A stretch of DNA of 64,000 nt, taken from positions 8,043 through 72,042 of the IMG/VR virus record IMGVR_UViG_3300029705_000100. One strand, given 5' to 3'. The notes under the pieces are model-generated. The model was not told where the DNA came from, ran no database searches, and saw only the letters and a program-made list of their open reading frames with translations. This document shows, in pieces, positions 1 through 64,000 of this stretch. The translations under genes were made by a program, and so were the position numbers. Positions within the stretch are counted from its first letter, which is position 1; each line of letters begins with the position of its first letter. Source of the DNA: a virus (lineage: Duplodnaviria; Caudoviricetes).

Positions 1-266
1 GATTCTCCTTCAATGATTGTGTTGTGGATGCGTTGAGCGATGGTGCGCGGCGTCAGAGCACATCCGTATACCTTGCCGTCATCCATAAGGATCAACGCTT
101 TGGTCATGCGTCCCGCTGTCAGGTCATGAAATACTTTCTCGTCTTTGGCGGCCTTGCAGAGCCGTCTTGCATTGGCGGACAGCGGCATGAGGATGGCTTC
201 AATGCGATTGGCGCAAAGGACATTGCCAAAGCCAACATGCACAAATCGCTAAGGGGTAAATGCCAT
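1..266 (-). CDS. remA: RemA/DUF370-family regulator homolog, partial (runs off left edge); in-frame TAG at codon 6 (249-251)
   Basis: AGGAG RBS, ATG at 266. MAFTP*RFVHVGFGNVLCANRIEAILMPLSANARRL...DLTAGRMTKALILMDDG...LTPRTIAQRI resembles RemA (INIGFGNIVSANRIIAI...DATYGRRTRAVII). Absent from ORF track because of the TAG. Confidence 0.8.
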
Positions 267-314
267 GAAATATAGCTCCTTCCATTAGGATATAAGCAGG
301 TCTTCAACCTGCGA

Positions 315-401
315 TGGTAGGAGCAGCGGGGATCGAACCCGCACGCCGTTTCCGGCAGCGGTTTTAGAGACCGCCGCGTATGCCAGTTCCGCCATGCTCC
401 C
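315..401 (-). tRNA. Amber suppressor tRNA with Leu identity, anticodon CUA (365-367)
   Basis: GGGAGCA-TG-GCGGAACTGGCATACGC-G-GCGGT-CTCTAAA-ACCGC-TGCCGGAAACGGCGT-GCGGG-TTCGATC-CCCGC-TGCTCCT-A-CCA. Full cloverleaf, 87 nt, encoded CCA, long variable arm, A73, A15:U48, Leu-type D loop. Confidence 0.93.
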
Positions 402-514
402 TTGATAGAGGGACTTTGTTTTGTCCTTCATCTATTAAGGGGGATATTTTGGCAAAAAACTTACAAGGATGAGTGATTTTGTTCGAACATTGATGTGTTG
501 GGAATAGATAGGGT

Positions 515-545
515 AAAAGAAAACAGTCACGAATACTCGTGACTG
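515..545 (-). terminator. Rho-independent terminator between cargo gene and tRNA
   Basis: CAGTCACGA/TCGTGACTG stem followed by TTTTCTTTT on minus strand. Confidence 0.65.
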
Positions 546-557
546 TAGTAGAACGTA

Positions 558-1286
558 TTATTTGAGTGCCTTCATACTCAGAAAGTTACTTTTAGCTTCG
601 TTGTAATCAGATAGTTTTCTATCCCATTCAGTACGGTTTTTGGCATTACGCAATACTTCGTGCAAGGACACATCGTCGAAAAATCTGGTGTCTTCATCAC
701 AGTAGCATTTTTTAGCATATTGCTTGAGGAAAAGTAGTACCGCTTCGCTACAACGCTCTTCTTCATACTCTGGGGGATAATTGTGGATGCATTTCGCCAT
801 ATCGTCAACGAAGTACAGCATGTCGGGTGGAGGATCAAAATCCACAATTTCACCGTCAATTTCAACAGGAACGGGTTTGGTATCGATACCATTTTTCTTT
901 AGCTTATAATCGAAATATGAGCGTAGACTCTCCGCACATACCATTTCATAGTCATACCTGCAAATATCCTTGTATTGTGATAGTAATCTGTCAATGGTGG
1001 TTCGTTCACTTTTCCACAAATACCTTGCATTATGGTCTTTCAAAAGTGAAGTGAGTTCCTTGTATCTTTGCCAAGTTGGTTCATCACTCAAAACCGTCCG
1101 CATCGGGTACAAAACCGACGATTTCAGATTGTTTCTATTACCGAACCTGAAGTATATCGCAGATATTATCCATGAAACAACACCGGATAAGACGACGGAT
1201 ATCAAAGTGAAGATGTTAACGCGGATATTCTCCGGAGCAAAAATCCATTTCAGATAGGATATAACATACGCAATAATCTCTTTCAT
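558..1286 (-). CDS. Hypothetical protein with N-terminal TM helix (cargo)
   Basis: AT-rich ORF, hydrophobic IFTLISVVLSGVVSWIISAIYF; start uncertain (ORF extends to 1346). Confidence 0.6.
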   Translation of the reverse strand: MKEIIAYVISYLKWIFAPENIRVNIFTLISVVLSGVVSWIISAIYFRFGNRNNLKSSVLYPMRTVLSDEPTWQRYKELTSLLKDHNARYLWKSERTTIDRLLSQYKDICRYDYEMVCAESLRSYFDYKLKKNGIDTKPVPVEIDGEIVDFDPPPDMLYFVDDMAKCIHNYPPEYEEERCSEAVLLFLKQYAKKCYCDEDTRFFDDVSLHEVLRNAKNRTEWDRKLSDYNEAKSNFLSMKALK

Positions 1287-1519
1287 GTGACACCGTCCAA
1301 TCAAAGAATGTGCCTTTATAATACAGCAAATGGAGGTATTTTTCAATACTGCTGCAGAGAATTCAGATAATTGAGGCCCAAGCTATGCTTACATAGAATT
1401 ATGAAAAAAGTTCACAACGATAGTGGAAACACAGCTTGAATAGAGGTATATTCATATGAGGTTAGATGCTGAAACATAATATATGATAACTACCGAGGTG
1501 TACAAGCTGAAATATCCTA

Positions 1520-2302
1520 TTGATTAACTCGCAGAGCCGCGTTATACTATATTCGAAGGGAATACAACCGATGATGATTGAGAGGACGAGATATATGAAC
1601 GGTACTATCTATGCAATACGTACGGAAACTTTTCCTAAAAGAAGATTGATCAATAATGACCTATACAGATTGTTTGAACTCGTAGCAAAAAAGTATCAAG
1701 TGATACATGGTAAGCGTGGAAAGGTTATCTATTTATACGACGATGTCTTCGAAGATGTCTACCTTTCAAACACTGTACGGTTTGTGGCTAAATACGCAAC
1801 AAAGTTCATTAGAAAAGTACCACTTCAAGACAATCCTATACATTGTGCAGGAAGGTATGCATCGAAGAATCAAATAATGCTTTTGCTGAATGAAAATAGC
1901 CGGTTTACAAGCGTAAATACTATTTTTATTCTTGTCGTGTTGTTGAAGTTACTCTTACTCGATGAACGCAGTAAAGAATTTAGAAGTCTATCATGTCGGA
2001 AAAAGTCTATCATGCCAGTAACAGAAAAGAACATTATTCCTAACGATATAGAAGATGATATAGCTGTTTCATTTTTGAAACAGCATATAGAAAACTTGCT
2101 CAATGACCCATATTATCGACATTATGTTCCTTCACGACATTTTATATGTGAATATATTATAGATTGTTACGATGAACTGATTGAGCTCGTAGGCAACAAT
2201 GCTATTGACGCATTGCGCAAGGCAAAGAATAAAGCGGAAGGTAATATGGGGATACTTGCTGTACAGCCACTCCAAATGCCGCGTTATCCAGCAACCATGT
2301 AA
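1520..2302 (+). CDS. Hypothetical protein (cargo)
   Basis: 260-aa AT-rich ORF; start uncertain. Confidence 0.55.
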   Translation: MINSQSRVILYSKGIQPMMIERTRYMNGTIYAIRTETFPKRRLINNDLYRLFELVAKKYQVIHGKRGKVIYLYDDVFEDVYLSNTVRFVAKYATKFIRKVPLQDNPIHCAGRYASKNQIMLLLNENSRFTSVNTIFILVVLLKLLLLDERSKEFRSLSCRKKSIMPVTEKNIIPNDIEDDIAVSFLKQHIENLLNDPYYRHYVPSRHFICEYIIDCYDELIELVGNNAIDALRKAKNKAEGNMGILAVQPLQMPRYPATM

Positions 2303-2322
2303 ATGCAATGAGGAGGAGGAGC

Positions 2323-2979
2323 ATGAATAAAAGCCCGTTTGTACCCGAATACCTAAGGAATATGCGTATAAATACATCAGAAAAATGGATGTTTTTTGCG
2401 TCGGGCATCAGTTCATATATTGCGTCCCTTTTTGCAGAAGGATTCGTTGATGAAGGACGACCCTTGTTAGTAAGTTTTATCTTTGGCTGCGGTGTTTTTT
2501 TAGTGCTATTCATATTATCCGTTTGTATTGTTTATTTGAAAAACAATTCATTCTTTTACCGTTATCCAAAATTGAGTGAATATGAGATATGCAGTTTCAT
2601 TAACGAGAAGTTACCGGATGAATTGATGAGAATAAATAACAATATGGCAAACGCTACTGACGATATAAATAAACAGGTTTTATGCCAACACATCTTGTAT
2701 CAACTTGATGTAATTATTGAATTCATTGATACACATGTTAGAGAAAGCTTGATTAGGGGGAAGAATAACAATGGCCATATGACCGGTCGTGCCTATAATC
2801 GCATAACCCCTGATCATTTAGAGGCCGTACTGTGTTGTATATACAGAATACTTGTACAAGTGATTCCTGAAATACCTGACAATACGTATGCAGAGGCACT
2901 GAAAAGACAAGTAAATTGCCTGGCATGTAAACATCTGAAATGTGATTCAATAGAAAAAAGCAAATACATGCCTTTATGA
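2323..2979 (+). CDS. Hypothetical membrane protein (cargo)
   Basis: GAGGAGG RBS, ATG 2323, one or two N-terminal hydrophobic segments. Confidence 0.6.
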   Translation: MNKSPFVPEYLRNMRINTSEKWMFFASGISSYIASLFAEGFVDEGRPLLVSFIFGCGVFLVLFILSVCIVYLKNNSFFYRYPKLSEYEICSFINEKLPDELMRINNNMANATDDINKQVLCQHILYQLDVIIEFIDTHVRESLIRGKNNNGHMTGRAYNRITPDHLEAVLCCIYRILVQVIPEIPDNTYAEALKRQVNCLACKHLKCDSIEKSKYMPL

Positions 2980-3208
2980 ACAAGAAATGAATTTGATATT
3001 TGAGTGTTAGCTTCTTTACTGTATGATGTCGTTTCTTCAAGCAAGCGCTGTTGTAACTAGCAAGTTGGCAATCCAATCTATCTTCACAAGTGAATAGCAG
3101 TGGAGTAAGCCAAAATAATAATATTACCTCAGCCAATCGTAATATAACTTATGATTTGCTGAGGTATATTGTTCTGGTTTTGAACTCGTGTTGAGATTCA
3201 CACAAATA

Positions 3209-3847
3209 TCAATCAGGAGAATACGATTTCTTTCCGTGACAATTTTTGAATTTTTCTCCACTACCGCACGGGCACGGATCATTCCTGCCAACGGTTATGT
3301 TGGATAGTGGATTCCTGTTGTACAATACCAATGCTCGTTCATATATAGCTTGCTCAGCTATAGGTGGCAATCCGATATCTACACTCCCGTCATCATTGGC
3401 ACAATACCTAAATAGCATGGATAAAGCGAACGCGTATGCATCCAGTTCAATTTCCTGCAAAAAATGAAGGCTTGTAGTCTCAGGAGTATTCCTTACATAA
3501 TGATCAAATTCTTGTTGCCATCGGAGAATATTTTCCGGCCTCTCTGCTGCAAAGTTGTTGTCTTTCTGGAACTGTATTTGCTGCATCTGATATATATGGC
3601 GAATTTCGTGCCATATAATGTACATTACATCCTGTTCAGTTGTTGAGCAAAACCAATCAAGATTAACCGTGATTGTTCCATTTGAAGAAGCCACAGCTCC
3701 AATCAGTTGATCGTTGAAATGGTTGATGTTCACTCTTTCAAACGCAAAACGCACTTGTCCACAGTTCAAGAAAGGCATATGCCTCACAGAAAGCATCAAA
3801 AGATGATTAAGATATTCAAAGGCTTTGATTGGTTCAAATTCTCTCAC
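3209..3847 (-). CDS. HExxH metallopeptidase-like protein with C-terminal SEC-C Zn motif
   Basis: [11 protein letters not shown], downstream EIELDAYAF, and [20 protein letters not shown]. Confidence 0.75.
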
Positions 3848-4161
3848 TACTCATCCTCCTCCGAACCCATTCTCTCACAGTACCACAAAAATTCGAGGAG
3901 CATTTTATTGTCCAAGTATCGCCTAAGTAGGGCTATACCTTCGCAAGCAAATGCCATACCCATCATCCAGCAGAAAGGTATGTAATCATTCTTAAGTAAT
4001 CTGGAGACACCAACGACTCCGCAAACAATGGCTATTACGCTCCATACAATCGGGATGAAAGGAGATATTGCACAGTATATTATGCGTATAGAGATCATGA
4101 CATTAGATATCTGATCAGAGTGATTCGAATTTCCTTTTTTGGTATGGCACATAGTCTTCAC
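3847..4161 (-). CDS. Small 2-TM protein; ends TAG-TGA double stop
   Basis: Two hydrophobic segments; start uncertain. Confidence 0.5.
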
Positions 4162-4316
4162 TCCTACGACGTTGTCTCTGTATAGGGTTTCAATTACGAT
4201 TTATTATAGCATTTTCTCGTCTTTATATCAATCCTCGGAATAAGAGGAAGGAATTGTAATTTATCTCACGAATAATGTATTAGGAACATATATAAACGGC
4301 AAAGAGGAAGGCTTAT

Positions 4317-5180
4317 ATGAGCAATGTGACACTTGAGACCTCTAACTTCGGAGAGCAATTAGGGGCATATGATTTTTTTAACGTTCTTGTATCAGGTTCC
4401 GTATTCTTGTCATCTTTGGCTGGTATACTACTCTGCATCAATGACAATCTGAAGACTCTCCCGGATATATCGATTCTTGAAGGCGTTATTATTTCAGTTG
4501 CTGTTTTTTTTGTTGGACTCATAATTCAAGAATTGGGATCAATAGCGGATCGGTGCATATGGCATGTTAAGGAGTATAACTATCGCAATTTTCTAAAGAA
4601 ATCTTGTCCGGACAAACGAATTATGAGAATGAAGCGGACTTGGAAATATGTTGATAAAATTGCATACAGGCAAGCGCAAAAATCCAATAAGGGAAACTGT
4701 GTGATCCACAACCCAGCACTGCTTTGTTATTATAGAGAGATTGCAAAAGGCATCATTGACAGTCATCCAGTAATAAAGAAGAAAAGTGAGTATTCGGATC
4801 CACTCGAAGATGACAATGTAAATCGTTGCATCTTCAGTTATTGTGAATACTTCGTTTCCTGCCAAGGAAAAGATAAGAAGGTAGAAAAACTTCGTGCGCT
4901 GTTTGCCATGGCACGCTCATTCGCAACATGCTCGTTTTTGGTTGAAGTGTGTTCGTTGATAGCGATAATATACAAGTGCTTGAGCGATAATCTAAACCCA
5001 CTCTCAATTTATACAAATCCAGACCTACAAAAATTGTCAGCAGTGTGCATAGTATGTCTTGTGTCGTATCAGTTATTTAGAAGCAGAATGACCAAAATGA
5101 TGCGCTATATGATTCTGATATTGATGGGAAACTACAATGCATGCATCATCTCTCAAGAATTTGAGCGTAAAGGCTCTTAA
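4317..5180 (+). CDS. Multi-TM hypothetical protein (cargo)
   Basis: 287 aa; N-terminal AYDFFNVLVSG plus 2 TM, two further C-terminal TM segments. Confidence 0.65.
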   Translation: MSNVTLETSNFGEQLGAYDFFNVLVSGSVFLSSLAGILLCINDNLKTLPDISILEGVIISVAVFFVGLIIQELGSIADRCIWHVKEYNYRNFLKKSCPDKRIMRMKRTWKYVDKIAYRQAQKSNKGNCVIHNPALLCYYREIAKGIIDSHPVIKKKSEYSDPLEDDNVNRCIFSYCEYFVSCQGKDKKVEKLRALFAMARSFATCSFLVEVCSLIAIIYKCLSDNLNPLSIYTNPDLQKLSAVCIVCLVSYQLFRSRMTKMMRYMILILMGNYNACIISQEFERKGS

Positions 5181-5295
5181 ACATAGACCAAAAACAATAG
5201 CTCGATCATGATATAACCTTCTGATTGTTATCCAATGATCAAGCTATTGTTTTACTTATTAGTTGTGGTGAGGATCACCGGGCCCGAACCCGCAT

Positions 5296-6237
5296 GGGTA
5301 CTGTCAAGAGTTGTGCGCAAATTCGTTCACAGGCATCCAGTGAAATCAGCCGTCAGGCAATAGAGGCGTCGCTCAAAGCGGCCTCCAAGTGCTTCATGTT
5401 CATGTATTTCTTACTGCCCCATTGAGTACCTGCGACATGGCGCAGGCGGGCACAGACGAGCATCAGCGCGGAATTGCCGTCGGGGAAGGTTCCGACTACT
5501 CTGGTTCGCCGTCGGATCTCGCGGTTCAGGCGTTCAATGACGTTGTTCGTGCGGATCCAGGTCCAATGCTCGGAGGGGAAATCGCAGTAGGTCAGCGTTT
5601 CTTCAATGCTGTCTTCCACCCTCTTCGCCGCCTCTTTCAGTTTTATCTCGCGGAGTTCAGCGATGACTGCTTTAGCTTTTTCTCGCGCTGCCTTTTTGCT
5701 TTCCTGTGCATGAATCGCCTTGAGCATCTTCGCCACCAGCTTCACCTTCGGACGCGGCACGACGGAAAACACATTGCGGTAGAAATGTACTATGCAGCGC
5801 TGGTATTTCGCATCCGGAAATACCTCGCCGACTAGCCTCCAGCATGCCCAGACATTTGTCGCCCACTATCAGCTTTACGCCCTCCAGACCGCGTCCCTTC
5901 AGCCACTGGAAGAAGCTGACCCAGCTGGCCTTATCCTCCTTCATGCCCTCTGCGGCCCCCAGAATCTCGCGATATCCGTCTTCATTGACCGCAATCGCCA
6001 CCAGAATGGCCACATTTTCGTATTCTCCGCCCCAGTTCCGGCGCAAATAGATGTCGTCCACATACACATACGGATATTTTCCACCCTGCAGCGGTCGGTT
6101 ACTTCCTCGTTCAGTGTTACAATCTTCTCAGACATGGTTCCCAGGCTCCTTTCAGAATGTGTAGTGTCGCGACTTCATTCTACCACTTGCCTGTCAACCA
6201 TGTCTATTTCTTTTTGCGCAACTTATTGTACCTTATC
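5296..6237 (-). pseudogene. IS256-family element, internally deleted and frameshifted transposase
   Basis: MSEKIVTLNEEV N-terminus joined directly to the YVD..YLRRNWGGEYENVAILVAIAVNEDGYRE region; frameshift near 5830; C-terminal IRTNNVIERLNREIRRRTRVVGTFP. Ends approximate. Confidence 0.85.
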
Positions 6238-6397
6238 GACATATTTCTTTTTTGCACTACAAATTGTGCATTATCTGTAACCGTCAAATAATCCCTCGTG
6301 AGAATTGTCGCTATCTATCGCGATATCTCGATATCTACAAAAAAGGCTCAGAAGTATCCGGTCAAACGGTACCACTGAGTCTTTTTGTATAAGGCTG

Positions 6398-8047
6398 TTA
6401 TCGGCAAAGCTTCTGTAGCTGCTGATTCCATGGCGCAAGCATATCCAGGAAGTCACAGGAATACCGCCCACCAGCGCAAGGCATTTGCTCCAGCAGGTAT
6501 TTCAGATATTTGTATGGATCCAGTCCGTTGGCTTTCGCCGTTTCCACAATGCTGTAGACTGCAGCACTGGCTGTGGCTCCGTTCGGCGTATTGCAGAACA
6601 GCCAGTTCTTCCGGCCCATCACGAATGGACGGATGGCGTTTTCATCCAGATTGTTCGAGATCGGAATCCGTCCATTCAGCAGGAAACTGCCGAGAATCTG
6701 CTTCTGGCCGGTGGCGTAGCCTACTGCCTTGCTCAGCGGTGAATTCCGCAGCGCGTCAATGCTGCTGCACCATGTCCAGAATGCTTCCAGCACGGGTCGG
6801 CTTCGTTTTTCGCGTTCCGTCTGCCGTTCTGCCGGAGAAAGTCCTGCGAATTCACGCTCCAGCATGAACAGTTTTTCGCAGAATTCAAAGCCTTCCTTCG
6901 CTTTGCTGCCCTGTGCCTGTTCTCCGTTCGGATCGCTGCCGGGAATTGCTTCGAGAAATTTCCGGCGCACATGTGCCCAGCAGCCGCAGCGGGTTCCGTT
7001 TGTTACCTTGCTGTACCCTGCGTAGCCGTCCGTGACAAAGTATCCATCATACCCTTCGAGGAACTTCTTTGCATAGTCCCCGGAGCGTCCCGGCTGGTAG
7101 TCGAATAGAACAATCTGCTTCTCTTCATGTTCACCGCTCCGGTAGGCCCACATGTAGGACTCGCTGGTCGGCGTCCTTCCCGGCTCCTTCAGCACCTGTA
7201 CTGTGGTTTCGTCGCAGTGCAGAACACTGCTCTTCAGTAGTTCCGTTTTCATATGCTTCCATAGCGGGGCAAAGTAGTCTCTGTCAACCGCCAGCACCCA
7301 GTTCGCCAGCGTTGCACGGTTCATCTTAAGGCCTGCTCTCTCCCAGTCCTGCACCTGCCGGTACATCGGAATGGCCATGACATATTTGTCGTACAGCACC
7401 TGTGCTACAGTACTGGCGCTGGCTATACTGTGCTTCAGTACGGGATATCTGTGTCCCTCCGGAACATCTGCCTTTACGAGAACCATTCCCGGTCTGTTTT
7501 CACATTTGGCACAGACATCCATGTCCGCACGTTCACAGCCTTCACACTCCGGCATACCATCTTCACAGCCGCGGCAGGCGTAGGTCGCGCGGTAATACTC
7601 GTGAACCTTTACCTGTGCAGGAATATATTCGCACTCCTTGCGGATATACTCCCTGCCGATTTTCTCAAGGGCATGTCCGCAGCGGCGGCAGACCTGCTCT
7701 TCTGCCGGGAGCTCGTATTCATGAATCTCCACCGGCAGCCCGTCCAGCAGTTCCTCACGGCTGCGTTTCCTGGCTCGCTTGTGCGATTTCACTTCAACCG
7801 TGCTTTCTGGGAGCGCTGTCGGATCTTTTGCTTTGGCGTCCGCTGCATCCTCTGCTTCGTTGAAGATGCTCAGCTGTTCGCAGTCCGCCGGGAGCACAGT
7901 CAGCGGCTTCTGTTTTTCGCTCTTGCTCCCGAAATGTGCCTTCTGCAGATTACGGTACATGGCGCTCATATTTTCCAGACGATTCTCCAGATACGTTATG
8001 TACTCCTTCGCTTCGGGCGACAGCGTTCTTTCGTCCGGACGTTCCAT
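6398..8047 (-). CDS. tnpC: IS66 DDE transposase TnpC
   Basis: LHCDETTVQVL, CWAHVRRKF, ISNNLDENAIRPFVMGRKNWLF, LLPW-like end. Confidence 0.92.
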   Translation of the reverse strand: MERPDERTLSPEAKEYITYLENRLENMSAMYRNLQKAHFGSKSEKQKPLTVLPADCEQLSIFNEAEDAADAKAKDPTALPESTVEVKSHKRARKRSREELLDGLPVEIHEYELPAEEQVCRRCGHALEKIGREYIRKECEYIPAQVKVHEYYRATYACRGCEDGMPECEGCERADMDVCAKCENRPGMVLVKADVPEGHRYPVLKHSIASASTVAQVLYDKYVMAIPMYRQVQDWERAGLKMNRATLANWVLAVDRDYFAPLWKHMKTELLKSSVLHCDETTVQVLKEPGRTPTSESYMWAYRSGEHEEKQIVLFDYQPGRSGDYAKKFLEGYDGYFVTDGYAGYSKVTNGTRCGCWAHVRRKFLEAIPGSDPNGEQAQGSKAKEGFEFCEKLFMLEREFAGLSPAERQTEREKRSRPVLEAFWTWCSSIDALRNSPLSKAVGYATGQKQILGSFLLNGRIPISNNLDENAIRPFVMGRKNWLFCNTPNGATASAAVYSIVETAKANGLDPYKYLKYLLEQMPCAGGRYSCDFLDMLAPWNQQLQKLCR

Positions 8048-8164
8048 GACACCGCCTCCTGCGTCTTTTTCTTCCAACTCCATTATATCACGATCCGGCA
8101 GACAGAACAAATGACCGGCGCGCAGCAGCACCGGCCAAAATTCGAAAAGTATTAAATCTCTGTG

Positions 8165-8524
8165 TCACACCAGATCTTTGGCACTGACATTTTTGTGCGC
8201 TTTGGGCTGAACGATGCTCAGGCCTTCCATGAGCCAGCGATACTGCTGCGGGGTAAGTTGCTGCACTTCTTCACGGGTACGCGGCCATTGATAGCGACCG
8301 TTCTCCAGACGTTTGTACAGCAGCACAAATCCGTCTCCGTCCCAGAACAATGCCTTGAACCGGTCGCTCCTTTTGCCGCAGAACAGAAAGACTGCCTGCT
8401 GTCTGGGATCCAGTCTGAACTGCTGCTGCACCTGCGCTGCCAGTCCGTTGATTCCACGGCGCATATCTGTGTATCCGCAGGCAATATATATCGCGCCGAT
8501 CTGACTCAGATCCAGCGTCTTCAT
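8165..8524 (-). CDS. tnpB: IS66 accessory protein TnpB (Orf2)
   Basis: IYIACGYTDMRRGINGL...FLFCGKRSDRFKALFWDGDGFVLLYKRLENGRYQWP. Confidence 0.92.
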   Translation of the reverse strand: MKTLDLSQIGAIYIACGYTDMRRGINGLAAQVQQQFRLDPRQQAVFLFCGKRSDRFKALFWDGDGFVLLYKRLENGRYQWPRTREEVQQLTPQQYRWLMEGLSIVQPKAHKNVSAKDLV

Positions 8525-8904
8525 CTCAGCATCTCCAGAACCTGACGCAGCAGCGTTACGTCCGCTCCATTCCGGATTTCTATGCTCCATTCGCCTTTGC
8601 GCAGAATGATCTGCGCAGCTTCAACAGCGTCCGCCTGTTGTGCTTCGCGATATGGAACCGGTTCGAAGTTTACTGGAACCAACTGCCTTTCTTCCGCCTG
8701 GATCATCTGCGATCCTATGCTTTTCACGGGCAGTTTTCTGCTTTCCTGTTCCCATACCAACCTCTGCCGACGATAATATGTCGCAACCGGCATACTGTGC
8801 TCTCTGCACCATGCCGCTACCGTCTGACCGCTATTCCGGCAGTCATGTACCATTTCCCGCCACTGCTTCAGTATTGCTTCACGTTTTGCATCCTGTAGTT
8901 TCAT
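8521..8904 (-). CDS. tnpA: IS66 TnpA (HTH)
   Basis: WREMVHDCRNSGQTVAAWCREH; ATGA overlap with tnpB. Confidence 0.85.
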   Translation of the reverse strand: MKLQDAKREAILKQWREMVHDCRNSGQTVAAWCREHSMPVATYYRRQRLVWEQESRKLPVKSIGSQMIQAEERQLVPVNFEPVPYREAQQADAVEAAQIILRKGEWSIEIRNGADVTLLRQVLEMLR

Positions 8905-9100
8905 CCCATCCGCCCTCTCATGAGAGTTAGCGCTATCTCTCGCTATATCGCGCGATTCTATTATCTCATGGGAATTTTCGGCGCGGGGAGACGGGGGATT
9001 ATTTGACGCTTACCATTATCTCGATGATGGTGGTGTCTAGTAACTATGGCTAGAATAAGAACCAATGCGATCTTTCTTTTACTTCATCTCATCTATGATT

Positions 9101-9132
9101 AAAGCCACTTTGCAGAGGAGCAAAGTGGCTTC
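9101..9132 (+). terminator. Terminator-like hairpin used as the group IIC intron target
   Basis: AAGCCACTTTGC-agagga-GCAAAGTGGCTT, ending 5 nt before the intron 5' end. Confidence 0.8.
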
Positions 9133-9137
9133 TTTGA

Positions 9138-11054
9138 GTGCGCCCGGCGGCGCACGTTTCTAAAGGGTGAAAGACCCGAATCCGCCCGGTAGCGGGAAGG
9201 AGATAGCCGAAGGCAAGGGGGTCCCTCGTGAGGCGGAATCTGAAGGAAGCCGGATGTGGGGAAAAAAACTCACGGGCAAACCTCTGGCCTGACGAAAAGA
9301 AACCGCATATAAGGTTATGCATGAGGGTAAGGCTGCTCAACAAGACGAAGCCCAATAGCTACACGGAATCATGCGTGATAGATGCGGCAGGTAGATGGAG
9401 GGAAAGAAACGTGTGGGACCCGGGGAGGTCTGCGCGGAACGCGCCGAAAGGCGTAACCACAGCCATAAAAGGAAAGCTGTGCTGAACGCGCAGAAGTCAG
9501 CCGAGGCCATAGTACCTTGTGGGGAAAAAACAAGGGAAGGGCCGAACCAATACAGCCGGAGTAACCGGGGAAAGGAGAACTGCATGAAGAGAGCAGAAAA
9601 TACCGAAAGTAGCTGCCTGCAAATGAATAGCACGGAATGCGAAGGGTATGCAGGAGCGCAGAGTGCGGTTAAACCGGAACGAGGAGAAACGGAAAGCAGA
9701 CAGCCGAAGCTGCTTGAGGCGATACTGGACAGGGATAACCTGAACAGGGCGTACAAGCGAGTGAAGGCGAACAAGGGAGCACCGGGAGTAGACGGGATGA
9801 CCGTAGAGGAGGCGCTGCCATGGCTCAAAGAACACGGGAAGGAATTGCGGGAAAGTATCCGCGAGGGGAAGTACAAGCCGGAGCCGGTGAGGCGGAAAGA
9901 AATACCGAAGCCGGACGGAGGAGTACGGAAGCTGGGGATACCGACGGTGAAAGACCGGATCATCCAACAGGCGATCGCTCAGCAATTGACGCCGCTGTAT
10001 GAACCGAAGTTAACGGAAGGGAGCTATGGATACCGACCGGGAAGAAGCGCACAGGATGCGATCTTCAAGATCCGGGGATATGCAGAGGACGGATATGAAT
10101 GGGCGGTACTGCTCGATCTGAGCAAGTATTTCGATACGCTGAACCATGAGAAACTGCTGAACATCCTGCGGGAGACCGTGAAGGATGAGCGGGTGATACA
10201 GATGATAAAGAAGTATCTGAAAAGCGGAGCGATGGAGAACGGCGTGAAGATCGCGACGGAAGAAGGACGTCCGCAGGGAGGCCCGCTGTCACCGCTGCTA
10301 GCGAATGTGTACCTGAATGAGTTTGACATGGAATACGAGAGACGAGGGGTACCGGTAGTGAGGTACGCAGATGACATCGTATTGCTGTGCAAAAGTCAAA
10401 GAGCAGGGGAACGACTGCTGAAGAGCAGCATCCGCTATCTGGAAGGGAAACTGAAGCTAAAGGTGAACCGGGAGAAAATCCATATCGCAAAGGTAAACGC
10501 GACGAAGAAGTTCAAGTTTCTGGGCTTCTCGTACAGTAAGGGAAAGGAAGGACTGTTCATACGAGTCCACCCGAAAGCCCTGCTGAAAGCGAAGAACAGG
10601 CTAAGGGAACTGACGAAGCGGAACCGTGGAAAGAATGTCAGACAGGTCATGAAAGAAGTAAAACAGTACATGACAGGGTGGCTGAATTACTATGCGACAG
10701 CGTCCATGAAGCAGAGAATGCGGGAATGGGACGAATGGCTGCGGCACAGAATCCGGGCATATATCTGGAAGCAATGGAAGAAGCCAAGAACCAAACTGAG
10801 AAACCTGATGAAGCTGGGCGTACCGGAGTACTTCGCGCAGATGGCGGCGAACAGCAGGAGAGGATATTGGTTTACGGTAGATACCGGAGCCGTGAAAAGA
10901 GCGATAACAAATGAAAGACTCGCACGCGCAGGGTTCTTTGAACTCTCCCCGGCATACGAGTCTATTCAGTCTGCTTGTATTGGACGCGCCGTGTACCGAA
11001 CGGTACGCACGGTGTGGTGAGAGGTCGGGAGTTAATCGCCCCCTCCTACTCGAT
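9138..11054 (+). mobile_element. Group IIC self-splicing intron
   Basis: 5' GTGCG at 9138; short DV (CGCCGTGTACCGAACGGTACGCACGGTGTGGTGAGAGG); DVI ending CCTACTCGAT; inserted after a hairpin. Confidence 0.93.
9584..11020 (+). CDS. ltrA: Group II intron reverse transcriptase/maturase (no endonuclease domain)
   Basis: GAPGVDG, PKPDGGVRKLGIPTVKDRIIQ, PQGGPLSPLLAN, RYADD, domain X. Confidence 0.95.
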   Translation: MKRAENTESSCLQMNSTECEGYAGAQSAVKPERGETESRQPKLLEAILDRDNLNRAYKRVKANKGAPGVDGMTVEEALPWLKEHGKELRESIREGKYKPEPVRRKEIPKPDGGVRKLGIPTVKDRIIQQAIAQQLTPLYEPKLTEGSYGYRPGRSAQDAIFKIRGYAEDGYEWAVLLDLSKYFDTLNHEKLLNILRETVKDERVIQMIKKYLKSGAMENGVKIATEEGRPQGGPLSPLLANVYLNEFDMEYERRGVPVVRYADDIVLLCKSQRAGERLLKSSIRYLEGKLKLKVNREKIHIAKVNATKKFKFLGFSYSKGKEGLFIRVHPKALLKAKNRLRELTKRNRGKNVRQVMKEVKQYMTGWLNYYATASMKQRMREWDEWLRHRIRAYIWKQWKKPRTKLRNLMKLGVPEYFAQMAANSRRGYWFTVDTGAVKRAITNERLARAGFFELSPAYESIQSACIGRAVYRTVRTVW

Positions 11055-11220
11055 CGATCTGAAATGGATAGCATCTATCTATAATTAAGTAAAAAAAGTA
11101 TTATTTGCACATATACATTTCTTCTGGTACTGTCTACATATATTATACCACCGAATTCTCTCTCTATTCGGTATACTCCAATACGGGTGCCAGAAGATCG
11201 TTTGGCTTAATTGACCTGTT

Positions 11221-11826
11221 TCAGGTAGTATGCCTTGAAGCAATGCATTTAGTTAAGACTACGATTTTTCTGTTTGCAACTCGTAGTTTCACATAATCTT
11301 CCAATTCATGAGCAAAAACAAGGGTGTTACAGCATCCTTCTTCGCGCATGTGATATATTTCAGTTTCCCAACGGTGCTGATCGTCTTCATCTAACGGTAA
11401 TCCATTTTCGAATAGTTCCTTTTGAATAGTCTGATCCTCAGATAAAGAACCACCCTTTTCTGCTTTTTTTATATCGAGCATAATAAAATTACGAACTGTC
11501 GATAATCCAGTGTAAAGAGCAACAGCCTCATTAAAGGTCCACTGAGATTTGGGTTTCTCGTAAAACTTGGAGTCAACCTTTTTAAGAGGCTTCGCTTGTA
11601 AAATTGCGACCATCAAAGCGCCAGCAACTTTGTATCTATTCAACCTACCCGATGGATCTTTCATATAATGGTTTTTTGCATGTACTCTTGCTTCTTCATA
11701 ATAGTTACGAAGTTGCACCTTAACATCATCGGGTAAAAAGACTAATCCACCATAAGTCCTAACTAAATATTCACATCTGGGCTTTATGATTTTTTCCCAT
11801 GTCTCATTAAACTGCCGTTCAGTCAT
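11221..11826 (-). CDS. Hypothetical protein, third gene of a cargo operon
   Basis: ~200 aa; LNRYKVAGALMVAILQAKP...NEAVALYTGL. Confidence 0.6.
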   Translation of the reverse strand: MTERQFNETWEKIIKPRCEYLVRTYGGLVFLPDDVKVQLRNYYEEARVHAKNHYMKDPSGRLNRYKVAGALMVAILQAKPLKKVDSKFYEKPKSQWTFNEAVALYTGLSTVRNFIMLDIKKAEKGGSLSEDQTIQKELFENGLPLDEDDQHRWETEIYHMREEGCCNTLVFAHELEDYVKLRVANRKIVVLTKCIASRHTT

Positions 11827-11850
11827 TATAACTCCTACGTCCAATCATAT

Positions 11851-12030
11851 TTATTTCTCTTCGGGCTGATATGAAAGTTCTTGAGCAAATTCTAAGGTTT
11901 CACCATAATCCTCGTCGCTATTGCTAAGTTCAGGGATTACAGAAACATCTCGTGTAGAACTTCTATTTATGGGTAACGAAAAACCAATAATGATAACCGC
12001 GATGATTAAAGCAATAAAAAAGAAACTCAT
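11851..12030 (-). CDS. Small single-TM protein (59 aa; below ORF-track cutoff)
   Basis: MSFFFIALIIAVIIIGFSLP + acidic tail; ATGA overlap with upstream gene. Confidence 0.6.
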   Translation of the reverse strand: MSFFFIALIIAVIIIGFSLPINRSSTRDVSVIPELSNSDEDYGETLEFAQELSYQPEEK

Positions 12031-12524
12031 GATTTTCCCCCCTGACCTACATTGGCGGAATGAATACTCTTTGGACGATTGAAATATCCCCTAGCAGTAT
12101 TTCGGCTCTGAGAATATACTATGCGAAGGGCATAGAACTTTTTCAACATAAAAAGTGCAGGAGAGATCATCATTAGAATTTTTAAGCCAAACGAGACATA
12201 TCCTTGAACCTCTGCCGGGATTTGTGAAAATAAATCAACACCATTAGATTTAAACACATACGCACTTCCAAGAAAAAGTAAATATAATATTCCTGAAATC
12301 ATCGCTAAACGATCAATTGTGTACTGCGATGAATTGTAGGCTGTAACGTGTTCAAAATCTTCAATCACATCAATTACTAAAGGTGTCAAATAGAGCACAA
12401 CAACTAAAATCATAGTTGTAAAACTCTCAGACCATATAGCAAAGAAATGCGATACCAGACCTAACACAGATATAAAGAAAAGCCACACCGAGGACGAAAG
12501 TGATCTATTACGCATGTTCAACAT
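12027..12524 (-). CDS. 4-TM membrane protein
   Basis: Four hydrophobic segments in 165 aa. Confidence 0.65.
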   Translation of the reverse strand: MLNMRNRSLSSSVWLFFISVLGLVSHFFAIWSESFTTMILVVVLYLTPLVIDVIEDFEHVTAYNSSQYTIDRLAMISGILYLLFLGSAYVFKSNGVDLFSQIPAEVQGYVSFGLKILMMISPALFMLKKFYALRIVYSQSRNTARGYFNRPKSIHSANVGQGGKS

Positions 12525-12714
12525 CCTGTCAAGTATTCTATCTTTACAATTATTGTATCAAAAGATTGGGAATAGTACAAGTAGTTGATATACCATATCT
12601 TGTCGTTTTTTTTATTTTTAAGTAAATATTTATTGAATTCAAAACTCATGAAGCATCTAGTTCACGGTATCGCACTGAGGATTGTAGGCGTCCTATTAAA
12701 CTCAGTTATGCGTA

Positions 12715-12960
12715 CAGCACCGTATCATTTATAAAGTGAAGTACGGGCTTCCGTCCGTAATCACCGTAATCTTTTCCTCCGGAGTATTTCATAGTGTGGG
12801 TGCAAAGTCGGCCACTTTCTCATCGCTGCTTTTCAGCTGTTTTGAGAAGAAGTGAGCATTTTGCGCTGCGAGGTACGGCTGGCACATTCGTCCTCGATGG
12901 CCTTGCACCGATCAGCGGCATCCTGATAACGCTCTGCCAGCGCATTGCTATTTGCATTAT
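12715..12960 (-). pseudogene. Probable decayed C-terminal fragment of a large serine recombinase
   Basis: NALAERYQDAADRCKAIEDECASR...VADF then, after a shift, EKITVITDGSPYFTL; resembles the coiled-coil/ITV..DG..F tail of Firmicutes recombinases. Confidence 0.45.
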
Positions 12961-13148
12961 AATATCAATGACATTTTCCTGAGAAGAACTTTGTTGATAT
13001 TATTCCGATAATGAGATATACTATTACCAAGAAAAGTAACCAGATTGCACAACACCATTCATGACAACACCCCAATGCCATCTTCACGGAAGGCAAACTG
13101 TCAGCGATCTTACTCTACGTTGCGCTGATTTATAATAGGAGAAACACC

Positions 13149-14372
13149 ATGTTCAATAACAACGAACATTATACATTGATTGATCCGAGGCTGATCAAGG
13201 GAATCGAGAAAGTTCAAAAACTAGCTTTATGGAACAGAAGAAACATGATAGAACAAAATTCCTACATCGAAACCGCAAAAAGAATTGCAGAAGTTCAGCT
13301 TCAGATAGAATCCGGTGTATCGCTTGAAGAGACAGTTTTTCAAGATTTTTATTCCAGACTGTGTTATAGAATGTACTATTGTGAATATAGTTTGCATGTC
13401 TACAAGCACGTTAATTCTTATGTGCTTATAGATCCATTGGTAGAACGCTTACTCCTTGTATTGGCTGCTATTGAAGCCGATGTGTGTATTCCTGTATGTA
13501 TTGAAAGTGATTATCTTCATCGGAAACTGGATTCTGATGTGTTAGAGTATAAAAGGGAAGTGAAAAGGAAAAATAGTAATCTTTGGATAAGAACAAACCA
13601 AATTATGAAAGATATTAATACAATTCTGTGCAATATAAGCGTTACCAATAATTTGGAATATGACCAGCATGGTAATTGTTGTAGATTGGATGAGGATATA
13701 AAATGTCAGATTGCGCATGTATATCATGAAAAACTAATGGAGTTTGATGATAGCGCCAATTTTTACTCCATAGTACAAGAAAGAATACACGGGATAAGAA
13801 AACGTGGAACCAAATATTCTATACTCGTTAACTGGAAAAAAGATCCTTACACAAATTCAAGTTTAGACGGAGCAGTTAAAGGAACACGAAGAATGGAAGT
13901 GATAAAAAAGGGCACCTGCATTGATCGCATTGGTAATGCTCATGGTAGCTATTTTTGTCCTCTTGATTCAAACGGAATCCCTTTTCCTTTGAGACAGAGG
14001 GCTATAGGAGCAGTGTTAAAAAACGAAGATTTTCTAGAAGAAAACTCCTGTTATCATAGATATTTACTCCTAAAGGATTTTACGAGACAGAATTTTCAAA
14101 TTGCTATTAAAGAGTCTCCATACAATGAGGTAGCAAAGCAGGTTTTATTTTGCAAATTAGATGCTTATTATTGGGATGTTGCCTCCACCGATAATAAATG
14201 TGATCATCCAGGCGAAGCCTACGGCGATCAATATAGTGATGGAATCAAAATAGGAATAATTGACAATATGTTTTTTGATGATGATGGAGGGGCAATCCAA
14301 TATATTACTCCATTTTCAGCTAAGCAGCTAGAAATTATGTACATGATTAAAGAAATCGAATATTACGTATGA
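13149..14372 (+). CDS. Protein with C-terminal TNT (tuberculosis necrotizing toxin-like) NAD+ glycohydrolase domain
   Basis: KGTCIDRIGNAHGSYFCP, GIPFPLRQRAI, YHRY, GGAIQY motifs; no signal peptide evident. Confidence 0.75.
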   Translation: MFNNNEHYTLIDPRLIKGIEKVQKLALWNRRNMIEQNSYIETAKRIAEVQLQIESGVSLEETVFQDFYSRLCYRMYYCEYSLHVYKHVNSYVLIDPLVERLLLVLAAIEADVCIPVCIESDYLHRKLDSDVLEYKREVKRKNSNLWIRTNQIMKDINTILCNISVTNNLEYDQHGNCCRLDEDIKCQIAHVYHEKLMEFDDSANFYSIVQERIHGIRKRGTKYSILVNWKKDPYTNSSLDGAVKGTRRMEVIKKGTCIDRIGNAHGSYFCPLDSNGIPFPLRQRAIGAVLKNEDFLEENSCYHRYLLLKDFTRQNFQIAIKESPYNEVAKQVLFCKLDAYYWDVASTDNKCDHPGEAYGDQYSDGIKIGIIDNMFFDDDGGAIQYITPFSAKQLEIMYMIKEIEYYV

Positions 14373-14379
14373 AATAAAC

Positions 14380-14428
14380 AATACCCCCAACTCATTTTGG
14401 GAATATTCCAAAGAGAGTTGGGGCGTTA
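14380..14428. terminator. Hairpin between convergent TNT gene and dnaE
   Basis: CCCCAACTC...TTGG/CCAA...GAGTTGGGG inverted repeat. Confidence 0.55.
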
Positions 14429-14485
14429 TCAACGTGATTTATACGGTAGGTATATGAACAATCACACATGTAGACTTTTAGAAGA

Positions 14486-17400
14486 TCAGGACAGAATAGT
14501 GTATTCCTGCAGCCAGAGTTCTTGTTGGCCGGAAATGGGTTTGGGCTTACCAGTAGAGAAGGAATAGGCAGGACGGCGAAGCCAATCTTTGACAAGAATG
14601 ATATTGCCTTCGGTCTATGGCTGTTCCTGATACTATAGCTTTTTTACCTTCATCACGCCAACGTTGCCCGTTGCGACGCTGTACAGCCGCAGCTTCGGGC
14701 TGTAGCGGTCATCGACTTCAAGAACCACATATACCGCCCGCTCACTTTCACAGACGGTCAGAGGCGTGCCTATATGTTCTGCCTCAAAGCGGAGGCAATC
14801 AGCCAGCGGAAGCTCCTCTTCAGGGCTGTTCTGCTCCAGCTGCCGAAGGATGGCAAGGTGCCTCTCCTGTGAGGGCTTCACATGGGTCTTGGAAAAACGG
14901 GATTCACCCTCGAGAAACTGCTTGTACACGTTCAACAGCTTCCCGGGCGTACCAAACTCACGGAAGTAGTCAAAGCGGATCAGAATATCGATTGCGCGGG
15001 AGTCAAAAGCGGGATTCATGGTCATATCATACAGCAGGTCGGTGAAACAGGCATACTGATTATTCCGCATGCGGTAGAGGGCCTGAGCTACGCGCTTTCC
15101 GATATGCTTGATGGAGGTTAGGGCATCGGAGATGGTGTTGGCGTCATGATCGAGGTAATAATCCCGATTGTCCTGACGGAATCGACAGGGTGCGACACGA
15201 ATTCCGAATGCACGTTTCATCTCGGCTTTGACCTGCGCAATGCGATCCTTGTCGCCCTTGTCGGCATAGCCGGAGAGGAGAGTTGTGTAGTATTCCTACG
15301 GGTGATGCGCTTTCAGCCATGCGCCATAGAGGGAATCAAGAGCGACGCAGACAGCGTGCGAGGCGTTGAACAAATATGCCGTGGCATCGTTAATGATTGT
15401 CCAAACCCTTTCTGCGGCATCGGCATCACCGGTGTATGAAGTGAATCCAAGCAAAAACTGTTCCTTCAGCTTCAGAACCTTTTCAGCTTTCTTTTTGGAA
15501 ATAGCTTTGATTGCTGAGTATGCTTCGGGTGCTGTAAAACCGGAGACCTGCAGTGTCTTCATGATTTGTTCCTGATACAGAATGAAGCTGGAGGTCATAT
15601 CTCTTGTCTGGATTAGCTTATCGAAGGCAGGAATACCATAGTCGAAGTGTCTCCGATCCAGAAATGTGGGTAGCATGGACTTGAAGGCCGGACGGACTGC
15701 TGCGACAAAGGCTGCAAGCTCCGTGATGTTCTTCGGCTTGTACCGCATGACCTTTTCGCGGGTCTTTTCCTGCTCTACCTGATTGAGCCCCATTGTGTAG
15801 CCTTCGGCATACATGCGCCAGGTGTCGCGATCACCGCGTGTCATATCCAACAGTTCGTTGACATTGGGCTGTACCATGCCAATCCGTTGAAAGGCTTGTT
15901 GGTTTGTGCGGCATACTTCCACCAACTATATGTCATTTTTCAGATATCCATACTGTTCGGATGTTGCGCCGTCGATGAAAGCAGCGAATACCGGCTGCTT
16001 TTTTCCTGTCTTGCTGTTGATACGTATGACGCCGATCTCGCGGCGGATATCTTCAATGCAGAGAAGATAAGCGCAAGGATGGGGAGAGATGGAGTCGATC
16101 ATGCCCATGTAGCGCTCGCTGGCAGCGATCAGATCGCGGAACTGATCGGGAACGAAGTCAGCCAGATCGACTTCTTCACCTTCATCCGCATACCTGACAG
16201 CAGTTTCATAGGCTTTCAGCTGATTACCTATCTCATTGGCTGTCTCAAAGGGAATGTTCGCAGCTCGGCAGTACATTTTCCATGCGGAAAGGCGTTTCAG
16301 CGTACCGAATGCGACCATAGGCGCCGCATGCCATTCACCAAGGACTTCCAACTGTGCCTGTTCAAATGCTTCACGGTTGGCAACGTTCATATCGATGTCA
16401 GGAAGAGAGCCGGACAGGATACGGTCGGCAGAAATAAAGCGATCGGGGAACATTTCTACCGGTATGGCAAAACGGTCGATGGACGACAAGCCCAAAAGCG
16501 AATTGGTGTAGTAGCTGGGTGCGCTGCCTCTGCCGGTCTTGGTGATGACGCCGCCTTTTTCAACAGCACGGCGCACAATTTCATGGTCAAGCAGGAAGTA
16601 ATCGCTCATGCCGGTAGAGGTGACGGTATCAGCCTCATAGCGAAGTCCATCCATGCGGATTGCTTTTTCTTCATCAGACATGCCTGCGGTCTGACGTTCA
16701 AACTCGCGGAGAATCAGTTCCATATACTTCAGATTCCGCTGTTCCTGTGTCAGATTCGGAAAGATCGTCGGGAGCTTCTTGCTCTTGTCGAACACGATAT
16801 CCTCGAAGGTCAGAAAAACATTGGTATTTTCTATAGCTTCGCGGATCTGGGCATCGGAGAGCACCCCCTGCTCCTGAAAGCGCCGGAAAGCTTCGGCTCC
16901 GGAAGGATAATCCATATACCAGCCGCCTTCATCCTCATAGCGGATGTGATTTGCTTCCAGTCTGTGCTCGCGCAGCGCAGCGTCTTCCGGATAGATGAAA
17001 TGGCTGTCCGTTCCCATGATCAGGGGGATGCCATGTGCTCGGTATAGCTTCAGAAGGAAGCGGTTGAGCTCCTTTTGCTTGTCGGTGTCGTGGTACTGCA
17101 CCTCCAGCATGAAGCTGTCGCGGAAGTGTGCTGCTATGCGCAGGATCAGGCGCGTTGCCTCCTCTTCGCCATACTTGAACACGCCGGCGATGCAGGCAGT
17201 GGTGACGAATACATCCTTGGGGTCCAGAGAAAGCAGCAGCTCCAGATCAATGCGCGGACGATAGTAATAGCCGGAGATGTTGGCTTCGGATAGGATGAAG
17301 TTCAGATCACCAACGCCTTTCCGGGTCTTTGCAGCCAGAATGATATGGCAGTTGGTGTTATCCTTCTCATGCCTGTCTTTGACGATATACGCTTCGGTCA

Positions 17401-17662
17401 CATAACGCCAGCGTAGATTGTACTTTTCTGCAAGAGAGGCACACTGGTGATACGCGCCCTGATTACCGTGTTCGCAGGAGGACAAAACGGAATACCCGAG
17501 CTCGACAGCGCGGCGGGCATAGTCTTCGTTGGTGGCCACGCTGTCGGTGAGCAGGATATTGCTGACACAGGAGTGCCGGTGATAGCAGACATAGGGAATG
17601 TCCGGCGCGGCGTCGGTTGTCGGCGCCGCGCGTGGAACATCCTATACGGGAGCAGTGGTCAT
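14486..17662 (-). CDS. dnaE: DNA polymerase III alpha-like (DnaE), 1058 aa with 5 in-frame TAGs (17642, 15926, 15296, 14633, 14615)
   Basis: PHP motif YHRHS; GRGSA; PDIDMN; HPCA; GYLKNDI*LVEV (family KxDxL); FNASHA; WLKAHHP*EYY. Three track ORFs are in one frame; ATGA overlap with upstream gene; ends TGA. Confidence 0.93.
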
Positions 17663-18441
17663 GCAGGTGTGCTCCTTTCCTTGGTGTGGATGATCTCCTG
17701 TCCGATAGGGCAGTGATCACGGGTAGAGCAGATGAATTTGCAGAAGTAGTCCGAGGATGATACCAGCCAGTCTTTGTCTGCGCGGATACCATCAATAGTC
17801 CGCTCAACCCAGTCCATTGTTTCATTATATCGTTCCATGGAGAAAGGCTCGTCCACGAATTTTCTGTAGCGGAACATATTGAACTGCAGCATGGAAGGGT
17901 ATTCGCCATAGCGATCCTTCACATAAGCGGCATAGGTGTAGAGCTGCCGGGTATTCTCAAACAGCTTCTTCTTCAGCGACTGCATGGACTTCGATTTGTG
18001 ATCGATGACGGTGATCAGTCCGGTGTTATGATCACGCAGGATCAAGTCGGCAATACCGACAAAACGGTTGCCGCGAATATCCAATTCAAACTTATCTTCG
18101 ACAGACAGAATATCGTAGTGATCTCCAAAGCCATCGAAGGATTTGAAGTAGTGCAGGCCTTCTTCATAATACTTACCGGCAAGCCCGCGGGGAAACGGCG
18201 GAAAGTATTCCCTGACGGCTTCATCGTACTCAGCGGTATAGACGTCGGCCAGTTCAAAGGACATCAGTTCGTCCTTCGCCCAGCGTTCAAGGATGCTGTG
18301 GCAATGGGTCCCGTAGGAGGCGTAGGCGTTCTGAATCTGCGGCAGTTTGTCGATGTACTGCAGCTTGAAGGCCAGAGGACATTGATCATAGAGGGCCTAC
18401 TTGCTGAACGACCATTTCATGTCATCGGGAATGAGGCACAT
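17659..18441 (-). CDS. PD-(D/E)xK (RecB/Cas4-like) nuclease; TAG at 18397
   Basis: WSFSK*ALYDQCPLAFKLQYI, YGTHCHSILE, FVGIADLIL, VIDHKS, QLYTYA, C-terminal Cys cluster. Confidence 0.88.
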
Positions 18442-18895
18442 GATGCTGCTCCTTTGCGTTCATATCATTGTGGGGAGGATCGTTTGCATCCAACTCTTCC
18501 AAACGAAGTTCAAGGTCAGCAGCCAGAGCCTTACGCAGGGACTCAGGATAGGACGGAAACATAGCGTTGATGAAGCGCTGCTCATCCCCCTCAAACACTA
18601 CGCCGCCATGGTCGGAATGGTGCTGAACGACGCTCTCCAGATGGGCAGCGCACAGCAGAATGCCAAAACACTTCTCACGCACAGCTGCAGCACAGCCCGG
18701 ATTCAAAGTTTTGCCCTTCATCTCGCAATCGGCGAGGTGAGCAGGATACCTGTTCAGCTTGCTGCTGCCCGTGCGCTTCAGATAATCGAGCGCGCGTGCA
18801 ATAATCTCCCGGGATTGCATGATGCGGTGATAGTGCTCGTCGAGGAGCTTGATTGCAGTTTCCTCGTCCATAAGAATGATAATTTCTGTGTTCAT
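18422..18895 (-). CDS. Hypothetical protein
   Basis: GGAGG RBS before ATG 18895; lies within replication operon. Confidence 0.6.
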   Translation of the reverse strand: MNTEIIILMDEETAIKLLDEHYHRIMQSREIIARALDYLKRTGSSKLNRYPAHLADCEMKGKTLNPGCAAAVREKCFGILLCAAHLESVVQHHSDHGGVVFEGDEQRFINAMFPSYPESLRKALAADLELRLEELDANDPPHNDMNAKEQHHVPHSR

Positions 18896-18914
18896 AGTGC
18901 CTCCATAGTCGTGG

Positions 18915-20711
18915 TCAGAAGGGCTGCGTACTCTCAGCCATGCGGATTGCATACTCCGGAAGGCTGTCAGCGCGTGGATTGGGCGGTATGATGCCGTTTT
19001 TGTCCCATGAGAAGCGGTTGAGATCGCCCTTGTCCGCCTGATAGATTCGTCGGCTGTCTGGACAGTAGCAGCATTCGATGATTCTGCGTACGCCGCCTTC
19101 GCGATTCTTGATGATTCTGAGGTTCGGCTGTTCGACGACGATGGCGCTGTCGGCCAGTCTCACGGTGGCGGAGCTTCCGCCGATGTCGTCCTGTCCGAGG
19201 GTTTCGCCGGTTTTGACCTTGCGAGGATGGGCAACCAGAATCACATGGACGTGATACTGATTGGCAAAACGCTTGAGGGCGTTCGCGAATTTGCCCTGCG
19301 CTTTGGTCTCTTCGTCGCTGTCGCTGAGCGCAGTCATGAGATTGTCGGCCAGAAACAGCTTGCAGCCATAGCGTCGGGCTGCGGTGACGAATACCTTCAG
19401 AATGGCTTCGGACTGATTGGACTCGAACAGCTCGGTATTGTCGTAGAGGTAGAAGTGGTCGCGGTAATACTCGGACTACCGCTGCTGAACCAGCGGAGAA
19501 ATACATGGCACGCGCATACCACGCACAGTATCGTATTTCAGTCCGATGTAGTCAGAACCTGCTGCTTGCAGGTTGATCCAGTCCAGAAAGCGCTCTTTGG
19601 TGAGTTCGCCGGAGTATGCGCAGACGGAATATCCCTGTTCAATGGCATTAAGCAGCAGCTGACCAGTGAGCGTTGACTTACCGCTTCCTGCACGTCCAGT
19701 AAATACAGTGATCGCGCCTTCTGCCAAGCCGCCGATGGTCTCGTCCAACGCTGGGATCATAGTTTTGATGCGTGGGATGGTGGTCGGGTCATAGGGCATG
19801 ACGTCCGCCAATTGCAGAAGTCCCTTGACCGGAACCGGCTGGGCACCGTTGAGAGCGTCAAGCAGAGTATCTTTTCCGTGAAAGAAAAGGATTTCGTTAG
19901 CATCTTTGCAGGGCTTACCGTCCGGCCTGTCCGGATAGTCTTCAACGATCATGCAGCGGGATTCGTCCAGCCTGCGAACCACCTCGCGAATCATCTTTCT
20001 GCCCGGTTCATCGTTGTCGCCGAACAGGATAATGGACTGAAAGCGTTCCAGCCAATTCCAGCAATGATCGATCCAATCGAGATTGCTGCAGCCAGAGGGG
20101 ACGGAGACCACATTACGGGCTCCGGCCTCATACAGAGAAAGGGCGTCGATCATGCCCTCGGTGATAATCTATGGCTGCGAGAAGGAGCACATATCCATGC
20201 CGAACAGGATTGGTCGGCTGCCGGGATACTGCCATTCCTTACGCTCCTTACCCTGCGGCTTTCGAGGAGCGCGGAATTTGACGTAGATAAGCTCGCCATC
20301 CTTGTAGAATGGAAAGATAATGCTTCCGTCAGTTGCCGTCGAGACAGAGAAGGCGTTCAGTGTCTCGGCTCTGATCTTTCTGGAGGAAAAGTAGCGGATA
20401 ATGGTATCGGTAAGCGGCAGCTGCTGTACATCAGGCAGAACAAACTGCTTTTTTGCTCTGGCGGCGGGACGGATCAGATCCGCCCGCTCGCCAAAACGTT
20501 CAGAAAGTTCCTCAAATCGGCCGCGTACACCACAGGTGCCGCGTTTGCACACATAGACGCCTTCGGTCAGGTTGAGTGCAAAAGTGTACTTGTCTCCGCT
20601 CTCGCCGCCATGACAGATAGGGCAGTGCTCAGGAATCAGCTCGTCGCCTCGGACGGTATATGGTTCCAGATGGCGTCTGGCAAACTCCAGAATATGCTGT
20701 GAAATTTCCAT
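18915..20711 (-). CDS. T7 gp4/Twinkle-like primase-helicase, 598 aa; TAGs at 20169 and 19476
   Basis: Zn finger CPIC...CKRGTC; TOPRIM QP*IITEGMIDALSL, FGDNDEPG; Walker A GRAGSGKST; LVAHPRK. Three track ORFs in frame. Confidence 0.92.
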
Positions 20712-20724
20712 ATCAAACCTCCCA

Positions 20725-21246
20725 TCATACAGCGAAATACAGAGAGGCCTTCACCCTCACGCTTTTCAGCAGGCGTGACATCTGTGCTTCCCCGGCGACG
20801 CCAACAAAAGGTATGATCTCACGGCTGCTGTAGCCATGCTGCTTCATTCGGCAGACGATCAATTCCTTTTCGTTGAGCGTACTTTCAAATTCCCGAAGAC
20901 TCAGTTCATTATCTGCCTCACAGGATAGGCGATCGTCGGATTGAATGGCGGCGTCCTCGTAATCGACACGCTGAATCTTCTTGATCTCGTTGCCGTAGCA
21001 GTATTTCGGAATCTTGACCAGAGACATGCTGCGGCACAGATCGCATAATGCGCCATGAATTGCGAATCTGCAGTGCGTGACGGTAGATTCATCGGGGATC
21101 TTCCGGAGGTGATTCAAGAAAACAAGTCTCGCCTCCTGCAGAAGATCATCCAAATCCAAACAGTCATGCGCGTGATGTGATGTGAAATCACGCACCTGAT
21201 GTTGAATGAACGGTTCATACTGAAAGAGAAATTCGGATTCTTGCAT
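20725..21246 (-). CDS. Sigma-70-like factor (regions 2 and 4)
   Basis: LDLDDLLQEARLVFL; C-terminal HTH GYSSREI...MSRLLK. Confidence 0.7.
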   Translation of the reverse strand: MQESEFLFQYEPFIQHQVRDFTSHHAHDCLDLDDLLQEARLVFLNHLRKIPDESTVTHCRFAIHGALCDLCRSMSLVKIPKYCYGNEIKKIQRVDYEDAAIQSDDRLSCEADNELSLREFESTLNEKELIVCRMKQHGYSSREIIPFVGVAGEAQMSRLLKSVRVKASLYFAV

Positions 21247-21296
21247 GGGAGTCTACTTCATTACTGCCTCCTGATTTTTCCGGATATGGGCGTCCG

Positions 21297-21671
21297 TCAG
21301 ATAGGCAGCTCGTCGTCGGACGAATGCGAAGCAGCAGCGGGCGTCATACTGTTCTTGCGGCTCGGAAATTCCACATGGTTGGCGCTGATCTGGACAGAAA
21401 CGCGGTTCTGTCCCTCGCGGTCTACATAGTTCCGCAGAGAAAGATCGCCATGGACCGTGACCTGATCTCCCTTATGGAGGTACTGCGCAACGTTCTCTGC
21501 CAGACGACGCCAGACGGTGACGCGGTAGAAAATGGGGATGTAATTGCCGCTTGCGTCTTTAGCCTTCGTATCGGATGCCAGAGTGAACGTGGTGCAGGGC
21601 GCATCGTTAATCGTGGAAAGGGTGGGGTCGGCGGTCAGACGGCCGGCGACAACAATCAGATTCTAACTCAT
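21297..21671 (-). CDS. ssb: Single-stranded DNA-binding protein; TAG at codon 3 (21663); missing from ORF track
   Basis: GGAGG RBS; MS*NLIVVAGRLTADP...FYRVTVWRRLAENVAQYLHKGDQVTVHGDL...acidic DDELPI tail. Confidence 0.92.
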
Positions 21672-21674
21672 GCG

Positions 21675-22685
21675 TTAATCCTCCATATCATCATTGGGCG
21701 TGCGATCGGGCACGTCCTTGAAACAGTCGTAAATTCTGCGCAGGGTAGCTTCATCGGTTACAGCGCGGTAATTGGCGGTACCGCCGGTAATCTGCTTGAT
21801 CTGCGCGGCAACAACTTCCTTGTCCTCTTTGCTCAGTCCGGCGCAGTACCTCTGCATAGTCTCCTCAACCAACGCAGTCAGCGGTACCTCTTCGTGGACA
21901 GGAGTAGGAGTGGATGCAGCAATGGGGGCGGGCACCTTCGGTTTTGCACCGGCCAGCCACTCATGGATGCGAGCGCCGGTATCGGGGGCGATCAGGAAAT
22001 ACTGCCCGTCGAACAGGCCGGTACGATCCTTGGTGGCAGCTGCCGCGTGCGACTGATCCAGTTCAAAGAAAATGGTGAATTCGTATTCCACGCCATCGCG
22101 GAACACGGGCGCCATGCCAATCTTCCGGGGCGTTTTCTTGCCGCTGCCATTATCCTCAATGACATACTCGGTCTTGGTTCTGAGCGTGACGGCGACGTGC
22201 ATTGCACACTGCAGGATACGGTCAACGAGACGATTGTGAAGGGGAGTGACTTCTCGCCAAGCGGTATAGGAGTTGCCGCTGCGCTTTGCAACATTGCCCT
22301 GAACGTCCAGCAGACCGCCTTCACCGGTCCATGCATGGGACAGCGAGTCGATGACCAGATACTCAACGCCTGCCTGCTCGGCCAGATCAATCGCTTCAAG
22401 ATAGCGGGCTGCGCTGTAAGGCGCTTCCAGATTGATGGTCAGGTATTCGCCGACGAGCGTACTGCCGACCTGCTTTCCGACATACAGAGAACCGGATTCA
22501 TTCTCCGTATCAATCAGGCAGATCTTCTCCCAGATTTGAGCGTCGGAGAGCTCCGGGTGTGCGGTTCGCACCTATCCGAAGCCGAGAAGCAGAGAACTGA
22601 GCGTTTTGCCGGAACCGGACGATCCTGCAAGGCCAATCTTCTACTTTGCCAGCGAACGCTGGGCTTTTCTGATTTGGATAGCCAT
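21675..22685 (-). CDS. AAA_24/Sak4-like recombination ATPase; TAGs at 22641 and 22572
   Basis: KAQRSLAK*KIGLAGSSGSGKTLSSLLLGFG*V, IDTENES, VIDSLSHAW, KDRTGLF. Confidence 0.9.
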
Positions 22686-22895
22686 GAAACATTCCTCCGT
22701 TATGAATAGTAGAGCTGCTGTTGATCCAGTGCCCTCTATACTGTAAGGGGCACATATTTGGAAGAAACTTACACAATATGTGAGTTTTCTTGCCGGAAAG
22801 CAGCATGCGCGTATTATATCAGATTGTAATATGCTGAACAATGACCCTTTTTCGGACAGGGAATAGACGAGAACGGACCATTTAGCTGTAAAGTA

Positions 22896-23813
22896 TCACT
22901 CATCAAAGAGGTAGGCATACCCCATACTGTTGACTACCTGTTGACGCTCTTCGTGGTTTGAATGCAGATATGTGTTAGTGATTGTGACGCTTGTATGTCC
23001 GGCGAGATCACGAGATACTGCTGCACCGCCAATAGGATTTCGGTCTATATCCGAGGTAAATGTATGGCGAAATCTGTGAATGCCGCTGGGAATGCCTACA
23101 CTATGTTGCTTGGACTGAAGGCTTTTCCACAGGGATACTCGGTTCATCCGATTACCTTTTTGAGAAACGAAAAGCGGTTCGTTGGGGTCGCATTTTCCAC
23201 GGAGCCAGAGGTATCGGTCGATATATGGCCAGACGAAGGACGCGACCTCGACGTTTGACCAACTGCCGCCCTTGCGCTTGCATCTGATTTGTCCATTTCG
23301 GATGTTAACGGCATCTACTACGTTGAGACTGCATAGTTCGGATGCTCGAAGGCCGCTGCCAAGCATAAGAGCGACTATAGCTGCGTCTCTGGTGTTATTG
23401 CGAGCATTGTCTGATACAGACAGCAGTTCCAGCAGTGCTTTTAATTGGTTAGAAGAGTATTCTTTCTCTTCGCCTTCATCTGCTTTCTTCTTTTCTTTGA
23501 TACAATGAAGCGCACGCGTTGGATCATCCGAGATTACACCTGCACTCAAAAGAAAACGGAAGAAATTTTTGAGGACAACAATGTAGTTGTTACGGGTCGC
23601 TGTCTTCAAACTGCGCTTGTACAGTTCCTGATAGTATTCAACCATTATTAGGCCGTTGATCATCTGTACGTCAGAATAGTTCAGCGATAGATGATACTTT
23701 TCATCCAGCCAATTATCGAAACGGTGCAGTATTTCACCATAATGACTAGTGGTTGTAGTGGCCTTTTCTTCTGCTGAAAGATGATTGATGAACAGATCAA
23801 TGAGTTGTGCCAT
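22896..23813 (-). CDS. Tyrosine recombinase/integrase (XerC/D-like); no in-frame TAG
   Basis: GLRASEL, KRKGG, HRFRH, LAGH, Y motifs. Confidence 0.92.
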   Translation of the reverse strand: MAQLIDLFINHLSAEEKATTTTSHYGEILHRFDNWLDEKYHLSLNYSDVQMINGLIMVEYYQELYKRSLKTATRNNYIVVLKNFFRFLLSAGVISDDPTRALHCIKEKKKADEGEEKEYSSNQLKALLELLSVSDNARNNTRDAAIVALMLGSGLRASELCSLNVVDAVNIRNGQIRCKRKGGSWSNVEVASFVWPYIDRYLWLRGKCDPNEPLFVSQKGNRMNRVSLWKSLQSKQHSVGIPSGIHRFRHTFTSDIDRNPIGGAAVSRDLAGHTSVTITNTYLHSNHEERQQVVNSMGYAYLFDE

Positions 23814-23963
23814 TTGTTATCGCCTCTCTGATTTAGTCAAGTTACTATACAGTCTCCTTCTTCTGAGATTCGCTGTTTCCATTGCAATCGCAACGTTCGC
23901 CAGGATCCAGATTTGCTCCGCAAAATGGGCAGGTGTAGTAATATTTCGTTCGTTGCATTTTGC

Positions 23964-24296
23964 TTAATCCTCCTGATTAGAGATCGCCAGATGACTACGG
24001 CGCTGAAGATCATGAATGTATTGAAGAAGATCAGTCGCTCCCTGTTTATATGCTTCGAGGGCTAAATCGGAAAAATAAGTATGAGATAGGGCGATAAGTT
24101 CACTAACGACTTCTTCGATCGCGGGAGAGGAGTTTTCAAGTGAATCAAGAAAACTGTGGTACTCCTCGTAGTGTTTTCTATAGTAGGGATATTGATCGAG
24201 ATTATGTTCAACTTCCATTTGGAGTTGCTCGAAGCGATTACCCCATACGTCATCGAGTGCGAGAAATTGATCCAGCGGCATAAGATAGTGTTTCAT
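23964..24296 (-). CDS. Hypothetical protein
   Basis: AGGAG RBS, MKHYLMPLDQF. Confidence 0.55.
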   Translation of the reverse strand: MKHYLMPLDQFLALDDVWGNRFEQLQMEVEHNLDQYPYYRKHYEEYHSFLDSLENSSPAIEEVVSELIALSHTYFSDLALEAYKQGATDLLQYIHDLQRRSHLAISNQED

Positions 24297-24309
24297 ATTG
24301 CAAGCTCCT

Positions 24310-24924
24310 TTAGTGTTCAGTAAATACAACAGCCTCGCCAGGCTGCAGATCCCAACAGGACATACCGGTTGCGACGCAGTTACCGCAATAGGAAGGACAC
24401 TCCCGGGCATGATCAGGAAGATTGCTGTTCTCTTTAAGGAATCGGATATATGCAATGGGCAGATTATGAGGATTGTCGGGCAGGAAGATGCCCCACGCGC
24501 TGAGAACGATGGTCAGATTTGCCGGGAACATGCCATTGGCATCAAGCCATTCGTTGACAAGTTCATACTTCTTCGTGAAGGCCAGAAAGCGGGTGCTCGG
24601 CTTGTCTTTAGCAACGCGCACCATCATATCCAGATAGGCAGCATTCGGAATGTCTCCGGCAGAGTGCCAGCGGAAGTAACCATGGAAGAAGGCGGCAATG
24701 CCTACCTCGTATTCATACTGCTCGGGATTTGCCAACCACATCTCCAGATTGTTCTGCAGGTGCGCCTTGTTCTGCTGGAAGCAGAAGCGCCCGCGTCGCG
24801 CGTAGCACTTTTTGAAACATGGAGCGTCCGGGCGACAAGTACCACCGACTGGAAGACTGACAGAGGGAATATCCACGCCCAGCTTCGAGACGTGATAAGA
24901 AATATGTACATGATCAGGGGTCAT
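24310..24924 (-). CDS. GP88-family (radical-SAM-like Cys-rich) phage protein
   Basis: TC...PCFKKCYA, YFRWHSAGDI, FLAFTKK, C-terminal CxxxCxxC...C...VVFTEH. Confidence 0.7.
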   Translation of the reverse strand: MTPDHVHISYHVSKLGVDIPSVSLPVGGTCRPDAPCFKKCYARRGRFCFQQNKAHLQNNLEMWLANPEQYEYEVGIAAFFHGYFRWHSAGDIPNAAYLDMMVRVAKDKPSTRFLAFTKKYELVNEWLDANGMFPANLTIVLSAWGIFLPDNPHNLPIAYIRFLKENSNLPDHARECPSYCGNCVATGMSCWDLQPGEAVVFTEH

Positions 24925-24945
24925 GAGAGCCTCCTTTTTCCATTG

Positions 24946-24985
24946 AAAAAAGAGCAGCCTCATGCTATAATGAAGCTGCTCTCTT
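24946..24985 (-). terminator. Rho-independent terminator after ardC-like gene
   Basis: AGAGCAGCTTCAT/ATGAGGCTGCTCT stem followed by T-run. Confidence 0.65.
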
Positions 24986-25050
24986 ATGGGGTTGGCTAAT
25001 GTAGCCGGGAGCGTATGGCTGAACGAAGTTCGTACCTTCGTTCAGCCTTT

Positions 25051-25932
25051 TTATGCAGTTGTAGGCATATTGTCGGCAGACTGTTCGATATTCAGAATGA
25101 GTTTCACGGCCTTTTCGGCTTTGCCTGCCGCAGATACGATCATCTTGTTGTCGTCCCGCAGGGCATGAAGCCAGCTCTGAATGTATGCGGCGGAGTTCTT
25201 GAAGCTGCCATTGGTTTCGATACCCAGTTCGTTCATCAGGATGGCTGCGCCCATCTCAGCAACCAGTTCTTCCTTGGAGTAATTCTCGCTGCCGAACCAC
25301 GCCGGAGAGGACAGGCGATCCAGACGGCTCTTGTGTCCCGTGGAGTGAGTCGCCTCATGAAATGCGGTGGAGTAGTATTCCGCAATCTGCGGGAACTGCT
25401 CCCGTAGTGGCAGATGGATTTCGTCAGTGGAGGGGCGGTAGAATGCTTCGTTCTGCTTCTCATGAATGATGCGGCAGCCAGAACGCTGGCTGTAATCCGC
25501 GAGGATCGTTTCTGCCTCTGCAATGGGATCAGCAGGCTTCAGGTCTTCGGAAGTGAACCGCGGCTTCAGATTCTCGCACTGATCGATATGAAAGACATTG
25601 TAGTATTTCAGGAGCGGAATCGTCTTCTTGACGGGCTTGCCCTCCTTGTCCTTCTCCACAACGTCCAGCGGCTTCCAGAATACGACGATCTGTGCCTTTT
25701 CGCCCTTACGGATAACTCCGCCTACTTCGGTCGCCTGCTTGAAGGTCACATACTCGCCGGGTTTGGAAAGCAGCATCTGATTGAGGAAGGAATAGGGTCT
25801 GCCGGTGACGCGGCTGTAAGCTCCAGTTCGCACGCCCGTCCACGGACGTACCCACGGAATGATGCCCTTCTCCAGTTCGGCAATGATGCGGTCGGTGACG
25901 ATCTGATAGACGTTGATAGCCATGTCATGCAC
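25051..25932 (-). CDS. ardC: ArdC-like ssDNA-binding antirestriction protein (DUF1738 + metallopeptidase-like domain)
   Basis: VYQIVTDRIIAELEKGIIPWVRPW, Y.TFKQA...IRKGEKA, YYSTAFHEATHSTGH, YSKEELVAEMGAA. Confidence 0.88.
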   Translation of the reverse strand: MHDMAINVYQIVTDRIIAELEKGIIPWVRPWTGVRTGAYSRVTGRPYSFLNQMLLSKPGEYVTFKQATEVGGVIRKGEKAQIVVFWKPLDVVEKDKEGKPVKKTIPLLKYYNVFHIDQCENLKPRFTSEDLKPADPIAEAETILADYSQRSGCRIIHEKQNEAFYRPSTDEIHLPLREQFPQIAEYYSTAFHEATHSTGHKSRLDRLSSPAWFGSENYSKEELVAEMGAAILMNELGIETNGSFKNSAAYIQSWLHALRDDNKMIVSAAGKAEKAVKLILNIEQSADNMPTTA

Positions 25933-25992
25933 TCCTTTCGTAGTCGAAAAAAGCTGCCGGCTGTTCAGCAGCTTGAGAGAACGCTTGTGTAT

Positions 25993-28900
25993 TTATGTTT
26001 CGTTGATCATCAGCAGGATGATCTGCTGTCCATCCATATCCTCGAACTCGACATTGAGAGAGGTTACAGGGAGTTTACCAACAGAGGCGACAGCTTTGGG
26101 ATTCTCACGATAAAATCGCGGATCGGGGATGAAAAACACACTGCTCGGACTCGTTTTAATATTGATCTGAATGGTAGAATCAGCGGGGAAAAGAGAGAGC
26201 AGTTCGCCTACAGTCATGATCTAACCTCCTCGTTATGAATGTCAGTGAGCGAATCGTATTCCGCATTACACTTGGTGCAGGTGTATTGCCCGTAAGGCCG
26301 ATCAGAATCGTAGATGGCTGCGGCAATGTCCTCCAGATTACTATGAAATTCGCCGCCTTCATCGACGATCACTTCAAGGTAGACACGCTGATGGGCATAG
26401 AACCTGTTGTTTCCACATTTGCAGCGCATGAAGTTTCCTCCTCATCTTCGGGCGGCGGCAGATAGACGTCATTGAGTGTGACACCGCGATTCATTGCTTC
26501 TTCCCAAAAGGATTCATGATTTTCGCAGATGTAATCGAAGATCCCTTCGGGCGTCAGGCCGGCTTCGATCATCGCATCTACGGAATCGAAGCAGTTGTTG
26601 TAATCGCCGCCGTAATCATCGTAGATACGGTAGCCGATGGTGGGTTCATCGGACGGTTGCCGTCCTGATCGAGGTTCTGGAACCTTGTAAATTGGACGCA
26701 TACCATGTTGCTCATTTCATCACTCCTTAGACATGGAAGGCATGGTCGGGCTGGATGATGCGGTAGGATACAGAACGGTGTGCGTTCATCACATCTTCCA
26801 CCAGTTTTTCAAAGCCATATTCGTTCATGGATTCCAGATAGGAGGAGATGCTGTCCTCGATTTCCTCTAGTTCATTTGGATCGAGTTTCCCGTGAACGAG
26901 GACATACACCGACTGGTTATCCGGCTCGTCTTCGACAGGATCAAAGTGGAATTCAATCAGCGACGAATCCAGCAGGCGATCCATGGCGGCGGCAAGAGCG
27001 GCAGACATGGGATTGCTGCGACCGGCATGTTCATAGTTCTTGATGGTATAGTAGTCTCCGGTGCCCCAGATCAGCGTGCCACACTCGATTTCCGGTCGAT
27101 GGCAGACCACATAATTGGTCGGTTGATCGGACTCTCCGTACTGCAGAATGAGGATAGCATCCTCGTGTGCGGCAAGACAGAACATCCGGCAACCGTCACG
27201 CGTAAAGGTCCGCCCAACGTAATGCTGATAGGGCGACTGATTGCGGACAGCAGGGATGACGCTTACTTGTTTGCCGGTGCTGTGGGAAAGCAGGCGATCG
27301 CGCCAGAACCCGGCCATATGAGCGTCTCCCTTCTTCAGGGCAATGGACATCATGGCATTGTTGATGGTGTAATCGCAGTTCTGTTCGGCGTATCCCGGCG
27401 CACAGGTTTTCTGAAGTTCTCCGCGGGTTTCATAACCCTGATAGCGGAACCAGATCTGAACATGGCTGCTGTTGGAGCGGTCTTTGGTCTGAGTGATCTC
27501 AAGACCATCAGGCAGACGCGTTTTTAGAATATCAAGCATGGTTTTCATAGGTAGCCTCCTTTGTTACTCAGCCGCCGTTTTCGACGGACTGATAGTCGAT
27601 TTCAACCGGGTCATCCGACAGGATGGCCACATACTTCGTAAGAATCTCGTCAATCCTCTCTTCAGTCAATGCTCCCTCTGCTTCGGGAAGATTCCACGGA
27701 TACGAGGGCTGATAGATCAGGAACTGATCGCCCTCAAAGTTGGTACAGGCAGAGAAGACGACGCCTTCCGCTTCTTCAATCACCTCCGCGAGGATGGCGG
27801 CGAGTCCGCAGATGCAGACGTCATCGTAGGCCAGATAGTCCTCATAGGTCGGTTCGGTAATATCGTGCTTGGCAAGCCAATCCTCGATCACAGTTTTGAA
27901 ATGCGGCGCATGTTCCAGCAGAGCATTCAGCTGGTCAACCGACGCATCAGGGATGGCGGAGGCGTTGATGCCGTAGCCGTAGTTGTGCCATGTTTTGTAA
28001 CCCATGTATGATTCCTTCCATTACATAGTAATTCACTCAATCTCAATAACACCGGCGATGGGCACATATTCCCATGTGGAGTGGAGCGCCTGTGAAGCAC
28101 GGGTCAGAATATCATCCATCCACGACAGACGGTCTTCGTCTTCCTTGATGGGCATTTCCTTCTGTGCCGTAAGGATCGCATGCAGCACCTCTTCCTGCGC
28201 CATACCGGGCGGACAGTCAAAGCACGCCGTATCGACGATGGAGGACTCCTGCTCACGATAGTATATCTGCACATAAACCGGATTGCTTTCGTACAAGCGC
28301 TTGACTCCGCCGTGACCGATCTCAAAGAGTTCGTCGCAGCTGATATCATCCAAGGAAAGCAGATGGAGAGGCGGCTCAGGTTCGGTAGCGGCGATGGAGG
28401 AATGGAAACAGCGCTGCATGGCATCACAGGACTGCTTGAAATCATCATAGCTCTGCACACCGCAGAACAGGTTTTTCATTTCGACCCATGTGAGGTCGCA
28501 GGTATCGGCGGAACCAATATGCTGGAATTCGTCATGGTCGCCGTTGATTTCGGGCGTGATCCAGAACCCGATTCCTCCGCTTGGCCTGAAAATGATGCGT
28601 CGTCTGGTCATCAGGCAGTGCCTCCTTCCGGTCTCAGAAAATCGAAGATGGTATAGTTTTCGCCGAGCTTCTCGCAGATGCGATAATGGGAGCCAAATTC
28701 CGCATTCCAGTCCTCGCGGACGGCGTTGTCCAAGAGCTTCTGCATTTCGCTTTCCGGGAGTTCGGAGCGTGCCTCGATGGAGAATCGCAGTTCGTCCCCG
28801 CCGTAGCTGTAATCGTGCGGAGAATAGATGGAAACGCTGTCAAGTATCAGAACGCCGCCACAAAAAGCGAACGCCCGTTCTGCTTTCTCGCTGAGCAGAG

Positions 28901-31900
28901 GAATGGCGATTTCCTGAATCTTTTTGCGGTATGCGTCGATATCGAAGCGATCCCAGATCGCTTTTTCTTCTTCATCGGTATAGTTTTCTGCATCGACATT
29001 CAGGGAAAAGTCAGGCTCCAGAAGCGTATTGTACATATTGACGTCAACTCCGCCCCGCAGAGAGTAGCGACGCGTAGGGATACTCTTGCTCATACCGGTC
29101 ACCTCACACCAGTTCGGTTCCGCCATTGGCGAGACTGTTGAAGTATTCATCCAGCTCTACAGGAGCGATAGTGCGATCGTCCGTGGGCTCGTCATCCTGG
29201 CAGTCGGCATACAGCCGCAGCTTCAGCGCAGGTGCGTTTCCGTGCCGGTCAACCTCCACCCATGCCAGGAGAATCGAGCGATCACCGCGATCGAGGCAGA
29301 TGTCGATGCCCGGATATTCTGGATCATTGCGGACATGAGCGCTCAGCGTGCCGAGGGGAGTCCTGATTTTCGTTCTTCCCATAGTAAGCCTCCTGTCAGT
29401 CGTTGTAATGGTCGATGAAGCTGATGCATTCATCCAGATCGTCCGAATCCCATTCGGCTGCGTCCATGGCGTCGGGCGATTCGCCCGGCAGATAGACTTC
29501 ATACCGGGGGATGATGCAGCCCAGCTTGTCCAATGTGCGGCGCAGCTCCTGATCGCTGTGTTCATAGATGCCAAAGCCCCGATGGGTTTTGATTTTCTTC
29601 ATCGGCAATCCTCCTCAGGCTACCCAGCCGAAGGCTTTCCGCAGATGCGGTGCGCGCCGGTTATAGGGTTTGGCCAGCGTCTCGCAGATGGTCTGCCAGT
29701 CGAGATTGTCGCCGTGATTCTCATACCATGCCCTGCCGCGCTCAGAGAGACGATAGACGTCGAAATGATTCCGGCCATCGTGATGGACACAGGTGGCGTG
29801 TACGCTGCCGCGCTCTGTCTCTTCGATGGTCACATAGTCCATATTACTGATGATCTCAGACACAGCCTGTCGGAGCGTATCAAAAACCTTTCCTCCGGGG
29901 AAGCGGCCGCGCCATGTTCCGATATCGGCGATGACCAGCCAAGGTCCATCGGAAACGCGTTCCACATCATGCCAAAATTCGGAGCCGTTGATCTCCATGA
30001 CGTCATAGATCCAGCGCCAGATCATATCCTCGGTGATCTCGCCCTCTTCGTAATCTTCAAGCAGCGCTTCACGGGCAGACTCCTCGGCAGCGTCGTAGCT
30101 GCCGAAGGAGACGTCGATTTCATTGGTGTGGATAATATGTGTTCTCACTTGGATTCCTCCTTGGGAGTGAACTTGTGTACAAGCGGCTTCTGTTCAATGG
30201 AAATCTTGTAGTGATTCCCAAGGTAGTCGCCGTCCAGCCAGCATTCATAGCTGTTTTCGCTGGTGACGAGCTGGAAATCAGTCTTGTCCTTCCATCGGGG
30301 AATACACCCTTCCGTAGCTTCGGTACTGAGCTTGGAGTGGAGCACTGCGACTGCGTCTTCCCGACTGACGAACAGGGACTCATCGTGTCCGGTTTCATCA
30401 TCAACTGCCCAGTCTTCGATGACTGCCCATACATGCGTTGCCGGATTTGCCGCATTCGGGTCAATAGACGGCTCCAGCATCTCGGGAGCCATGATGACCA
30501 TATCCAGCGAGAGTTCATCCAGCTTCTTGGGCTGTCCGTAGAGGGAGGAAAAGCGAGCTTCCAGCTCACGGACCTCGCAGGGCAGCACCGGAACATCAAA
30601 CTGACAGTAAATGTCGGGGGTATCGTTTTCGGTCTCGCGGTTATCATCGGTGCGGATTTCTGTGACTACGCCGTACAGACCGGCAAAATCGCTGGTATTG
30701 TTTGCATGGACGTACATACCGACAAAGTAGAAGATGCCATCGACGGTAATGCCGGAGCTGGTTCTTGTGTATATCATAGGTCAGACCTCCTTCTGCAATT
30801 CAGGGGCGTCATAGAAGATTCGCTGCGGAGTGTCATAGACAATGTGCCCATCCAATACTTCACAGTCATCTCTGCGGAAATGAATCTGCTGATACCAGTC
30901 CTCGTCCTCATTGTGGCAAAAGAGCTGGAACATACAGTCGGGGCTTGCTTTGGCATAGTCTCCAATGATGTCGATAATATTGGAGTAGCCGTTGTTGTAG
31001 GTGGTCAGGAACTGAGCAACACACTCGCCATCAGGGGCGTCGCCATGCCATTCGGTGACTTCATCATCGAGCGCATTGCGAAGATCGTAAGCCTTTTCTT
31101 CAGAGATGGGAGCTCCGGTGGCATTCTTTCCATGCAGCGACCACTGGATATATGTGCTCATGTATTTCCCTCCAGTTCACCATCTGTATTGCTGAGCTGT
31201 CTGCAGATGGCGGCAGCCTCCAGCAGCATGGAGCACAGCCCGTTTGCATAGTAGCGGAAGTCCTCCTCAAAGACGGTACAGGCGTCTTCAGTAAGCAGGC
31301 AGGCTTCGTCCGGCTTCAGGATTTCTCCTTCTTCCCGTTCCATCTCGTCATAGGGGATCCAGAGAATGCCCTCACGAACGGGCGTGATAAAACCACCTGC
31401 GGAGTTACCTTCGCTGATGGGATAGCGCCAGATCAGCTCGTTCTGATAGGTCTCCATCTGCTCCTCACGCAGATCGGCCAGAGCGCGGTCGGTTCCTCCG
31501 TCAGCGCGAATGCGTGCAAGGAGATCGTCTTTACACGGCAGTGTAGCGGGGTCCAGATTCATGTTCATGTATTTCCACATAGGAGTTCCTTTCTGCCGTG
31601 TCAGGCGGCGACGTTCTCTTTTGTAGGAATTGGCAGCGGATTATCTTCATAGCAGCAGTACCAGTTCCACAGATTTTCCTCGGTATCAAAGTCGGGCAGA
31701 TGATCGAAGAAATGAATATCATCATAGCCGGGAATGGTCAGCCTCATTTCTTCGTCCAGATAACTCAGATAGCTGTCGAAGAAATCGCAGACAACATGCG
31801 GATCAATACCAAAGGTGTTTATGTGGTCGGCTATGAACAGCGAATTGAGGATGATTTCCTTTCGCAGACTCCAGAGCATCTCACTTGTCATAGTGAACCA

Positions 31901-33228
31901 TCTCCTGATTGGCGTAGCAGTGGATATAGCAATCGTAGTTGCCACGGGAAGGTGCGCAGCGGATATAGTAGACGTACTTTTCGGTCTGCATCCTGTAGCC
32001 GACCACCTTCAGATAGCTGTCCTCCAGCAGCAGGCCGGGGTGTTCGCGCAGATACTGGCGCATTCCTTCACGGGAGCTGAGCAGATCGGTGCGCAGACAC
32101 TCCATCAGCACATGCAGTTCTGCTCTGAACTCGGGCGTGTTGAGCTCTCCGGAATCACCGGGAAACCATGAATGCCAGAACTCCTCACCGCTGCTGCCAA
32201 AATCGGCGCGGATATGACCGATGCGCGGCAGCGTCGTGCTCTCGCCGGAATAGAAAAACGCCTTTTCATCGGGCAGTGCAGCCTTCAAAGGGAAATCAAA
32301 CAGCATATCAGTTCCTCCTGTATACGTTCTTCATGTCGGACTGAGCGGCGCGTTCCTCAGCTTCATCCAGTTCACGCTCCATTTCGCGATCACCGTAGTC
32401 AGCGATCATGATCTTGGTGTAGGGATTCGTGGACAAAACAGCGTCCACATGACCGTCGCGTATGACGATGATGATCTCAGATGCGGCACGTTTGTCCAGT
32501 TGCATTTTCAGATACCGTCCAGCCATTATCCGGGGTTCAACATGCGGCGCAAGTTGATTGGAGCGAAGGCGTTGAATGGTTGTATTGTACAAGGTGCGAA
32601 AGCGATCATCCTTCCATTGATCAGGATCGCGCTTGTACATCAGCGTATCGCGGATGCATTCGCGTGAAAGATCAGGCAATGGCATGACAGTTCCTCCCTC
32701 CGCCTAAAGTGTTGTAGTTGAAAGAATTTGATATGGTGACCACCTACCACAAATGCCGCAAAGCGTAGTGCCTTTTCCATCATGCTCGATACGCGCTTGC
32801 GTTGCAAGAAAGGGCGTGCCACAGCATTCCGTACAGGCAGTTACAACAGATATTCCGTGCAGTGCATCGGGACGATACTTTTGGCTGAAGGGAATGAAAT
32901 CGACCCATAACGGATTGTCGAAGATTCGCATGGAATGCAGCACAATAACCTCCTGTTCAAATTCAGCCTTGCCCTGATGGATAAAGGTGTGTTCCCTGAT
33001 CCACGCTGCCAGCTGATGATGAAGCGAGTCCTCTTCACTGCGATAAATGAGCTCTTTCATCAGCCTTTGCCATTCGGAACGCTCTATGTCGCCAAGAGCA
33101 CACATCACACCGTGGCGGTATCCGTAGACTTTGTTTCGACCTTCTCCGGATAGAAGAACCGAACGCCCGGTTCCGTAATGACATCTGAGGTCTTCAAAAG
33201 TTGGAAGATTGTCATTCCTCGGGTTCAT
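25993..33228 (-). CDS. Dense run of ~17 small co-oriented early hypothetical genes (25993-26217, 26214-26429, 26369-26715 frameshifted, 26727-27548, 27568-28005, 28033-28611, 28611-29093, 29104-29382, 29396-29608, 29615-30148, 30145-30777, 30781-31161, 31158-31580, 31601-31891, 31881-32306, 32308-32685, 32704-33228)
   Basis: Abutting or overlapping ORFs with GGAGG RBSs; no family confidently assignable; no internal TAG needed to read them. Confidence 0.75.
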
Positions 33229-33766
33229 AGTCGTCCTCCATATCATCCGATTCACTGTCGATGAACAGGATTTCGACGCGAACGATATAGCCAAAAGCAT
33301 CGCGCTGGAAATAGCAGTCGTAGCAGCCGTCACCGTAACCGGAGCTGCTGACAGCGCCATAAGGAAGAACGCCTACCTGCTGTCTGGAGAGGGTGATCTG
33401 ACAGCAATGGTCATACCAAAGATCGGCATGCTCAGTGGGAGTGCAATCAGGGTCAATGATCCGGTCATCCCTGTAATGGCCGGCATCAAAGAAACCTGCC
33501 TGTCCGCTGTCAACGCCGACAGAAAAAGGCGCGTCCTCCATGAGCTCCGGAAGGGAATCCGCGCTTTCATGCTCTGCGATCAGCCGGGTGACATGAGGAT
33601 AGCTGGAATCACCGTCATAGACTGCAGAGGCATGCCATGTACCGTTGCGCACGGTTTCCAGCGAGTTGCAGCACCAGACGTCCTCTGCATAGCAGGGATC
33701 GGTGACAATCAGCCTTCCCGATACGACTTCAAAGGACCCGAGGTCAAATTTATCATCACTCGTCAT
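33212..33766 (-). CDS. DUF4241-family protein
   Basis: LGSFEVVSGRLIVTDPCY, VGVDSGQAGFFD, SSGYGDGCYDCY. Confidence 0.7.
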   Translation of the reverse strand: MTSDDKFDLGSFEVVSGRLIVTDPCYAEDVWCCNSLETVRNGTWHASAVYDGDSSYPHVTRLIAEHESADSLPELMEDAPFSVGVDSGQAGFFDAGHYRDDRIIDPDCTPTEHADLWYDHCCQITLSRQQVGVLPYGAVSSSGYGDGCYDCYFQRDAFGYIVRVEILFIDSESDDMEDDYEPEE

Positions 33767-33819
33767 GTGAGGTTCCTCCTGTGATTGGTTCGCATTACAC
33801 GCCGTTCCCCGCTTGCGCA

Positions 33820-33900
33820 GACTATACGAGTTTACGATATCGACGGAAGCTGAGCGGCAGCTTGGAGGCTGCCTCAGCCTCTCAAGCAAGGCTGAGCTGA
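33820..33900 (-). repeat. Dispersed degenerate copy of the RT-array unit (motif + hairpin)
   Basis: CTATACGAGTTTACGATA followed by hairpin GCTGAGCGGCAGC/GCTGCCTCAGC; intergenic. Confidence 0.55.
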
Positions 33901-33960
33901 TGGAGATTGCATGTCGGGGCATGGCGTGCTTATGTCCTGCGCCAGACTTTTTTGTATTGG

Positions 33961-34608
33961 TCAGGTATGGAAATCAAAGCTCATATATGGCCTGCCTTTC
34001 CGCTCTCCGCGGTGAAGAATCAGTCCGCCGTTATGTTCGCGGTTGCCGGACATGGAGTGAATCAGGTAGAAGCAATCCGGGAAATCGTTGTATGCGTAGA
34101 TCGTTTCACCATAGCGGCTTCTGATACGGTTGCGCAGCGCCTTGGACAGCGCACGGCGCTTATGGCGATCCATGCAGATACTGCGGACAGTACGGCTTGC
34201 GTTACTGAAGTCGAACTGCACCCGGCCTTCGTACTTAGACTGATGGGTGAAGATCGCGCCGCCCTTTGCATCCAGCATCAGCCTCTTCAGTTCATCCAGA
34301 GGTACATCAGCGTTCTGAGCGAAGCCCTGAAGCTGTCCTCCGTTGCCCTCGCACATCCAATAGAAGTGCAGCGAGACGATGCCCTCGTATACGGTGGCTC
34401 GGAGAAGATAGCTGCCATCCATTTCAAGGTGCTGACTATTCTCGCTGTCCAGCCATTCGATGAAGCGATGTCGATTCAGGTAGAAGTAGTGCTTGCCGTT
34501 GCTGTGGCGGGTGATGACGCGCAGAATGGTGCAGCAGCTGTCATGCGTTACCACGATACGGGCAGAGTTTTCGTAAAGCGGGCGATTACGCCATGTGGGT
34601 CTACTCAT
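33961..34608 (-). CDS. Hypothetical protein, C-terminus resembling DUF4120
   Basis: YNDFPDCFYL...NGGLILH. Confidence 0.5.
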   Translation of the reverse strand: MSRPTWRNRPLYENSARIVVTHDSCCTILRVITRHSNGKHYFYLNRHRFIEWLDSENSQHLEMDGSYLLRATVYEGIVSLHFYWMCEGNGGQLQGFAQNADVPLDELKRLMLDAKGGAIFTHQSKYEGRVQFDFSNASRTVRSICMDRHKRRALSKALRNRIRSRYGETIYAYNDFPDCFYLIHSMSGNREHNGGLILHRGERKGRPYMSFDFHT

Positions 34609-34657
34609 AACCGAAACCTCCTGAAAATGATGTTGCAGCGTGTCCGTCCGGCACGGA

Positions 34658-34770
34658 CTTCATGAGTTTACGATGGCTCCCAGTAGGATACCATCCGCGT
34701 TGCGGGCGGCGAGCGCGTTTCGCGATCTCCGCCCGCAGGCTGGAGGGGATCCATTGGGAAACTGATTGAC
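34658..34770 (-). repeat. Dispersed copy of the RT-array unit
   Basis: CTTCATGAGTTTACGATG followed by long interrupted hairpin with GCG-TTT-CGC apex; intergenic. Confidence 0.8.
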
Positions 34771-34826
34771 GGACCTGCCGCACTTGGGATGTGCCGCCCA
34801 TGACCTGCCTATCTCAAGTCATTCGG

Positions 34827-35741
34827 TCAGGCGTTGTAGCGATAAAGCTCCATGGCGCCGTTGGGGGAACGTCTGGCAGCGTCGGTCAGCAGACTCAGCG
34901 AACCGGCGCAGTCATTGCGATAGATACGCTTGTTTTCAAACATGATCGCGTTCTTGAGGGTGTAGAACGCGCCGGCGTTGACATAGGGCGTGATGAAGCT
35001 GTCAGGGAGGCATATACGATGGTTCAGTTCAAGAAAGTCGAAGCCTTCCAGCAGCTTATCCAGTTCTGCGAAGGTGAGGCAGGCGGAGGCGTCGGTGAGG
35101 AGCTTCGTGAAGCGGTATTTCATCGGACGGATGTTGTTGCGATCCACCTGACCGTAGTTGCGTACGTAGACCTTGGTATTCTTGCGATTGGCCTGTGCAA
35201 CAGCGTCGTCAATCTCCCGGTGTACAGCCTGCACATAGTCGGAAAGAATATTGATGATAGCGTTCATGGAGAAGAACATGCTGCGCTCAGCAAACGCAGT
35301 TCTGTCATGGCGCTCCAGATTGGCCAGCTTGTGTGCTTCCTTCCGGATCTGCTCAATGGCATACTTCCAGTCATAGGCACGGGCGACGGCGTCGCGGACG
35401 CCGTCAATACCGTGACGGGTGACCAGCCGGTGGAACTGCGCGGCGATGAAGCGGCGGTGGATGTAGGGATTGAACACATGGCCGTCGGCCATCATCTGGC
35501 CATAGAACTGGCTGTTCTTGCCGAAGATGCGGTCGTCATCGTCGTTCAGGTTGAGCGTGAACAGCTCGCCGGTCTGCTTGTCGCGGATCTGAATGGTCAA
35601 CTCAGCGCCCTCGGGGATCAGCGACTGGTGCAGACGCAGGGACAGGAAGCCCTCGGTATCAACTCCGGCCTTGTGGAGCTGGGCGGCCATGTCGGGACGG
35701 CGGGTACGGGAAGCGGTGTGATGGACGTGGTTCTTAGTCAT
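34827..35741 (-). CDS. Hypothetical protein (304 aa), candidate RT-system partner
   Basis: LHKAGVDTEGFLSL, DGHVFNPYIHRRFIAAQ, YVNAGAFYTLKNAIMFE; second gene after array. Confidence 0.7.
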   Translation of the reverse strand: MTKNHVHHTASRTRRPDMAAQLHKAGVDTEGFLSLRLHQSLIPEGAELTIQIRDKQTGELFTLNLNDDDDRIFGKNSQFYGQMMADGHVFNPYIHRRFIAAQFHRLVTRHGIDGVRDAVARAYDWKYAIEQIRKEAHKLANLERHDRTAFAERSMFFSMNAIINILSDYVQAVHREIDDAVAQANRKNTKVYVRNYGQVDRNNIRPMKYRFTKLLTDASACLTFAELDKLLEGFDFLELNHRICLPDSFITPYVNAGAFYTLKNAIMFENKRIYRNDCAGSLSLLTDAARRSPNGAMELYRYNA

Positions 35742-36228
35742 GGGGATTTTCCTCCTTCGTTTCGTTCAAGATCCAGTTGCGGTAGATGATGCAGTCAGGG
35801 TCGGTTCCGCGCCAAAAGAAATGGCCGGGGACGTGCCACGGGATGATCCCTTCACATGCGCCGAGGCAGATGAATGCTTCAAGGCGGATGCGGGCTTCGT
35901 GGCGGGGAATGTTGTTCTCCAGCTCCTGCATGGTAAGCCTGTCGCTGGAAAGCGCCTTGAAAGGACCTTTGTTGAGGCTTTCCTGCTTGGAGGGGACGCT
36001 GTGCTTGTACTGTGCGTACAGGCGTTCAATCTCCTGATAGGGATCACCCTCAAAGCGGATGAAGCCGTCAAAGGTTCCGGTACCGGCAAGAATTTCGCCA
36101 TTTCGGACGAGTACCTTATTGCCGATAGAAATATAACGGCGGTCGAGATGGATAGTGATGGGCTCGTAGGGCTTGTCTCCGAAGGAGAATCCCTCGCATG
36201 TGTCGATGAGGTGTTCATAGATGGTCAT
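35734..36228 (-). CDS. Hypothetical protein (164 aa), candidate RT-system partner
   Basis: First gene after array; IERLYAQYKHSVPS, WRGTDPDCIIYRNWI. Confidence 0.7.
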   Translation of the reverse strand: MTIYEHLIDTCEGFSFGDKPYEPITIHLDRRYISIGNKVLVRNGEILAGTGTFDGFIRFEGDPYQEIERLYAQYKHSVPSKQESLNKGPFKALSSDRLTMQELENNIPRHEARIRLEAFICLGACEGIIPWHVPGHFFWRGTDPDCIIYRNWILNETKEENPHD

Positions 36229-36271
36229 GGTTTCCTTCCTTTCTGCGCAGACTTGCAATCCCGGCACATAG

Positions 36272-37571
36272 CTTCATGGGTTTACGGTAGAGAGAAGACG
36301 CGGATGTCGTCGGGCATCCCGACGACATAGGGTCTTCTGAACGTTGAGAACTGCCGATCTGCGCTCATGTGTGCAGCTGTATTTCTGTTCGGACAGCAAA
36401 TCCACCCGGCACAAACTTCATTGGTTTACGATGGAACGCCGGCCGCCCGGGCTGGAGCGGCCGAGGTTTCCGAAGTGCGGCGCAAGCCCGGGCGGCCGGC
36501 GTCACCTGTTGTGCGGATTCATCTGCCCGTTGCCTGTGCTGGCATGGGGGTTGCTCAGACTGTCCTGCGCATGACTTCATAGGTTTACGATGCAGGAACG
36601 GTCATCTCATCGGCCTGAAGAAAGGCTTCCGCGCTTCAGGCGATGAGATAACGGTTCCTCCTGAGAACAACAGTCATTGCATCCCGATCACTGCGCGGGT
36701 GATCCCGTTGGCGTCTCATATCCTCCTGCACAAGTCTTCATCGGTTTACGATGGCGTGCAGGTATCTTCGAGCTGAAGGGAAGGTTTCCGAAGTGCGCAG
36801 CTCGAGGATACCTGCATGTCTGGATAAAGGATCATTGACGCCTGTCCCTGTGCTGGGAGTGCATCGGGGTTCCTGTTTCGTGCGTACTTCAACGATTTAC
36901 GATGAAGCCTGCAGCGCCTGGCGCGAGAAGGCTTCCTGATCGCGCCTGGCGCTGCAGGCAGCTGAATGTGCAGGCGTCCCGATGCGGCATTGCACCATGC
37001 TGATAATCCCGGCGTCATTCCTGCCCGGCGCATGCTTCAAAGGTTTACGATGAACTGAAGGCAGGATCGAAGTCTCCAGCAGGTATGCTGGGGCGCACGA
37101 TCCGCCTTCAGATCTGCGTTGCAGGACTGAGCGCCGATCGGCTGCGCTGCCGAAACCTCCTTTCACAGATATTGGGCTTGGTGCAGCGGTCATGGAGTCC
37201 GGTCTAAACTGTATGGATTTACGATGATACCCACGAGGTGGCCATAACGCGGTATCCGTGGAATTGGCCTCCTCGTGGATAGATGAATTGCTCCTCTTCC
37301 TGCTGCGTGACAGACTTCACAGGTGGCTTTGCTTGAAACATTGGCCCGATACTTCATGGATTTACGATGAATCCAGGATCCGGAGGGGTGGAAACGTTTC
37401 GTTGAAATCGCCTCTGGATCCTGGAGTATGATGCTGTACCCTGCAAAGCCAGCGCCGGGCAGCGCAGATGGATGACAGCCCGAAGGAACGGCCTGTTATT
37501 GCATGGATTTACGATGGGGCAGCGCGCGACACGGTCCTGAGTGTTTCATGAGCGGACCTGACGCGCGCTGC
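36272..37571 (-). ncRNA. RT-associated structured repeat array: nine units of an 18-nt motif plus a unique long hairpin
   Basis: Motif (+ strand) CTTCAWNRRTTTACGATG; TTTACG cores at 36281, 36425, 36584, 36745, 36896, 37044, 37218, 37361, 37508 (spacing 143-174). Each is abutted by a different ~45-70 nt inverted repeat. No credible CDS; ncRNA status is inferred. Confidence 0.85.
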
Positions 37572-37620
37572 TTACTGCGTTTTCCTTCCAACTGTCAGTT
37601 ACGCAGGCGGCGTAATGTGC

Positions 37621-38916
37621 TCAGGCCATATGCATCCGCACCTCATTGCGGTACAGGGATGCGCTGATGCGGCGGAGCTTCCACAGATGCACCATGGACA
37701 CATAGCCGCAGCGCCTGAGCATATCGTTGGGCACCTTGTGGTAGTTGGAGCAGGAATTCCACTTGCCGGTGTACACATGCCGGATGTGATCCTTCACGAA
37801 CTCGTCCAGCATACGCACATCTGCTTCGGTGGTGACTGTCCCGAGGAAATACTCACCCCAGCCAAATTCCCGGTCATTCTGCAGATGCGCCACATACAGC
37901 TTGTGATTGATCTGGCGGATGATGCGGCGCAGAACGTCTTCGCTTCGCTTGTCCTGTCCCTTGCGGGTCTTGGTCATGCGGCGGATATCTTTCTTGACGC
38001 GGTTCATGCTGGACTTGGAGAAGGTGATGTCCCTGCCGCAGATATCGAAGCCGAGAAAGGTGAAGTTGGTATCGGCGTCGATGGGCGTGACCTTCTTGGG
38101 GTTGATCGTCAGTCCTTTGGAGGCAAGACCTTCGTACAGGATGGTTTTCGCCTTTTCAAAGTCAGGACCCAAAAGGAGAATGTCGTCCGAGTAGCGGTAG
38201 TAGACCACATCCAGCTTCGTGATGGCTTCGTCAATGTCCCGGAGAAGATAGTTGGCGAGGAAGGGCGAGACGGCAAAGCCCTGCGCGATGCCCTTGTACA
38301 CCCTCTGCACCTGACCATGCTCGTCCAGAATCACATCGTCGTGGAGGTAATCCCATACGATGCGGTCGATGCAGCTGCCGGTGTCCAGTTCCCGGAGCGC
38401 CTGATCCAGCGAATCCCGGGAGATTTCATCGAAATAGTGATGAATGTCGAACTTCGCGCCCTTGAGCCCCGGATGGGTGGCGAGATAGTTGGAGATTCTG
38501 CGGACGATGTGCGGAACGCCTACGCCCTTCTGATAGGAAACGCAGCAGGGGTGGATGCGATCCTGATACATACGGGTGTAAACGCTGCCCAGCTGAGTGC
38601 AGATGACGCGGTCCATGGGGTTGTTGCAGTACACCTTGCGCATTTCCGTAGAGTCCGGCTTGGAAATCAGGATGATGTGCGGCGGCGCAATTCTGTACTT
38701 GCCCGCCAGCATGAGCTTGGCCAGCTGGATGCGGAATTCCGGTTCGGTAAACTGCCGCACCTCGGGAATGGCGATGCCCTTCATGACGCAGTGGTCAATG
38801 GTCATCTGAAGGGTATCCTTGTCCATGAACAGGGCCAGCTTGTCGTCGATCTCCTTCAGGTCGGGCTGCGGATTGGAGGAGAAGAAGTGCTCATTCATTG
38901 CGTCAAGTCCTTTCAT
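37621..38916 (-). CDS. Stand-alone reverse transcriptase (431 aa, YSDD), not within an intron
   Basis: GKYRIAPPHIILISKPD, DRVI, SYQKG, KFDIHHYFD, GIAQGFAVSPFLAN, YYRYSDDI, FTFLGF; thumb/X-like tail; no DV/DVI downstream. Confidence 0.95.
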   Translation of the reverse strand: MKGLDAMNEHFFSSNPQPDLKEIDDKLALFMDKDTLQMTIDHCVMKGIAIPEVRQFTEPEFRIQLAKLMLAGKYRIAPPHIILISKPDSTEMRKVYCNNPMDRVICTQLGSVYTRMYQDRIHPCCVSYQKGVGVPHIVRRISNYLATHPGLKGAKFDIHHYFDEISRDSLDQALRELDTGSCIDRIVWDYLHDDVILDEHGQVQRVYKGIAQGFAVSPFLANYLLRDIDEAITKLDVVYYRYSDDILLLGPDFEKAKTILYEGLASKGLTINPKKVTPIDADTNFTFLGFDICGRDITFSKSSMNRVKKDIRRMTKTRKGQDKRSEDVLRRIIRQINHKLYVAHLQNDREFGWGEYFLGTVTTEADVRMLDEFVKDHIRHVYTGKWNSCSNYHKVPNDMLRRCGYVSMVHLWKLRRISASLYRNEVRMHMA

Positions 38917-39205
38917 CGGATTTGGCAGTCAGATTCAGTTCCAGCGGACATTCGCCGCCGAAATGGATACCTGCGTAGAAGTAGCGCCCGGATACGGAGA
39001 CGAAGGTCAGGAACTGGGCGCGCCACTTGCCGTTTTCATCCTCGGCGTGGTTGTGCGGTTCTCCCATCTGGAAGCCGCAGTAGCGGGACCTTCGCAGATA
39101 GATGGGCGGCATGCAGTTGAACATGCCCTCATAAACCTCTTCGGAAACCTCGGTGCCGGGAGCGACCTCCTCCCAGCATTCAGGCCAGTTGTCGTGGGTA
39201 ATCAT
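38903..39205 (-). CDS. DUF1419-like small protein overlapping the RT start
   Basis: VSEEVYEGMFNCMPP...FQMGEP...FLTF. Confidence 0.55.
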   Translation of the reverse strand: MITHDNWPECWEEVAPGTEVSEEVYEGMFNCMPPIYLRRSRYCGFQMGEPHNHAEDENGKWRAQFLTFVSVSGRYFYAGIHFGGECPLELNLTAKSDERT

Positions 39206-39408
39206 TTTGTGGCTCCTTTCTCTGCGCTGATCTTCTCAACGTAAGGTGCGAGAATCGTCTGTGTACGGACGGTATCGACATACGGCGTGTAATTGAGCAG
39301 GTTCAATTCACACGCCGCTTCTTCGATGGTCATTTTGTGGCTCACAATGTCCATAGCGATGCTTTCAAGGATGTTAGGAATGTTGTAACGCTTTTCTGCC
39401 ATGCTCAC
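39202..39408 (-). CDS. Small hypothetical protein
   Basis: Overlapping operon position, GAGG RBS. Confidence 0.55.
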   Translation of the reverse strand: MSMAEKRYNIPNILESIAMDIVSHKMTIEEAACELNLLNYTPYVDTVRTQTILAPYVEKISAEKGATK

Positions 39409-39415
39409 ACCTCCG

Positions 39416-41386
39416 TCATGCGGTCAGAAGCGCCATTGCCTGTGTTTCGATGATGTAGTCGCCGGGCGATTCCATGATCGCGTCGTATGCCTCGCGTCCC
39501 TGAAATTCATCGACAATGCGGCGGCTTTCCTCGTCCATTTCCTCATAATGAACCTTGCCGTAGGTGGGCGGGAGCCATGCACGCTGGCGTCCGACATAGA
39601 TATTCAGCCTGTCCACGATCTTCCGGTCACGGAAGCGGACGTGGCAGGTTCCCTTCTTGTAGAAGGTAACGTCGAAGTATTTACAGTGGATGTTGCCGGT
39701 CTGACCGGCGCGTTCTGCTTCCTGCAGGCGATACATGAGGTTGCAGCTCCATGTTTCGCCCCTGTCGAGGTAATCGAGCGCCTTTTCAAGGTCATCCAGC
39801 ACGCCGAAGCAGCTGTGCGTGTCCAGTCCTTCCAGCGTATCCTTGTAGCGGCCATATTTGTCACGCTTATATCCTCGGGCGAAGCAGCCGTAGGTCGGGA
39901 TGACGCACTTGATGTTTACGCAATGGGCTTTGTTGGACTTCCAGCCGTTGTAGTAGTGGACATTGTCGTTCTGAATGTCCGCGTTGTAGGTGTGCTCGGC
40001 GGAGAGCTTGTCGAAGCACTTGATGATGGCTTCCTCAACGCCGACAACGATCTGTCCGCGAATCTGGTCGAGCACCTGCTGGATGTTGAAACGGGAGAAC
40101 TCATAGTCCCGCATCCGGTCGATGGTCGAGTGGTATTCGTCGCGCATGGCGGAGGTCATGCGATCACGAAGATCGGGCAGATCGAAAAGTTCTGTCCAGT
40201 ATCGACTGCGGACCGAGCGAAGGAAGCGGTTGACGTCATCAGCGCTGCATTCGTTGTCGCAATCATGACCGGAAACCTGAAGGGTGATGATGGGCTTGCT
40301 GTACTTGCTGGTACGGCTGTTTTGAATGTGCGGAGCGACGCCGTTATACTTCCGCATGAGGGAGATGCCAGCTTCGCACAGAAGTGCGTATTCCAGCAGC
40401 AGGCGGTCAATGTCGTTGGCGGGAGCCAGTTCCTGCGGTGATTCGCTCTCAAAATACACATCCTGCGCTTTTTTCAGCTCGTCCCATATGGAGGTATCTG
40501 CGGACGACGCCGGAATGGTCAGATTGATGAGCGCCACATCCACCCTTGCCTGCCTTGGAGCATGAGCAAAGGCGTCGTTGACGAAGCGGATTGTTGCTCC
40601 GTATCGCTTCAATTCCTTCGCCAGCGCCATGCGGCTGCCGGTGTATGGATTGCGGATGGTTTCCGCATTGAGGATGCAGGCGATCTGTCCGCCATTTGCG
40701 CATAGTTCAATGGCATGGAGCAGATGACGGTCGCCATGAGAGAAGGGCGGGTTCATGAGAATCAGGCTGTACCGCTTGCGGGTGAAGTAATCGAGAAAAT
40801 CGTCATGCACCACGCGGTAGCCCTTGCCTGTCAGGATGGCGCGCAGATTTGGATCAAGCTCTATACAGTCCACATCATCAAGGGTTCGGCCGCTGTAATA
40901 GCTCTTTTTGCGGTAGCTGTTACTGCGCTTCTGGGCGAAGTCGATCAGATTGCCCATACCGGCGCTGGGCTCTAACACAGAATCCACCATGCCCCAATCC
41001 ACACCGGCCAGCAGCTGACCGGCCAGTGCGGATGGAGTCGGATAAAATTCGCTGTCTGCGGACGGGAGCAGATGAATCGGGCATGTCGTTTCCTGACGGT
41101 TCAGTTCCTGCTCGGCGAGATATTCCCGGGCAGGCTCCAGAAGGGCGGATTTGGCTTCGATCAGCGAGTCAAACCAGCCGACACGGGTGTACCTGTCCCA
41201 ATCTTTGGAAATGATGCGCACCATGGCTTCATAGGGCTTTTCGTAACGCATACGATAGGTGGAATGCTCAATCTTGCCGACAAGTTCGCCGCAAAGGAAG
41301 CAGTTCCAAGTTTTGCAGACCCCATTGGTTCCGTTGTGAATGCGCGGATCGTCCAGCATCACATGATTGCGGAAGTATTCGCTCAT
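39416..41386 (-). CDS. N6-adenine DNA methyltransferase fused to DUF4942-like domain
   Basis: FYPTP, VLEPSAGMGN, ILMNPPF, C-terminal GWKSNKAH...FDVTFYKKGTCHVRF. Confidence 0.85.
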   Translation of the reverse strand: MSEYFRNHVMLDDPRIHNGTNGVCKTWNCFLCGELVGKIEHSTYRMRYEKPYEAMVRIISKDWDRYTRVGWFDSLIEAKSALLEPAREYLAEQELNRQETTCPIHLLPSADSEFYPTPSALAGQLLAGVDWGMVDSVLEPSAGMGNLIDFAQKRSNSYRKKSYYSGRTLDDVDCIELDPNLRAILTGKGYRVVHDDFLDYFTRKRYSLILMNPPFSHGDRHLLHAIELCANGGQIACILNAETIRNPYTGSRMALAKELKRYGATIRFVNDAFAHAPRQARVDVALINLTIPASSADTSIWDELKKAQDVYFESESPQELAPANDIDRLLLEYALLCEAGISLMRKYNGVAPHIQNSRTSKYSKPIITLQVSGHDCDNECSADDVNRFLRSVRSRYWTELFDLPDLRDRMTSAMRDEYHSTIDRMRDYEFSRFNIQQVLDQIRGQIVVGVEEAIIKCFDKLSAEHTYNADIQNDNVHYYNGWKSNKAHCVNIKCVIPTYGCFARGYKRDKYGRYKDTLEGLDTHSCFGVLDDLEKALDYLDRGETWSCNLMYRLQEAERAGQTGNIHCKYFDVTFYKKGTCHVRFRDRKIVDRLNIYVGRQRAWLPPTYGKVHYEEMDEESRRIVDEFQGREAYDAIMESPGDYIIETQAMALLTA

Positions 41387-41649
41387 ACGACCACCTCGCA
41401 TTCTGCGCACCGAGGACTGAGTACCATCAGCGGCTTGCCCAACTGTTTGGCGAAGTCGTCTGCGGCTTCCTTTCCGGACATGAGAGCAATCACACGATAG
41501 CAGAGGGAGTTCAGCTCGTCCTCGGTGATCTTACGCCATTTCCAGAGCCAGTCGATCGTGGTGCAGCACCAGTGAGCGTCCAGTCCGGTGTATTTGCCCT
41601 GCTCCAGCTTGTCGAGGGTGTCCAGCAGGAGTTTGTGTCTGTGCAGCAT
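41383..41649 (-). CDS. Small hypothetical protein
   Basis: GAGAGGAGG RBS; WCCTTIDWLWKWRKI. Confidence 0.55.
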   Translation of the reverse strand: MLHRHKLLLDTLDKLEQGKYTGLDAHWCCTTIDWLWKWRKITEDELNSLCYRVIALMSGKEAADDFAKQLGKPLMVLSPRCAECEVVV

Positions 41650-41663
41650 ACCGATTCCTCCTC

Positions 41664-42455
41664 TCATACGGCCAAGTTGCCGACTGTTGTATCAGCAGAC
41701 AGATACCTGTCGCGTTCAGCGCCCAGTCCAAACGGCGGGAACTTCATCTTTTCGATCTCGGACAGCAGGGTGTAGCCCCATTCCCAGTCGAATCCGTGCG
41801 TAGCCTTGCCGAACAGGAGCCAGTCGCCGTCTTCCTGCATTTCGGCTTCGGTGACGAGGAAGGTATAGGCGCCGCCGCCGAAGAACTTGACCAGAATCTG
41901 CGCATCGTCGCCCTTGCCCTCCTGAGAGCCGAAAGGATGCTTTTCCAGCTTGCGGATGACTTCGGCGGTCAGCAGCTTCATGGTGCGGATGGGCTTGACA
42001 GATTCCGGATCGGCCTTCTTGGGCTGCTCCGGCTTTTTCAGATTCTTCGGCACTTCGCGCTTCTTCGCATCGGGGAAAAAGGATGCAGGGACTTGGTAGA
42101 GAATCCCGTATTCTGCGCGGCACCATTCCAGCAGCGCAAACGCCTTGGATTCCGCAATCTTCGTGGCGATTTCCAGCTGCTTGTCCGAGCGGCGGGTAAC
42201 TTCCAACAGGCAGTCCATAACGCCGCATCCGAGAATCATGGTGGTGACGCCGCTCTGCTCATTGCGTTCGATGGGCGTGGCGTGCAGATAGTAGCCGCGG
42301 GGACGCACAGCACCGGTGGCCCAGTGGCGGCTTCCCTCATTGTAGGAGATGTGCAGATCGATGCAGTTTGCGGTGCTGATGCATCCCACAGGATTGCGTG
42401 CTTCTTCCGGACTGATGGAAACGATGGGGATGAACTGCTGAATGTTCGTGGTCAT
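41664..42455 (-). CDS. Protein with C-terminal DUF2958 domain
   Basis: MKLLTAEV...VKFF...FLVTEA...LLFG...EWGYTLLSEI...ERDRY. Confidence 0.72.
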   Translation of the reverse strand: MTTNIQQFIPIVSISPEEARNPVGCISTANCIDLHISYNEGSRHWATGAVRPRGYYLHATPIERNEQSGVTTMILGCGVMDCLLEVTRRSDKQLEIATKIAESKAFALLEWCRAEYGILYQVPASFFPDAKKREVPKNLKKPEQPKKADPESVKPIRTMKLLTAEVIRKLEKHPFGSQEGKGDDAQILVKFFGGGAYTFLVTEAEMQEDGDWLLFGKATHGFDWEWGYTLLSEIEKMKFPPFGLGAERDRYLSADTTVGNLAV

Positions 42456-42551
42456 AGATACTCCTCCTATCAATTAAGAGGGATATTTGCGCGCTGAATT
42501 TTCAGATCATGCGTAAATTCCCTCTTTGTCGTGCTGATGACGGTTGTTCTG

Positions 42552-43684
42552 TCAGGCGGCGAGCGCCCAATAAGGCGGCAGACAGCCGATTCGGCGGTCA
42601 AGCTCCGCGTCTATGGCGTTGATGACTTCATGCCAGCATGTGCCGATGTTGCCGGACGCAACATTTCTGCATATGGAGTCCTGAAGCCGCTCCAGCTGAG
42701 ATGTGCTGTATGTACCGATTCGCTCCAGAATCGTTGTGCGGGATATCTTCATAGTGGTTCCTCCTGATTATCTTCGGTAACTGCCGAAGCGCCTTGCGTG
42801 CTTGCGCCTGCGCTCCCGCATGGTTAAATCGGATAGGATTGCGCAGGATGCGCCATACTCGCGGGCAAGGAACCGCGCTATGCCCTGATAGCGTTCATGG
42901 GCGTTCCTTGCACTCTGCATGTCCGGGTATCCTGTGCGCCGCAGCCACTCTCGATAGGGCAGTTCCCCGCGAAGGCCATACTGAGCCTGTTCCCATAGGG
43001 CGGACAGGTCTTTATCGTCCATTTCGCGGATCTGTGCTTTGAGAGCGGCGGCGGATACTTCAAATGCTTTACGGTCCGATTTCTCCGTGTCCTTATGCAC
43101 GGTCATGCCAGCTCTGCGATTCCGTCATGAATGCGGATTCCTGCATCGACTCCGTTGCAGGTGACGTAGTATTCACGCTCCGATACTGCCGCAAGCGTGA
43201 ACAGCCTTCCCATGTAGGTGAAGGTCAACTGTCCTTTGCGGACAGCTTCACAGGCCAGATACAGCGCGGTTGCACAGATTGCGTGCTTGATGGAAGTGGG
43301 GTAGCTCCGCATTGATTGGCGGGTGGTGTAGCTCTGCATAATGCTCCTCCTGTTCATGGTTGTGCACTTGAATATTTAGTATTACTAAACTACGAGACAA
43401 AAAAAGAGAACCTGCCGCATGGCTCATTTCTGCCATGTGCGGGTTCTGCACCAGCTGTGGACGAAACGATGCTTGCATAAGTCCGATACGGAAGTCCGGA
43501 TTACATCCCAGATGCTGCTTGCAAGCTCTCCGGTTGCCGCACAGAAGTACGGCGAAATTGCAGGATTGATGCTTTGCGCATATGCTACAACGTCCTCCCG
43601 ACTGAAGACATAGTTGATCTTGCCGGTAGCAGGGTCTCTCTGCGGCGTTTCGCTGAGCAGACTCTTTGCGGGGAATCTGTACAT
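42552..43684 (-). CDS. Four small early hypothetical genes (42552-42752, 42768-43106, 43103-43339, 43424-43684)
   Basis: Each preceded by a GGAG(G) RBS; terminator-like hairpin near 43395-43447. Confidence 0.6.
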
Positions 43685-43777
43685 GGTGACGCTCCTCTCA
43701 AAGGACAGGCGGCTCCATCACAGGGACAGAGCCGCCGCGGGGATGGTGTTGACGCTGATGGATGGTGGACATGGGTA

Positions 43778-44395
43778 TCAGGCAGCCTTGGCTTCGGTGT
43801 TGGGGGCTTCGGTGGTGGAGCCTTCGCTGGTGGCGGGGGCAGACTGAGGGTTGGTGAGAGCGGCAAGCTGGGCACGGACGGCGGCAAGTTCAGCTTCCAG
43901 ATCAGCCTTGGTCGGACCCTTAGCCTTTGCCTTGGACACAGATTCGGCGGGGTTTTTGCCGGCGTTGGAGTGTACGGGAGCGGCGGCGACTTCGGCCCAA
44001 CCACCCTTGACGAATGCACGGAAAGTTGCGATGGACTTGACCTTCTTCGCCTGCTCGCCCTTATCCTTGCCGTAGGCGGTCATCTTGACGGTGAGGGTGT
44101 TGGCAAGGTTGTCGATGGTGAGGGCGAAGCCGTAGGCAGTCATGAGCGGGGACAGGTCGGACAGGGTTTCGTCGATAGACTTGTTGCCCTCGATAAAAGC
44201 CACGTAGGACAGGTAAGCGTCGTAGGACTTCTGCTTGAACTCCTGTGCGGTCATGGGGGCAGAGGTGGCGGGGGTAGTCTTGGTGGTCTTGGCGGTGGTG
44301 TTCTTCATGGTCTTTTCCTCCTTCTGGTTCTTGGGCAGAGTGGTAGCGGGGACGGTAGCGGTAGCAACGGGGGTAGCGGTGGTGTTCTTAGACAT
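43778..44395 (-). CDS. Thr/Ala/Lys-rich protein, first gene of the leftward early operon
   Basis: GGAGG RBS, MSKNTTATPVATATVP; highly biased codon usage. Confidence 0.65.
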   Translation of the reverse strand: MSKNTTATPVATATVPATTLPKNQKEEKTMKNTTAKTTKTTPATSAPMTAQEFKQKSYDAYLSYVAFIEGNKSIDETLSDLSPLMTAYGFALTIDNLANTLTVKMTAYGKDKGEQAKKVKSIATFRAFVKGGWAEVAAAPVHSNAGKNPAESVSKAKAKGPTKADLEAELAAVRAQLAALTNPQSAPATSEGSTTEAPNTEAKAA

Positions 44396-44549
44396 GGTTC
44401 TTCCTCCTTCAAATTCGGCAGATGTATTCTGACGGGGTTCCTGTTTCGGCTCATGCCAATCGTCAGCCCACGGACTTCTACCGTGGGGACAGGTAGCCCA
44501 TGCTTCCCGTTCACATGGGCAGCCCCCCAGTGTACAGCTTGACACAGAG

Positions 44550-46300
44550 ACTGATTCCCTAATCCAGACAGAGAAGGGCTGATTCCGTCACCAATCACAG
44601 GATTTGAACGGCGTCGCATTGGCGTAATTCCCACCTACTCCCGCCGTCGGTTATCCTGCCGCATATCACAGCCCATCCAGACAGATGGGGACACCTGTTC
44701 CTTGCGACAAACCTATTGCGGGGGCATTGTGCAACCTACACCCACCGTGAGACACTCCTGTACGTCGTGCCGTGTTTTCGCTGTACACCTATGCAATTTT
44801 TTCTCCATGCCCACAATGCAAGCCTTTACTGCGGTCTCCCGCCTATCGCCGCCCATGGGATTAGGCACAGGCTATAAGGTCGCCACCCGTCAAGCCTTGC
44901 ACTTGACGCGCCGCCGTTGGTCGGCGTTACCCCGCACACTTGACCATGTGGGCAGGTGCTACATCAGCCGTAGCCGCTTGAATGGGCATCCCTCCGTTTC
45001 GTCGTCGTGGGGTTCTGTGTTCCTGCCGTCCGAGCGGTTTTGACCGCCGCCCTTCCGGCGAGACCAGTATACACCTGCATTTTTTTCGCCGCCGCCTGTT
45101 TGCCGCATGGCGGTCATGTGCGTTTTTTCGCGCTCTTAGGAAATGCGATTTTTTCGGGCAGTCGGTCGGATTGTCAAAGTGTAACAAAAACAATCTTGAA
45201 AAATTTGTGCAACATTCCGAGTTGACAAGTTTTGAAAGTGGGTGCTTCGGCCTATTAAGCGCGTGTACATGTGCGCGCAGGCGCGTTTGTTGAGAAAATC
45301 GGGATTGCGGCGGGCTGTGTGGGGCATGGGCAGGAATGGCGGGAGACGGGAGGACGGCGGGAGAATTTCGCCGCATGGAGGACGGAAAACGCCGGATTGA
45401 CAGAACGTGTGTTCGCTGTGTGGGGCATGTACGGCGGGACGGCGAACAGGGACGGCGGGAGGACGGGCAGAACGTCGGGAGGCTTGACAGGTGCAGGGAG
45501 TACAGCAAAAGGGAACATAATACCGTGTTATGTTGCCTTTTACGTCTGAAAAGCAACATAACCCAGAAAAACCCCTATGCCTGTGGCACGACATCCTGAT
45601 TCCGCAATATATAATGAAGAAAGACCGTCCTCAGCTGATCTGAGTCGGTCTTAACTTATCTGTATGAAGCTGAATGAAGATGAGAATTTGGATTTCCGTG
45701 CTGCAAGAGGCTTGCCCCTTCATTGTGCGGCTCTATTATATATAGAAGAAACTGCTCCAAAGCAAAGAATCAGATGATAAAAACATCGGGAAATCATCGG
45801 AAAACCTCGCAGGATCGAGGGGAATTATCACGATTTCGATGGTATTTTCAATAATTCCCGATGCATTTCTGTACTCAACTCCGATCGTTTTGTCCGAACG
45901 GCTATTGCGGCTATCGAGTACGCGAAATCACTCTTCCGCGTGGAAGTAACATATAGGGGAAGAGAATGCAATAGATTCTTGTTCAGCCTCGCGAAAAGGT
46001 TCCTCAGCGTGGAAGTAACATATTGGGATGCGGAGTCTGTTTGTTTCGGCATCTGAAATATATTCCATAGCCAGAAAATTCTCTGGATTATGTAAAAAAT
46101 GCTTCGAAATGTCCCTCTTAGATAGTGAGGGGTCGATGGAGAAGATAAGTCCCGAGATGAGATGAATGTGTTTTGAATCCTGATGCGTGTCGGAGAAGAG
46201 AGTCTCCGGAAGCAAATAGTAGTCTTATAATACTATATAATACAACATACACTCTCCGGGGACACCCTCTCGTAGTTATGATAAACCCCTTGGCGAGGAG
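44550..46300. promoter_or_regulatory. Divergent non-coding control region between early (-) and late (+) arms
   Basis: ~1.7 kb without credible CDS; G-rich tract 45305-45485; two ~70-bp repeat units at 45921-46027. Confidence 0.65.
45921..46027 (+). repeat. Two ~70-bp units, (C)GCGAAA-N-GAAGTAACATATWGGG
   Basis: GGAAGTAACATAT at 45942 and 46011; same motif recurs three times at 48443-48621. Confidence 0.7.
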
Positions 46301-46307
46301 GAACAGC

Positions 46308-48080
46308 GTGGTGAATAAAACAATCGATGAACGGGTATTGGAGAAAATGATCGAGCTGTATGTGTCCTATCGAGGGCGATACATACTCTGTCTGCCAACC
46401 GGAAACATCATCACACCCAAGAGAAAAGACGGTAAGTACAGCTGGCTGTCGAATGCTGTTTTGAGAAATCACCTTGAACAACAATACGCGGTGGGTGTTT
46501 TTGCAGATAATTACGGCAGCAGATTTATATGCTTTGATGTGGATAACGGGAATGCGGATACAGTTCATGCAATTATTGATGAACTCGCGGCACTTGGGTT
46601 TTCAAGAAGCGACATCCATGTGTCCTTCAGCGGTGGCAAGGGCTATCACGTTGAAGTTTTCTTTGATGAGTGCATCATTACATACCGTCTGCAGGCACTG
46701 TACAGCCATGTAATCACTGCACGAGGCCTTGACCCGCAAAAGGTGGAATTTCGCCCCATGAATACAGCGTCTATCAAACTGCCTTTATCAAGACATGCAA
46801 AGACCGGCAAAATTTGCTGGTTTGTTGATAGAGACACCCTCGTGCCCATCATGAGACAGGATTATGTTTTGAGCATTCATCAAATCAGAGCTGCCGAAGT
46901 AAAAGCGCTGATCCCCGAATGCCCTGTTATCACACCAAGAAGCCAGGAGACGAAGATCCATTCAGAAAAAGGCTGTTCATCTCCGGAAACCAGAGACCTT
47001 GGCACAACGCTTGAACAGGTGGGTACGCGGCACAACATGATGCGCAACATTGCGGTATTCAAGCGGACGCATGGGGCAAGCCGGGAGGAATGTGAAACTG
47101 CATTGCATGAATGGATTGAAGCACAGGATTCCCAGTATTACAAGTCGTCACAACGGGATATCCGCCGAGACATCGATGAGCTGATCGCCTGGGTATACTC
47201 AGAGCGTTTTGTGCTCCAGAAAGCAGCAAGCGTTGATTCGACAGTTTTGCGTACCTCCATGTTAGAAGGCTTGCTTGCGCAGAATACCCGTACTGCCAGA
47301 AGACTGTACTTTTTGTTTCTGGTCCGCTGTCGGATGCAGCAGCCCAGAATGTCGCTGAAGGATGCCGGCAAAGCTATTGGCGCCAGCGTTCCAACCGTTG
47401 TCAAGGGCATTCGTGCTCTGACGGAAGGCCAGCATATTGAGGTTGTTGAAGGTAAGAGATTAAGTCTGGGCAACGGAGTATTTACCGCCGAGTGCCGTAG
47501 CTACGTTGTTCCTCATTCTGGCGGAAACCGTGATGAGCTGTGCATAACCATTACCATGCGTGAACTCATTTTTGACTTCAATGCCTGTTATCATAAGGTT
47601 TTGCATGCATAGATCGCCCAGAATGTGCTCAAAGAAAGCCTGACTCGCTCTGAGTGGGAAGAATATCTGGAGTATCTGAGCTATGTAAATGGCGAAGTGA
47701 CAGATATGGAGACCAGCAGACGGATCGACCTGATTGCCACAAAGCAGACACTGAGTCATAAGGCCTTCGGGAAAATTGATGTATTTGACCTGGGCGACAG
47801 ATTGCTGTATCCGGCTTATGACGTTGGCTGCAAACTGCATCTGGCACATCCCAGCGCATTGGGCAGTGAATGCACGGACAAGGAATCATGGTGGATTCGT
47901 GTGAAGCGGTGTGTGCTGAAAAACGGCGTAACGTCCTATCAGGTGCTGCGTAAGAACTTCATACCGGCAGAGGACGTCAGGAGGCTGGCGCGATCGTCAA
48001 ACGATCCGCAGGCGATGGACATTTGTGACTGGATACTGTCACTCGAATCCATACAGGAGGACGATGAAAATGAGAAATGA
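46308..48080 (+). CDS. Archaeo-eukaryotic-primase-like replication protein with PriCT/HTH and C-terminal BRO-N domain; TAG at 47610
   Basis: RFICFDVD, SFSGGKGYHV (AEP); GTRHN (PriCT-like); HA*IAQNVLKESL joins in frame to FGKID...YDVG...FIPAEDVRRL (BRO-N-like). Confidence 0.75.
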
Positions 48081-48471
48081 GTCAGAGTGGGCATACCTGC
48101 CCCTGAGTGAAGAGCGCGTTGTGGCGCAGTAGCTGAAGAACCGGTGTAAACTGGATGCAGCGTATGATGCCCGACAGCAAAGTGGGACGTCTCTGGATTC
48201 ACAGGGAGGATATGGATAGGCTGAGGCTGTGTAGTGTACCTACATGGATCTGGATCGCCTGATTGCCGCATGCGATATTCCTGATGACATGATGAGTACG
48301 CTGACGTTGGTGATGGACGGCTATTCGCTTCGTGATATTGCAGAGCTGCATGAACGGGAAGTGAAAGCAGTGGAACGGGAATTCAGAAACGCTGTGTCCC
48401 TGATTGTACGCAATAACAATCAGGCATGGGTGAATACGTACACGCGAAAAAGAGCTCCAGATCAGAAGTAA
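48070..48471 (+). CDS. Sigma-like/HTH DNA-binding protein; 3 TAGs (48130, 48217, 48232)
   Basis: MRNESEWAYLPLSEERVVAQ*LKNR...AEAV*CTYMDLDRLI...MDGYSLRDIAE; one frame. Confidence 0.8.
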
Positions 48472-48621
48472 CGTTTATGGGAAAGAGCCTTTGAAAAAAG
48501 TTGAAAGCTATGCGCGAAATATACCTGTATGTCAGAAGTAACATTTATGGGGAAAGGAGTCGGCAGAAAAGCTGAAGTTCCCGCGCGAAATACTTCCGCT
48601 GGCCGGAAGTAAAGTTTAGGG
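48443..48621 (+). repeat. Three tandem ~70-bp units, CGCGAAA-N-GAAGTAA(C/A)RTTTA(T)GGG
   Basis: GAAGTAA cores at 48465, 48535, 48606. Confidence 0.75.
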
Positions 48622-48633
48622 AGGAGGATGAAC

Positions 48634-49362
48634 GTGGCAACACGTTATGGAATCACATAGCCCAATGGCGTTAGATTTACGCTTTTGTATAACGAGGATC
48701 AGAGCAAGATCGAGCTTATAGAGGAGCTGATCCTGAAATACTGGTCAAACTACTGTCTTAGGAATTGGCTCAGTGATAACCATGAGCAGCCATACTCACC
48801 GGAAATAAAGGTGAAGAGGCTGCTGGATCGCTGCGGTACACTTCTCCTGCGCGATGTGCCTCCGGACGAGAGAGACACCTTGACGAGCTACAAGGAAATG
48901 GTTGTGGGTAGCAGAGAAATCAATGTTTCAGACTGCCCGGAGGCTATTGCGGAAATGCTGGAAAGCGGCTGCGTTCAGTTGAACAGGCTGACGCCCGACG
49001 ACCGGCTGAGATATGAGCTTCTGACAGATAAGCTTGATGAACGCATCGGCGCACAGAAAAAGAAAGTTGCTCGCGCGAGACCGTCAACGCGGTTCGAGCG
49101 CTTGGAAGCAATCCGGAACGCTTTTCAAGGCTGCACGATTCATGGCTGCAGGGTGGATACGGATGGATGCTTCGAACATAATGGCGCTGTTTATCAGGTG
49201 GACAGTACGGAAGGAAAATACGCCCCGCATAAAACGCGGTATGGCGATCAGTATGACATGGACAGGATCATCGTAATCGAAGTTCCGGACGGTGGCGTAC
49301 ACTTTGCTGATCAGGACGGATATCTGATGGACGATGCGATGATCGCTGTGCTAACGAGGTGA
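48634..49362 (+). CDS. Hypothetical protein; TAG at codon 9 (48658)
   Basis: GAGGAGG RBS, GTG; ATRYGIT*PNGVRFTLL in frame with track ORF 48685. Confidence 0.8.
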
Positions 49363-49366
49363 GAGA

Positions 49367-50518
49367 ATGAATGATAAGCGCGATCTGATTCGCGAAATGT
49401 ACAGCAAGGCGATCGGCGCATCTGATCTCGATTGGTCGGAGATTGCCGAGCAGTCCGGATGCGGATAGCACCCGGATCAGCTCCGCAAGATGGGCGCGGG
49501 CATTAAGCTGGCCGCAGATAATGGAATGCTTGCTTAGTATCCGGAGGAAGAAAACAAGCTGGACAATGTACAACAGCTTCGTGATCTTCGTAATGAGATC
49601 AACGAGACCTATAGAGCAAAATCCCGCAGCGAGGCGCTGCGGGATGCTGTTGTTCATGCGGTGAAGACCATGCCGCCCATGACTGTGCTGCCTGCGGATG
49701 AGAAGTATTCCATCGGCAAGCGTACGCTGGTACTCTGCATTGCAGACTGCCACTTTGGTGCAGAGTGGACGGTGCGCGGCCTTCGCGGCGAGGTACTGAA
49801 CAGCTATACGCCCGAGGTGTTCTTTGAGCGCATGTCCATGCTACTGTTCCAGACCAGACTGATTCTGGAGAAGGAGCAGATTGGCGACGTTCAGCTCCTG
49901 ATCTGCGGCGACAGTCTGGACGGCATGCTGAGAGCCAGCCAGCTCATGAAGCTGCGCTGGGGCGTAGTTGAAAGCTGCATGCGCTTTTCGGAATATATGG
50001 CGCAGTGGATCAACGAACTGTCCAGATATGCTACTGTATCTGTCTGCGGCGTTGACGGCAATCACACCGAGACCCGCAGTCTGAACAGTAAACGCGGTGA
50101 TTTTCCCGGCGAGAATCTGGAGAAAGTAATCTTCTGGTTCCTGAATGAACGTTTGAAGGATAATGCCAATGTAATCGTCGATGGTGTGACCGAACAGCAG
50201 AAGCACTTGAGCGTTCAGGGCTGCAGCATCCTGCTGACGCACGGAACTGATGTCCGGATGATGGAAAAAGCGGCAAGACAGTCGATGCTTCTCTACAACG
50301 AGGGTATCGACTTCTTTATCTGCGGACATAAGCACCGCGAGCAGGAATGTGTTTCCGGCTATACGGATCAGGGCAACTCGGTAATCGTTCGTGTTCCCAG
50401 TATTTGTGGTATGGATGAATACGCACAACAGCTTGGATACGGCGGTCGCCCGGGGGCTATGGCGATGGTTCTGGAAGCCGGCTATGGCAGGCGTTGCGTC
50501 TATCCCATCAACTTGTAA
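49367..50518 (+). CDS. Calcineurin-like metallophosphoesterase; TAGs at 49466 and 49535
   Basis: IADCHFG, CGDSLDG, DGNH, THG, CGHKH; N-terminal DLDWSEIAE...G*HPDQLRK in frame. Confidence 0.87.
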
Positions 50519-50530
50519 CGGAGGGATAAG

Positions 50531-51451
50531 ATGGCAACTGGAACGAAGCTGAAGGGGCGAAAGATCACTTCCAAGATGTGCGTCAAGTGCGGAAAGGTGC
50601 TGCCTCTTGACAAGTTCTATGCGAACAAGGACTGGGCGGCACAGTCCTATCATGACGCATGGTGCAAGGATTGTGCATCGAAGTGCAGCATCAGCAAAGA
50701 AGGCGCACGCGAGTTCTGCTGGTACAATAATCGCCGGTGGTCTGATGCATACTGGGACATGGCCGTAAAGAAATCGGCCTACGCGCTGGCCAATGATCCT
50801 GATTATCTTGCAGCACGGGACGATGCAAAGCGCGAAGATCTGGAGAACCGTACTGCAGGCAAATACTTTTTCAGCATCATGAACCTTGGCAACGTATATC
50901 AATACTCTGCAAACATCGACACCGATGGCGCATACCGCGAATTCAATCCGGATTCAACGGCTGGCACGGTTACGCGAGACGATTCAGGGGCTTTCCTTGA
51001 TGACGGCGAGCTGATCTACAGCCGCGAATGGAACGGCATGTATACCCAGCGTGAGATTGACTATCTGGATGATTACTATGCCCGGTAGGAAGAAGGATTC
51101 GTGTTGGACAATCAGAATATCCAGGACTACGCCAGGAAATCTGCAAAGGCGTCGCTGGACGCAGATATCAAATACAGCAAGATGCGCCACGGTCAAGCAT
51201 CTGTCAACGAATGGAAAGAGGCACAGGCGATCTTCGATAACCTCTCGAAATCGGCGAACTTCGCAGCCTGTAAGCGCAAGCCCGGCGATATGGCTGGCCT
51301 TGGTTCGTTGGGCGCAATCGTTGCCAAGATCGAGATGAGCGGTGAACTGGACACGCCCATGGTGGAATTTCCTCCTGACGACATCGATAGGATCATCGCG
51401 GACTTCCGGCATACAGTCGCTGCTGTCGGACTTGAGCAGGTGGTTGTATGA
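50531..51451 (+). CDS. Zn-finger protein upstream of terminase (possible small terminase function); TAG at 51086
   Basis: CVKC...FY...WCKDC; DDYYAR*EEGFVLDNQNIQDYARK joins two track ORFs. Confidence 0.75.
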
Positions 51452-53100
51452 TATAGACGCAAATCAGAGACATTCGGGATGTGAAGTTGTGGGCAATGCA
51501 GATTCACTTCTGGAGGACACATCTGGATGTGTTCATTGAGGAATACTTCCATATCAAGCTCAAGGATACGCAGCGCGTGGTTGCCCGGCAGTTTGGCAAT
51601 GCGGATACCCTCATGGTGGTCAAGAGCCGCGGCTATGGCAAGACATGGCTGACAGCATAGTGCTGTATTGCGGTTGGAGTGCTGTATCCCGGCAGTCTAA
51701 TTGCTGTTGTCTCGGGCACCGCTGAACAGGCAACCCTGATCGTTAAGAAGATTCAGGATTACTTTGTTCGGAATCCCGAGATCATGCGTGAGATTCAGAC
51801 GGACAGTCATCGTCCTGTGCAGCTGTCCCGAAACAAGGGTATCTGTACTCTGAAGAACGGTTCGAAGATCGAGAGCTTTTCGGTCGGCACCATGCGAGGC
51901 AATCGTGCCAAAATCGTGGTGATCGACGAATCGCCTGAGGTCAAGGCAGACGACCTGGATGCGGTCATCGGTCCTGTCCGCAACACCAAGCGCGATATCT
52001 GTCATCAACGCGGGATTAAGGACTATACCAGTAAGACTATTTCGATCACGTCCGCCTGCCTGAAGAGCAACTATTTCTACGCCATGTTCATGGCAGCTTT
52101 GAAGGAGTTTTCCAAGGGCAGCACATCCAACTTCGCGTGCGCACTGGATTATCAGAGTGCGGCGCGTGTCGGAATTACAGATTTAGACTTCTTCCTGAAG
52201 GAACAGAAAAAGATGCCCGAAGCAAAGTTTGCTATGGAATATGGCAGCTGCTTCGTGGGCGCGGAATCTGGCTCTATGTTCCCATATGATCTGACGGAGA
52301 ACTGCAGAACGCTCAGACAGGTCGAGGTAGTGCAGCCGACCAGTTGCACCTCAGATTACGTCATGGGCGTTGACCTTGCAACCTCCAGCAAAAGACTGGC
52401 GGATAATGCCGTGATCACGGTCGTCAAGCTGGTCGAGATGGAAAACGGAAACTACCTCAAGAGAGTGGTCTACATGCGGTCCTATCACGGTAAACGCTTG
52501 GATGCACTGGCTGAAGAGGTGCGTCGAACCTATGCGAAGTTTCCGAGGATCATCAAGATTGTATTCGACCATCGCGGTTTGGGTGATGCGCTGCCCGAAT
52601 TCCTTTCGCAGCCATGGACAGATGACAACGGTAAGGAATATCCCCCGTGGACGCTGGACGACAGTAAGTCGTTCATACATAATGCGGTGCCGATCCTTCG
52701 CAGCGTCAAGGCCAATCCACAGATCAATCAGCAGCTTGTTTCGTGCCTACGTGTGGCATAGGAACAAGGTTCGATTGAACTGCCCGTGAATTCCAGGTAT
52801 GCGGAAACACCGCCTGATGAAGACGGTGAAGAAGAATCGGTAAAACAGAAAAAACTGACGCTGCAGGAAAAAGCGATCTTTCTGGAGGGAGATGCACTGC
52901 AGATTGAGATGGGCAATATCATCATGAAGACCGGCACAGGCGGAACGATTCTGTATGATGTGGCTCGTGCCAACCAGCACAAGGACAGATACTCAGCGCT
53001 TTCAATGGCAGTGCGCTTCATCGCTGAATTGGAAGATGAGCGAAAACGCAAAATGCTCAGGCCGAAGAATAACTTTATCGGTGTCGTGAGCAGAATCTGA
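51448..53100 (+). CDS. terL: Terminase large subunit (SPbeta-like), 550 aa; TAGs at 51454, 51658, 52759
   Basis: ATGA overlap start; Walker A SRGYGKTWLTA*CCIA; Walker B IVVIDES; GVDLA; HKDRYSAL. Confidence 0.93.
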
Positions 53101-53113
53101 TGGGAGGAATACA

Positions 53114-54658
53114 ATGGGATGGTTTGATAGATAGAGAAAGACCCCTCAGCCGCGGGACGAGCCCAGACAGGCGAAGAGCGTAGATATCGCTGTGGGTGCA
53201 AAGGATGACGGCAATGGTACGATGACTTATAATGATAAGTCCATTACCTACACCGGCGACCTTGCGAGCTATGACTATGACAGCATCCTTCGGGATAAAC
53301 AGCGCAATATCAACAGCCTGTTTGAACTGAGCGACTACTATGTAGACGCCGATCCAATCTACCGTGGTATCATCAGGGGGGTGTATGTACCCTTCAGCGT
53401 TGCGGATGACTGGAGGCTGATCGGCGCAAACGAGCAGACCAAGGAAAAATACGAAGAGTACTATGAACGTATCGGCCTTGCGGATCGCGCCAGAAGCATC
53501 TATTACCAGTATTACAAATACGGCAATGTGTATGTTTACCTGCTGGAGGATGGCAGGATGATTACGCTTCCGGTGCATCTGATCCGCATTGCGAACGTCA
53601 TGATCGGTAACGAGCCGGTACTGGAGTTCAACTGCAAATCCGTCCGCGACGATATGCGGCAGCAGGGCGTCAAGGCGCAGAAGGATTTTCTGGAGGATGA
53701 GGATCTGGAAGTTCGACTGGAAGGTTTTCCACCCGAGGTTGCGGAGGCAATCAAGAAGGGCTCCGACTGGGTGCAGCTGAATCCGGAGAATACGTTCTGC
53801 ATGCAGGACTTCAAGGAGGACTGGACGCGGTACGCTATTCCCATGGTCGCCACCTGCCTGGGTGCATTTCGCAGGAAGGCACTGATCGCACAGTATGAAT
53901 CGGCGTAGCTGAATCTGGGCGCGCACAGCTTTGTTCATGTGACCTATGGTGACAGTAAATCGGACATTATGCCAGATATCACTGCACTCAATGCAGTCAA
54001 CGCACTGTTCCGCAGGGCGATGACCGGTTCTGCGCTGGCGACGACCAACCATCTGTGTAAGGCGGAGGTCATTCAGCCGAACCTGAACGAGATGTTCTCG
54101 GATGACAAGTACCGGGATGTCAATGCAGAAATCTTGTCCGCAGGCGGCATCTCTGGTATTATTGTCTCCGGCCGCGCTGAGGACGGCAGCAATTTTGCTT
54201 CAGCTCAAGTCTCCATGCAGACTGCTGCGATCCGCATCAAGCAGGCGCGGGATAATTTCTGCGAGCTCATGGATAAGATCAACCTGCGGCTCAACGGCAG
54301 AGGACGTGGCGGCGTAACGCACAGCCGCCCGGAAAATGTGCCGCGCTTTACCTATCCGCCTGTGGATCTGGCTAACAGTCATAAGTTTCAGGAAGTATGT
54401 CTGAAGCTGTGGGAAGCCGGCGTTGTTTCTACCAAGACCATGCTGCAGACTCACGGATATGATATGGATCAGGAAGTGGAGCGTATGAAGCATGAGCCTG
54501 CCAGAGATAAGGATGGCAAAGAGAATCATGATTCTTCCGCGTCCGGAGGCGGCAAGGTTGGCCGCCCGGAGATGGATGACACTGAGCGCAGCTCTGACCC
54601 GTTGAAATCGCAGACAGGTGCGCAGCCGAAGCCCTCAAACCCCGAAGGAAGTTAGTAA
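53114..54658 (+). CDS. Portal protein; TAGs at 53132, 53906 and 54653 (the last followed by TAA)
   Basis: GGAGG RBS; MGWFDR*RK; YYKYGNVY; YESA*LNLGAHSFVHVTYG; position after terL. Confidence 0.82.
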
Positions 54659-54670
54659 GAGGAGGATACA

Positions 54671-55786
54671 ATGAATAAGGTATCTTTTATGGCACCGCGG
54701 GTGATGATGGCGGCAACTGAGCAGAACGATATTTACATGACTGTCGTGATGCGCATGTTCTCCACGGCGCCCAACAGAAACGGCTTTGCTGTGAGCGAAG
54801 CATTTATCGACAATATCGTTGCCAATGCGGCGAAGTACACCTGTCTTCCGTAGTGCGCGGACGCTGGTCGCCTGAGAAACGGCGGCATGGACGGCTTGAC
54901 ACACCGATTGAACAAGACCTCCGGCATCTTTGAGAGCGAGCAGATCGGCTCGTTCTTTTCTTTTGCCAAGGAGATTGACAACGGCGTGATCAGCCTACTT
55001 GGCGAAGCGAGAATTCCCAAGAGAAATCCGATGCTTTGTGAAACGCTCATGCGGCTGTATGAGGCTGGCGCACTGAATTTCTCGTTTGAGATACTGGTAG
55101 GCAATGCCACCCAGATGGATGGCGTCACGCTGATCGACGCTGTAGAAGGCAACGAACTGATTGGCATGGCGGTGGTTACGACTCCCGCTTGCCCCGAGGC
55201 GACAGCGATCAAGCTGATCGCCGAAGATGAAAACGATAACGATGATGACAGAGAGGATGAAGAGGAAATGGACGAGAAGGATAAGAAGATCGCCGAACTG
55301 GAAGGCAAGCTTCAGTAGGCTGAGCAGAAGGCGACCAATGATGAAGAGCTCCGTAAGAAGGACGAGGAGCTTACCAAAGAAAAGGAGCAGCGCGAAAGGG
55401 CTGAGGCTGAGCTGACCGAGGCAACCGGCAAGCTGACCGAAGCGGAAACCCAGCTGGCAGAAAAGGATACCCGCATTGCTGAACTGGAGGCGCAGGTATC
55501 CGAGCTCGACCCCATCAAGGCTGAGGTCGAGCAGCTGCGTGCTGACAAGGCTGCCGCTGAACTGGCTGCCAAGCAGCAAGAACTGACCCGATTTGCGGAA
55601 GCTCAGGGTCTGGACGCCAAGGAAGCGGCTATCGCCGAAGCGATCCAGAAGGCAGACTATGCTGCTCTGGTTGCTGAATCCATGAAGAAGGAAAAGACCG
55701 AGACCAAGCCTGTCGTCGCATCCTACGCCATGGGCGGCGGCATTACTGCCAAGGGCGAATACGATGACCTGCTGGGCAAGGCCTGA
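54671..55786 (+). CDS. Prohead protease/scaffold protein; TAGs at 54851 and 55316
   Basis: PNRNG, CLP*CAD, FSFEI, AVVTTPA, then a long coiled coil. Confidence 0.8.
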
Positions 55787-55808
55787 TGATGAATAGGAGG
55801 AATGAGAT

Positions 55809-56237
55809 ATGGCTGGTTATGTGACTAAGCTGATGGGCCACGTCTATGACGGCGCCTATACTGCCGCCGAACCGCTGATCAACGGCGTGTTCGCAGAGAT
55901 TACCGCAGACGGCGTCAAGAAGACTGCCGCCGCAAAGGACACCATCCTGCGCGTTGAGGAGAAGACCGAGCTGTGGGGCAATCCCGCTGTGGTGTAGAAC
56001 GTCACCGGCGTTGGCACCGACGAGGTCTACTTCGTTGAGAACGAGTGGGAAGTTGACGAGAATGCAGAATGGAATGAAGCGGATTACACCCTGCCCACTG
56101 GCAAGTATGTGCGCATGAAGCGCCTGCTGCCCGGCGAACAGGTGATCATGTCCGTTGCTACTGAACTGCATTCCGCACTTGCGGTTGGCGATTCCGTGCA
56201 GCCCGCAGCTGACGGCGTGATCGCCAAGACCGCTTGA
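55809..56237 (+). CDS. Head decoration-like structural protein; TAG at 55995
   Basis: MAGYVTKLMGHVYDG...PAVV*NVTG; lies between protease and capsid. Confidence 0.7.
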
Positions 56238-56256
56238 TAGGAAGGAGAGATAAACT

Positions 56257-57258
56257 ATGCCTCAGATTGATATCCGAAAGGACAGCAAGCTGGTGCAGCT
56301 GATCACTGCCCAGGCGCGCGGCGAGCGTGTTGATTCCGATCAGGCCGACAAGGCTGCAAAGTAGATCGCGGAGCTGGCTTCCGATCCTACCCCGCACAAC
56401 AAGTATGCAATTGGCCAGCTTGTGGGTTTTACCGTCAATGAGATGGTACGTCCCCAGACCGACTGGCTGAACCATGTAGCTGACGTCAAGCACGTTGGTT
56501 ATGGTGAAAAGGCCTCTTTCCGCGTCAAGCAGGAAGGCATCCGTGCATTCATCATGGCGAAGGCCGGTACTCCCGCCCGTTCCAAGATCGCGCACAAGCA
56601 GGTCACTCTGGACACCATTGCTGTATCTGCCAGACCTGTGATCAACCTGTACGAGCTGCGCACCGGTCGCGTGCAGATGGCTGACCTGATCCGTGACGCC
56701 GCCAATGAGATGCATCTCAAGCAGGTTCAGTACATTCAAGGTGTACTGCACAGTGCGGCGGAGAATTGGGAATCTCCCTTCTATGGCACCGGTACCGGCA
56801 TCGTCAAGACTGTGTTGAATCCCATGCTGCAGCATTGGATGCGAACCGGTTCGGTTTCCCTGCTGGGTGATATCGCGATCATCTCTCAGCTGGCCGAACA
56901 GACCGGCTTCACTGCGGCGGCTGCCACTCAGCAGTTCTCCCAGAACGTGATTGATGAGGTCATGCGCACCGGCCTGATCGGCACCTACTACGGCGCCAAG
57001 GTCATCAACATGGTCAACCCCTATCTGGGCGACAATGTGACTCCGGTGATCGATACCAAGCGTCTGTATATTCTGCCTTCCGGCGCTTCTGCGGACATGC
57101 GTCCTCTGAAGGTACTGTACGAGGGTGACGTCCAGTCCACTGAATCCACCAACATCGACGATCTCGCCTATGAGGTTCGTCTGGACCAGTGGTTCGGCGC
57201 CGGTATCGTGGTCGGTAAGACTCCGACTATGAGTGTGTACACCGATACCACTGCCTGA
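56257..57258 (+). CDS. Major capsid protein; TAG at codon 36 (56362)
   Basis: 333 aa; GAAGGAG RBS; DKAAK*IAELA; position in the head module. Confidence 0.82.
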
Positions 57259-57310
57259 TAAACGATGTATGCGGCGGAGGAGCATCCTCCGCCGCAGGAG
57301 GTGATTGAAC

Positions 57311-57733
57311 ATGGAAAAGATTCGAGTACACAATCCACGTAAGTTTGCGATTGGCCTGACGCTGGCGAACGGTACTGAGCGTACTGTTCTGCCTGGCTCC
57401 TATACGCTGCTTTCGAAGGAAGATATTGAGCATCTGGCCAGTTTTGCACCGGCGCTGTTTCAGGATGAAAAGCTGCTGCGTATTGAGGAGCGAAATCTGA
57501 CTGCAGAGTTGGGCTTTATTGACGATCCTGAAAAGCCGGTGCTGGATGATGAGGAGATTCGCAAGAATCTCAGTCAGCGTGTTTCTCAGGTAAAGGCATG
57601 GCTGGACGGCATTGATGAAGCGTACCTGCTGGACGCTATCTGTGATGTCGCAGCCGGTATGGACCTGCCAGCCAGCAAGCTGCAGCTGCTTCAGGAGAAG
57701 CTTCCTGAGCGTGAGTTTCTGAAGACCGAATGA
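57311..57733 (+). CDS. Head-associated hypothetical protein
   Basis: Position after capsid; RBS. Confidence 0.65.
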   Translation: MEKIRVHNPRKFAIGLTLANGTERTVLPGSYTLLSKEDIEHLASFAPALFQDEKLLRIEERNLTAELGFIDDPEKPVLDDEEIRKNLSQRVSQVKAWLDGIDEAYLLDAICDVAAGMDLPASKLQLLQEKLPEREFLKTE

Positions 57734-57748
57734 TGGAGGTGATCTGCC

Positions 57749-58138
57749 ATGACGGATATACAGAAGATGGCTCAGGAGCTGAGACAGCGCACCGAATGGC
57801 AGGATACTCCGGTGGAATTGGTCAACGAAGATTATCTGGAGATCGTCCGTCAGGCAGTACGCCATCTGTATGTGATGACCGGGCGTTACACTCAGTATGA
57901 TGATTCTTCGGATATTGCTCTTAGCGCAGACGAATATGAGTATGTGCTGACTACTGCGGAGATTGGTTTCTACCGTCGCGTGCAGTCGGACGTTAACCGA
58001 ATCGTCGGTTATTCTACTGACGCTATGACGATCACCAACGCGGACAAGCCCTATGCCAACATCAGTCAGACAGTGAACGAGCTTCTGAACAGACAGCGGA
58101 TTCTCTACTACAAGATGACGCGTTTTGTACTTCTGTGA
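57749..58138 (+). CDS. Head-tail adaptor-like protein
   Basis: Position; helical 129 aa. Confidence 0.6.
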   Translation: MTDIQKMAQELRQRTEWQDTPVELVNEDYLEIVRQAVRHLYVMTGRYTQYDDSSDIALSADEYEYVLTTAEIGFYRRVQSDVNRIVGYSTDAMTITNADKPYANISQTVNELLNRQRILYYKMTRFVLL

Positions 58139-58151
58139 CGGAGGTGGATGG

Positions 58152-58832
58152 ATGAAATTCTATGTGCCGCCAAAGCTTCGGCAGGATTTCAAGGACTGGC
58201 TACATACTGACGTCCAAAATGCCAACTATGATTTCCAGATCATCCGCGACTGGTATCAGCAGACGAAAGTGGCGCCGATCCGGGCGCTGTTCTTTCCGAT
58301 ATCCTGGAAATCCAAAATCGGAAACTCGGACGCCAACAGTAACTTCAAGACCAGCTATGATTACATCATCCGCAAGGGCGACATCGCCATCCGCGAGGAT
58401 GGCATGATCCTGATGCTGAACTGGCAGGTGCAGAACAATCCCAACAACCAGTCCACACAGGCGATTGCTTGCAATGCCCGCTTTCAGTTTGAACGGCATG
58501 TGGACGAGAAGGTTGACAGCAAGGGGTTCCTGATTGAGGAGGCGCATGACGAGATCATCGCACCGAAAATCCCCGGCGTGTATGCTGAGTATACCGGCAG
58601 GCCTGATTATGCGGCAAGCTACAATACGCCCGGTATATCGCCGGATCACCTGCTGACGGTGCAGGTGCAGTTCAATCCACGGACGGATCTGATCCGGCTT
58701 GGCGATGAGTTTGCCCTCATGCACAGCCGGTACCGCATCGTCAACCGCGTGGATACAGAAGTGGACATTGATCGCCAATACGGGATCATAAACTAGATGG
58801 CGCGAAGGATCGCCGGAGAGGAGTCGCTATGA
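58152..58832 (+). CDS. Head-closure-like protein; TAG at 58794
   Basis: YGIIN*MARRIAGEESL-TGA; read-through gives an ATGA overlap with the next gene. Confidence 0.72.
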
Positions 58833-59386
58833 AGCAGAGCTGCAATCGGATTTCTCTGGATGAAGCTGCGCTGATGGCCGCTCTCCGCGAAGAAGCGAAG
58901 GATGCGTTGGAACGGGAAGGGCAAAGGCTGCTCAGTCATATGCAGCACGAAGTTATAAATACCACCCACGGCGGCGCCCCTGGCAAGCCGGACTGGCGTA
59001 AGGAAATCGTGCGGAATCTGGATAAGACAGCGGTGGCTGTCACGGATGATTCGGTATCGATGGACTTTGGCTATTCTCCTTCTGATAAGGCGGATGAAGT
59101 ACGTGCCATGTTGGTTGAGGCAGGCTCCGGCAGTGCAGCCGGTGGCAAGCCTATTACGGCGGGACCGAATGGCAGAAGCGTATGGAACAGTGAGCTGGAT
59201 GGAAAGCATCCGTCCCGAGCTAAGAGCGTGTACAAGCTGCCGGCTGAATTCAACCAGAAGGGCAACAAGTTTGTTGAGAATGCGATGCGTATGATGCAGA
59301 CGGAGTTCGGTACGATAACGGAGACAGTATTTGCAACTACTCCCGACAGTGCTTACTATGGAAACGTGAAGGTGGATGAGCGATGA
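58829..59386 (+). CDS. Tail completion/neck-like protein
   Basis: Position; ATGA coupling at both ends. Confidence 0.6.
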   Translation: MKQSCNRISLDEAALMAALREEAKDALEREGQRLLSHMQHEVINTTHGGAPGKPDWRKEIVRNLDKTAVAVTDDSVSMDFGYSPSDKADEVRAMLVEAGSGSAAGGKPITAGPNGRSVWNSELDGKHPSRAKSVYKLPAEFNQKGNKFVENAMRMMQTEFGTITETVFATTPDSAYYGNVKVDER

Positions 59387-59856
59387 AGAAACTGCGCACA
59401 TGGCATGATAACTGGAACAACGTGATCCGCGAGGTTTTGTTTCCGGACGCCGAATAGAAGACGCTGATGTGTATTCCGGAAGATAAGCGGGAGAACATCC
59501 GCGAGTTCATCGACCGCTACTTCATTGAGGATGCCATGCCGGACGAACTGGTTCTGAATGAAGACGTACGCGTGATCTGTTACGAAACCGAGGGTACGCA
59601 GCTGGGAACGCCGCATGTGCTCAGAAAATTCCTGGCCTTTGATATTTATGTCAAGGAAGATGCTCTGTATAACGTTGGAGCAGATCGACTACAGCGTCGG
59701 GACAAAAAAATAAGTCAGCGGCTCAAAGAACTGCTGACTGGGAAAGAGCATGTATGTGGTATACGATTTGGGTATGAGGATGAATACCATCTGGGAGCCA
59801 AAACGATTGGCTATAGAAGGTATCATGTGGTATTCTCATATGTGACTACATGGTGA
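59383..59856 (+). CDS. Tail terminator-like protein; TAG at 59455
   Basis: ATGA overlap start; LFPDAE*KTLMCIP. Confidence 0.72.
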
Positions 59857-60040
59857 TCATTTTTCCACGAATGTCTTGACGATCTGAACGATCTGCTCGT
59901 GGCGTTCTTCTGGCGCGGTCTTCATGTAAGCGGCGACCTTCATAATGTGCTCATCGATAGGAATGAGATCCACATCCTCGCTTGAGAGATTGAGTAGATC
60001 AGAAAGGTCGATCTGCAAGGCCTGCGCGATAGGCGAAAAT
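59857..60040 (-). pseudogene. Possible C-terminal remnant of an XRE-family HTH regulator
   Basis: IAQALQIDLSDLL resembles the end of an XRE HTH; N-terminal half absent. Confidence 0.35.
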
Positions 60041-60042
60041 AC

Positions 60043-60546
60043 ATGACAAAATTGGTATGTGCATTTACTGGACATCGACCAGAAAAGCTGGGATTCCCGT
60101 GGGATGAAAGTGAGCCTCGCTACAAGCGGCTCAAACAAAAACTATTTTGTGAAATATTACAATTGACCCGTGACGGTGTGAGTGTCTTTATTACCGGAAT
60201 GGCAAGAGGCGTAGACCAGCTTGCAGCAGAGATCGTTCTCTCTTTGAAGGATGTCGTTCCGGACAGAAATCTGCAGCTGTGGGCTGCTGTACCATATGAC
60301 CGTCAATCGTTGAGCTGGTCTCCCAAGGATAAGGCGAGATACGATGCTATCCTTAAAAAAGCAGACAAGATTGAATATGTAAGCCACAATTACTACAATG
60401 GATGCCTGCTTACGAGGAACCGTTACATGGTAGACAATGCCAGCCACCTGATTGCAGTCTATGATGAGAATCAGGGTGGCGGCACTAAATACACGGTTGA
60501 CTATGCCCGAAAGAAAGGGCTGAACATTATTATCATCGAACCATGA
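60043..60546 (+). CDS. SLOG-family YspA/DUF1273 protein
   Basis: CAFTGHRP, FITGMARGVD, AAVPY, RNRYMVDNA, GGTKYTVDYA. Confidence 0.88.
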   Translation: MTKLVCAFTGHRPEKLGFPWDESEPRYKRLKQKLFCEILQLTRDGVSVFITGMARGVDQLAAEIVLSLKDVVPDRNLQLWAAVPYDRQSLSWSPKDKARYDAILKKADKIEYVSHNYYNGCLLTRNRYMVDNASHLIAVYDENQGGGTKYTVDYARKKGLNIIIIEP

Positions 60547-60563
60547 AGGAGGTTTGATTCACA

Positions 60564-61397
60564 ATGGCACAGTACATTGATCAGATCGCCGGTTACATTG
60601 CAGACAACCCGAATTAGGATTTTGAGCGATGTGACGGCAAGGTGTTTTCCTACTACGAGGTAAACACCGCGAACATGAGCGCGACCAACAACACCCTGTC
60701 TATTAACGGCGGTCAGGGCAACTATCCGCTGGCATTCATTGAGACCGACAAGGCGTAGGAATTCACCTTCGCCAGCTCTCAGTTTTCTCTGGATATGTTT
60801 GCCATGGCGAACGCCGTTCAGATGAAGCAGGGCGATGTTGCTACTCTGGAGAGCAAGCTGTATGAGGTGAAGGCCGGTCTCAACGTAACCATCCCTTATG
60901 AGACGCAGGCGGAATCCGTGAAGATCAGCGGTTTTGAACAGGCGGATACCGCAGCTGCTGGCAAGTTCTCCGTAGCTGCCGGTGACGGTGATACTCCCAC
61001 TACGGAGATCACCTTCCACGAAGGCGACATTGCTGTTGGCGATACCATCCGCATTGCCTATCGCCGCCGTGTGAACGGCGCATCCATGGCGACGGTCAAG
61101 ACCAACTCCACTACCGCCAAGGGCGCTCTGTATGCACACTGGCCGGTCTACTCCAGCGGCACCGATTGCACCGAAAGCTCCATCAAGGGCTATCTGCATC
61201 TTTATATTCCGCGTGTGCGCGTGACTGCGCTGCCCGGCTTCGACAACAGCTACAAGTCTGCTGCTACCAACAGCGTGACTTTCAGCGCCATCGACCCGAA
61301 GCGCGCAGACGAAAAGATGTACGATCTGTACTACGAGCCGCTGGATGCTAACGGCGCAGTTGTCACTACGCCCACCGGCGAAGTGACCTGGAACTGA
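60564..61397 (+). CDS. Major tail (tube) protein; TAGs at 60615 and 60756
   Basis: AGGAGG RBS; YIADNPN*DFERCDG; TDKA*EFTFASSQF; in frame with track ORF 60795. Confidence 0.78.
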
Positions 61398-61407
61398 TGA
61401 TTGATCG

Positions 61408-61438
61408 GGGACACAGCATGAGCGCTGTGTCCCTTTTC
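61408..61438 (+). terminator. Rho-independent terminator after tail tube gene
   Basis: GGGACACAGC/GCTGTGTCCC stem followed by TTTT. Confidence 0.75.
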
Positions 61439-61462
61439 TGATGCAGAAGGAGGAAAAGGACA

Positions 61463-62977
61463 ATGGCGAAGTATACGAACTAGCAGTAGGTCGCCTTTGC
61501 CGAAAAGGCACTTGCTGAAGGCTGGAAATACTGGTACGGAACGTGCGGCTATAAGGCCACTCAGTCCCTGTACGAGAGAAAAAAGAAGCAGTATCCCAAG
61601 CACTACACGGATGGCAGAACTGCGACTTATAAGAAGCATATTGCGGAAGGCCGCATGGTTGCCGACTGCGTCGGTCTGATCAAGGCGTTCTTCTGGACTT
61701 CCAACGGCACTGCTGAGAACAAGTATCAGGCAAACAACTGCCCTGACCGTTCTGCCAATGGTATGTTCTCCCTGTGCGAGAAGACCGGCAAGATCGCGAC
61801 TATTCCCAACACCCCTGGTCTGGTGGTGTGGAACGACGGCCACATCGGCGTCTCTATTGATGGCATCTATGCCATCGAAGAGCGCGGTTTCAACTACGGA
61901 ATCGTCAAAACCAAGATTTCTGATCGCAGCTGGACCAACTGGGGTAAACTGCCTGCATCCATGCTGGACTATGTGAACGGCGATGTGCAGGAGGATCCTG
62001 ATGATGCAGCTGAATGTCCCTATACCGAGCCCACGAAGAATCTGAAGAAGGGTGCCGAAGGAACCGGCGTCAAGTGGGTGCAGTGGATGCTGGAGGGCTG
62101 CGGCTACTCCGTGGGCAGCTATGGCATCGATGGCGATTTCGGCTCCGCAACGCATGCTGCAGTAACGAAATTCCAGAAAGACCAGAAGCTGGAAGTGGAC
62201 GGAGTTGTGGGCAAGCTGACCCGCGCTGCGCTGAAGGCTGCACAGCCTAAGGTTGAGATTGATCCGGATGGCGAAGACGATCCTGATGATGAAGATGACG
62301 ACAAGCAGGAACATCAGGCTCCTGAAACCTCTGCACCTGCTGACCCTGAGCCGGAGGTCAAGGAGGAATATGATATCAAGGGAAAGATCGCAGATCTGTC
62401 CAAGTGGCAGGGCGCGATCGACTGGAGCAAGGCTGCCCGCGAACTGGACTTCTGCATTCTCCGTGCGCAGTACGGTCATGAGAAGATTGACGAGAAGTAC
62501 AAGGAATATGCCCTCGGCTGTGAAGAACATGACATTCCCTACGGCGCGTACTCATACTGTCTGTTCGATGACGAGGAAACCGCGGTTGAGGAAGCTCAGT
62601 TCTTCATGGAGCGCATTGCGGGCACCAATCCGCTGTATCTCGTTCTCGACGTCGAGCCGGGCGGTGTGAAGGCGCGGGATATCCGCAAGGAGGTTTCCGC
62701 TTACATTGCAGAGCTGCGCAGGCTGGGTGTGCAGCGCATCGGTCTGTACATCGCCCACCATGCGTACAAGGCGTACAACATCAATGTGGACGAGGCGGAC
62801 TTTGTATGGATTCCCCGATACGGCTCCAACTCCGGTCAGCCTGAAAAGGAACCGGATCATCCCTGTGATCTGTGGCAGTATACCTCCAATGGTCTGCTGG
62901 GCGGCGTCAAGGGCCGTGTGGATCTCAATAAGCTGATGGACGAAACCCGCATGGCGTGGTTTCGCGGAGAGGAGTAA
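61463..62977 (+). CDS. Endolysin: NlpC/P60-like peptidase + peptidoglycan-binding domain + GH25 muramidase; TAGs at 61481 and 61487
   Basis: MAKYTN*Q*VAFAEKAL; ADCVGL, GHIGV; VDGDFG/VDGVVG; ADLSKWQG, VLDVE, LWQYTS, VDLN. Confidence 0.9.
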
Positions 62978-63318
62978 TGAGCATGAACATGATTGACCTG
63001 ACTCCTGTATTGGAGGCATAGATCGGCCTCCTTGCCACGATCATCACCGTCAAGGTGATCCCGTGGCTGAAGAGTAAAACGACCAAGGAACAGCAGGATT
63101 ACCTGCTGGCAACTGCCCGCGTACTGGTGTATGCGGCTGAGCAGGTGTATGGCGCCGGCAAGGGCGACGTAAAGATGCAGTATGTGCAGGACGAGCTGGA
63201 AAGTAGAGGCCTGAGTATTGATCTTCCCGTCATCGAGGCGGCTGTACGCGAGATGAACCTTATCGAGAGCTGGGAAACCACCATCGAACTGGAGGAAACT
63301 GAGGATGGCAAGCACTAA
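62977..63318 (+). CDS. Holin (LL-H-like); TAG at 63019 within the TM helix
   Basis: IDLTPVLEA*IGLLATIITVKVIPWLKSK...AAEQVYGAGKG...IEAAV. Confidence 0.88.
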
Positions 63319-63715
63319 GCCCATCCCGCCGACAGATCAGACGGAAAAGGGACTGCCGCAGGTCGGCAGTCCCGAAAATACCGTCGTAATCGGCGGTGAA
63401 TAGATTGAAATCAAGCCCACGAAGCTGCGCTATCAGCGCAACCGGACTGCGGCATTTTATAAAGTACTGGAGATGTATCCCATTGCTGATATTCTAGCCA
63501 TGGAAGCTGGAGCTTTCGGCGACGATCGCGACGGCGACAAAGCCTTGATGGACTGGCTGATTGCGGTGACAGATCATCCCGATCTGGTGACTGCCCATTA
63601 CGATGAGATGGACACCGGAACCATCGAGCAGCTGCTCACGATCTTCCGGCGCGTGAACCGGATTGATGAAAAGGAACAGAAGCTAAAAAACCTGCAGACG
63701 GCACGAAAGGCGTAA
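63305..63715 (+). CDS. Tail assembly chaperone (gpG-like); TAG at 63401
   Basis: VVIGGE*IEIKPTKLRYQRNR; ends just after A-AAA-AAC slippery site. Confidence 0.75.
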
Positions 63716-64000
63716 CCCTTGATCGTGCCGTCGCAATGATTGCTGCGCATCTGGGCGTGGTAGATGAAGAACGCATCAACGACATGAGCTATGTCTTCTT
63801 TGATGATGTTCTTCGGGAATAGGGTTACAAGCTGAACTACGAAGCGGTTGCCAACTACGCAGGCAATGCGTTCTGCGAAAAGAGCTGGGATATGATCCAG
63901 AAGAGCAATCCCTTCAATATTGTCGAAGCCCGCAGCGGCTCTCAGGCAATGGGAAGCCTTGCAAGCTTCCTGGGATCGAGCAAAATCACAATCATGGGAG
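63685..64000 (+). CDS. -1 frameshift extension of tail chaperone (gpGT-like), partial; TAG at 63820
   Basis: Heptamer AAAAAAC at 63685-63691; -1 frame open to the window end: TLDRAVAMIAAHLG...DVLRE*GYKLNYEAV. Confidence 0.72.

Follow-up and report, generated by a model that had tools for sequence, protein, structure and literature searches.

TAG as a probable leucine codon and translational gate in a prophage that carries its own tRNA-Leu(CUA)

In the phage literature searched, stop codons turned into sense codons are described with two reassignments only; the main survey of recoded phages observed TAG read as glutamine and TGA read as tryptophan and nothing else. UAG read as leucine occurs, in the literature that we searched, only in the mitochondria of green algae and chytrids (PMC6131824) and in one group of ciliates (PMC11687900), and no report of TAG as leucine in a phage was found there. 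An earlier note on the DNA described here had proposed exactly this meaning of TAG and had remarked that it might be new. For the phage literature searched the remark holds, since recoded stops are reported there as glutamine and tryptophan only.

The DNA analysed, which we call the window, is a stretch of 64,000 nucleotides that forms part of a 72-kb IMG/VR provirus, whose left end carries a host tRNA-Lys gene and an integrase gene. It is best explained as a temperate phage of gut Clostridia that is integrated beside a host tRNA-Lys gene; the host flank of about 380 bp with tRNA-Lys is the sole host information for this exact contig. CheckV estimates the completeness of the contig at 37%, its right end falls inside the tail module, and the phage genome exceeds 72 kb and may reach about 120 kb, judged from the relative G006:C59. 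For comparison we used a set of 20 related phage and prophage sequences, in whose aligned genes in-frame stops were counted. We consider it very probable that in this phage TAG encodes leucine in the genes of replication, nucleotide metabolism and the virion, and that it is decoded by the phage's tRNA-Leu(CUA); a translational gate is the likely result.

Table 1. Features of the 64,000-nt window, with the first base of each in-frame TAG.
Feature	Coordinates	Strand	In-frame TAGs	Remarks
RemA-like gene, 5' part	1..266	-	249	Pfam RemA-like, E = 1.2e-19; directly 3' of tRNA
Suppressor tRNA(CUA)	315..401	-		ARAGORN; Rfam tRNA
Low-GC cargo and mobile DNA	558..14400	.	none	between dnaE and tRNA; no TAG as stop
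IS66, in cargo	6398-8904			Pfam/Rfam matches
Group II intron, in cargo	9222-11054			Pfam/Rfam matches
TNT-like domain protein, in cargo	13149-14372			Pfam/Rfam matches
dnaE (Pol III alpha, 1058 aa)	14486..17662	-	17642, 15926, 15296, 14633, 14615	four Pfam domains
Replication module, remainder	17659..22841	-		Pfam matches
PD-(D/E)XK nuclease	replication module	-	18397	
176-aa gene	within 17659..22841	-		replication module
Primase-helicase	replication module	-	20169, 19476	
178-aa gene	replication module	-	21253	
SSB	replication module	-	21663	
AAA_24 ATPase	replication module	-	22641, 22572	
Tyrosine recombinase	22896..23813	-	0	Pfam Phage_integrase, E = 1.9e-23
TAG-free block	23837..45600	-	none	~31 genes mostly of unknown function; family matches: anti-restriction protein, DUF4942, reverse transcriptase
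AEP primase-like gene	within 46173..51451	+	47610	
148-aa gene	within 46173..51451	+	48130, 48217, 48232	
244-aa gene	within 46173..51451	+	48658	
Exonuclease	within 46173..51451	+	49466, 49535	
HNH protein	within 46173..51451	+	51086	
Large terminase	within 51448..54658	+	51454, 51658, 52759	PHROG
Portal	within 51448..54658	+	53132, 53906, 54653	PHROG
371-aa head protein	within 54671..57258	+	54851, 55316	PHROG
142-aa protein	within 54671..57258	+	55995	PHROG
Probable major capsid protein	within 54671..57258	+	56362	PHROG
Head-tail and tail genes	58125..64000	+	58794, 59455, 60615, 60756, 61481, 61487, 63019, 63401, 63820	

The 39 in-frame TAGs that had been claimed all proved to be real, each coordinate falling on the T of a TAG that is in frame when the ORF is read through, and the peptide contexts quoted for them (KNDI*L, HP*EYY, MS*N, AK*KIG, FG*V, WSFSK*, P*IITEG, GKTWLTA* and EA*IGLL, the asterisk marking TAG) were all found. 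One more lies at 21253, as codon 3 of the 178-aa gene whose ATG follows AGGAGG, which brings the window to 40 TAGs in 24 genes, with no TGA or TAA inside any of its genes. The 8 kb of the contig to the left of the window hold about 12 further TAGs in the RuvC, NUDIX, NrdD, ThyX and 231-aa genes; over the prophage about 50 leucines are written TAG, a sparse usage of about 5% of the leucine codons. As a terminator TAG serves in at most one of about 72 genes. The recoded genes had also been said to end in TAA or TGA and to possess start/stop overlaps and ribosome-binding sites, and this was borne out: of the 28 genes that are complete in the two recoded modules, 21 stop at TGA and 7 at TAA (the 3' end of the portal gene reads TAG-TAA), four-base overlaps lie, by gene coordinates, at 17659-17662, 51448-51451, 58829-58832 and 59383-59386, and Shine-Dalgarno motifs stand 5' of the ATG in genes with N-terminal TAGs. 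In the RemA-like gene, which runs off the left edge of the window and has its TAG at codon 6, GGAAGGAG precedes the ATG. These are real genes, among them dnaE, primase-helicase, SSB, terminase, portal and capsid, and their Pfam and PHROG domains extend across the TAGs. The PHP, NTPase, finger and HHH domains of DnaE cover residues 27-905 and span TAGs, and the domain matches of terminase, portal and PD-(D/E)XK nuclease run over most of the length.

Under table 11 the same genes are fragmented, and public gene calls of DnaE relatives break off immediately ahead of TAG positions, at residues 577-578 and 788, as might be seen with pseudogenes of a decaying prophage or with TAGs that are sequencing or assembly errors. 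Decay or error however predicts random stop types and frameshifts, whereas the aligned genes of the 20 relatives contain 272 in-frame stops, every one of them TAG (0 TGA, 0 TAA), and no frameshifts are needed. Moreover, protein identity to the relatives is 60-96% across full lengths, the TAG sites are common to relatives, and contigs from three other, independent faecal samples agree without a single difference over stretches of 3.9-4.2 kb, a dozen TAGs being covered. An origin by decay or error has next to no probability left.

Which amino acid does TAG then specify? In 135 of 166 cases (81.3%; CTG 87, CTC 16, TTG 14, CTT 12, CTA 3, TTA 3) the position opposite a TAG of the window is occupied in the relatives by a leucine codon, the non-leucine residues being Ile (18), Gln (4) and others (9), and another 97 aligned codons are themselves TAG. 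In control columns the share of leucine is 80.2% where the window has ordinary leucine and 1.3% where it has glutamine, and in the reverse direction the window codons opposite the relatives' TAGs are leucine in 63 of 87. Leucine is the plurality residue at 26 of the 32 informative TAG sites (binomial P = 3e-22), and the log-likelihood of the TAG columns is -146 for leucine and -427 for methionine, the next best. Since most of the replacements are CTG or CTC, which are two base changes away from TAG, the pattern tracks the amino acid and not mutational nearness. The six informative sites with another plurality have Ile (four), Val or Phe, and codon 24 of ThyX aligns with Gln, Glu or Ala; the scatter at TAG sites is that of ordinary leucine columns (19% non-Leu).

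Glutamine, the meaning of TAG in code 15, has been assigned in the published TAG-recoded phages, and GlnRS is encoded by four of the five host MAGs. The four glutamines among the 166 aligned residues, which might be counted in its favour too, nevertheless amount to 2.4% as against 81% leucine, and glutamine is absent among the eight best-fitting residues listed. It would also replace an invariant leucine at DnaE residue 579, and the tRNA(CUA), with its long variable arm and A73, differs from the 75-nt Gln-type suppressors of the unrelated phages L017-L020. We regard glutamine as very improbable. Code 15 as a class was rejected for this phage, as its feature, TAG aligned with glutamine, is absent (4 of 166 against 135 leucines).

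The earlier note had suggested tabulating the homologous residues at each TAG; when this is done leucine dominates, and not Gln, Tyr or another residue. Among distant DnaE homologues, called under the standard code, residue 579 is leucine in 134 of 134; at residue 789 leucine is the plurality (46 of 121), and residue 1016 is hydrophobic. Homologues in the PDB have leucine at DnaE 579, SSB 3 and ThyX 73 and 191, and at two further sites they carry Ile, Val or Ala; codon 3 of SSB aligns with a leucine of Bacillus SsbA, and residue 181 of the primase-helicase with Ile or Val of T7 gp4 and Twinkle. The relative L001 has CTC, TTG, CTG and ATT at dnaE TAG sites and leucine or TAG at most such sites in the rest of the replication module. 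In the relatives leucine is further found at HNH residue 186 (14 of 14), exonuclease residue 34 (7 of 9), terminase residue 71 (Leu 12, Ile 1, TAG 2), portal residue 265 (Leu 13, TAG 5) and 55995 in the 142-aa protein (Leu 11, TAG 4), while TAG itself is kept at 48130 in the 148-aa gene (6 of 6), at 54851 in the 371-aa head protein (15 of 16) and at 56362 in the capsid gene (TAG 8, Leu 5). RemA-like codon 6 is Leu, Leu, Ile or TAG, and the sites of the tail module are mostly leucine codons or TAG, with Ile in five relatives at 60615.

The tRNA(CUA) itself is 87 nt long, with a long variable arm, A73 and an encoded CCA, and scores 52.1 bits with the Rfam tRNA family (gathering score 29). Its D arm is near-identical to that of tRNA-Leu. 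By sequence and ARAGORN fold it carries A14, A15 and G18G19 in the D arm and U48 before the T stem, features among which, judged from E. coli work, we take the LeuRS identity elements to be. It is 56-75% identical to seven tRNA-Leu genes of host MAGs, the top value belonging to tRNA-Leu(UAA) of a Faecivicinus MAG; its identity to tRNA-Tyr and tRNA-Ser of host MAG G006 is 48-49%. All six annotated best matches among GenBank phage records are tRNA-Leu. Homologues are located in L001, L013, L015, L115, G006:C59 and G006:C35, and across seven homologues the cloverleaf is kept, 13 of the 24 stem pairs having changed on both sides in a compensatory way, with the CTCTAAA anticodon loop and A73 invariant. 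To judge from its build, this is a leucine-type tRNA that is conserved in the relatives.

ARAGORN labels the molecule tRNA-Pyl, which would make TAG a pyrrolysine codon, but the program gives this label to every CUA anticodon and from the anticodon alone. In tRNA-Pyl the D loop is very small and the variable loop has 3 nt, whereas the 11-nt D loop and the 13-15-nt variable arm found here resemble tRNA-Leu; the residues aligned with TAG, moreover, are leucine and not Lys-like. Pyrrolysine is thus extremely improbable. As a structural class tRNA-Pyl was rejected, its compact form being absent. Taken together, three independent lines, namely codon exchange within the lineage, the distant homologues and the tRNA-Leu body, support the claim that TAG stands for leucine, an identity that we infer from the comparison and from the way the tRNA is built.

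The hosts use the standard code. The RF1 gene prfA scores above the family cut-off in five of five host MAGs, and on a 300-kb contig, of which 180 kb are host DNA, TAG is the stop of 62 of the 235 long host ORFs (26%). This bears on the idea that TAG has become a sense codon in the host, with the prophage only following suit. The suppressor tRNA is indeed present in MAGs binned as Clostridia, yet it lies there inside a prophage, beside dnaE, and together with prfA and the TAG stops of the host ORFs this makes a recoded host highly improbable.

That the hosts retain RF1 could mean that TAG is still mainly a stop, with the tRNA providing weak or ambiguous read-through and the products being mostly truncated or mixed at the site. 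Natural amber suppressors are usually partial, and a phage factor acting against RF1 was not found: the 72-kb contig, which is incomplete, yielded no release-factor and no class I synthetase genes, and contig C59 of the G006 prophage gave no match to a release factor. As CheckV estimates only 37% completeness, this absence carries little weight. On the other hand TAGs occur in abundant or essential proteins (capsid, portal, terminase, DnaE, SSB), many of them in the first 40 codons, and weak read-through would cripple all these genes at once; TAG is almost wholly abandoned as a stop, and 20 relatives retain the system. We therefore consider mere read-through unlikely.

What would a leucine code of this kind do for the phage? 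The TAGs cluster early in their genes, 17 of 39 lying in the first 40 codons as compared to 96 of 719 leucine codons (Fisher P = 8e-6), and in relatives of less than 88% identity 34% of the codons aligned with a TAG are TAG too, as against a retention of 4-16% for TTG, CTA, TTA and CTT. TAG has a single synonymous one-step neighbour (TTG), which may account for part of its high retention. Early enrichment and retention together suggest a translational gate. Both recombinase genes are without in-frame TAG, as is the 23.8-45.6 kb block, in keeping with lysogeny and early genes that suit both codes; the genes of the block read identically under both codes and end in about 23 TGA, 7 TAA and 1 TAG (32704-32706). 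In the relatives the tRNA gene lies downstream of a block of about 22 kb that is readable under both codes, within the leftward replication operon and immediately 3' of dnaE (about 40-50 nt in L001 and G006:C59). In this phage 14 kb of cargo, ended by a terminator-like hairpin (546-523), separate the two, and a consensus scan found no promoter between hairpin and tRNA. The cargo, with a GC content of 37-45% outside IS and intron, is an insertion between dnaE and the tRNA.

We believe that a gate is the likely result of this arrangement of codes. In the proposed mechanism the phage encodes a tRNA-Leu with anticodon CUA, which the host LeuRS, being blind to the anticodon, could charge with leucine; PMC11028032 names LeuRS as one of the synthetases for which recognition does not involve anticodon bases. 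The charged tRNA would compete with host RF1 at UAG, and such suppression should be harmless to the phage, since no phage gene relies on TAG as stop. Before the tRNA is present each TAG-bearing gene would be truncated, usually within its first few dozen codons. The integrase and the early genes would accordingly be made under the host code, and replication and virion proteins only once the phage has its own tRNA, provided that TAG is decoded efficiently in vivo and that the code does act in timing. It is possible, with somewhat less than even confidence, that this is the first natural viral UAG-to-leucine code in a standard-code bacterium and that it works as a switch, in which TAGs placed and conserved near the 5' ends silence replication and virion genes until the operon-embedded tRNA-Leu(CUA) is made. 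If so, the silenced genes would cost only short peptides, and a temperate phage would gain a translational lock on its lytic programme.

The evidence supports placing this locus with phage stop-codon recoding by a phage suppressor tRNA: a single stop type, a matching tRNA anticodon, a standard-code host and avoidance of TAG as terminator are all present, and the leucine assignment differs from the reported glutamine and tryptophan. Like the code 15 phages (crAss-like, Lak, Garnet, Topaz; bioRxiv 10.1101/2021.08.26.457843; PMC7886860; PMC9523058), some of which are prophages in Firmicutes such as Oscillospiraceae, it makes one stop codon sense in a standard-code host, encodes its own tRNA(CUA) and keeps integrase and early genes free of the recoded stop; the timing of late genes or the lysis-lysogeny choice proposed for those phages resembles the gate suggested here. 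Different from them, the amino acid is leucine and the tRNA of the long-arm Leu type, recoding is as heavy in genes of replication and nucleotide metabolism as in those of the virion, and TAG is sparse and concentrated near gene starts; compared with Garnet and Topaz the genome is also larger. E. coli supP (Su6, a mutant of leuX) is a tRNA-Leu(CUA) one base change from tRNA-Leu(CAA), and, since the anticodon plays no part in recognition by LeuRS, it places leucine at UAG. It is, however, a laboratory mutant whose cell goes on using UAG as a stop, whereas the tRNA described here is a natural, conserved phage gene on which dozens of essential phage codons depend. Finally, the codon meaning is that of NCBI tables 16 and 22 (chlorophycean and Scenedesmus mitochondria), of chytrid mitochondria and of phyllopharyngean ciliates. 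There the code belongs to the entire genome of an organelle or a eukaryotic nucleus, whereas here a virus would bring the code into a standard-code cell, so that two codes would coexist in one cytoplasm.

TAG is very probably decoded as leucine in this phage, through the phage-borne tRNA(CUA). Checked position by position, every one of the 39 TAGs that the earlier note had placed within 23 genes proved to be in frame, and the peptide contexts it quoted were all found in the translations. Its further claims likewise held, in that strong Shine-Dalgarno motifs precede the ATGs upstream of N-terminal TAGs and the recoded genes terminate by TGA (21) or TAA (7). An additional in-frame TAG lies at 21253, about a dozen more occur in the 8 kb left of the window, and complete domain sets extend across TAGs in the read-through ORFs. 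That the TAGs are errors is argued against by contigs of three other, independent faecal metagenomes, which are identical over stretches of 3.9-4.2 kb (0 differences, many TAGs included). Gene decay is excluded by the relatives, namely 11 IMG/VR contigs and 11 contigs from Clostridia MAGs (labelled Aristaeellaceae, Candidatus Faecivicinus or Eubacteriales; from sheep, goat, rabbit and human gut) with protein identities of 60-96% to the window: the in-frame stops in aligned genes of the 20 relatives that have them are TAG in 272 of 272 cases, and hence the whole lineage is recoded. A comparison of coding density between codes by greedy ORF tiling discriminated little, and a tblastn search with the portal against 50,697 GenBank phage records gave no match to a cultured relative. 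One relative, on contig C59 of the host MAG G006, is located within a 300-kb host contig. Contig C35 of the same MAG (L107:4815-9157) has a tRNA(CUA) together with a remA-like gene, ruvC and the 3' portion of dnaE, apparently belonging to a second recoded prophage or to a prophage fragment.

The source record is a single IMG/VR virus entry of 72,042 bp, bases 8043-72042 of which form the window. A host tRNA-Lys(UUU) gene at the left end of the contig, with a tyrosine integrase next after it, marks the entry as a provirus; the right end of the contig truncates the tail module (CheckV completeness 37%). In relatives dnaE and the tRNA gene, here separated by the cargo, abut. The cargo genes listed in the table contain TAG neither internally nor as terminator. 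The phage NrdD, left of the window (4318-7251 of the full phage contig, L012), has an intein with a LAGLIDADG domain, and its two halves adjoin without an intein in the relative L001.

Features of the window and its left flank (window coordinates)
Feature	Position	Strand	Remarks
RemA-like, ThyX, intein-bearing NrdD, 231-aa protein, NUDIX, RuvC, integrase	left of tRNA(CUA)	-	
tRNA(CUA)	315-401	-	87 nt; Rfam tRNA model, 52.1 bits
Low-GC cargo, 14 kb	558-14400		between DnaE and tRNA(CUA); IS66 element and group II intron
SEC-C motif protein	3209-3847		cargo
IS66 element	6398-8904		cargo
Group II intron with own reverse transcriptase	9222-11054		cargo
TNT (tuberculosis necrotizing toxin-like) domain protein	13149-14372		cargo; weak match
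Replication module: AAA_24 ATPase, SSB, primase-helicase, PD-(D/E)XK nuclease, DnaE		-	order right to left
Recombinase gene	between TAG-free block and replication module	-	
TAG-free block of ~31 mostly unknown genes	23.8-45.6 kb	-	includes anti-restriction protein, DUF4942, reverse transcriptase
Sole TAG closing a plausible gene in the TAG-free early block	32685-32706	-	
Reverse transcriptase gene (RVT_1)	37621-38916		inside TAG-free block; region 36261-38916
AEP primase-like gene, exonuclease, HNH protein, terminase, portal, head genes, tail genes	from 46.2 kb	+	
Portal gene end	54653-54658		TAG then TAA; phage code adds one leucine, TAA is the real stop

The tabulation of homologue residues at the TAGs, run as a check, favours leucine and not Gln, Tyr or any other residue. 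Opposite the window TAGs the relatives have TAG 97 times, leucine codons 135 times, Ile 18 times, Gln 4 times and other codons 9 times. Two substitutions separate TAG from CTG and from CTC, the leucine codons that predominate, and the exchange therefore follows the residue rather than mutational nearness. Conversely, leucine stands at 63 of the 87 window codons that face a TAG in relatives. Calibration within the same alignments gave a leucine share of 81.3% for TAG columns, 80.2% for Leu columns, 7% for Ile columns and 1.3% for Gln columns; leucine is the plurality residue at 26 of 32 informative TAG sites as compared to 80.7% of ordinary Leu sites, and the log-likelihood of the TAG columns is -146 under the Leu profile versus -427 under that of Met, the next best. 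As an outgroup test, DnaE was searched against 1.84 billion representative proteins. Among the best 150 matches Leu occupies position 579, part of the KxDxLGL motif, in 134 of 134, is the plurality residue at 789 (46/121) and is the commonest at the variable position 1010, while position 1016 holds a hydrophobic residue (Phe, Leu, Ile or Val). Solved structures have Leu at DnaE 579, SSB 3 and ThyX 73 and 191, Val or Ala at DnaE 789, and Ile or Val at primase-helicase 181; the alignments of NrdD to the PDB stop short of its TAG, and the PDB search found no relative of the terminase. Column statistics, the DnaE outgroup and the type of the tRNA thus support the leucine reading put forward in the earlier note.

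The tRNA has a D arm with a 3-bp stem and an 11-nt loop (A14, A15, G18G19), a variable arm of 13-15 nt, U48, A73 and an encoded CCA. It shares 75% identity with tRNA-Leu(UAA) of a Faecivicinus MAG and 56-64% with six further tRNA-Leu genes, but only 48-49% with tRNA-Tyr and tRNA-Ser of host MAG G006, and its annotated matches among the 50,697 GenBank phage records are tRNA-Leu in 6 of 6 cases. Homologues at six other places keep the cloverleaf with changes on both sides at 13 of 24 pairs, while the CTCTAAA anticodon loop and A73 are invariant. In the E. coli suppressor supP, Leu tRNA identity survives the change of the anticodon to CUA. LeuRS is counted among the synthetases for which the anticodon bases are not recognition elements (PMC11028032), and a leucine tRNA should therefore retain its identity after such a change. 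The label 'tRNA-Pyl' assigned by ARAGORN was rejected, as it derives from the anticodon alone. A scan of IMG/VR with a D-arm-to-anticodon pattern, too narrow for an estimate of prevalence, gave 19 matches, the five tRNA(CUA) among them all from this lineage. Unrelated IMG/VR phages of 83-138 kb (L017:1226-1487, also L018-L020) carry two other, adjoining tRNA(CUA) genes beside a tRNA-Leu(UAA), namely a Gln-like one of 75 nt (U1, G73) and one of 91 nt.

RF1 scores above the curated cut-off in all five host MAGs tested, and of 235 long ORFs in the host sequence (180 kb) that flanks the G006 prophage, 62 terminate in TAG. In the prophage TAG closes at most one of ~72 genes, at 32704-32706. With a standard-code host and a prophage in which TAG is sense, two codes must thus coexist in the infected or induced cell. 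The ORF after TAG 32704-32706 begins 18 nt on in the same frame, behind GGAGGGAGG, and read-through by the suppressor would join the 218-aa product to the 125-aa one. Neither a phage release factor nor a class I synthetase was found in the contig, which is incomplete (CheckV 37%), and the G006 prophage contig C59 gave no release factor match. The idea that leucine was chosen because the hosts lack GlnRS is refuted by GlnRS matches over the cut-off in four of five host MAGs; GatB was not found in a search of the five.

How would such a code be put to use? In L001 and G006:C59 the tRNA gene lies 40-50 nt 3' of dnaE on the same strand and is followed by remA-like, thyX and nrdD genes; it thus belongs to the leftward replication operon, with the code-neutral block upstream of it. 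As an RNA, the tRNA could be excised from the transcript even while TAG-bearing ORFs upstream end early. In this phage a terminator-like hairpin (546-523) and the 14-kb cargo insertion lie upstream of the tRNA, and a consensus scan found no promoter between hairpin and tRNA. Many sequencing runs of faecal or rumen samples contain this phage; in two metatranscriptome runs only 5-7% of the sampled sequence words were present. TAG makes up ~5% of Leu codons in recoded genes and is absent from both recombinase genes. The first 40 codons hold 17 of 39 TAGs, while ordinary Leu codons lie there in 13% of cases (Fisher P = 8e-6). Relatives less than 88% identical retain a window TAG in 34% of cases, but TTG, CTA, TTA and CTT in 4-16%, and the higher figure for TAG may partly be due to its having one sole synonymous neighbour. 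The base following TAG shows no suppression-favouring bias relative to ordinary Leu codons (P = 0.71). Lysogeny and early functions would use the host code, and replication and virion genes would presumably wait for the phage tRNA. The pattern fits the gate model put forward for Gln-recoded prophages, and we suggest, tentatively, that the placement of TAG could be a selected translational gate.

Phage annotation pipelines apply only table 15 (Gln) or table 4 to recoded phages, and under these tables the present lineage would yield broken genes or Gln for Leu, often in hydrophobic cores, to the detriment of homology searches and of structure prediction. For DnaE relatives (P0002, P0061, P0113 and others) the publicly available gene predictions stop immediately short of TAGs, at query residue 577-578 or 788; databases thus already contain DnaE proteins as code-11 fragments. 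For code evolution, our results suggest that phage stop reassignment is possible via any synthetase that ignores the anticodon, not GlnRS and TrpRS alone. Moreover, because TAG is conserved and clustered at 5' ends, the idea that the code acts as a timer or lysogeny lock can be tested here, in a temperate phage with code-neutral integrase and early genes. An amber suppressor of leucine type that occurs naturally and would act beside RF1 in Clostridia may serve the genetics of hard-to-handle gut bacteria.

Like the recoded phages already known, this one combines a phage suppressor tRNA with a standard-code host and a TAG-free integrase. The main survey of such phages saw no reassignments other than TAG to Gln and TGA to Trp, Gln being the best match to TAG 'in most cases' (bioRxiv 10.1101/2021.08.26.457843), and other phage studies of TAG recoding assigned or assumed Gln, whereas here the residue is leucine. 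In the literature searched, subscription journals being outside its scope, there is no report of a phage reading TAG as leucine, in agreement with the earlier note, which knew of none; UAG as leucine appears there only for algal and chytrid mitochondria and phyllopharyngean ciliates (PMC6131824, PMC11687900). The class of mechanism is known; leucine as the amino acid is, within that literature, new.

Follow-up and report, generated by a model that had tools for sequence, protein, structure and literature searches.

Introduction

Among phages whose genetic code differs from that of their host, only TAG-to-Gln and TGA-to-Trp reassignments have been seen, and GlnRS and TrpRS have been thought to be "intrinsically susceptible" to stop-codon recoding (Borges et al. 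preprint, bioRxiv 10.1101/2021.08.26.457843). The same preprint proposed a model in which lysogeny uses the standard code and the lytic programme is recoded (bioRxiv 10.1101/2021.08.26.457843). Recoding driven by suppressor tRNAs, under code 15 (TAG to Gln) or code 4 (TGA to Trp), is described for gut phages and prophages, among them the crAss-like, Lak, Garnet, Topaz, Agate, Jade and phAss-1 groups (bioRxiv 10.1101/2021.08.26.457843; PMC9523058; PMC10607447; PMC11210395). Gln is assumed at TAG for phAss-1 and crAss-like phages as well as by annotation tools (PMC9523058 among the sources). Within the full-text literature, the coverage of which is incomplete, we found no report of TAG-to-Leu recoding in phages, with only Gln and Trp being reported.

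The E. coli suppressor supP (Su+6) is the leuX tRNA-Leu(CAA) mutated to CUA, and engineered LeuRS/tRNA-Leu(CUA) amber pairs exist. In mitochondrial codes 16 and 22 (chlorophycean and Scenedesmus), TAG likewise stands for Leu in the NCBI tables.

Here, we analyzed a stretch of 64,000 nucleotides (the window), which corresponds to bases 8043–72042 of a single 72,042-bp virus record with a CheckV completeness of 37%. The window encodes a tRNA with anticodon CUA and genes with in-frame TAG codons. The explanation that best accounts for the whole, and that we consider very likely to be correct, is that a phage tRNA(CUA) with a Leu body would be charged by host LeuRS and would decode TAG as Leu.

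Results

The tRNA gene lies in a probable prophage of ruminant gut bacteria

The record appears to derive from a prophage of ruminant gut bacteria. At the left end of the contig, a tRNA-Lys(UUU) gene is followed directly by a tyrosine-recombinase integrase; thus, the contig looks like a prophage cut out beside its attachment tRNA. The 377 bases of host flank to the left of tRNA-Lys gave no match to MAGs G006 and G007, with only tRNA-Lys itself matching (91–95%), and the host can therefore be placed no closer than "Clostridia-like". From this end, the minus strand carries the integrase, a dGTP/dATP diphosphohydrolase-like gene, NUDIX, NrdD (with an intein), ThyX, a RemA-like gene and the tRNA, in this order. 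The RemA-like gene (1–265, minus; PF04025, 71 bits) is located downstream of the tRNA, and its 3' end falls at the window edge. Its ATG (265–263) follows AAGGAG and its codon 6 is TAG (250–248); two relatives have TTA (Leu) at this codon, and a third shares the TAG. A preliminary description of this DNA had placed the tRNA directly upstream of a TAG-containing gene, which is this RemA-like gene.

On the other side of the tRNA, approximately 14 kb of inserted DNA (402–14485), recognized by GC content and synteny, separates it from the polymerase gene. The insert is absent from the relatives and is partly low in GC (0.39–0.49); it contains IS66 (TnpB and transposase), a Mutator transposase fragment, a group II intron and unknown genes. 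Beyond it follow, in order, a DnaE-like DNA polymerase (14486–17716, minus; a stop-to-stop frame with TAG at codons 597, 807, 1028 and 1034), an exonuclease, a primase/helicase (18915–20750, minus) and a second recombinase. An almost TAG-free early/lysogeny block of 27 genes (22896–44587, minus) includes a recombinase, an anti-restriction protein, a reverse transcriptase and a methyltransferase. The plus-strand arm, which runs to the contig end, comprises an AEP primase-like gene, an exonuclease, the large terminase and portal genes (51436–54658, plus), a virion protein and an endolysin (61442–62977, plus; phrog_291, E = 6.7e-46) with two TAGs near its 5' end. The terminase and portal were assigned by profile matches and by alignment to the relatives, and both contain in-frame TAGs.

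A complete type II tRNA with anticodon CUA

ARAGORN called one tRNA in the 64-kb window, an 87-nt type II tRNA at 315–401 on the minus strand, with the anticodon CTA at tRNA position 35. In a whole-window search, the Rfam tRNA model RF00005 matched the same interval (52.1 bits, E = 2.6e-8). The anticodon CUA (365–367, minus), which reads UAG, is in the loop C32-U33-CUA-A37-A38 on a 5-bp stem. The acceptor stem comprises 7 bp (GGGAGCA/UGCUCCU) and begins with a G1:U72 wobble followed by G2:C71, G3:C70 and A4:U69. The D arm, which is preceded by U8, has a 3-bp stem (GCG/CGC) and the loop GAACUGGCAUA. It is of the Leu type in its 3-bp stem, A14, A15 with U48, and G18G19 at the Leu position. The long variable arm (GCCG-GAAA-CGGC) is followed by G and by U48 immediately 5' of the T stem; the T arm is standard, with the T loop UUCGAUC. 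At the 3' end, A at tRNA position 84 (equivalent to 73) forms the discriminator A73 and is followed by an encoded CCA. All the features listed in the preliminary description, namely a complete type II tRNA, the CU-CUA-AA loop, A73, A15:U48, a Leu-type D loop and an encoded CCA, are present in the sequence. The strand had not been given there.

ARAGORN labelled the gene "Pyl" because of its anticodon alone. The tRNA-Pyl has a 3-nt variable loop and a very small D loop, and lacks the G18G19 and T-psi-C motifs. The long variable arm, G18G19 and the GUUCGAU T loop of the present tRNA, together with the Leu columns at TAG described below, rule out tRNA-Pyl.

A 6-bp hairpin (GCAGGU-UGAAG-ACCUGC; 296–312, minus), seen by reading the sequence, is located 2 nt 3' of CCA. 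A hairpin at this position, directly 3' of CCA, is kept in all five relatives with a different sequence, and it may serve in 3' processing or weak termination. A permissive Rfam search around the tRNA revealed no HDV-like or theta ribozyme, with only matches at chance level.

The body of the tRNA is of the leucine type

The leucine identity rules, namely A73, the A15-U48 pair and the position of G18G19, come from work on E. coli. Whole-length identity could not tell the Leu and Ser references apart; therefore, we used isotype profiles in which the anticodon was masked. The profiles were small, with 14 Leu, 12 Ser and 4 Tyr sequences, which are type II tRNAs from five MAGs in which Leu-like CUA tRNAs occur; in a leave-one-out control, 29 of the 30 references were assigned correctly. 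The 315–401 tRNA scored 40.6 bits against the Leu profile, 12.2 against Ser and 6.3 against Tyr, and genuine tRNA-Leu that had been left out scored 36–59 bits against the Leu profile. Similarly, the D arm GGCGGAACUGGCAUACGC is a single base away from that of tRNA-Leu(GAG) of the Clostridia MAG G006, and the CU-CUA-AA loop is one base from the CU-CAA-AA loop of the recovered tRNA-Leu(CAA) genes. When the tRNA was searched with blastn against an annotated phage collection, the best matches were mostly tRNA-Leu.

Two parts of the molecule are atypical. The acceptor stem, starting with G1:U72 and G2:C71, is unlike the GC-start stem (G1-C72, C2-G71) of all 14 reference tRNA-Leu and is nearer to the stems of tRNA-Tyr and tRNA-Ser; to our knowledge, the G1-C72/C2-G71 start is not a LeuRS identity element in E. 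coli. The other part is the anticodon arm, which is close to that of tRNA-Ser(CGA). As whole-length identity left Leu and Ser undivided and these two parts are atypical, some mischarging may occur.

We considered whether the tRNA could be charged with tyrosine, as are the classical tRNA-Tyr suppressors (GUA to CUA), since TyrRS would recognize A73, U35 and a long variable arm. The acceptor stem GGGAG... with A73 does resemble the tRNA-Tyr genes of the same MAGs; however, the Tyr profile score and the Leu-type D arm argue against it. A serine tRNA derived from tRNA-Ser(CGA), like E. coli supD, would explain the anticodon arm GGCGGUCUC-A-AAACCG, which is nearly that of tRNA-Ser(CGA), and would agree with a whole-length identity to two tRNA-Ser that equals the identity to tRNA-Leu. 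Against serine stand A73, where 12 of 12 tRNA-Ser references have G73, the short variable stem of 4 bp, the Leu-type D arm and the low Ser score. Taken by its build, the 315–401 tRNA is well supported as a leucine-type tRNA.

The tRNA is conserved in related prophages

A search with the large terminase yielded 11 related viral loci at 71–90% identity, and three of the longer relatives carry a homologous tRNA(CUA) at 72–87% identity. Searching for the tRNA by pattern extended the set by a fourth viral contig and by six contigs from MAGs. The same tRNA family occurs in two MAG contigs, from a goat-rumen Clostridia MAG and a human-gut Ruminococcaceae MAG, so that the related (pro)phage records with a homologous tRNA number five (three viral contigs and two MAGs). 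The contig of a Muribaculaceae MAG matched the pattern, but ARAGORN called no tRNA in it. The MAG contigs from Bryobacterales, Thermoleophilia and Phycisphaerae carry Leu-like CUA tRNAs with normal tRNA-Leu acceptor stems; these other stems in distant phyla hint at repeated origins of such tRNAs. PHROG scans beside the CUA tRNAs of these three contigs were uninformative.

Eight distinct Leu-like CUA tRNAs were compared, and A73 is invariant in all of them. The RNAalifold consensus missed the D and T arms; therefore, pairs were counted on an explicit cloverleaf. Across the eight sequences, the cloverleaf with its long variable arm was 98.4% paired, compared with 41–54% in slid controls, and 17 of 23 cloverleaf pairs showed compensatory change, being altered on both sides. 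The invariance of the D arm among the eight partly reflects the pattern with which the three distant sequences were found.

The stretch was present, in whole or in part, in runs of at least 17 studies of animal faeces and of sheep and bovine gut. When 24 kb was compared with the annotated phage collection by megablast, no near-identical phage was matched.

In-frame TAG codons mark the replication and late genes

Profile homology continues past in-frame TAGs in the polymerase, primase/helicase, large terminase, portal and ThyX. The polymerase matched phrog_405 (E = 4e-196) over residues 33–1030 uninterrupted by the TAGs within its frame, and the primase/helicase matched phrog_239 (E = 1.6e-89) across its two. 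That is, conserved genes are open only when TAG is read through, and a tRNA with the matching anticodon is encoded, as in phages described as recoded. These observations from the sequence indicate that the phage is truly TAG-recoded.

A self-trained coding model with TAA and TGA as the only stops predicted 62 genes, and the phage has roughly 45 in-frame TAGs, which make up approximately 3% of its Leu-plus-TAG codons. TAG density per 1000 codons was 4.4 in the replication genes, 4.3 in the late arm and 3.4 in nucleotide metabolism. In the 27-gene early/lysogeny block it was 0.34, corresponding to two TAGs, both near the 5' ends of stop-to-stop frames. No predicted gene of this block, with frames bounded by TGA or TAA, has a TAG near its 3' end; thus, none of the early genes appears to stop at TAG. 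The genes that bear TAG belong to replication, nucleotide metabolism, packaging, virion and lysis functions, and all of them are open apart from the TAGs.

TAG stands for leucine in the phage proteins

We compared the residues opposite TAG in related phages. Leu accounted for 119 of 157 sense residues opposite the TAGs of this phage, mostly encoded by CTG, and TAG itself was found in 69 further cases; in the primase/helicase, the TAG sites are CTG or TAG in the relatives. In the reverse direction, this phage has Leu at 131 of 176 residues opposite the TAGs of its relatives. The fraction of TAG aligned to L has the same value (0.76) as the conservation of L to L within these alignments. In a Codetta-like test on the alignments to related phages, Leu was the majority residue in 30 of 34 TAG columns and outscored Met by 52.6 nats and Gln by 106 nats.

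We also compared distant homologues of the DnaE-like polymerase and ThyX that use the standard code. DnaE codon 597, within the conserved KNDxL motif, is opposite L in 120 of 120 homologues; codon 1034 is opposite L in 54, V in 35 and I in 13, and L is the largest class at codon 1028 (44). In ThyX, codon 86 is opposite L in 63, I in 51, M in 4 and V in 1, and codon 204 is opposite L in 63, M in 45 and I in 7.

Two sites bear on other amino acids. DnaE codon 807 has Y in 73 and L in 34 of 122 distant homologues, which would agree with tyrosine; however, the closest relatives of this phage have L there, and Tyr is the majority residue in none of the 34 TAG columns and falls outside the eight best-fitting residues. 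Together with the tRNA build, this makes tyrosine charging very unlikely. Serine, which is absent opposite TAG in the relatives, is a highly improbable charge for the same tRNA. The second site is ThyX codon 37, where the relatives have Q or E. It would be consistent with glutamine at TAG, as in the published phage code 15, the Leu-like build of the tRNA then being incidental, and all TAG-recoded phages in the searchable papers have been assigned Gln. Against this, Gln occupies 5 of the 157 aligned residues and falls 106 nats behind Leu, and a type II tRNA is not a GlnRS type of substrate. NCBI table 15, in which TAG is glutamine, does not describe this phage, and Leu fits; we regard glutamine as extremely improbable. 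Reading TAG as Leu in the phage proteins is well supported by these alignments, and Gln, Tyr and Ser are unsupported. The Leu identity of the tRNA given in the preliminary description is thus upheld by both the tRNA body profiles and the Leu columns at TAG.

A single tRNA may suffice beside the host machinery

The preliminary description had observed that no synthetase or release factor gene occurs in the window. In a six-frame search of the whole 72-kb contig and four relatives, neither an RF-1 domain nor a class Ia synthetase core was found, which extends that observation. In addition, the three relatives whose full records were searched, two of which reach 11–13 kb past the right end of this contig, each encode the CUA tRNA and no other. 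According to CheckV, every record is a fragment, with the relatives and this contig within 29–69%. The claim that the single tRNA is the whole recoding machinery therefore gains from these searches and from its being the sole tRNA in three relatives, and is weakened by a contig that is itself fragmentary (CheckV 37%), as further factors, including ones of unfamiliar kinds, may be encoded outside it or within it; it is plausible as judged from these records.

The remaining activities would be supplied by the host. LeuRS and SerRS do not use the anticodon in recognition (review PMC7373986), and host LeuRS, blind to the anticodon, would charge the tRNA with leucine. The candidate host MAG G006, which contains a related prophage, carries prfA (RF1; 488 bits); thus, competition with RF1 is expected, and its earlier proposal was a fair inference.

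The tRNA looks to be part of a replication transcription unit

In all five related records, the tRNA starts approximately 45 nt past the stop of the TAG-containing polymerase gene, and the RemA-like gene is next. The gap of approximately 45 nt in the relatives leaves no room for an evident promoter. The tRNA therefore looks co-transcribed with the replication genes rather than separately controlled. From this gene order, it looks to be part of a replication and nucleotide-metabolism transcription unit, which would make it a feed-forward timer and not a separate master switch. The preliminary description had suggested that expression of this one tRNA switches on the lytic programme; that suggestion is plausible but is weakened by the arrangement behind the polymerase in five relatives.

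In this phage, the insert of approximately 14 kb and a strong terminator separate the tRNA from the polymerase operon. A terminator at 515–545 between the tRNA and upstream cargo had been described before; we located an intrinsic-terminator-like hairpin of 10 pairs with a T run at 523–546 (minus, read from 546 to 523), which follows and ends the upstream inserted gene (558–1346). Between this hairpin and the tRNA is a 121-nt spacer (402–522, minus), which is unrelated to the spacer of the relatives by comparison. A scan of the spacer, which covers one promoter type, found no sigma-70-like promoter. In bovine metatranscriptomes (two runs, window 1–6300), contigs covered only inserted genes (1852–2833, 3519–3675 and approximately 5300–6240). 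No contig from these runs covered the tRNA or the RemA-like gene; as such contigs rarely capture tRNAs, the result is uninformative for expression of the tRNA.

These observations raise the question of whether this copy is stranded or poorly expressed, having been cut off by the insert and terminator, in which case the prophage would be defective or would need read-through or a helper. The lack of a promoter-like site between terminator and tRNA, the unrelated upstream spacer and the G1:U72 wobble agree with such a loss. However, the tRNA gene is intact, the copy of MAG G006 shares its G1:U72 wobble, the TAG-bearing genes are still open apart from their TAGs, and the promoter scan was restricted to its one type. 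Moreover, the same arrangement of tRNA and insert occurs in runs of at least seven studies (animal faeces and sheep gut), including a sheep-gut run with contigs that carry both the tRNA and the inserted gene. We therefore consider a stranded copy unlikely and retain the reading of a working phage tRNA charged by host LeuRS.

Discussion

We propose the following sequence of events for leucine at TAG. The tRNA would probably be made from the replication transcript, as in the relatives in which it is directly behind the polymerase gene. Once charged, it would decode the approximately 45 in-frame TAGs as leucine in competition with host RF1; these codons sit in nucleotide metabolism, replication, packaging, virion and lysis genes. 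The early and lysogeny genes are written without TAG and would need no suppressor. The tRNA may then time or gate the TAG-containing genes in a feed-forward manner.

We lean, by a little, toward a broader reading: a Clostridia prophage clade of animal guts may use a conditional TAG = Leu code, which is unreported for phages in the searchable papers, and a single tRNA that hijacks LeuRS may suffice to gate the genes for replication, packaging and lysis, the phage contributing neither a release factor nor a synthetase.

TAG-to-Leu recoding in phages is clearly relevant to the study of phage genetic codes and to annotation. It would mean that stop-codon recoding in phages is not confined to GlnRS and TrpRS. 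LeuRS is an obvious third route, as its recognition of the tRNA bypasses the anticodon; for the same reason, Leu-type amber suppressors would be easy to evolve, and the finding is only moderately surprising. Gene callers and annotation pipelines for phages provide only for TAG = Gln (table 15) or TGA = Trp (table 4), and such pipelines would mistranslate every recoded site of a TAG = Leu clade. As TAG is sparse in this phage, its recoding would be easy to overlook entirely. The locus also offers a clean, testable system: with one tRNA and approximately 45 codons in a phage that is lysogenic in gut Clostridia, one could ask whether the supply of suppressor times the lytic programme. The biotechnological use as an amber-Leu suppressor that had been suggested for the tRNA is modest, given that Leu amber suppressors such as supP and the LeuRS/tRNA-Leu(CUA) pairs are classical.

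Compared with the gut phages that use codes 15 and 4, this phage has the same overall design. A suppressor tRNA(CUA) is phage-encoded over a standard-code host with RF1; TAGs occur in replication, structural and lysis genes and are avoided in lysogeny genes; and there is no dedicated synthetase, a host enzyme being presumed to charge the tRNA. It differs in that TAG use is sparse, at approximately 3% of Leu codons and approximately 4 per 1000 codons, and differs from the code 15 phages in using leucine instead of glutamine and a type II tRNA of the Leu type. The tRNA itself resembles supP, which also combines a tRNA-Leu body with CUA, has a loop one base from the CAA loop and inserts Leu at UAG as a LeuRS substrate. 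Whereas supP is a laboratory mutant of a cellular gene, the tRNA at 315–401 occurs naturally and is conserved among phages; dozens of essential codons rely on it, and it has an acceptor stem atypical for tRNA-Leu. The reassignment, TAG to Leu, is the same as in mitochondrial codes 16 and 22; whereas those are fixed organelle codes with no competing host code, the code of this phage would be a conditional one laid over that of a standard-code bacterium.

TAG codons near the 5' ends of phage genes

We located TAG codons close to the 5' ends of the integrase, NrdD and endolysin genes. The attachment-side integrase lies outside the window (L001:1850-1973, where L001 is the whole 72,042-bp record). 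Its ATG is preceded by a strong GGAGG site, and codon 5 is TAG. This TAG, together with the next codon, GAG, itself forms an AGGAG site upstream of an in-frame TTG, six codons further on. Judged from these sequence signals, the integrase might be made from two starts, one per coding state. The gene for NrdD, the anaerobic ribonucleotide reductase (L001:4318-7269, minus strand, also outside the window), is interrupted by a LAGLIDADG-containing intein; close to the 5' end of the gene lies a single conserved TAG. The endolysin gene (window 61442-62977, plus strand; phrog_291 match, E = 6.7e-46) contains two TAGs, both only a few codons after the start, indicating that suppression is needed for lysis itself.

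Inserted DNA between the tRNA and the polymerase gene

The polymerase gene is followed directly by the tRNA(CUA) in all five related records, whereas in this phage the two lie approximately 14 kb apart (window 402-14485), separated by DNA of partly low GC content (0.39-0.49); therefore, the ancestral upstream context of the tRNA was lost here. A complete group II intron is located within the inserted DNA (window 9222-11054, plus strand), as recognized by Rfam D1-D4 and D5/D6 matches, and its reverse-transcriptase/maturase frame of 541 aa spans 9395-11020. The same DNA carries, on the minus strand, an IS66 element (6398-8904) comprising a 588-aa transposase, a 141-aa TnpB_IS66 and a small upstream frame, adjoined by a Mutator-family transposase fragment (5353-5772).

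Contigs of two bovine metatranscriptome runs matched window 1852-2833 and 3519-3675 almost without differences, that is, in the inserted unknown genes at 1520-2302, 2308-2979 and 3209-3847. These cargo genes may be expressed in lysogens; the matches could also reflect DNA carry-over in the RNA libraries. In contigs of one sheep-gut run and one faecal run, base 2981 was joined straight to 5169, indicating that a variant without window 2982-5168 (2187 bp) circulates.

Unusual tRNAs in distant MAGs

Three MAG contigs, from Bryobacterales, Thermoleophilia and Phycisphaerae, bear Leu-like tRNA(CUA) genes (L021:3230-3318, L023:1085-1173 and L026:65-148) in which the acceptor stem is that of an ordinary tRNA-Leu. 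The surroundings of these genes, including adjoining frames scanned against PHROG, showed no clear sign of a phage or of recoding. These tRNAs may represent independent origins of Leu amber suppressors.

The Bryobacterales MAG G009 encodes a 92-nt type II tRNA (locus L083, G009:C413:3246-3358) whose body is Ser-like, with G73 and a D arm of the Ser type, but whose anticodon is UAG, a reader of Leu CUN codons; it was excluded from the Leu reference set used for isotype scoring. G009 also contains two dense tRNA-gene arrays, C468:19242-21893 with some twenty genes and C143:22088-24310 with some ten, resembling the arrays of large phages.

What the first reader, a model, noticed from the sequence alone, without database searches (positions are those of the whole stretch)
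14486..64000. TAG codons are confined to replication and late genes and enriched near 5' ends
Seen: in-frame TAGs occur in the replisome (14.5-22.7 kb) and late arm (46.3-64 kb). I found none internal in the integrase, the ~21 kb early arm, the RT, the cargo or the IS elements. 18 of 39 TAGs fall in the first 40 codons (SSB 3, terminase 3, RemA 6, DnaE 7, portal 7, endolysin 7 and 9, holin 15), although those positions are only about 12% of the recoded codons by rough count. Established: recoded stops concentrated in lytic genes have been proposed as a timing control in code-15 phages. Inference: early ambers act as a translational lock during lysogeny, here also covering DNA replication. Caveat: rare codons are generally enriched near 5' ends.
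Basis: partly seen in the sequence, partly recalled or inferred. Interest (0 to 1): 0.8.

Follow-up and report, generated by a model that had tools for sequence, protein, structure and literature searches.

The report
Front-loaded amber codons gate phage genes
A gut prophage reads the stop codon TAG as leucine through its own tRNA, keeps TAG out of its early genes, and places half of its TAGs in the first 40 codons of replication, virion and lysis genes; this looks like a translational safety catch, and the codon meaning and the placement rule were not found in the papers searched.

Summary
The window has 40 in-frame TAGs: 12 in replication genes, 27 in the late arm and 1 in a RemA-like gene. 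There are none in the 30 early-arm genes (5,676 codons, including the integrase and RT) and none internal in the cargo or IS genes.

Twenty of the 40 lie in the first 40 codons; for the whole contig it is 24 of 46, against 13.6% of codons. Shuffling TAG among each gene's own leucine sites gives 8.5±2.3, and 0 of 20,000 shuffles reach 24. No other codon behaves this way.

Four related phages show the same partition and the same bias. Pooled, TAG's share of leucine sites is 12-15% up to codon 40 and about 3% beyond it, which is a step and not a gradient.

TAG means leucine: 103 of 132 TAGs in relatives align to window Leu, and the tRNA body is Leu-type.

The partition itself is the known "alternative-code phage" pattern (Borges et al.). 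The leucine meaning and the 40-codon rule were not found in the papers searched.

The "lock" reading is plausible but not shown, and damage limitation under leaky suppression is a serious rival. Other agents of this scan have noted 5'-proximal TAG gates in unrelated phages; those notes are unchecked.

The parts
315..402 (-). Suppressor tRNA, anticodon CUA, class II, A73, encoded CCA, Leu-type body
   Evidence: ARAGORN and Rfam. The sequence was read directly. The best matches in Clostridia MAGs are tRNA-Leu(UAA) genes, 85% identity over 71 nt. Relatives G001-G003 carry the same tRNA 36-42 nt downstream of DnaE.
1..266 (-). RemA-like gene (runs 48 nt past the window's left edge), TAG at codon 6 (249-251); first gene after the tRNA
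   Evidence: PF04025, E 1.2e-19, domain residues 8-80. At the same codon G002 has TAG and G001 has TTA.
14486..22685 (-). TAG-dependent replication block with 12 in-frame TAGs (codon positions in brackets): DnaE (7, 579, 789, 1010, 1016), PD-(D/E)XK, primase-helicase (181, 412), 178-aa protein, SSB, AAA_24
   Evidence: Pfam, TAG coordinates, Leu at the aligned sites in relatives.
22896..23813 (-). XerC/D-like tyrosine recombinase, TAG-free
   Evidence: PF00589 and PF02899.
23964..44395 (-). TAG-free arm of about 29 genes: ArdC-like anti-restriction protein, DNA methyltransferase, RT, DUF2958, DUF4241 and many unknowns. No in-frame TAG and no TAG stop.
   Evidence: A TAG-free arm is present in all four relatives, and the orthologues there are also TAG-free.
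46173..64000 (+). TAG-dependent late arm with 27 in-frame TAGs (codon positions in brackets): AEP-primase/Ant-like, sigma-region-4-like protein, exonuclease, HNH, TerL (3, 71, 438), portal (7, 265, 514), MCP-like, virion protein, GH25 endolysin, holin, others
   Evidence: PHROGs and Pfam; coordinates.
558..14372 (.). Low-GC cargo with IS66 (6398-8904) and a group II intron (9222-11054), inserted between DnaE and the tRNA. No internal TAG.

Best explanation
The element is a temperate Clostridia phage. The contig is a 72-kb fragment of a prophage integrated next to a host tRNA-Lys. The phage decodes UAG as leucine with its own tRNA-Leu(CUA), in competition with host release factor 1.

Genes that must work before that tRNA exists, or without it, are kept free of TAG. 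These are the two integrases and the roughly 21-kb anti-defence/early arm. Nucleotide-metabolism, replication, packaging, virion and lysis genes carry TAG and so yield full-length protein only once the tRNA is made.

Selection also acts on where the TAGs sit. They are kept within about the first 40 codons, so an undecoded TAG aborts translation after a short peptide. That length is about what the ribosome exit tunnel holds; the coincidence is my inference. The lock is therefore tight and cheap, and it leaves no truncated fragments of nucleases, holin, endolysin or assembly proteins.

The tRNA gene lies within the TAG-dependent middle block, so the gate is a second, translational layer that opens when that block is transcribed.

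Shown: the codon meaning, the partition, the positional step and their conservation across relatives. Inferred: the timing of tRNA expression, competition with RF1, and the adaptive (regulatory) nature of the placement.
For: - TAG = Leu. Window TAG sites align to Leu in relatives at 90 of 112 non-TAG cells, and relatives' TAGs align to window Leu at 103 of 132. The tRNA body is Leu-type.
- Partition. 0 TAGs in 5,676 early-arm codons against 46 in 10,587 codons of the other phage modules. The same TAG-free arm is present in four relatives. Early-arm orthologues that have diverged about as far as core genes (ArdC 70%, RT 71%, MTase 63%) are still TAG-free, so lack of time does not explain it.
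- Position. 24 of 46 TAGs lie in the first 40 codons; the within-gene permutation expects 8.5±2.3 and 0 of 20,000 shuffles reach 24. Relatives give 23 vs 9.3, 20 vs 8.3, 22 vs 7.1 and 14 vs 4.4.
- Step. Pooled, TAG's share of Leu sites is 15, 12, 13 and 14% in the four 10-codon bins up to codon 40, then 3-4% with no further decline. TAG is enriched 4.1-fold in codons 11-40; the next codon reaches 1.5-fold.
- Total leucine use is flat along genes. Only the choice of TAG changes.
- Orthologues keep an early TAG at shifting sites: portal 7/10/7/16/3, PD-(D/E)XK 15/19/17/27, holin 13/13/11/15 by the automatic start calls (codon 15 from the curated start), AAA_24 15/29/29/12.
- 24 of the 85 TAG sites seen only in relatives are in the first 40 codons.
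- The lysis genes are the most tightly gated: endolysin has two TAGs, at codons 7 and 9, and holin has one at 13-15 in all four genomes that hold it.
- TAG context fits competition with termination. T is depleted at +4 (7 of 104 5' TAGs, against 16-20% after Leu codons).
- Both integrases are TAG-free. Homologues of the left-end integrase are 361-364 aa, which places its start after the upstream TAGs.
Against: - There are no expression data. No RNA run holds the phage.
- The tRNA sits inside the locked block, not in the early arm. In this phage it is cut off from that block by 14 kb of cargo and a terminator-like hairpin, so how it is regulated here is unknown.
- The number of genes carrying at least one TAG is not above random expectation (30 vs 26.2, P 0.08; the relatives are null).
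- Several late genes have no TAG.
- The high retention of TAG between relatives (52% at 5' sites, 30% elsewhere) could partly reflect TAG's single synonymous neighbour, TTG, and need not mean selection.
- In the one TAG=Gln phage tested (phAss-1) there is no overall 5' bias: OR 1.16. Only sparsely recoded genes show a hint: OR 2.9, p 0.017.
Confidence: 0.5

Rival explanations
1. Damage limitation without a regulatory role. The phage tRNA always competes with RF1, so every TAG yields some abortive product. TAGs drift in as synonyms of Leu codons. They are purged wherever the truncated product is long enough to leave the ribosome, fold partially, poison assemblies or waste resources. They survive only in the first ~40 codons. 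The TAG-free early arm then only reflects that those genes are translated before the tRNA accumulates.
For: - The profile is a step, not a gradient. It is flat at 2-4% beyond codon ~40-80, as expected if every 'long' fragment is equally bad.
- T is depleted at +4, which indicates selection for read-through against termination.
- The count of genes carrying a TAG equals the random expectation.
- Many TAG sites turn over between relatives.
Against: - In codons 2-40 TAG takes 12-16% of Leu sites. In this contig that is about twice TTG, its only synonymous neighbour (24 vs 11), and about five times CTA. That is more than tolerance alone predicts.
- There is no enrichment in the last 20 codons, where truncation should be harmless too.
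- Specific genes keep an early TAG across relatives even when its site moves.
Confidence: 0.3
2. A generic 5' codon effect. Slow or A/T-rich codons are favoured near starts, either as a translational ramp or to lower mRNA structure, and TAG is simply the slowest and rarest 'Leu' codon.
For: - A-rich codons (AGA, CGA, CAA, GTA, ATT, AAA) are 1.8-2.1-fold enriched in codons 2-10.
- The extent of ~40 codons matches the ramp length proposed for other organisms (from my own knowledge; not checked here).
Against: - In codons 11-40 those codons fall back to ~1.0 while TAG stays at 4.1-fold.
- The other rare Leu codons (CTA, TTA, TTG, CTT) show 1.0-1.4-fold.
- mRNA-structure effects are confined to roughly the first 10-15 codons (established knowledge).
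Confidence: 0.08
3. Annotation artefact. Reading TAG as sense extends ORFs upstream past their true starts and creates spurious 5' TAGs.
For: - This does happen for the left-end integrase. The long ORF has TAGs at codons 4 and 18 (TTG start; codon 5 from the ATG start), but homologues are 361-364 aa. Borges et al. report the same artefact.
- A few starts are ambiguous, for example the 178-aa gene, which has an ATG at codon 6.
Against: - SD-backed upstream starts, mostly with no later start.
- Domains that start at or before the TAG.
- Protein-level conservation from residues 1-4, with Leu codons at the TAG sites in relatives.
- 0 of 30 early-arm genes show the pattern, and the standard-code control L014 shows TAGs mostly within the last dozen codons and none in the first 40.
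Confidence: 0.03

Closest known systems
Alternatively coded (stop-codon-recoded) gut phages, including the temperate TAG-recoded 'Garnet' and 'Topaz' prophages (Borges et al., bioRxiv 10.1101/2021.08.26.457843)
   Same: Phage-encoded suppressor tRNA. In-frame TAG concentrated in structural and lysis genes. Integrase free of in-frame stops. Replication genes variably recoded. Proposed role as a regulator of lytic genes and of the lysis-lysogeny switch. Firmicutes/Clostridia gut hosts.
   Different: There TAG is read as Gln (code 15); here it is read as Leu through a tRNA-Leu-derived suppressor. That paper has no mention of leucine and no analysis of codon position within genes (term search). 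The Garnet and Topaz genomes illustrated there are ~24-25 kb; this phage is more than 72 kb (CheckV puts an 80-kb relative at 69% complete).
bldA / rare UUA leucine codon gating in Streptomyces (see PMC10327506)
   Same: A single dedicated tRNA-Leu decodes a codon that is confined to a defined set of genes, so those genes depend on that tRNA. The codon is usually single per gene, and some conserved TTA sites lie at nt 16-42 of their genes. The phage tRNA's nearest cellular relatives are tRNA-Leu(UAA), the bldA isoacceptor type.
   Different: There the codon is a sense codon, and the outcome without the tRNA is stalling, not termination. That system is cellular and developmental, not viral. No stop-codon reassignment is involved.
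NCBI genetic codes 16 and 22 (chlorophycean and Scenedesmus mitochondria, TAG = Leu); classical E. coli amber suppressor tRNA-Leu (supP). Both from my own knowledge.
   Same: UAG is decoded as leucine by a tRNA-Leu with a CUA anticodon. LeuRS does not read the anticodon, which makes this reassignment easy.
   Different: The mitochondrial codes are organelle-wide and permanent, and supP is a laboratory suppressor. Neither involves a modular partition or a positional rule.
phAss-1 (OQ749652), a TAG=Gln gut phage (PMC10607447)
   Same: Suppressor tRNA(CUA) genes. TAG in virion genes and some DNA-processing genes.
   Different: Very dense recoding in a few giant genes and no overall 5' bias: OR 1.16. 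Sparsely recoded genes show only a hint: 9 of 33 TAGs in the first 40 codons, p 0.017.

Membership tests
Stop-codon-recoded (alternatively coded) phages sensu Borges et al. | In-frame reassigned stop codons inside conserved phage genes, whose read-through restores full-length homologues | tested here: met
   DnaE, NrdD, ThyX, TerL, portal, endolysin and others are full length only with TAG read through.
Stop-codon-recoded (alternatively coded) phages sensu Borges et al. | Phage-encoded suppressor tRNA matching the reassigned codon | tested here: met
   tRNA(CUA) at 315-402(-), also present in relatives G001-G003.
Stop-codon-recoded (alternatively coded) phages sensu Borges et al. | Recoded codons concentrated in late and lysis genes and avoided in the integrase | tested here: met
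   27 TAGs in the late arm and 0 in both integrases and the early arm.
Stop-codon-recoded (alternatively coded) phages sensu Borges et al. | Host uses the standard code | tested here: inconclusive
   Putative hosts are Clostridia MAGs. In about 30 kb of their DNA, long ORFs end in TGA 13 times, TAA 8 times and TAG once. The sample is too small for a code call.
Genetic code 15 (TAG = Gln) | TAG aligns with glutamine in homologues, and the suppressor tRNA is of Gln type | tested here: not met
   TAG aligns with Leu (103 of 132; Gln 6 of 132) and the tRNA is class II and Leu-like.
bldA-type rare-codon gating | The codon is confined to a regulon and decoded by one dedicated tRNA | tested here: met
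bldA-type rare-codon gating | The tRNA is temporally regulated, so that codon-bearing genes are delayed | not testable with these tools
   No RNA data. The promoter scan was uninformative.
Generic 5' rare-codon ramp | Rare or slow codons in general are enriched over the first 30-50 codons | tested here: not met
   Only TAG is enriched in codons 11-40 (4.1-fold; the next codon reaches 1.5-fold).

The most novel reading that the evidence does not exclude
The sharp edge at about codon 40 reflects a general design rule for codon-gated genes. Under this rule a conditional stop is selected to lie in the stretch translated before the nascent chain leaves the ribosome exit tunnel. An unopened gate then produces only a tunnel-length peptide, perhaps with strong polarity on the mRNA.

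If so, the placement is direct genomic evidence that stop-codon recoding in phages is an evolved regulatory lock and not a neutral code drift. The same rule should then appear in other recoded phages and in the suppressor-tRNA-gated modules that this scan has noted elsewhere.
Probability: 0.3. Interest if true: 0.85.

Novelty: new variant of a known kind. Interest (0 to 1): 0.7.

Why it matters
The idea that phages use stop-codon recoding to control lytic genes rests mainly on which genes carry the codon. A strong, clade-wide and sharply bounded positional rule adds a second, independent kind of evidence that selection acts on these codons.

It also makes the hypothesis directly testable. One can move a TAG from codon 7 to codon 150, or swap it for CTG, and measure leak, yield and lysogen stability.

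Two practical points follow:
- TAG=Leu is a phage code that current annotation pipelines do not offer (they provide codes 4 and 15), so such phages will be mistranslated.
- The tRNA-Leu(CUA)/LeuRS route is an easy, natural path to amber reassignment.

Tried and rejected
- RNA evidence. No RNA holder is listed for the late arm. The holders are animal faeces and gut DNA metagenomes.
- Read laying on four DNA runs. It showed only that near-identical and roughly 90-95% strains occur there (depth ~90-100 in a sheep-gut run). The difference table was cut (1,345 rows hidden), so per-site TAG polymorphism could not be scored.
- Promoter and terminator scans around the tRNA, the early/late divergent region and the integrase/replication junction. 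The only useful result was a terminator-like hairpin at 546-523(-), upstream of the tRNA.
- 'One lock per gene' test. The number of genes with at least one TAG does not differ from random.
- 3'-end enrichment. None, so a U-shaped 'harmless ends' model was dropped.
- Absence of TAG as a stop codon (TGA 60, TAA 19, and one TAG-TGA tandem). I do not count this as evidence, because the putative hosts rarely use TAG stops anyway (1 of 22).
- Codon-retention analysis. TAG is retained more than other minor Leu codons, but TAG's isolation in codon space can explain much of that.
- Sequence motif around 5' TAGs. None beyond depletion of C at -1 (CTAG avoidance) and depletion of T at +4, both shared with downstream TAGs.
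- phAss-1 as an out-group. No global 5' bias; only one genome was tested, so generality remains open.
- Fold of the sigma-like 133-aa protein. The model is confident (pLDDT 89) but no Foldseek match reaches E<=0.001. The top rows are ECF sigma factors, sigma region 4 and LuxR-type HTH, and Pfam hits among its homologues are weak. It remains only a candidate regulator.
- Literature searches for TAG=Leu in phages or for a positional bias of recoded stops. Nothing was found in the held library. That is not proof of absence.


Full report
**What the DNA is**

The window is bases 8043-72042 of a 72,042-bp virus record. The contig's left end holds a host-type tRNA-Lys(UUU) next to a tyrosine integrase. 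IMG/VR classes two close relatives as proviruses. Portal homologues lie in Clostridia MAGs (Candidatus Faecivicinus, Aristaeellaceae), and near-identical DNA occurs in animal faeces metagenomes. CheckV puts an 80-kb relative at 69% complete, so this contig is a fragment and the tail genes are presumably missing.

**Layout (window coordinates)**

- Left of the window, on the minus strand: integrase, MazG, NUDIX, NrdD, thioredoxin and ThyX.
- RemA-like gene ending at 266(-).
- tRNA(CUA) at 315-402(-).
- Low-GC cargo at 558-14372, with IS66 and a group II intron.
- Replication block at 14486-22685(-): DnaE, PD-(D/E)XK nuclease, primase-helicase, SSB and AAA_24.
- XerC-like recombinase at 22896-23813(-).
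- A minus-strand arm of about 21 kb with ArdC-like anti-restriction protein, DUF4241, RT, a large methyltransferase, DUF2958 and many unknowns.
- A plus-strand late arm from 46173 to the window end: AEP-primase/Ant-like, a sigma-region-4-like protein, exonuclease, HNH, TerL, portal, MCP-like, virion proteins, GH25 endolysin and holin.

**What TAG means**

I ran tblastn of the window's proteins against eleven IMG/VR relatives. At the window's TAG positions the relatives have either TAG (60 cells) or an amino acid, and that amino acid is Leu in 90 of 112 cells. Where relatives have TAG, the window has Leu in 103 of 132 cases, Val in 7 and Gln in 6.

The tRNA is class II, with A73, an encoded CCA and a Leu-like D arm. 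Its best matches in the putative host MAGs are tRNA-Leu(UAA) genes, 85% identical over 71 nt. So TAG means Leu, not the Gln of code 15.

**The partition**

With a curated gene list, in-frame TAGs number:
- 7 in the nucleotide-metabolism genes left of the window.
- 12 in the replication block.
- 27 in the late arm.
- 0 in the 30 genes of the early arm (5,676 codons, 461 Leu codons). About 24 would be expected at the rate of the other modules.
- 0 internal in the 13 cargo, IS and intron genes. One of these ends TAG-TGA.

TAG trinucleotides do occur out of frame in the early arm. The left-end integrase is also TAG-free once its start is set by homologue length, 361-364 aa. That is the same N-terminal-extension artefact Borges et al. 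describe.

Four related genomes of 54-80 kb show the same TAG-free arm flanked by TAG-bearing arms. Early-arm orthologues that have diverged about as far as core genes are TAG-free in every genome. The arm's state is therefore maintained and is not a matter of recent acquisition.

**The 5' bias**

- Counts. In the window 20 of 40 TAGs lie in the first 40 codons; in the whole contig it is 24 of 46, where those codons are 13.6% of the total. That is a 3.8-fold enrichment, binomial p 6e-10.
- Against other Leu codons. Standard Leu codons sit at 0.99 of expectation. Fisher tests give p 2e-9 against all Leu codons and p 8e-8 against CTA/TTA/CTT/TTG. TAG is the most 5'-enriched of all codons at cut-offs of 10, 20, 40 and 60 codons.
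Shuffling TAG among each gene's own Leu sites gives 8.5±2.3, and 0 of 20,000 shuffles reach 24. The median first TAG per gene is at codon 19.5, against 81.5 expected.
- Relatives. They give 23 vs 9.3, 20 vs 8.3, 22 vs 7.1 and 14 vs 4.4, with 0 of 5,000 shuffles reaching the observed value in each. Of the 85 TAG sites seen only in relatives, 24 are in the first 40 codons.
- Shape. Pooled over the five genomes, TAG's share of Leu sites is 15.2, 12.1, 12.6 and 14.3% in the four 10-codon bins up to codon 40. It then falls to 3.3% and 4.5%, and stays at about 2-4% with no further decline. The one exception is a bump at codons 61-70, caused by sites shared among relatives.
- Gene ends. There is no enrichment in the last 20 codons.
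- Other codons. A-rich codons are 1.8-2.1-fold enriched in codons 2-10 and back to ~1.0 in codons 11-40. TAG is 4.3-fold and 4.1-fold in those two ranges.

**Artefact checks**

- The upstream starts have SD motifs and mostly no alternative start after the TAG.
- Domains begin at or before the TAG in SSB, PD-(D/E)XK, AAA_24, RemA and ThyX.
- Alignments to relatives begin at residues 1-4, with Leu codons at the TAG sites.
- The same pipeline puts no 5' TAG in the 30 early-arm genes. In a standard-code phage (L014) it finds TAGs mostly within the last dozen codons, as true stops, and none in the first 40.

**Further anatomy relevant to mechanism**

- tRNA position. In G001-G003 the tRNA lies 36-42 nt after the DnaE stop and just before RemA-ThyX-NrdD, all on one strand. 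It therefore belongs to the TAG-dependent middle block. In this phage about 14 kb of cargo has been inserted between DnaE and the tRNA, and a terminator-like hairpin (546-523, minus strand) lies just upstream of the tRNA.
- TAG context. T is rare at +4 (7 of 104 5' TAGs, against 16-20% after Leu codons) and C is rare at -1. The +4 bias is what competition with a release factor would favour; that link is my inference.
- Turnover. Orthologues tend to keep an early TAG while its exact site moves: portal 7/10/7/16/3, PD-(D/E)XK 15/19/17/27, holin 13/13/11/15 by the automatic start calls (codon 15 from the curated start), exonuclease 34/12-39/6/39/57 (site identity).
- Retention. At Leu-conserved sites TAG is retained between genomes at 52% (5' sites) and 30% (elsewhere). 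The minor Leu codons sit at their saturated frequencies of 7-21%. TAG has a single synonymous neighbour (TTG), so part of this is mutational.
- Occupancy. The number of genes with at least one TAG is no higher than random.
- A candidate regulator. A 133-aa protein near the head of the late arm (48070-48471) has TAGs at codons 21, 50 and 55. Its homologues give weak GerE and sigma-70 region 4 hits. Its confident model (pLDDT 89) resembles ECF sigma factors and region 4 only below significance. It could be a TAG-gated late regulator, but this is not established.

**Interpretation**

Established here:
- Full-length translation of the nucleotide-metabolism, replication, packaging, virion and lysis genes depends on the phage tRNA.
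- The genes that must be read by a naive host are kept TAG-free.
- Selection acts on where TAG sits within a gene.

Two readings explain the last point:
- Adaptive gate (my estimate 0.5). An early stop gives the tightest, cheapest lock and no harmful fragments. TAG's high share in codons 2-40 favours this reading. In this contig TAG is used about twice as often there as TTG, its only synonymous neighbour (24 vs 11). The doubled TAG in the endolysin and gene-specific persistence across relatives also favour it.
- Damage limitation under leaky suppression (0.3). TAGs survive only where abortive products are short. The flat plateau after the step and the null occupancy test favour this reading.

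A generic ramp or mRNA-structure effect (0.08) and an annotation artefact (0.03) are largely excluded. The coincidence of the step with the ~30-40 residues held in the ribosome exit tunnel, and a possible added effect through transcriptional polarity, are my inferences.

**Comparison with the literature**

Borges et al. (10.1101/2021.08.26.457843) already describe four of the features seen here:
- Recoding concentrated in structural and lysis genes.
- Integrases free of in-frame stops.
- Variably recoded replication genes.
- The lysis-lysogeny switch hypothesis.

That text has no occurrence of 'Leu' or 'N-termin'. Other papers on recoded phages mention only Gln and Trp. Full-text searches for TAG=Leu phages or for positional bias found nothing.

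The bldA/UUA system in Streptomyces is the nearest functional analogue.

The one out-group tested, phAss-1 (TAG=Gln), shows no overall 5' bias and only a hint in sparsely recoded genes.

Notes by other agents of this scan report TAGs a few codons into genes beside suppressor tRNAs in unrelated phages. I did not test those notes.

**Verdict**

I class this as a new variant (TAG=Leu, with a sharp front-loading rule) of a known kind of system.

Noticed in passing
L001:4318-7221 (contig, left of the window): Relative to the solved NrdD 4coi, this NrdD has an insertion of about 350 aa between residues 328 and 677. The insertion begins with a Cys followed by an intein-like N-terminal motif, so it is probably an intein.
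   Followed up: no
window 520-14480: About 14 kb of low-GC cargo sits between DnaE and the suppressor tRNA; in three relatives these two are 36-42 nt apart. The cargo holds an IS66 three-gene unit, a group II intron with RT/maturase, a SEC-C-motif protein and a weakly TNT-like 407-aa protein. A terminator-like hairpin at 546-523(-) separates it from the tRNA.
   Followed up: partly
window 54653-54658 and 3844-3849: Two tandem stops. The portal gene ends ...TAG TAA. Cargo gene 3844-4161(-) ends TAG TGA, so it terminates at almost the same place under either code.
   Followed up: no
window 48070-48471: A 133-aa protein with TAGs at codons 21, 50 and 55. Many database homologues are fragments that begin or end near those positions, which suggests they were called under the standard code. 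The confident model is all-helical and resembles sigma region 4 / LuxR HTH only weakly. It is a candidate late regulator or a small terminase-like DNA binder.
   Followed up: partly
window 46173-48080: The first gene of the rightward arm combines an AEP-TOTE-type primase domain (PF22548, E 1.8e-11) with an anti-repressor-like C-terminus. Its start codon is uncertain.
   Followed up: no
window 60043-60546: A YpsA/SLOG-family protein (PF06908, E 1e-28) encoded among the virion genes. It is TAG-free.
   Followed up: no
window 37621-38916 and the downstream 36.3-37.6 kb: A stand-alone RT (phrog_1423) in the TAG-free arm, next to a gene-poor stretch. Other first-stage notes describe a repeat-hairpin array there. 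I did not examine it.
   Followed up: no
all TAG sites, window and relatives: C is strongly depleted just before TAG (5-8% C at -1), which avoids CTAG. T is depleted just after it (6-12% at +4).
   Followed up: partly
L014 (IMGVR_UViG_3300035698_021011): A distant DnaE relative (25% identity) is a standard-code phage with ordinary TAG stops. I used it as a negative control for the pipeline.
   Followed up: yes
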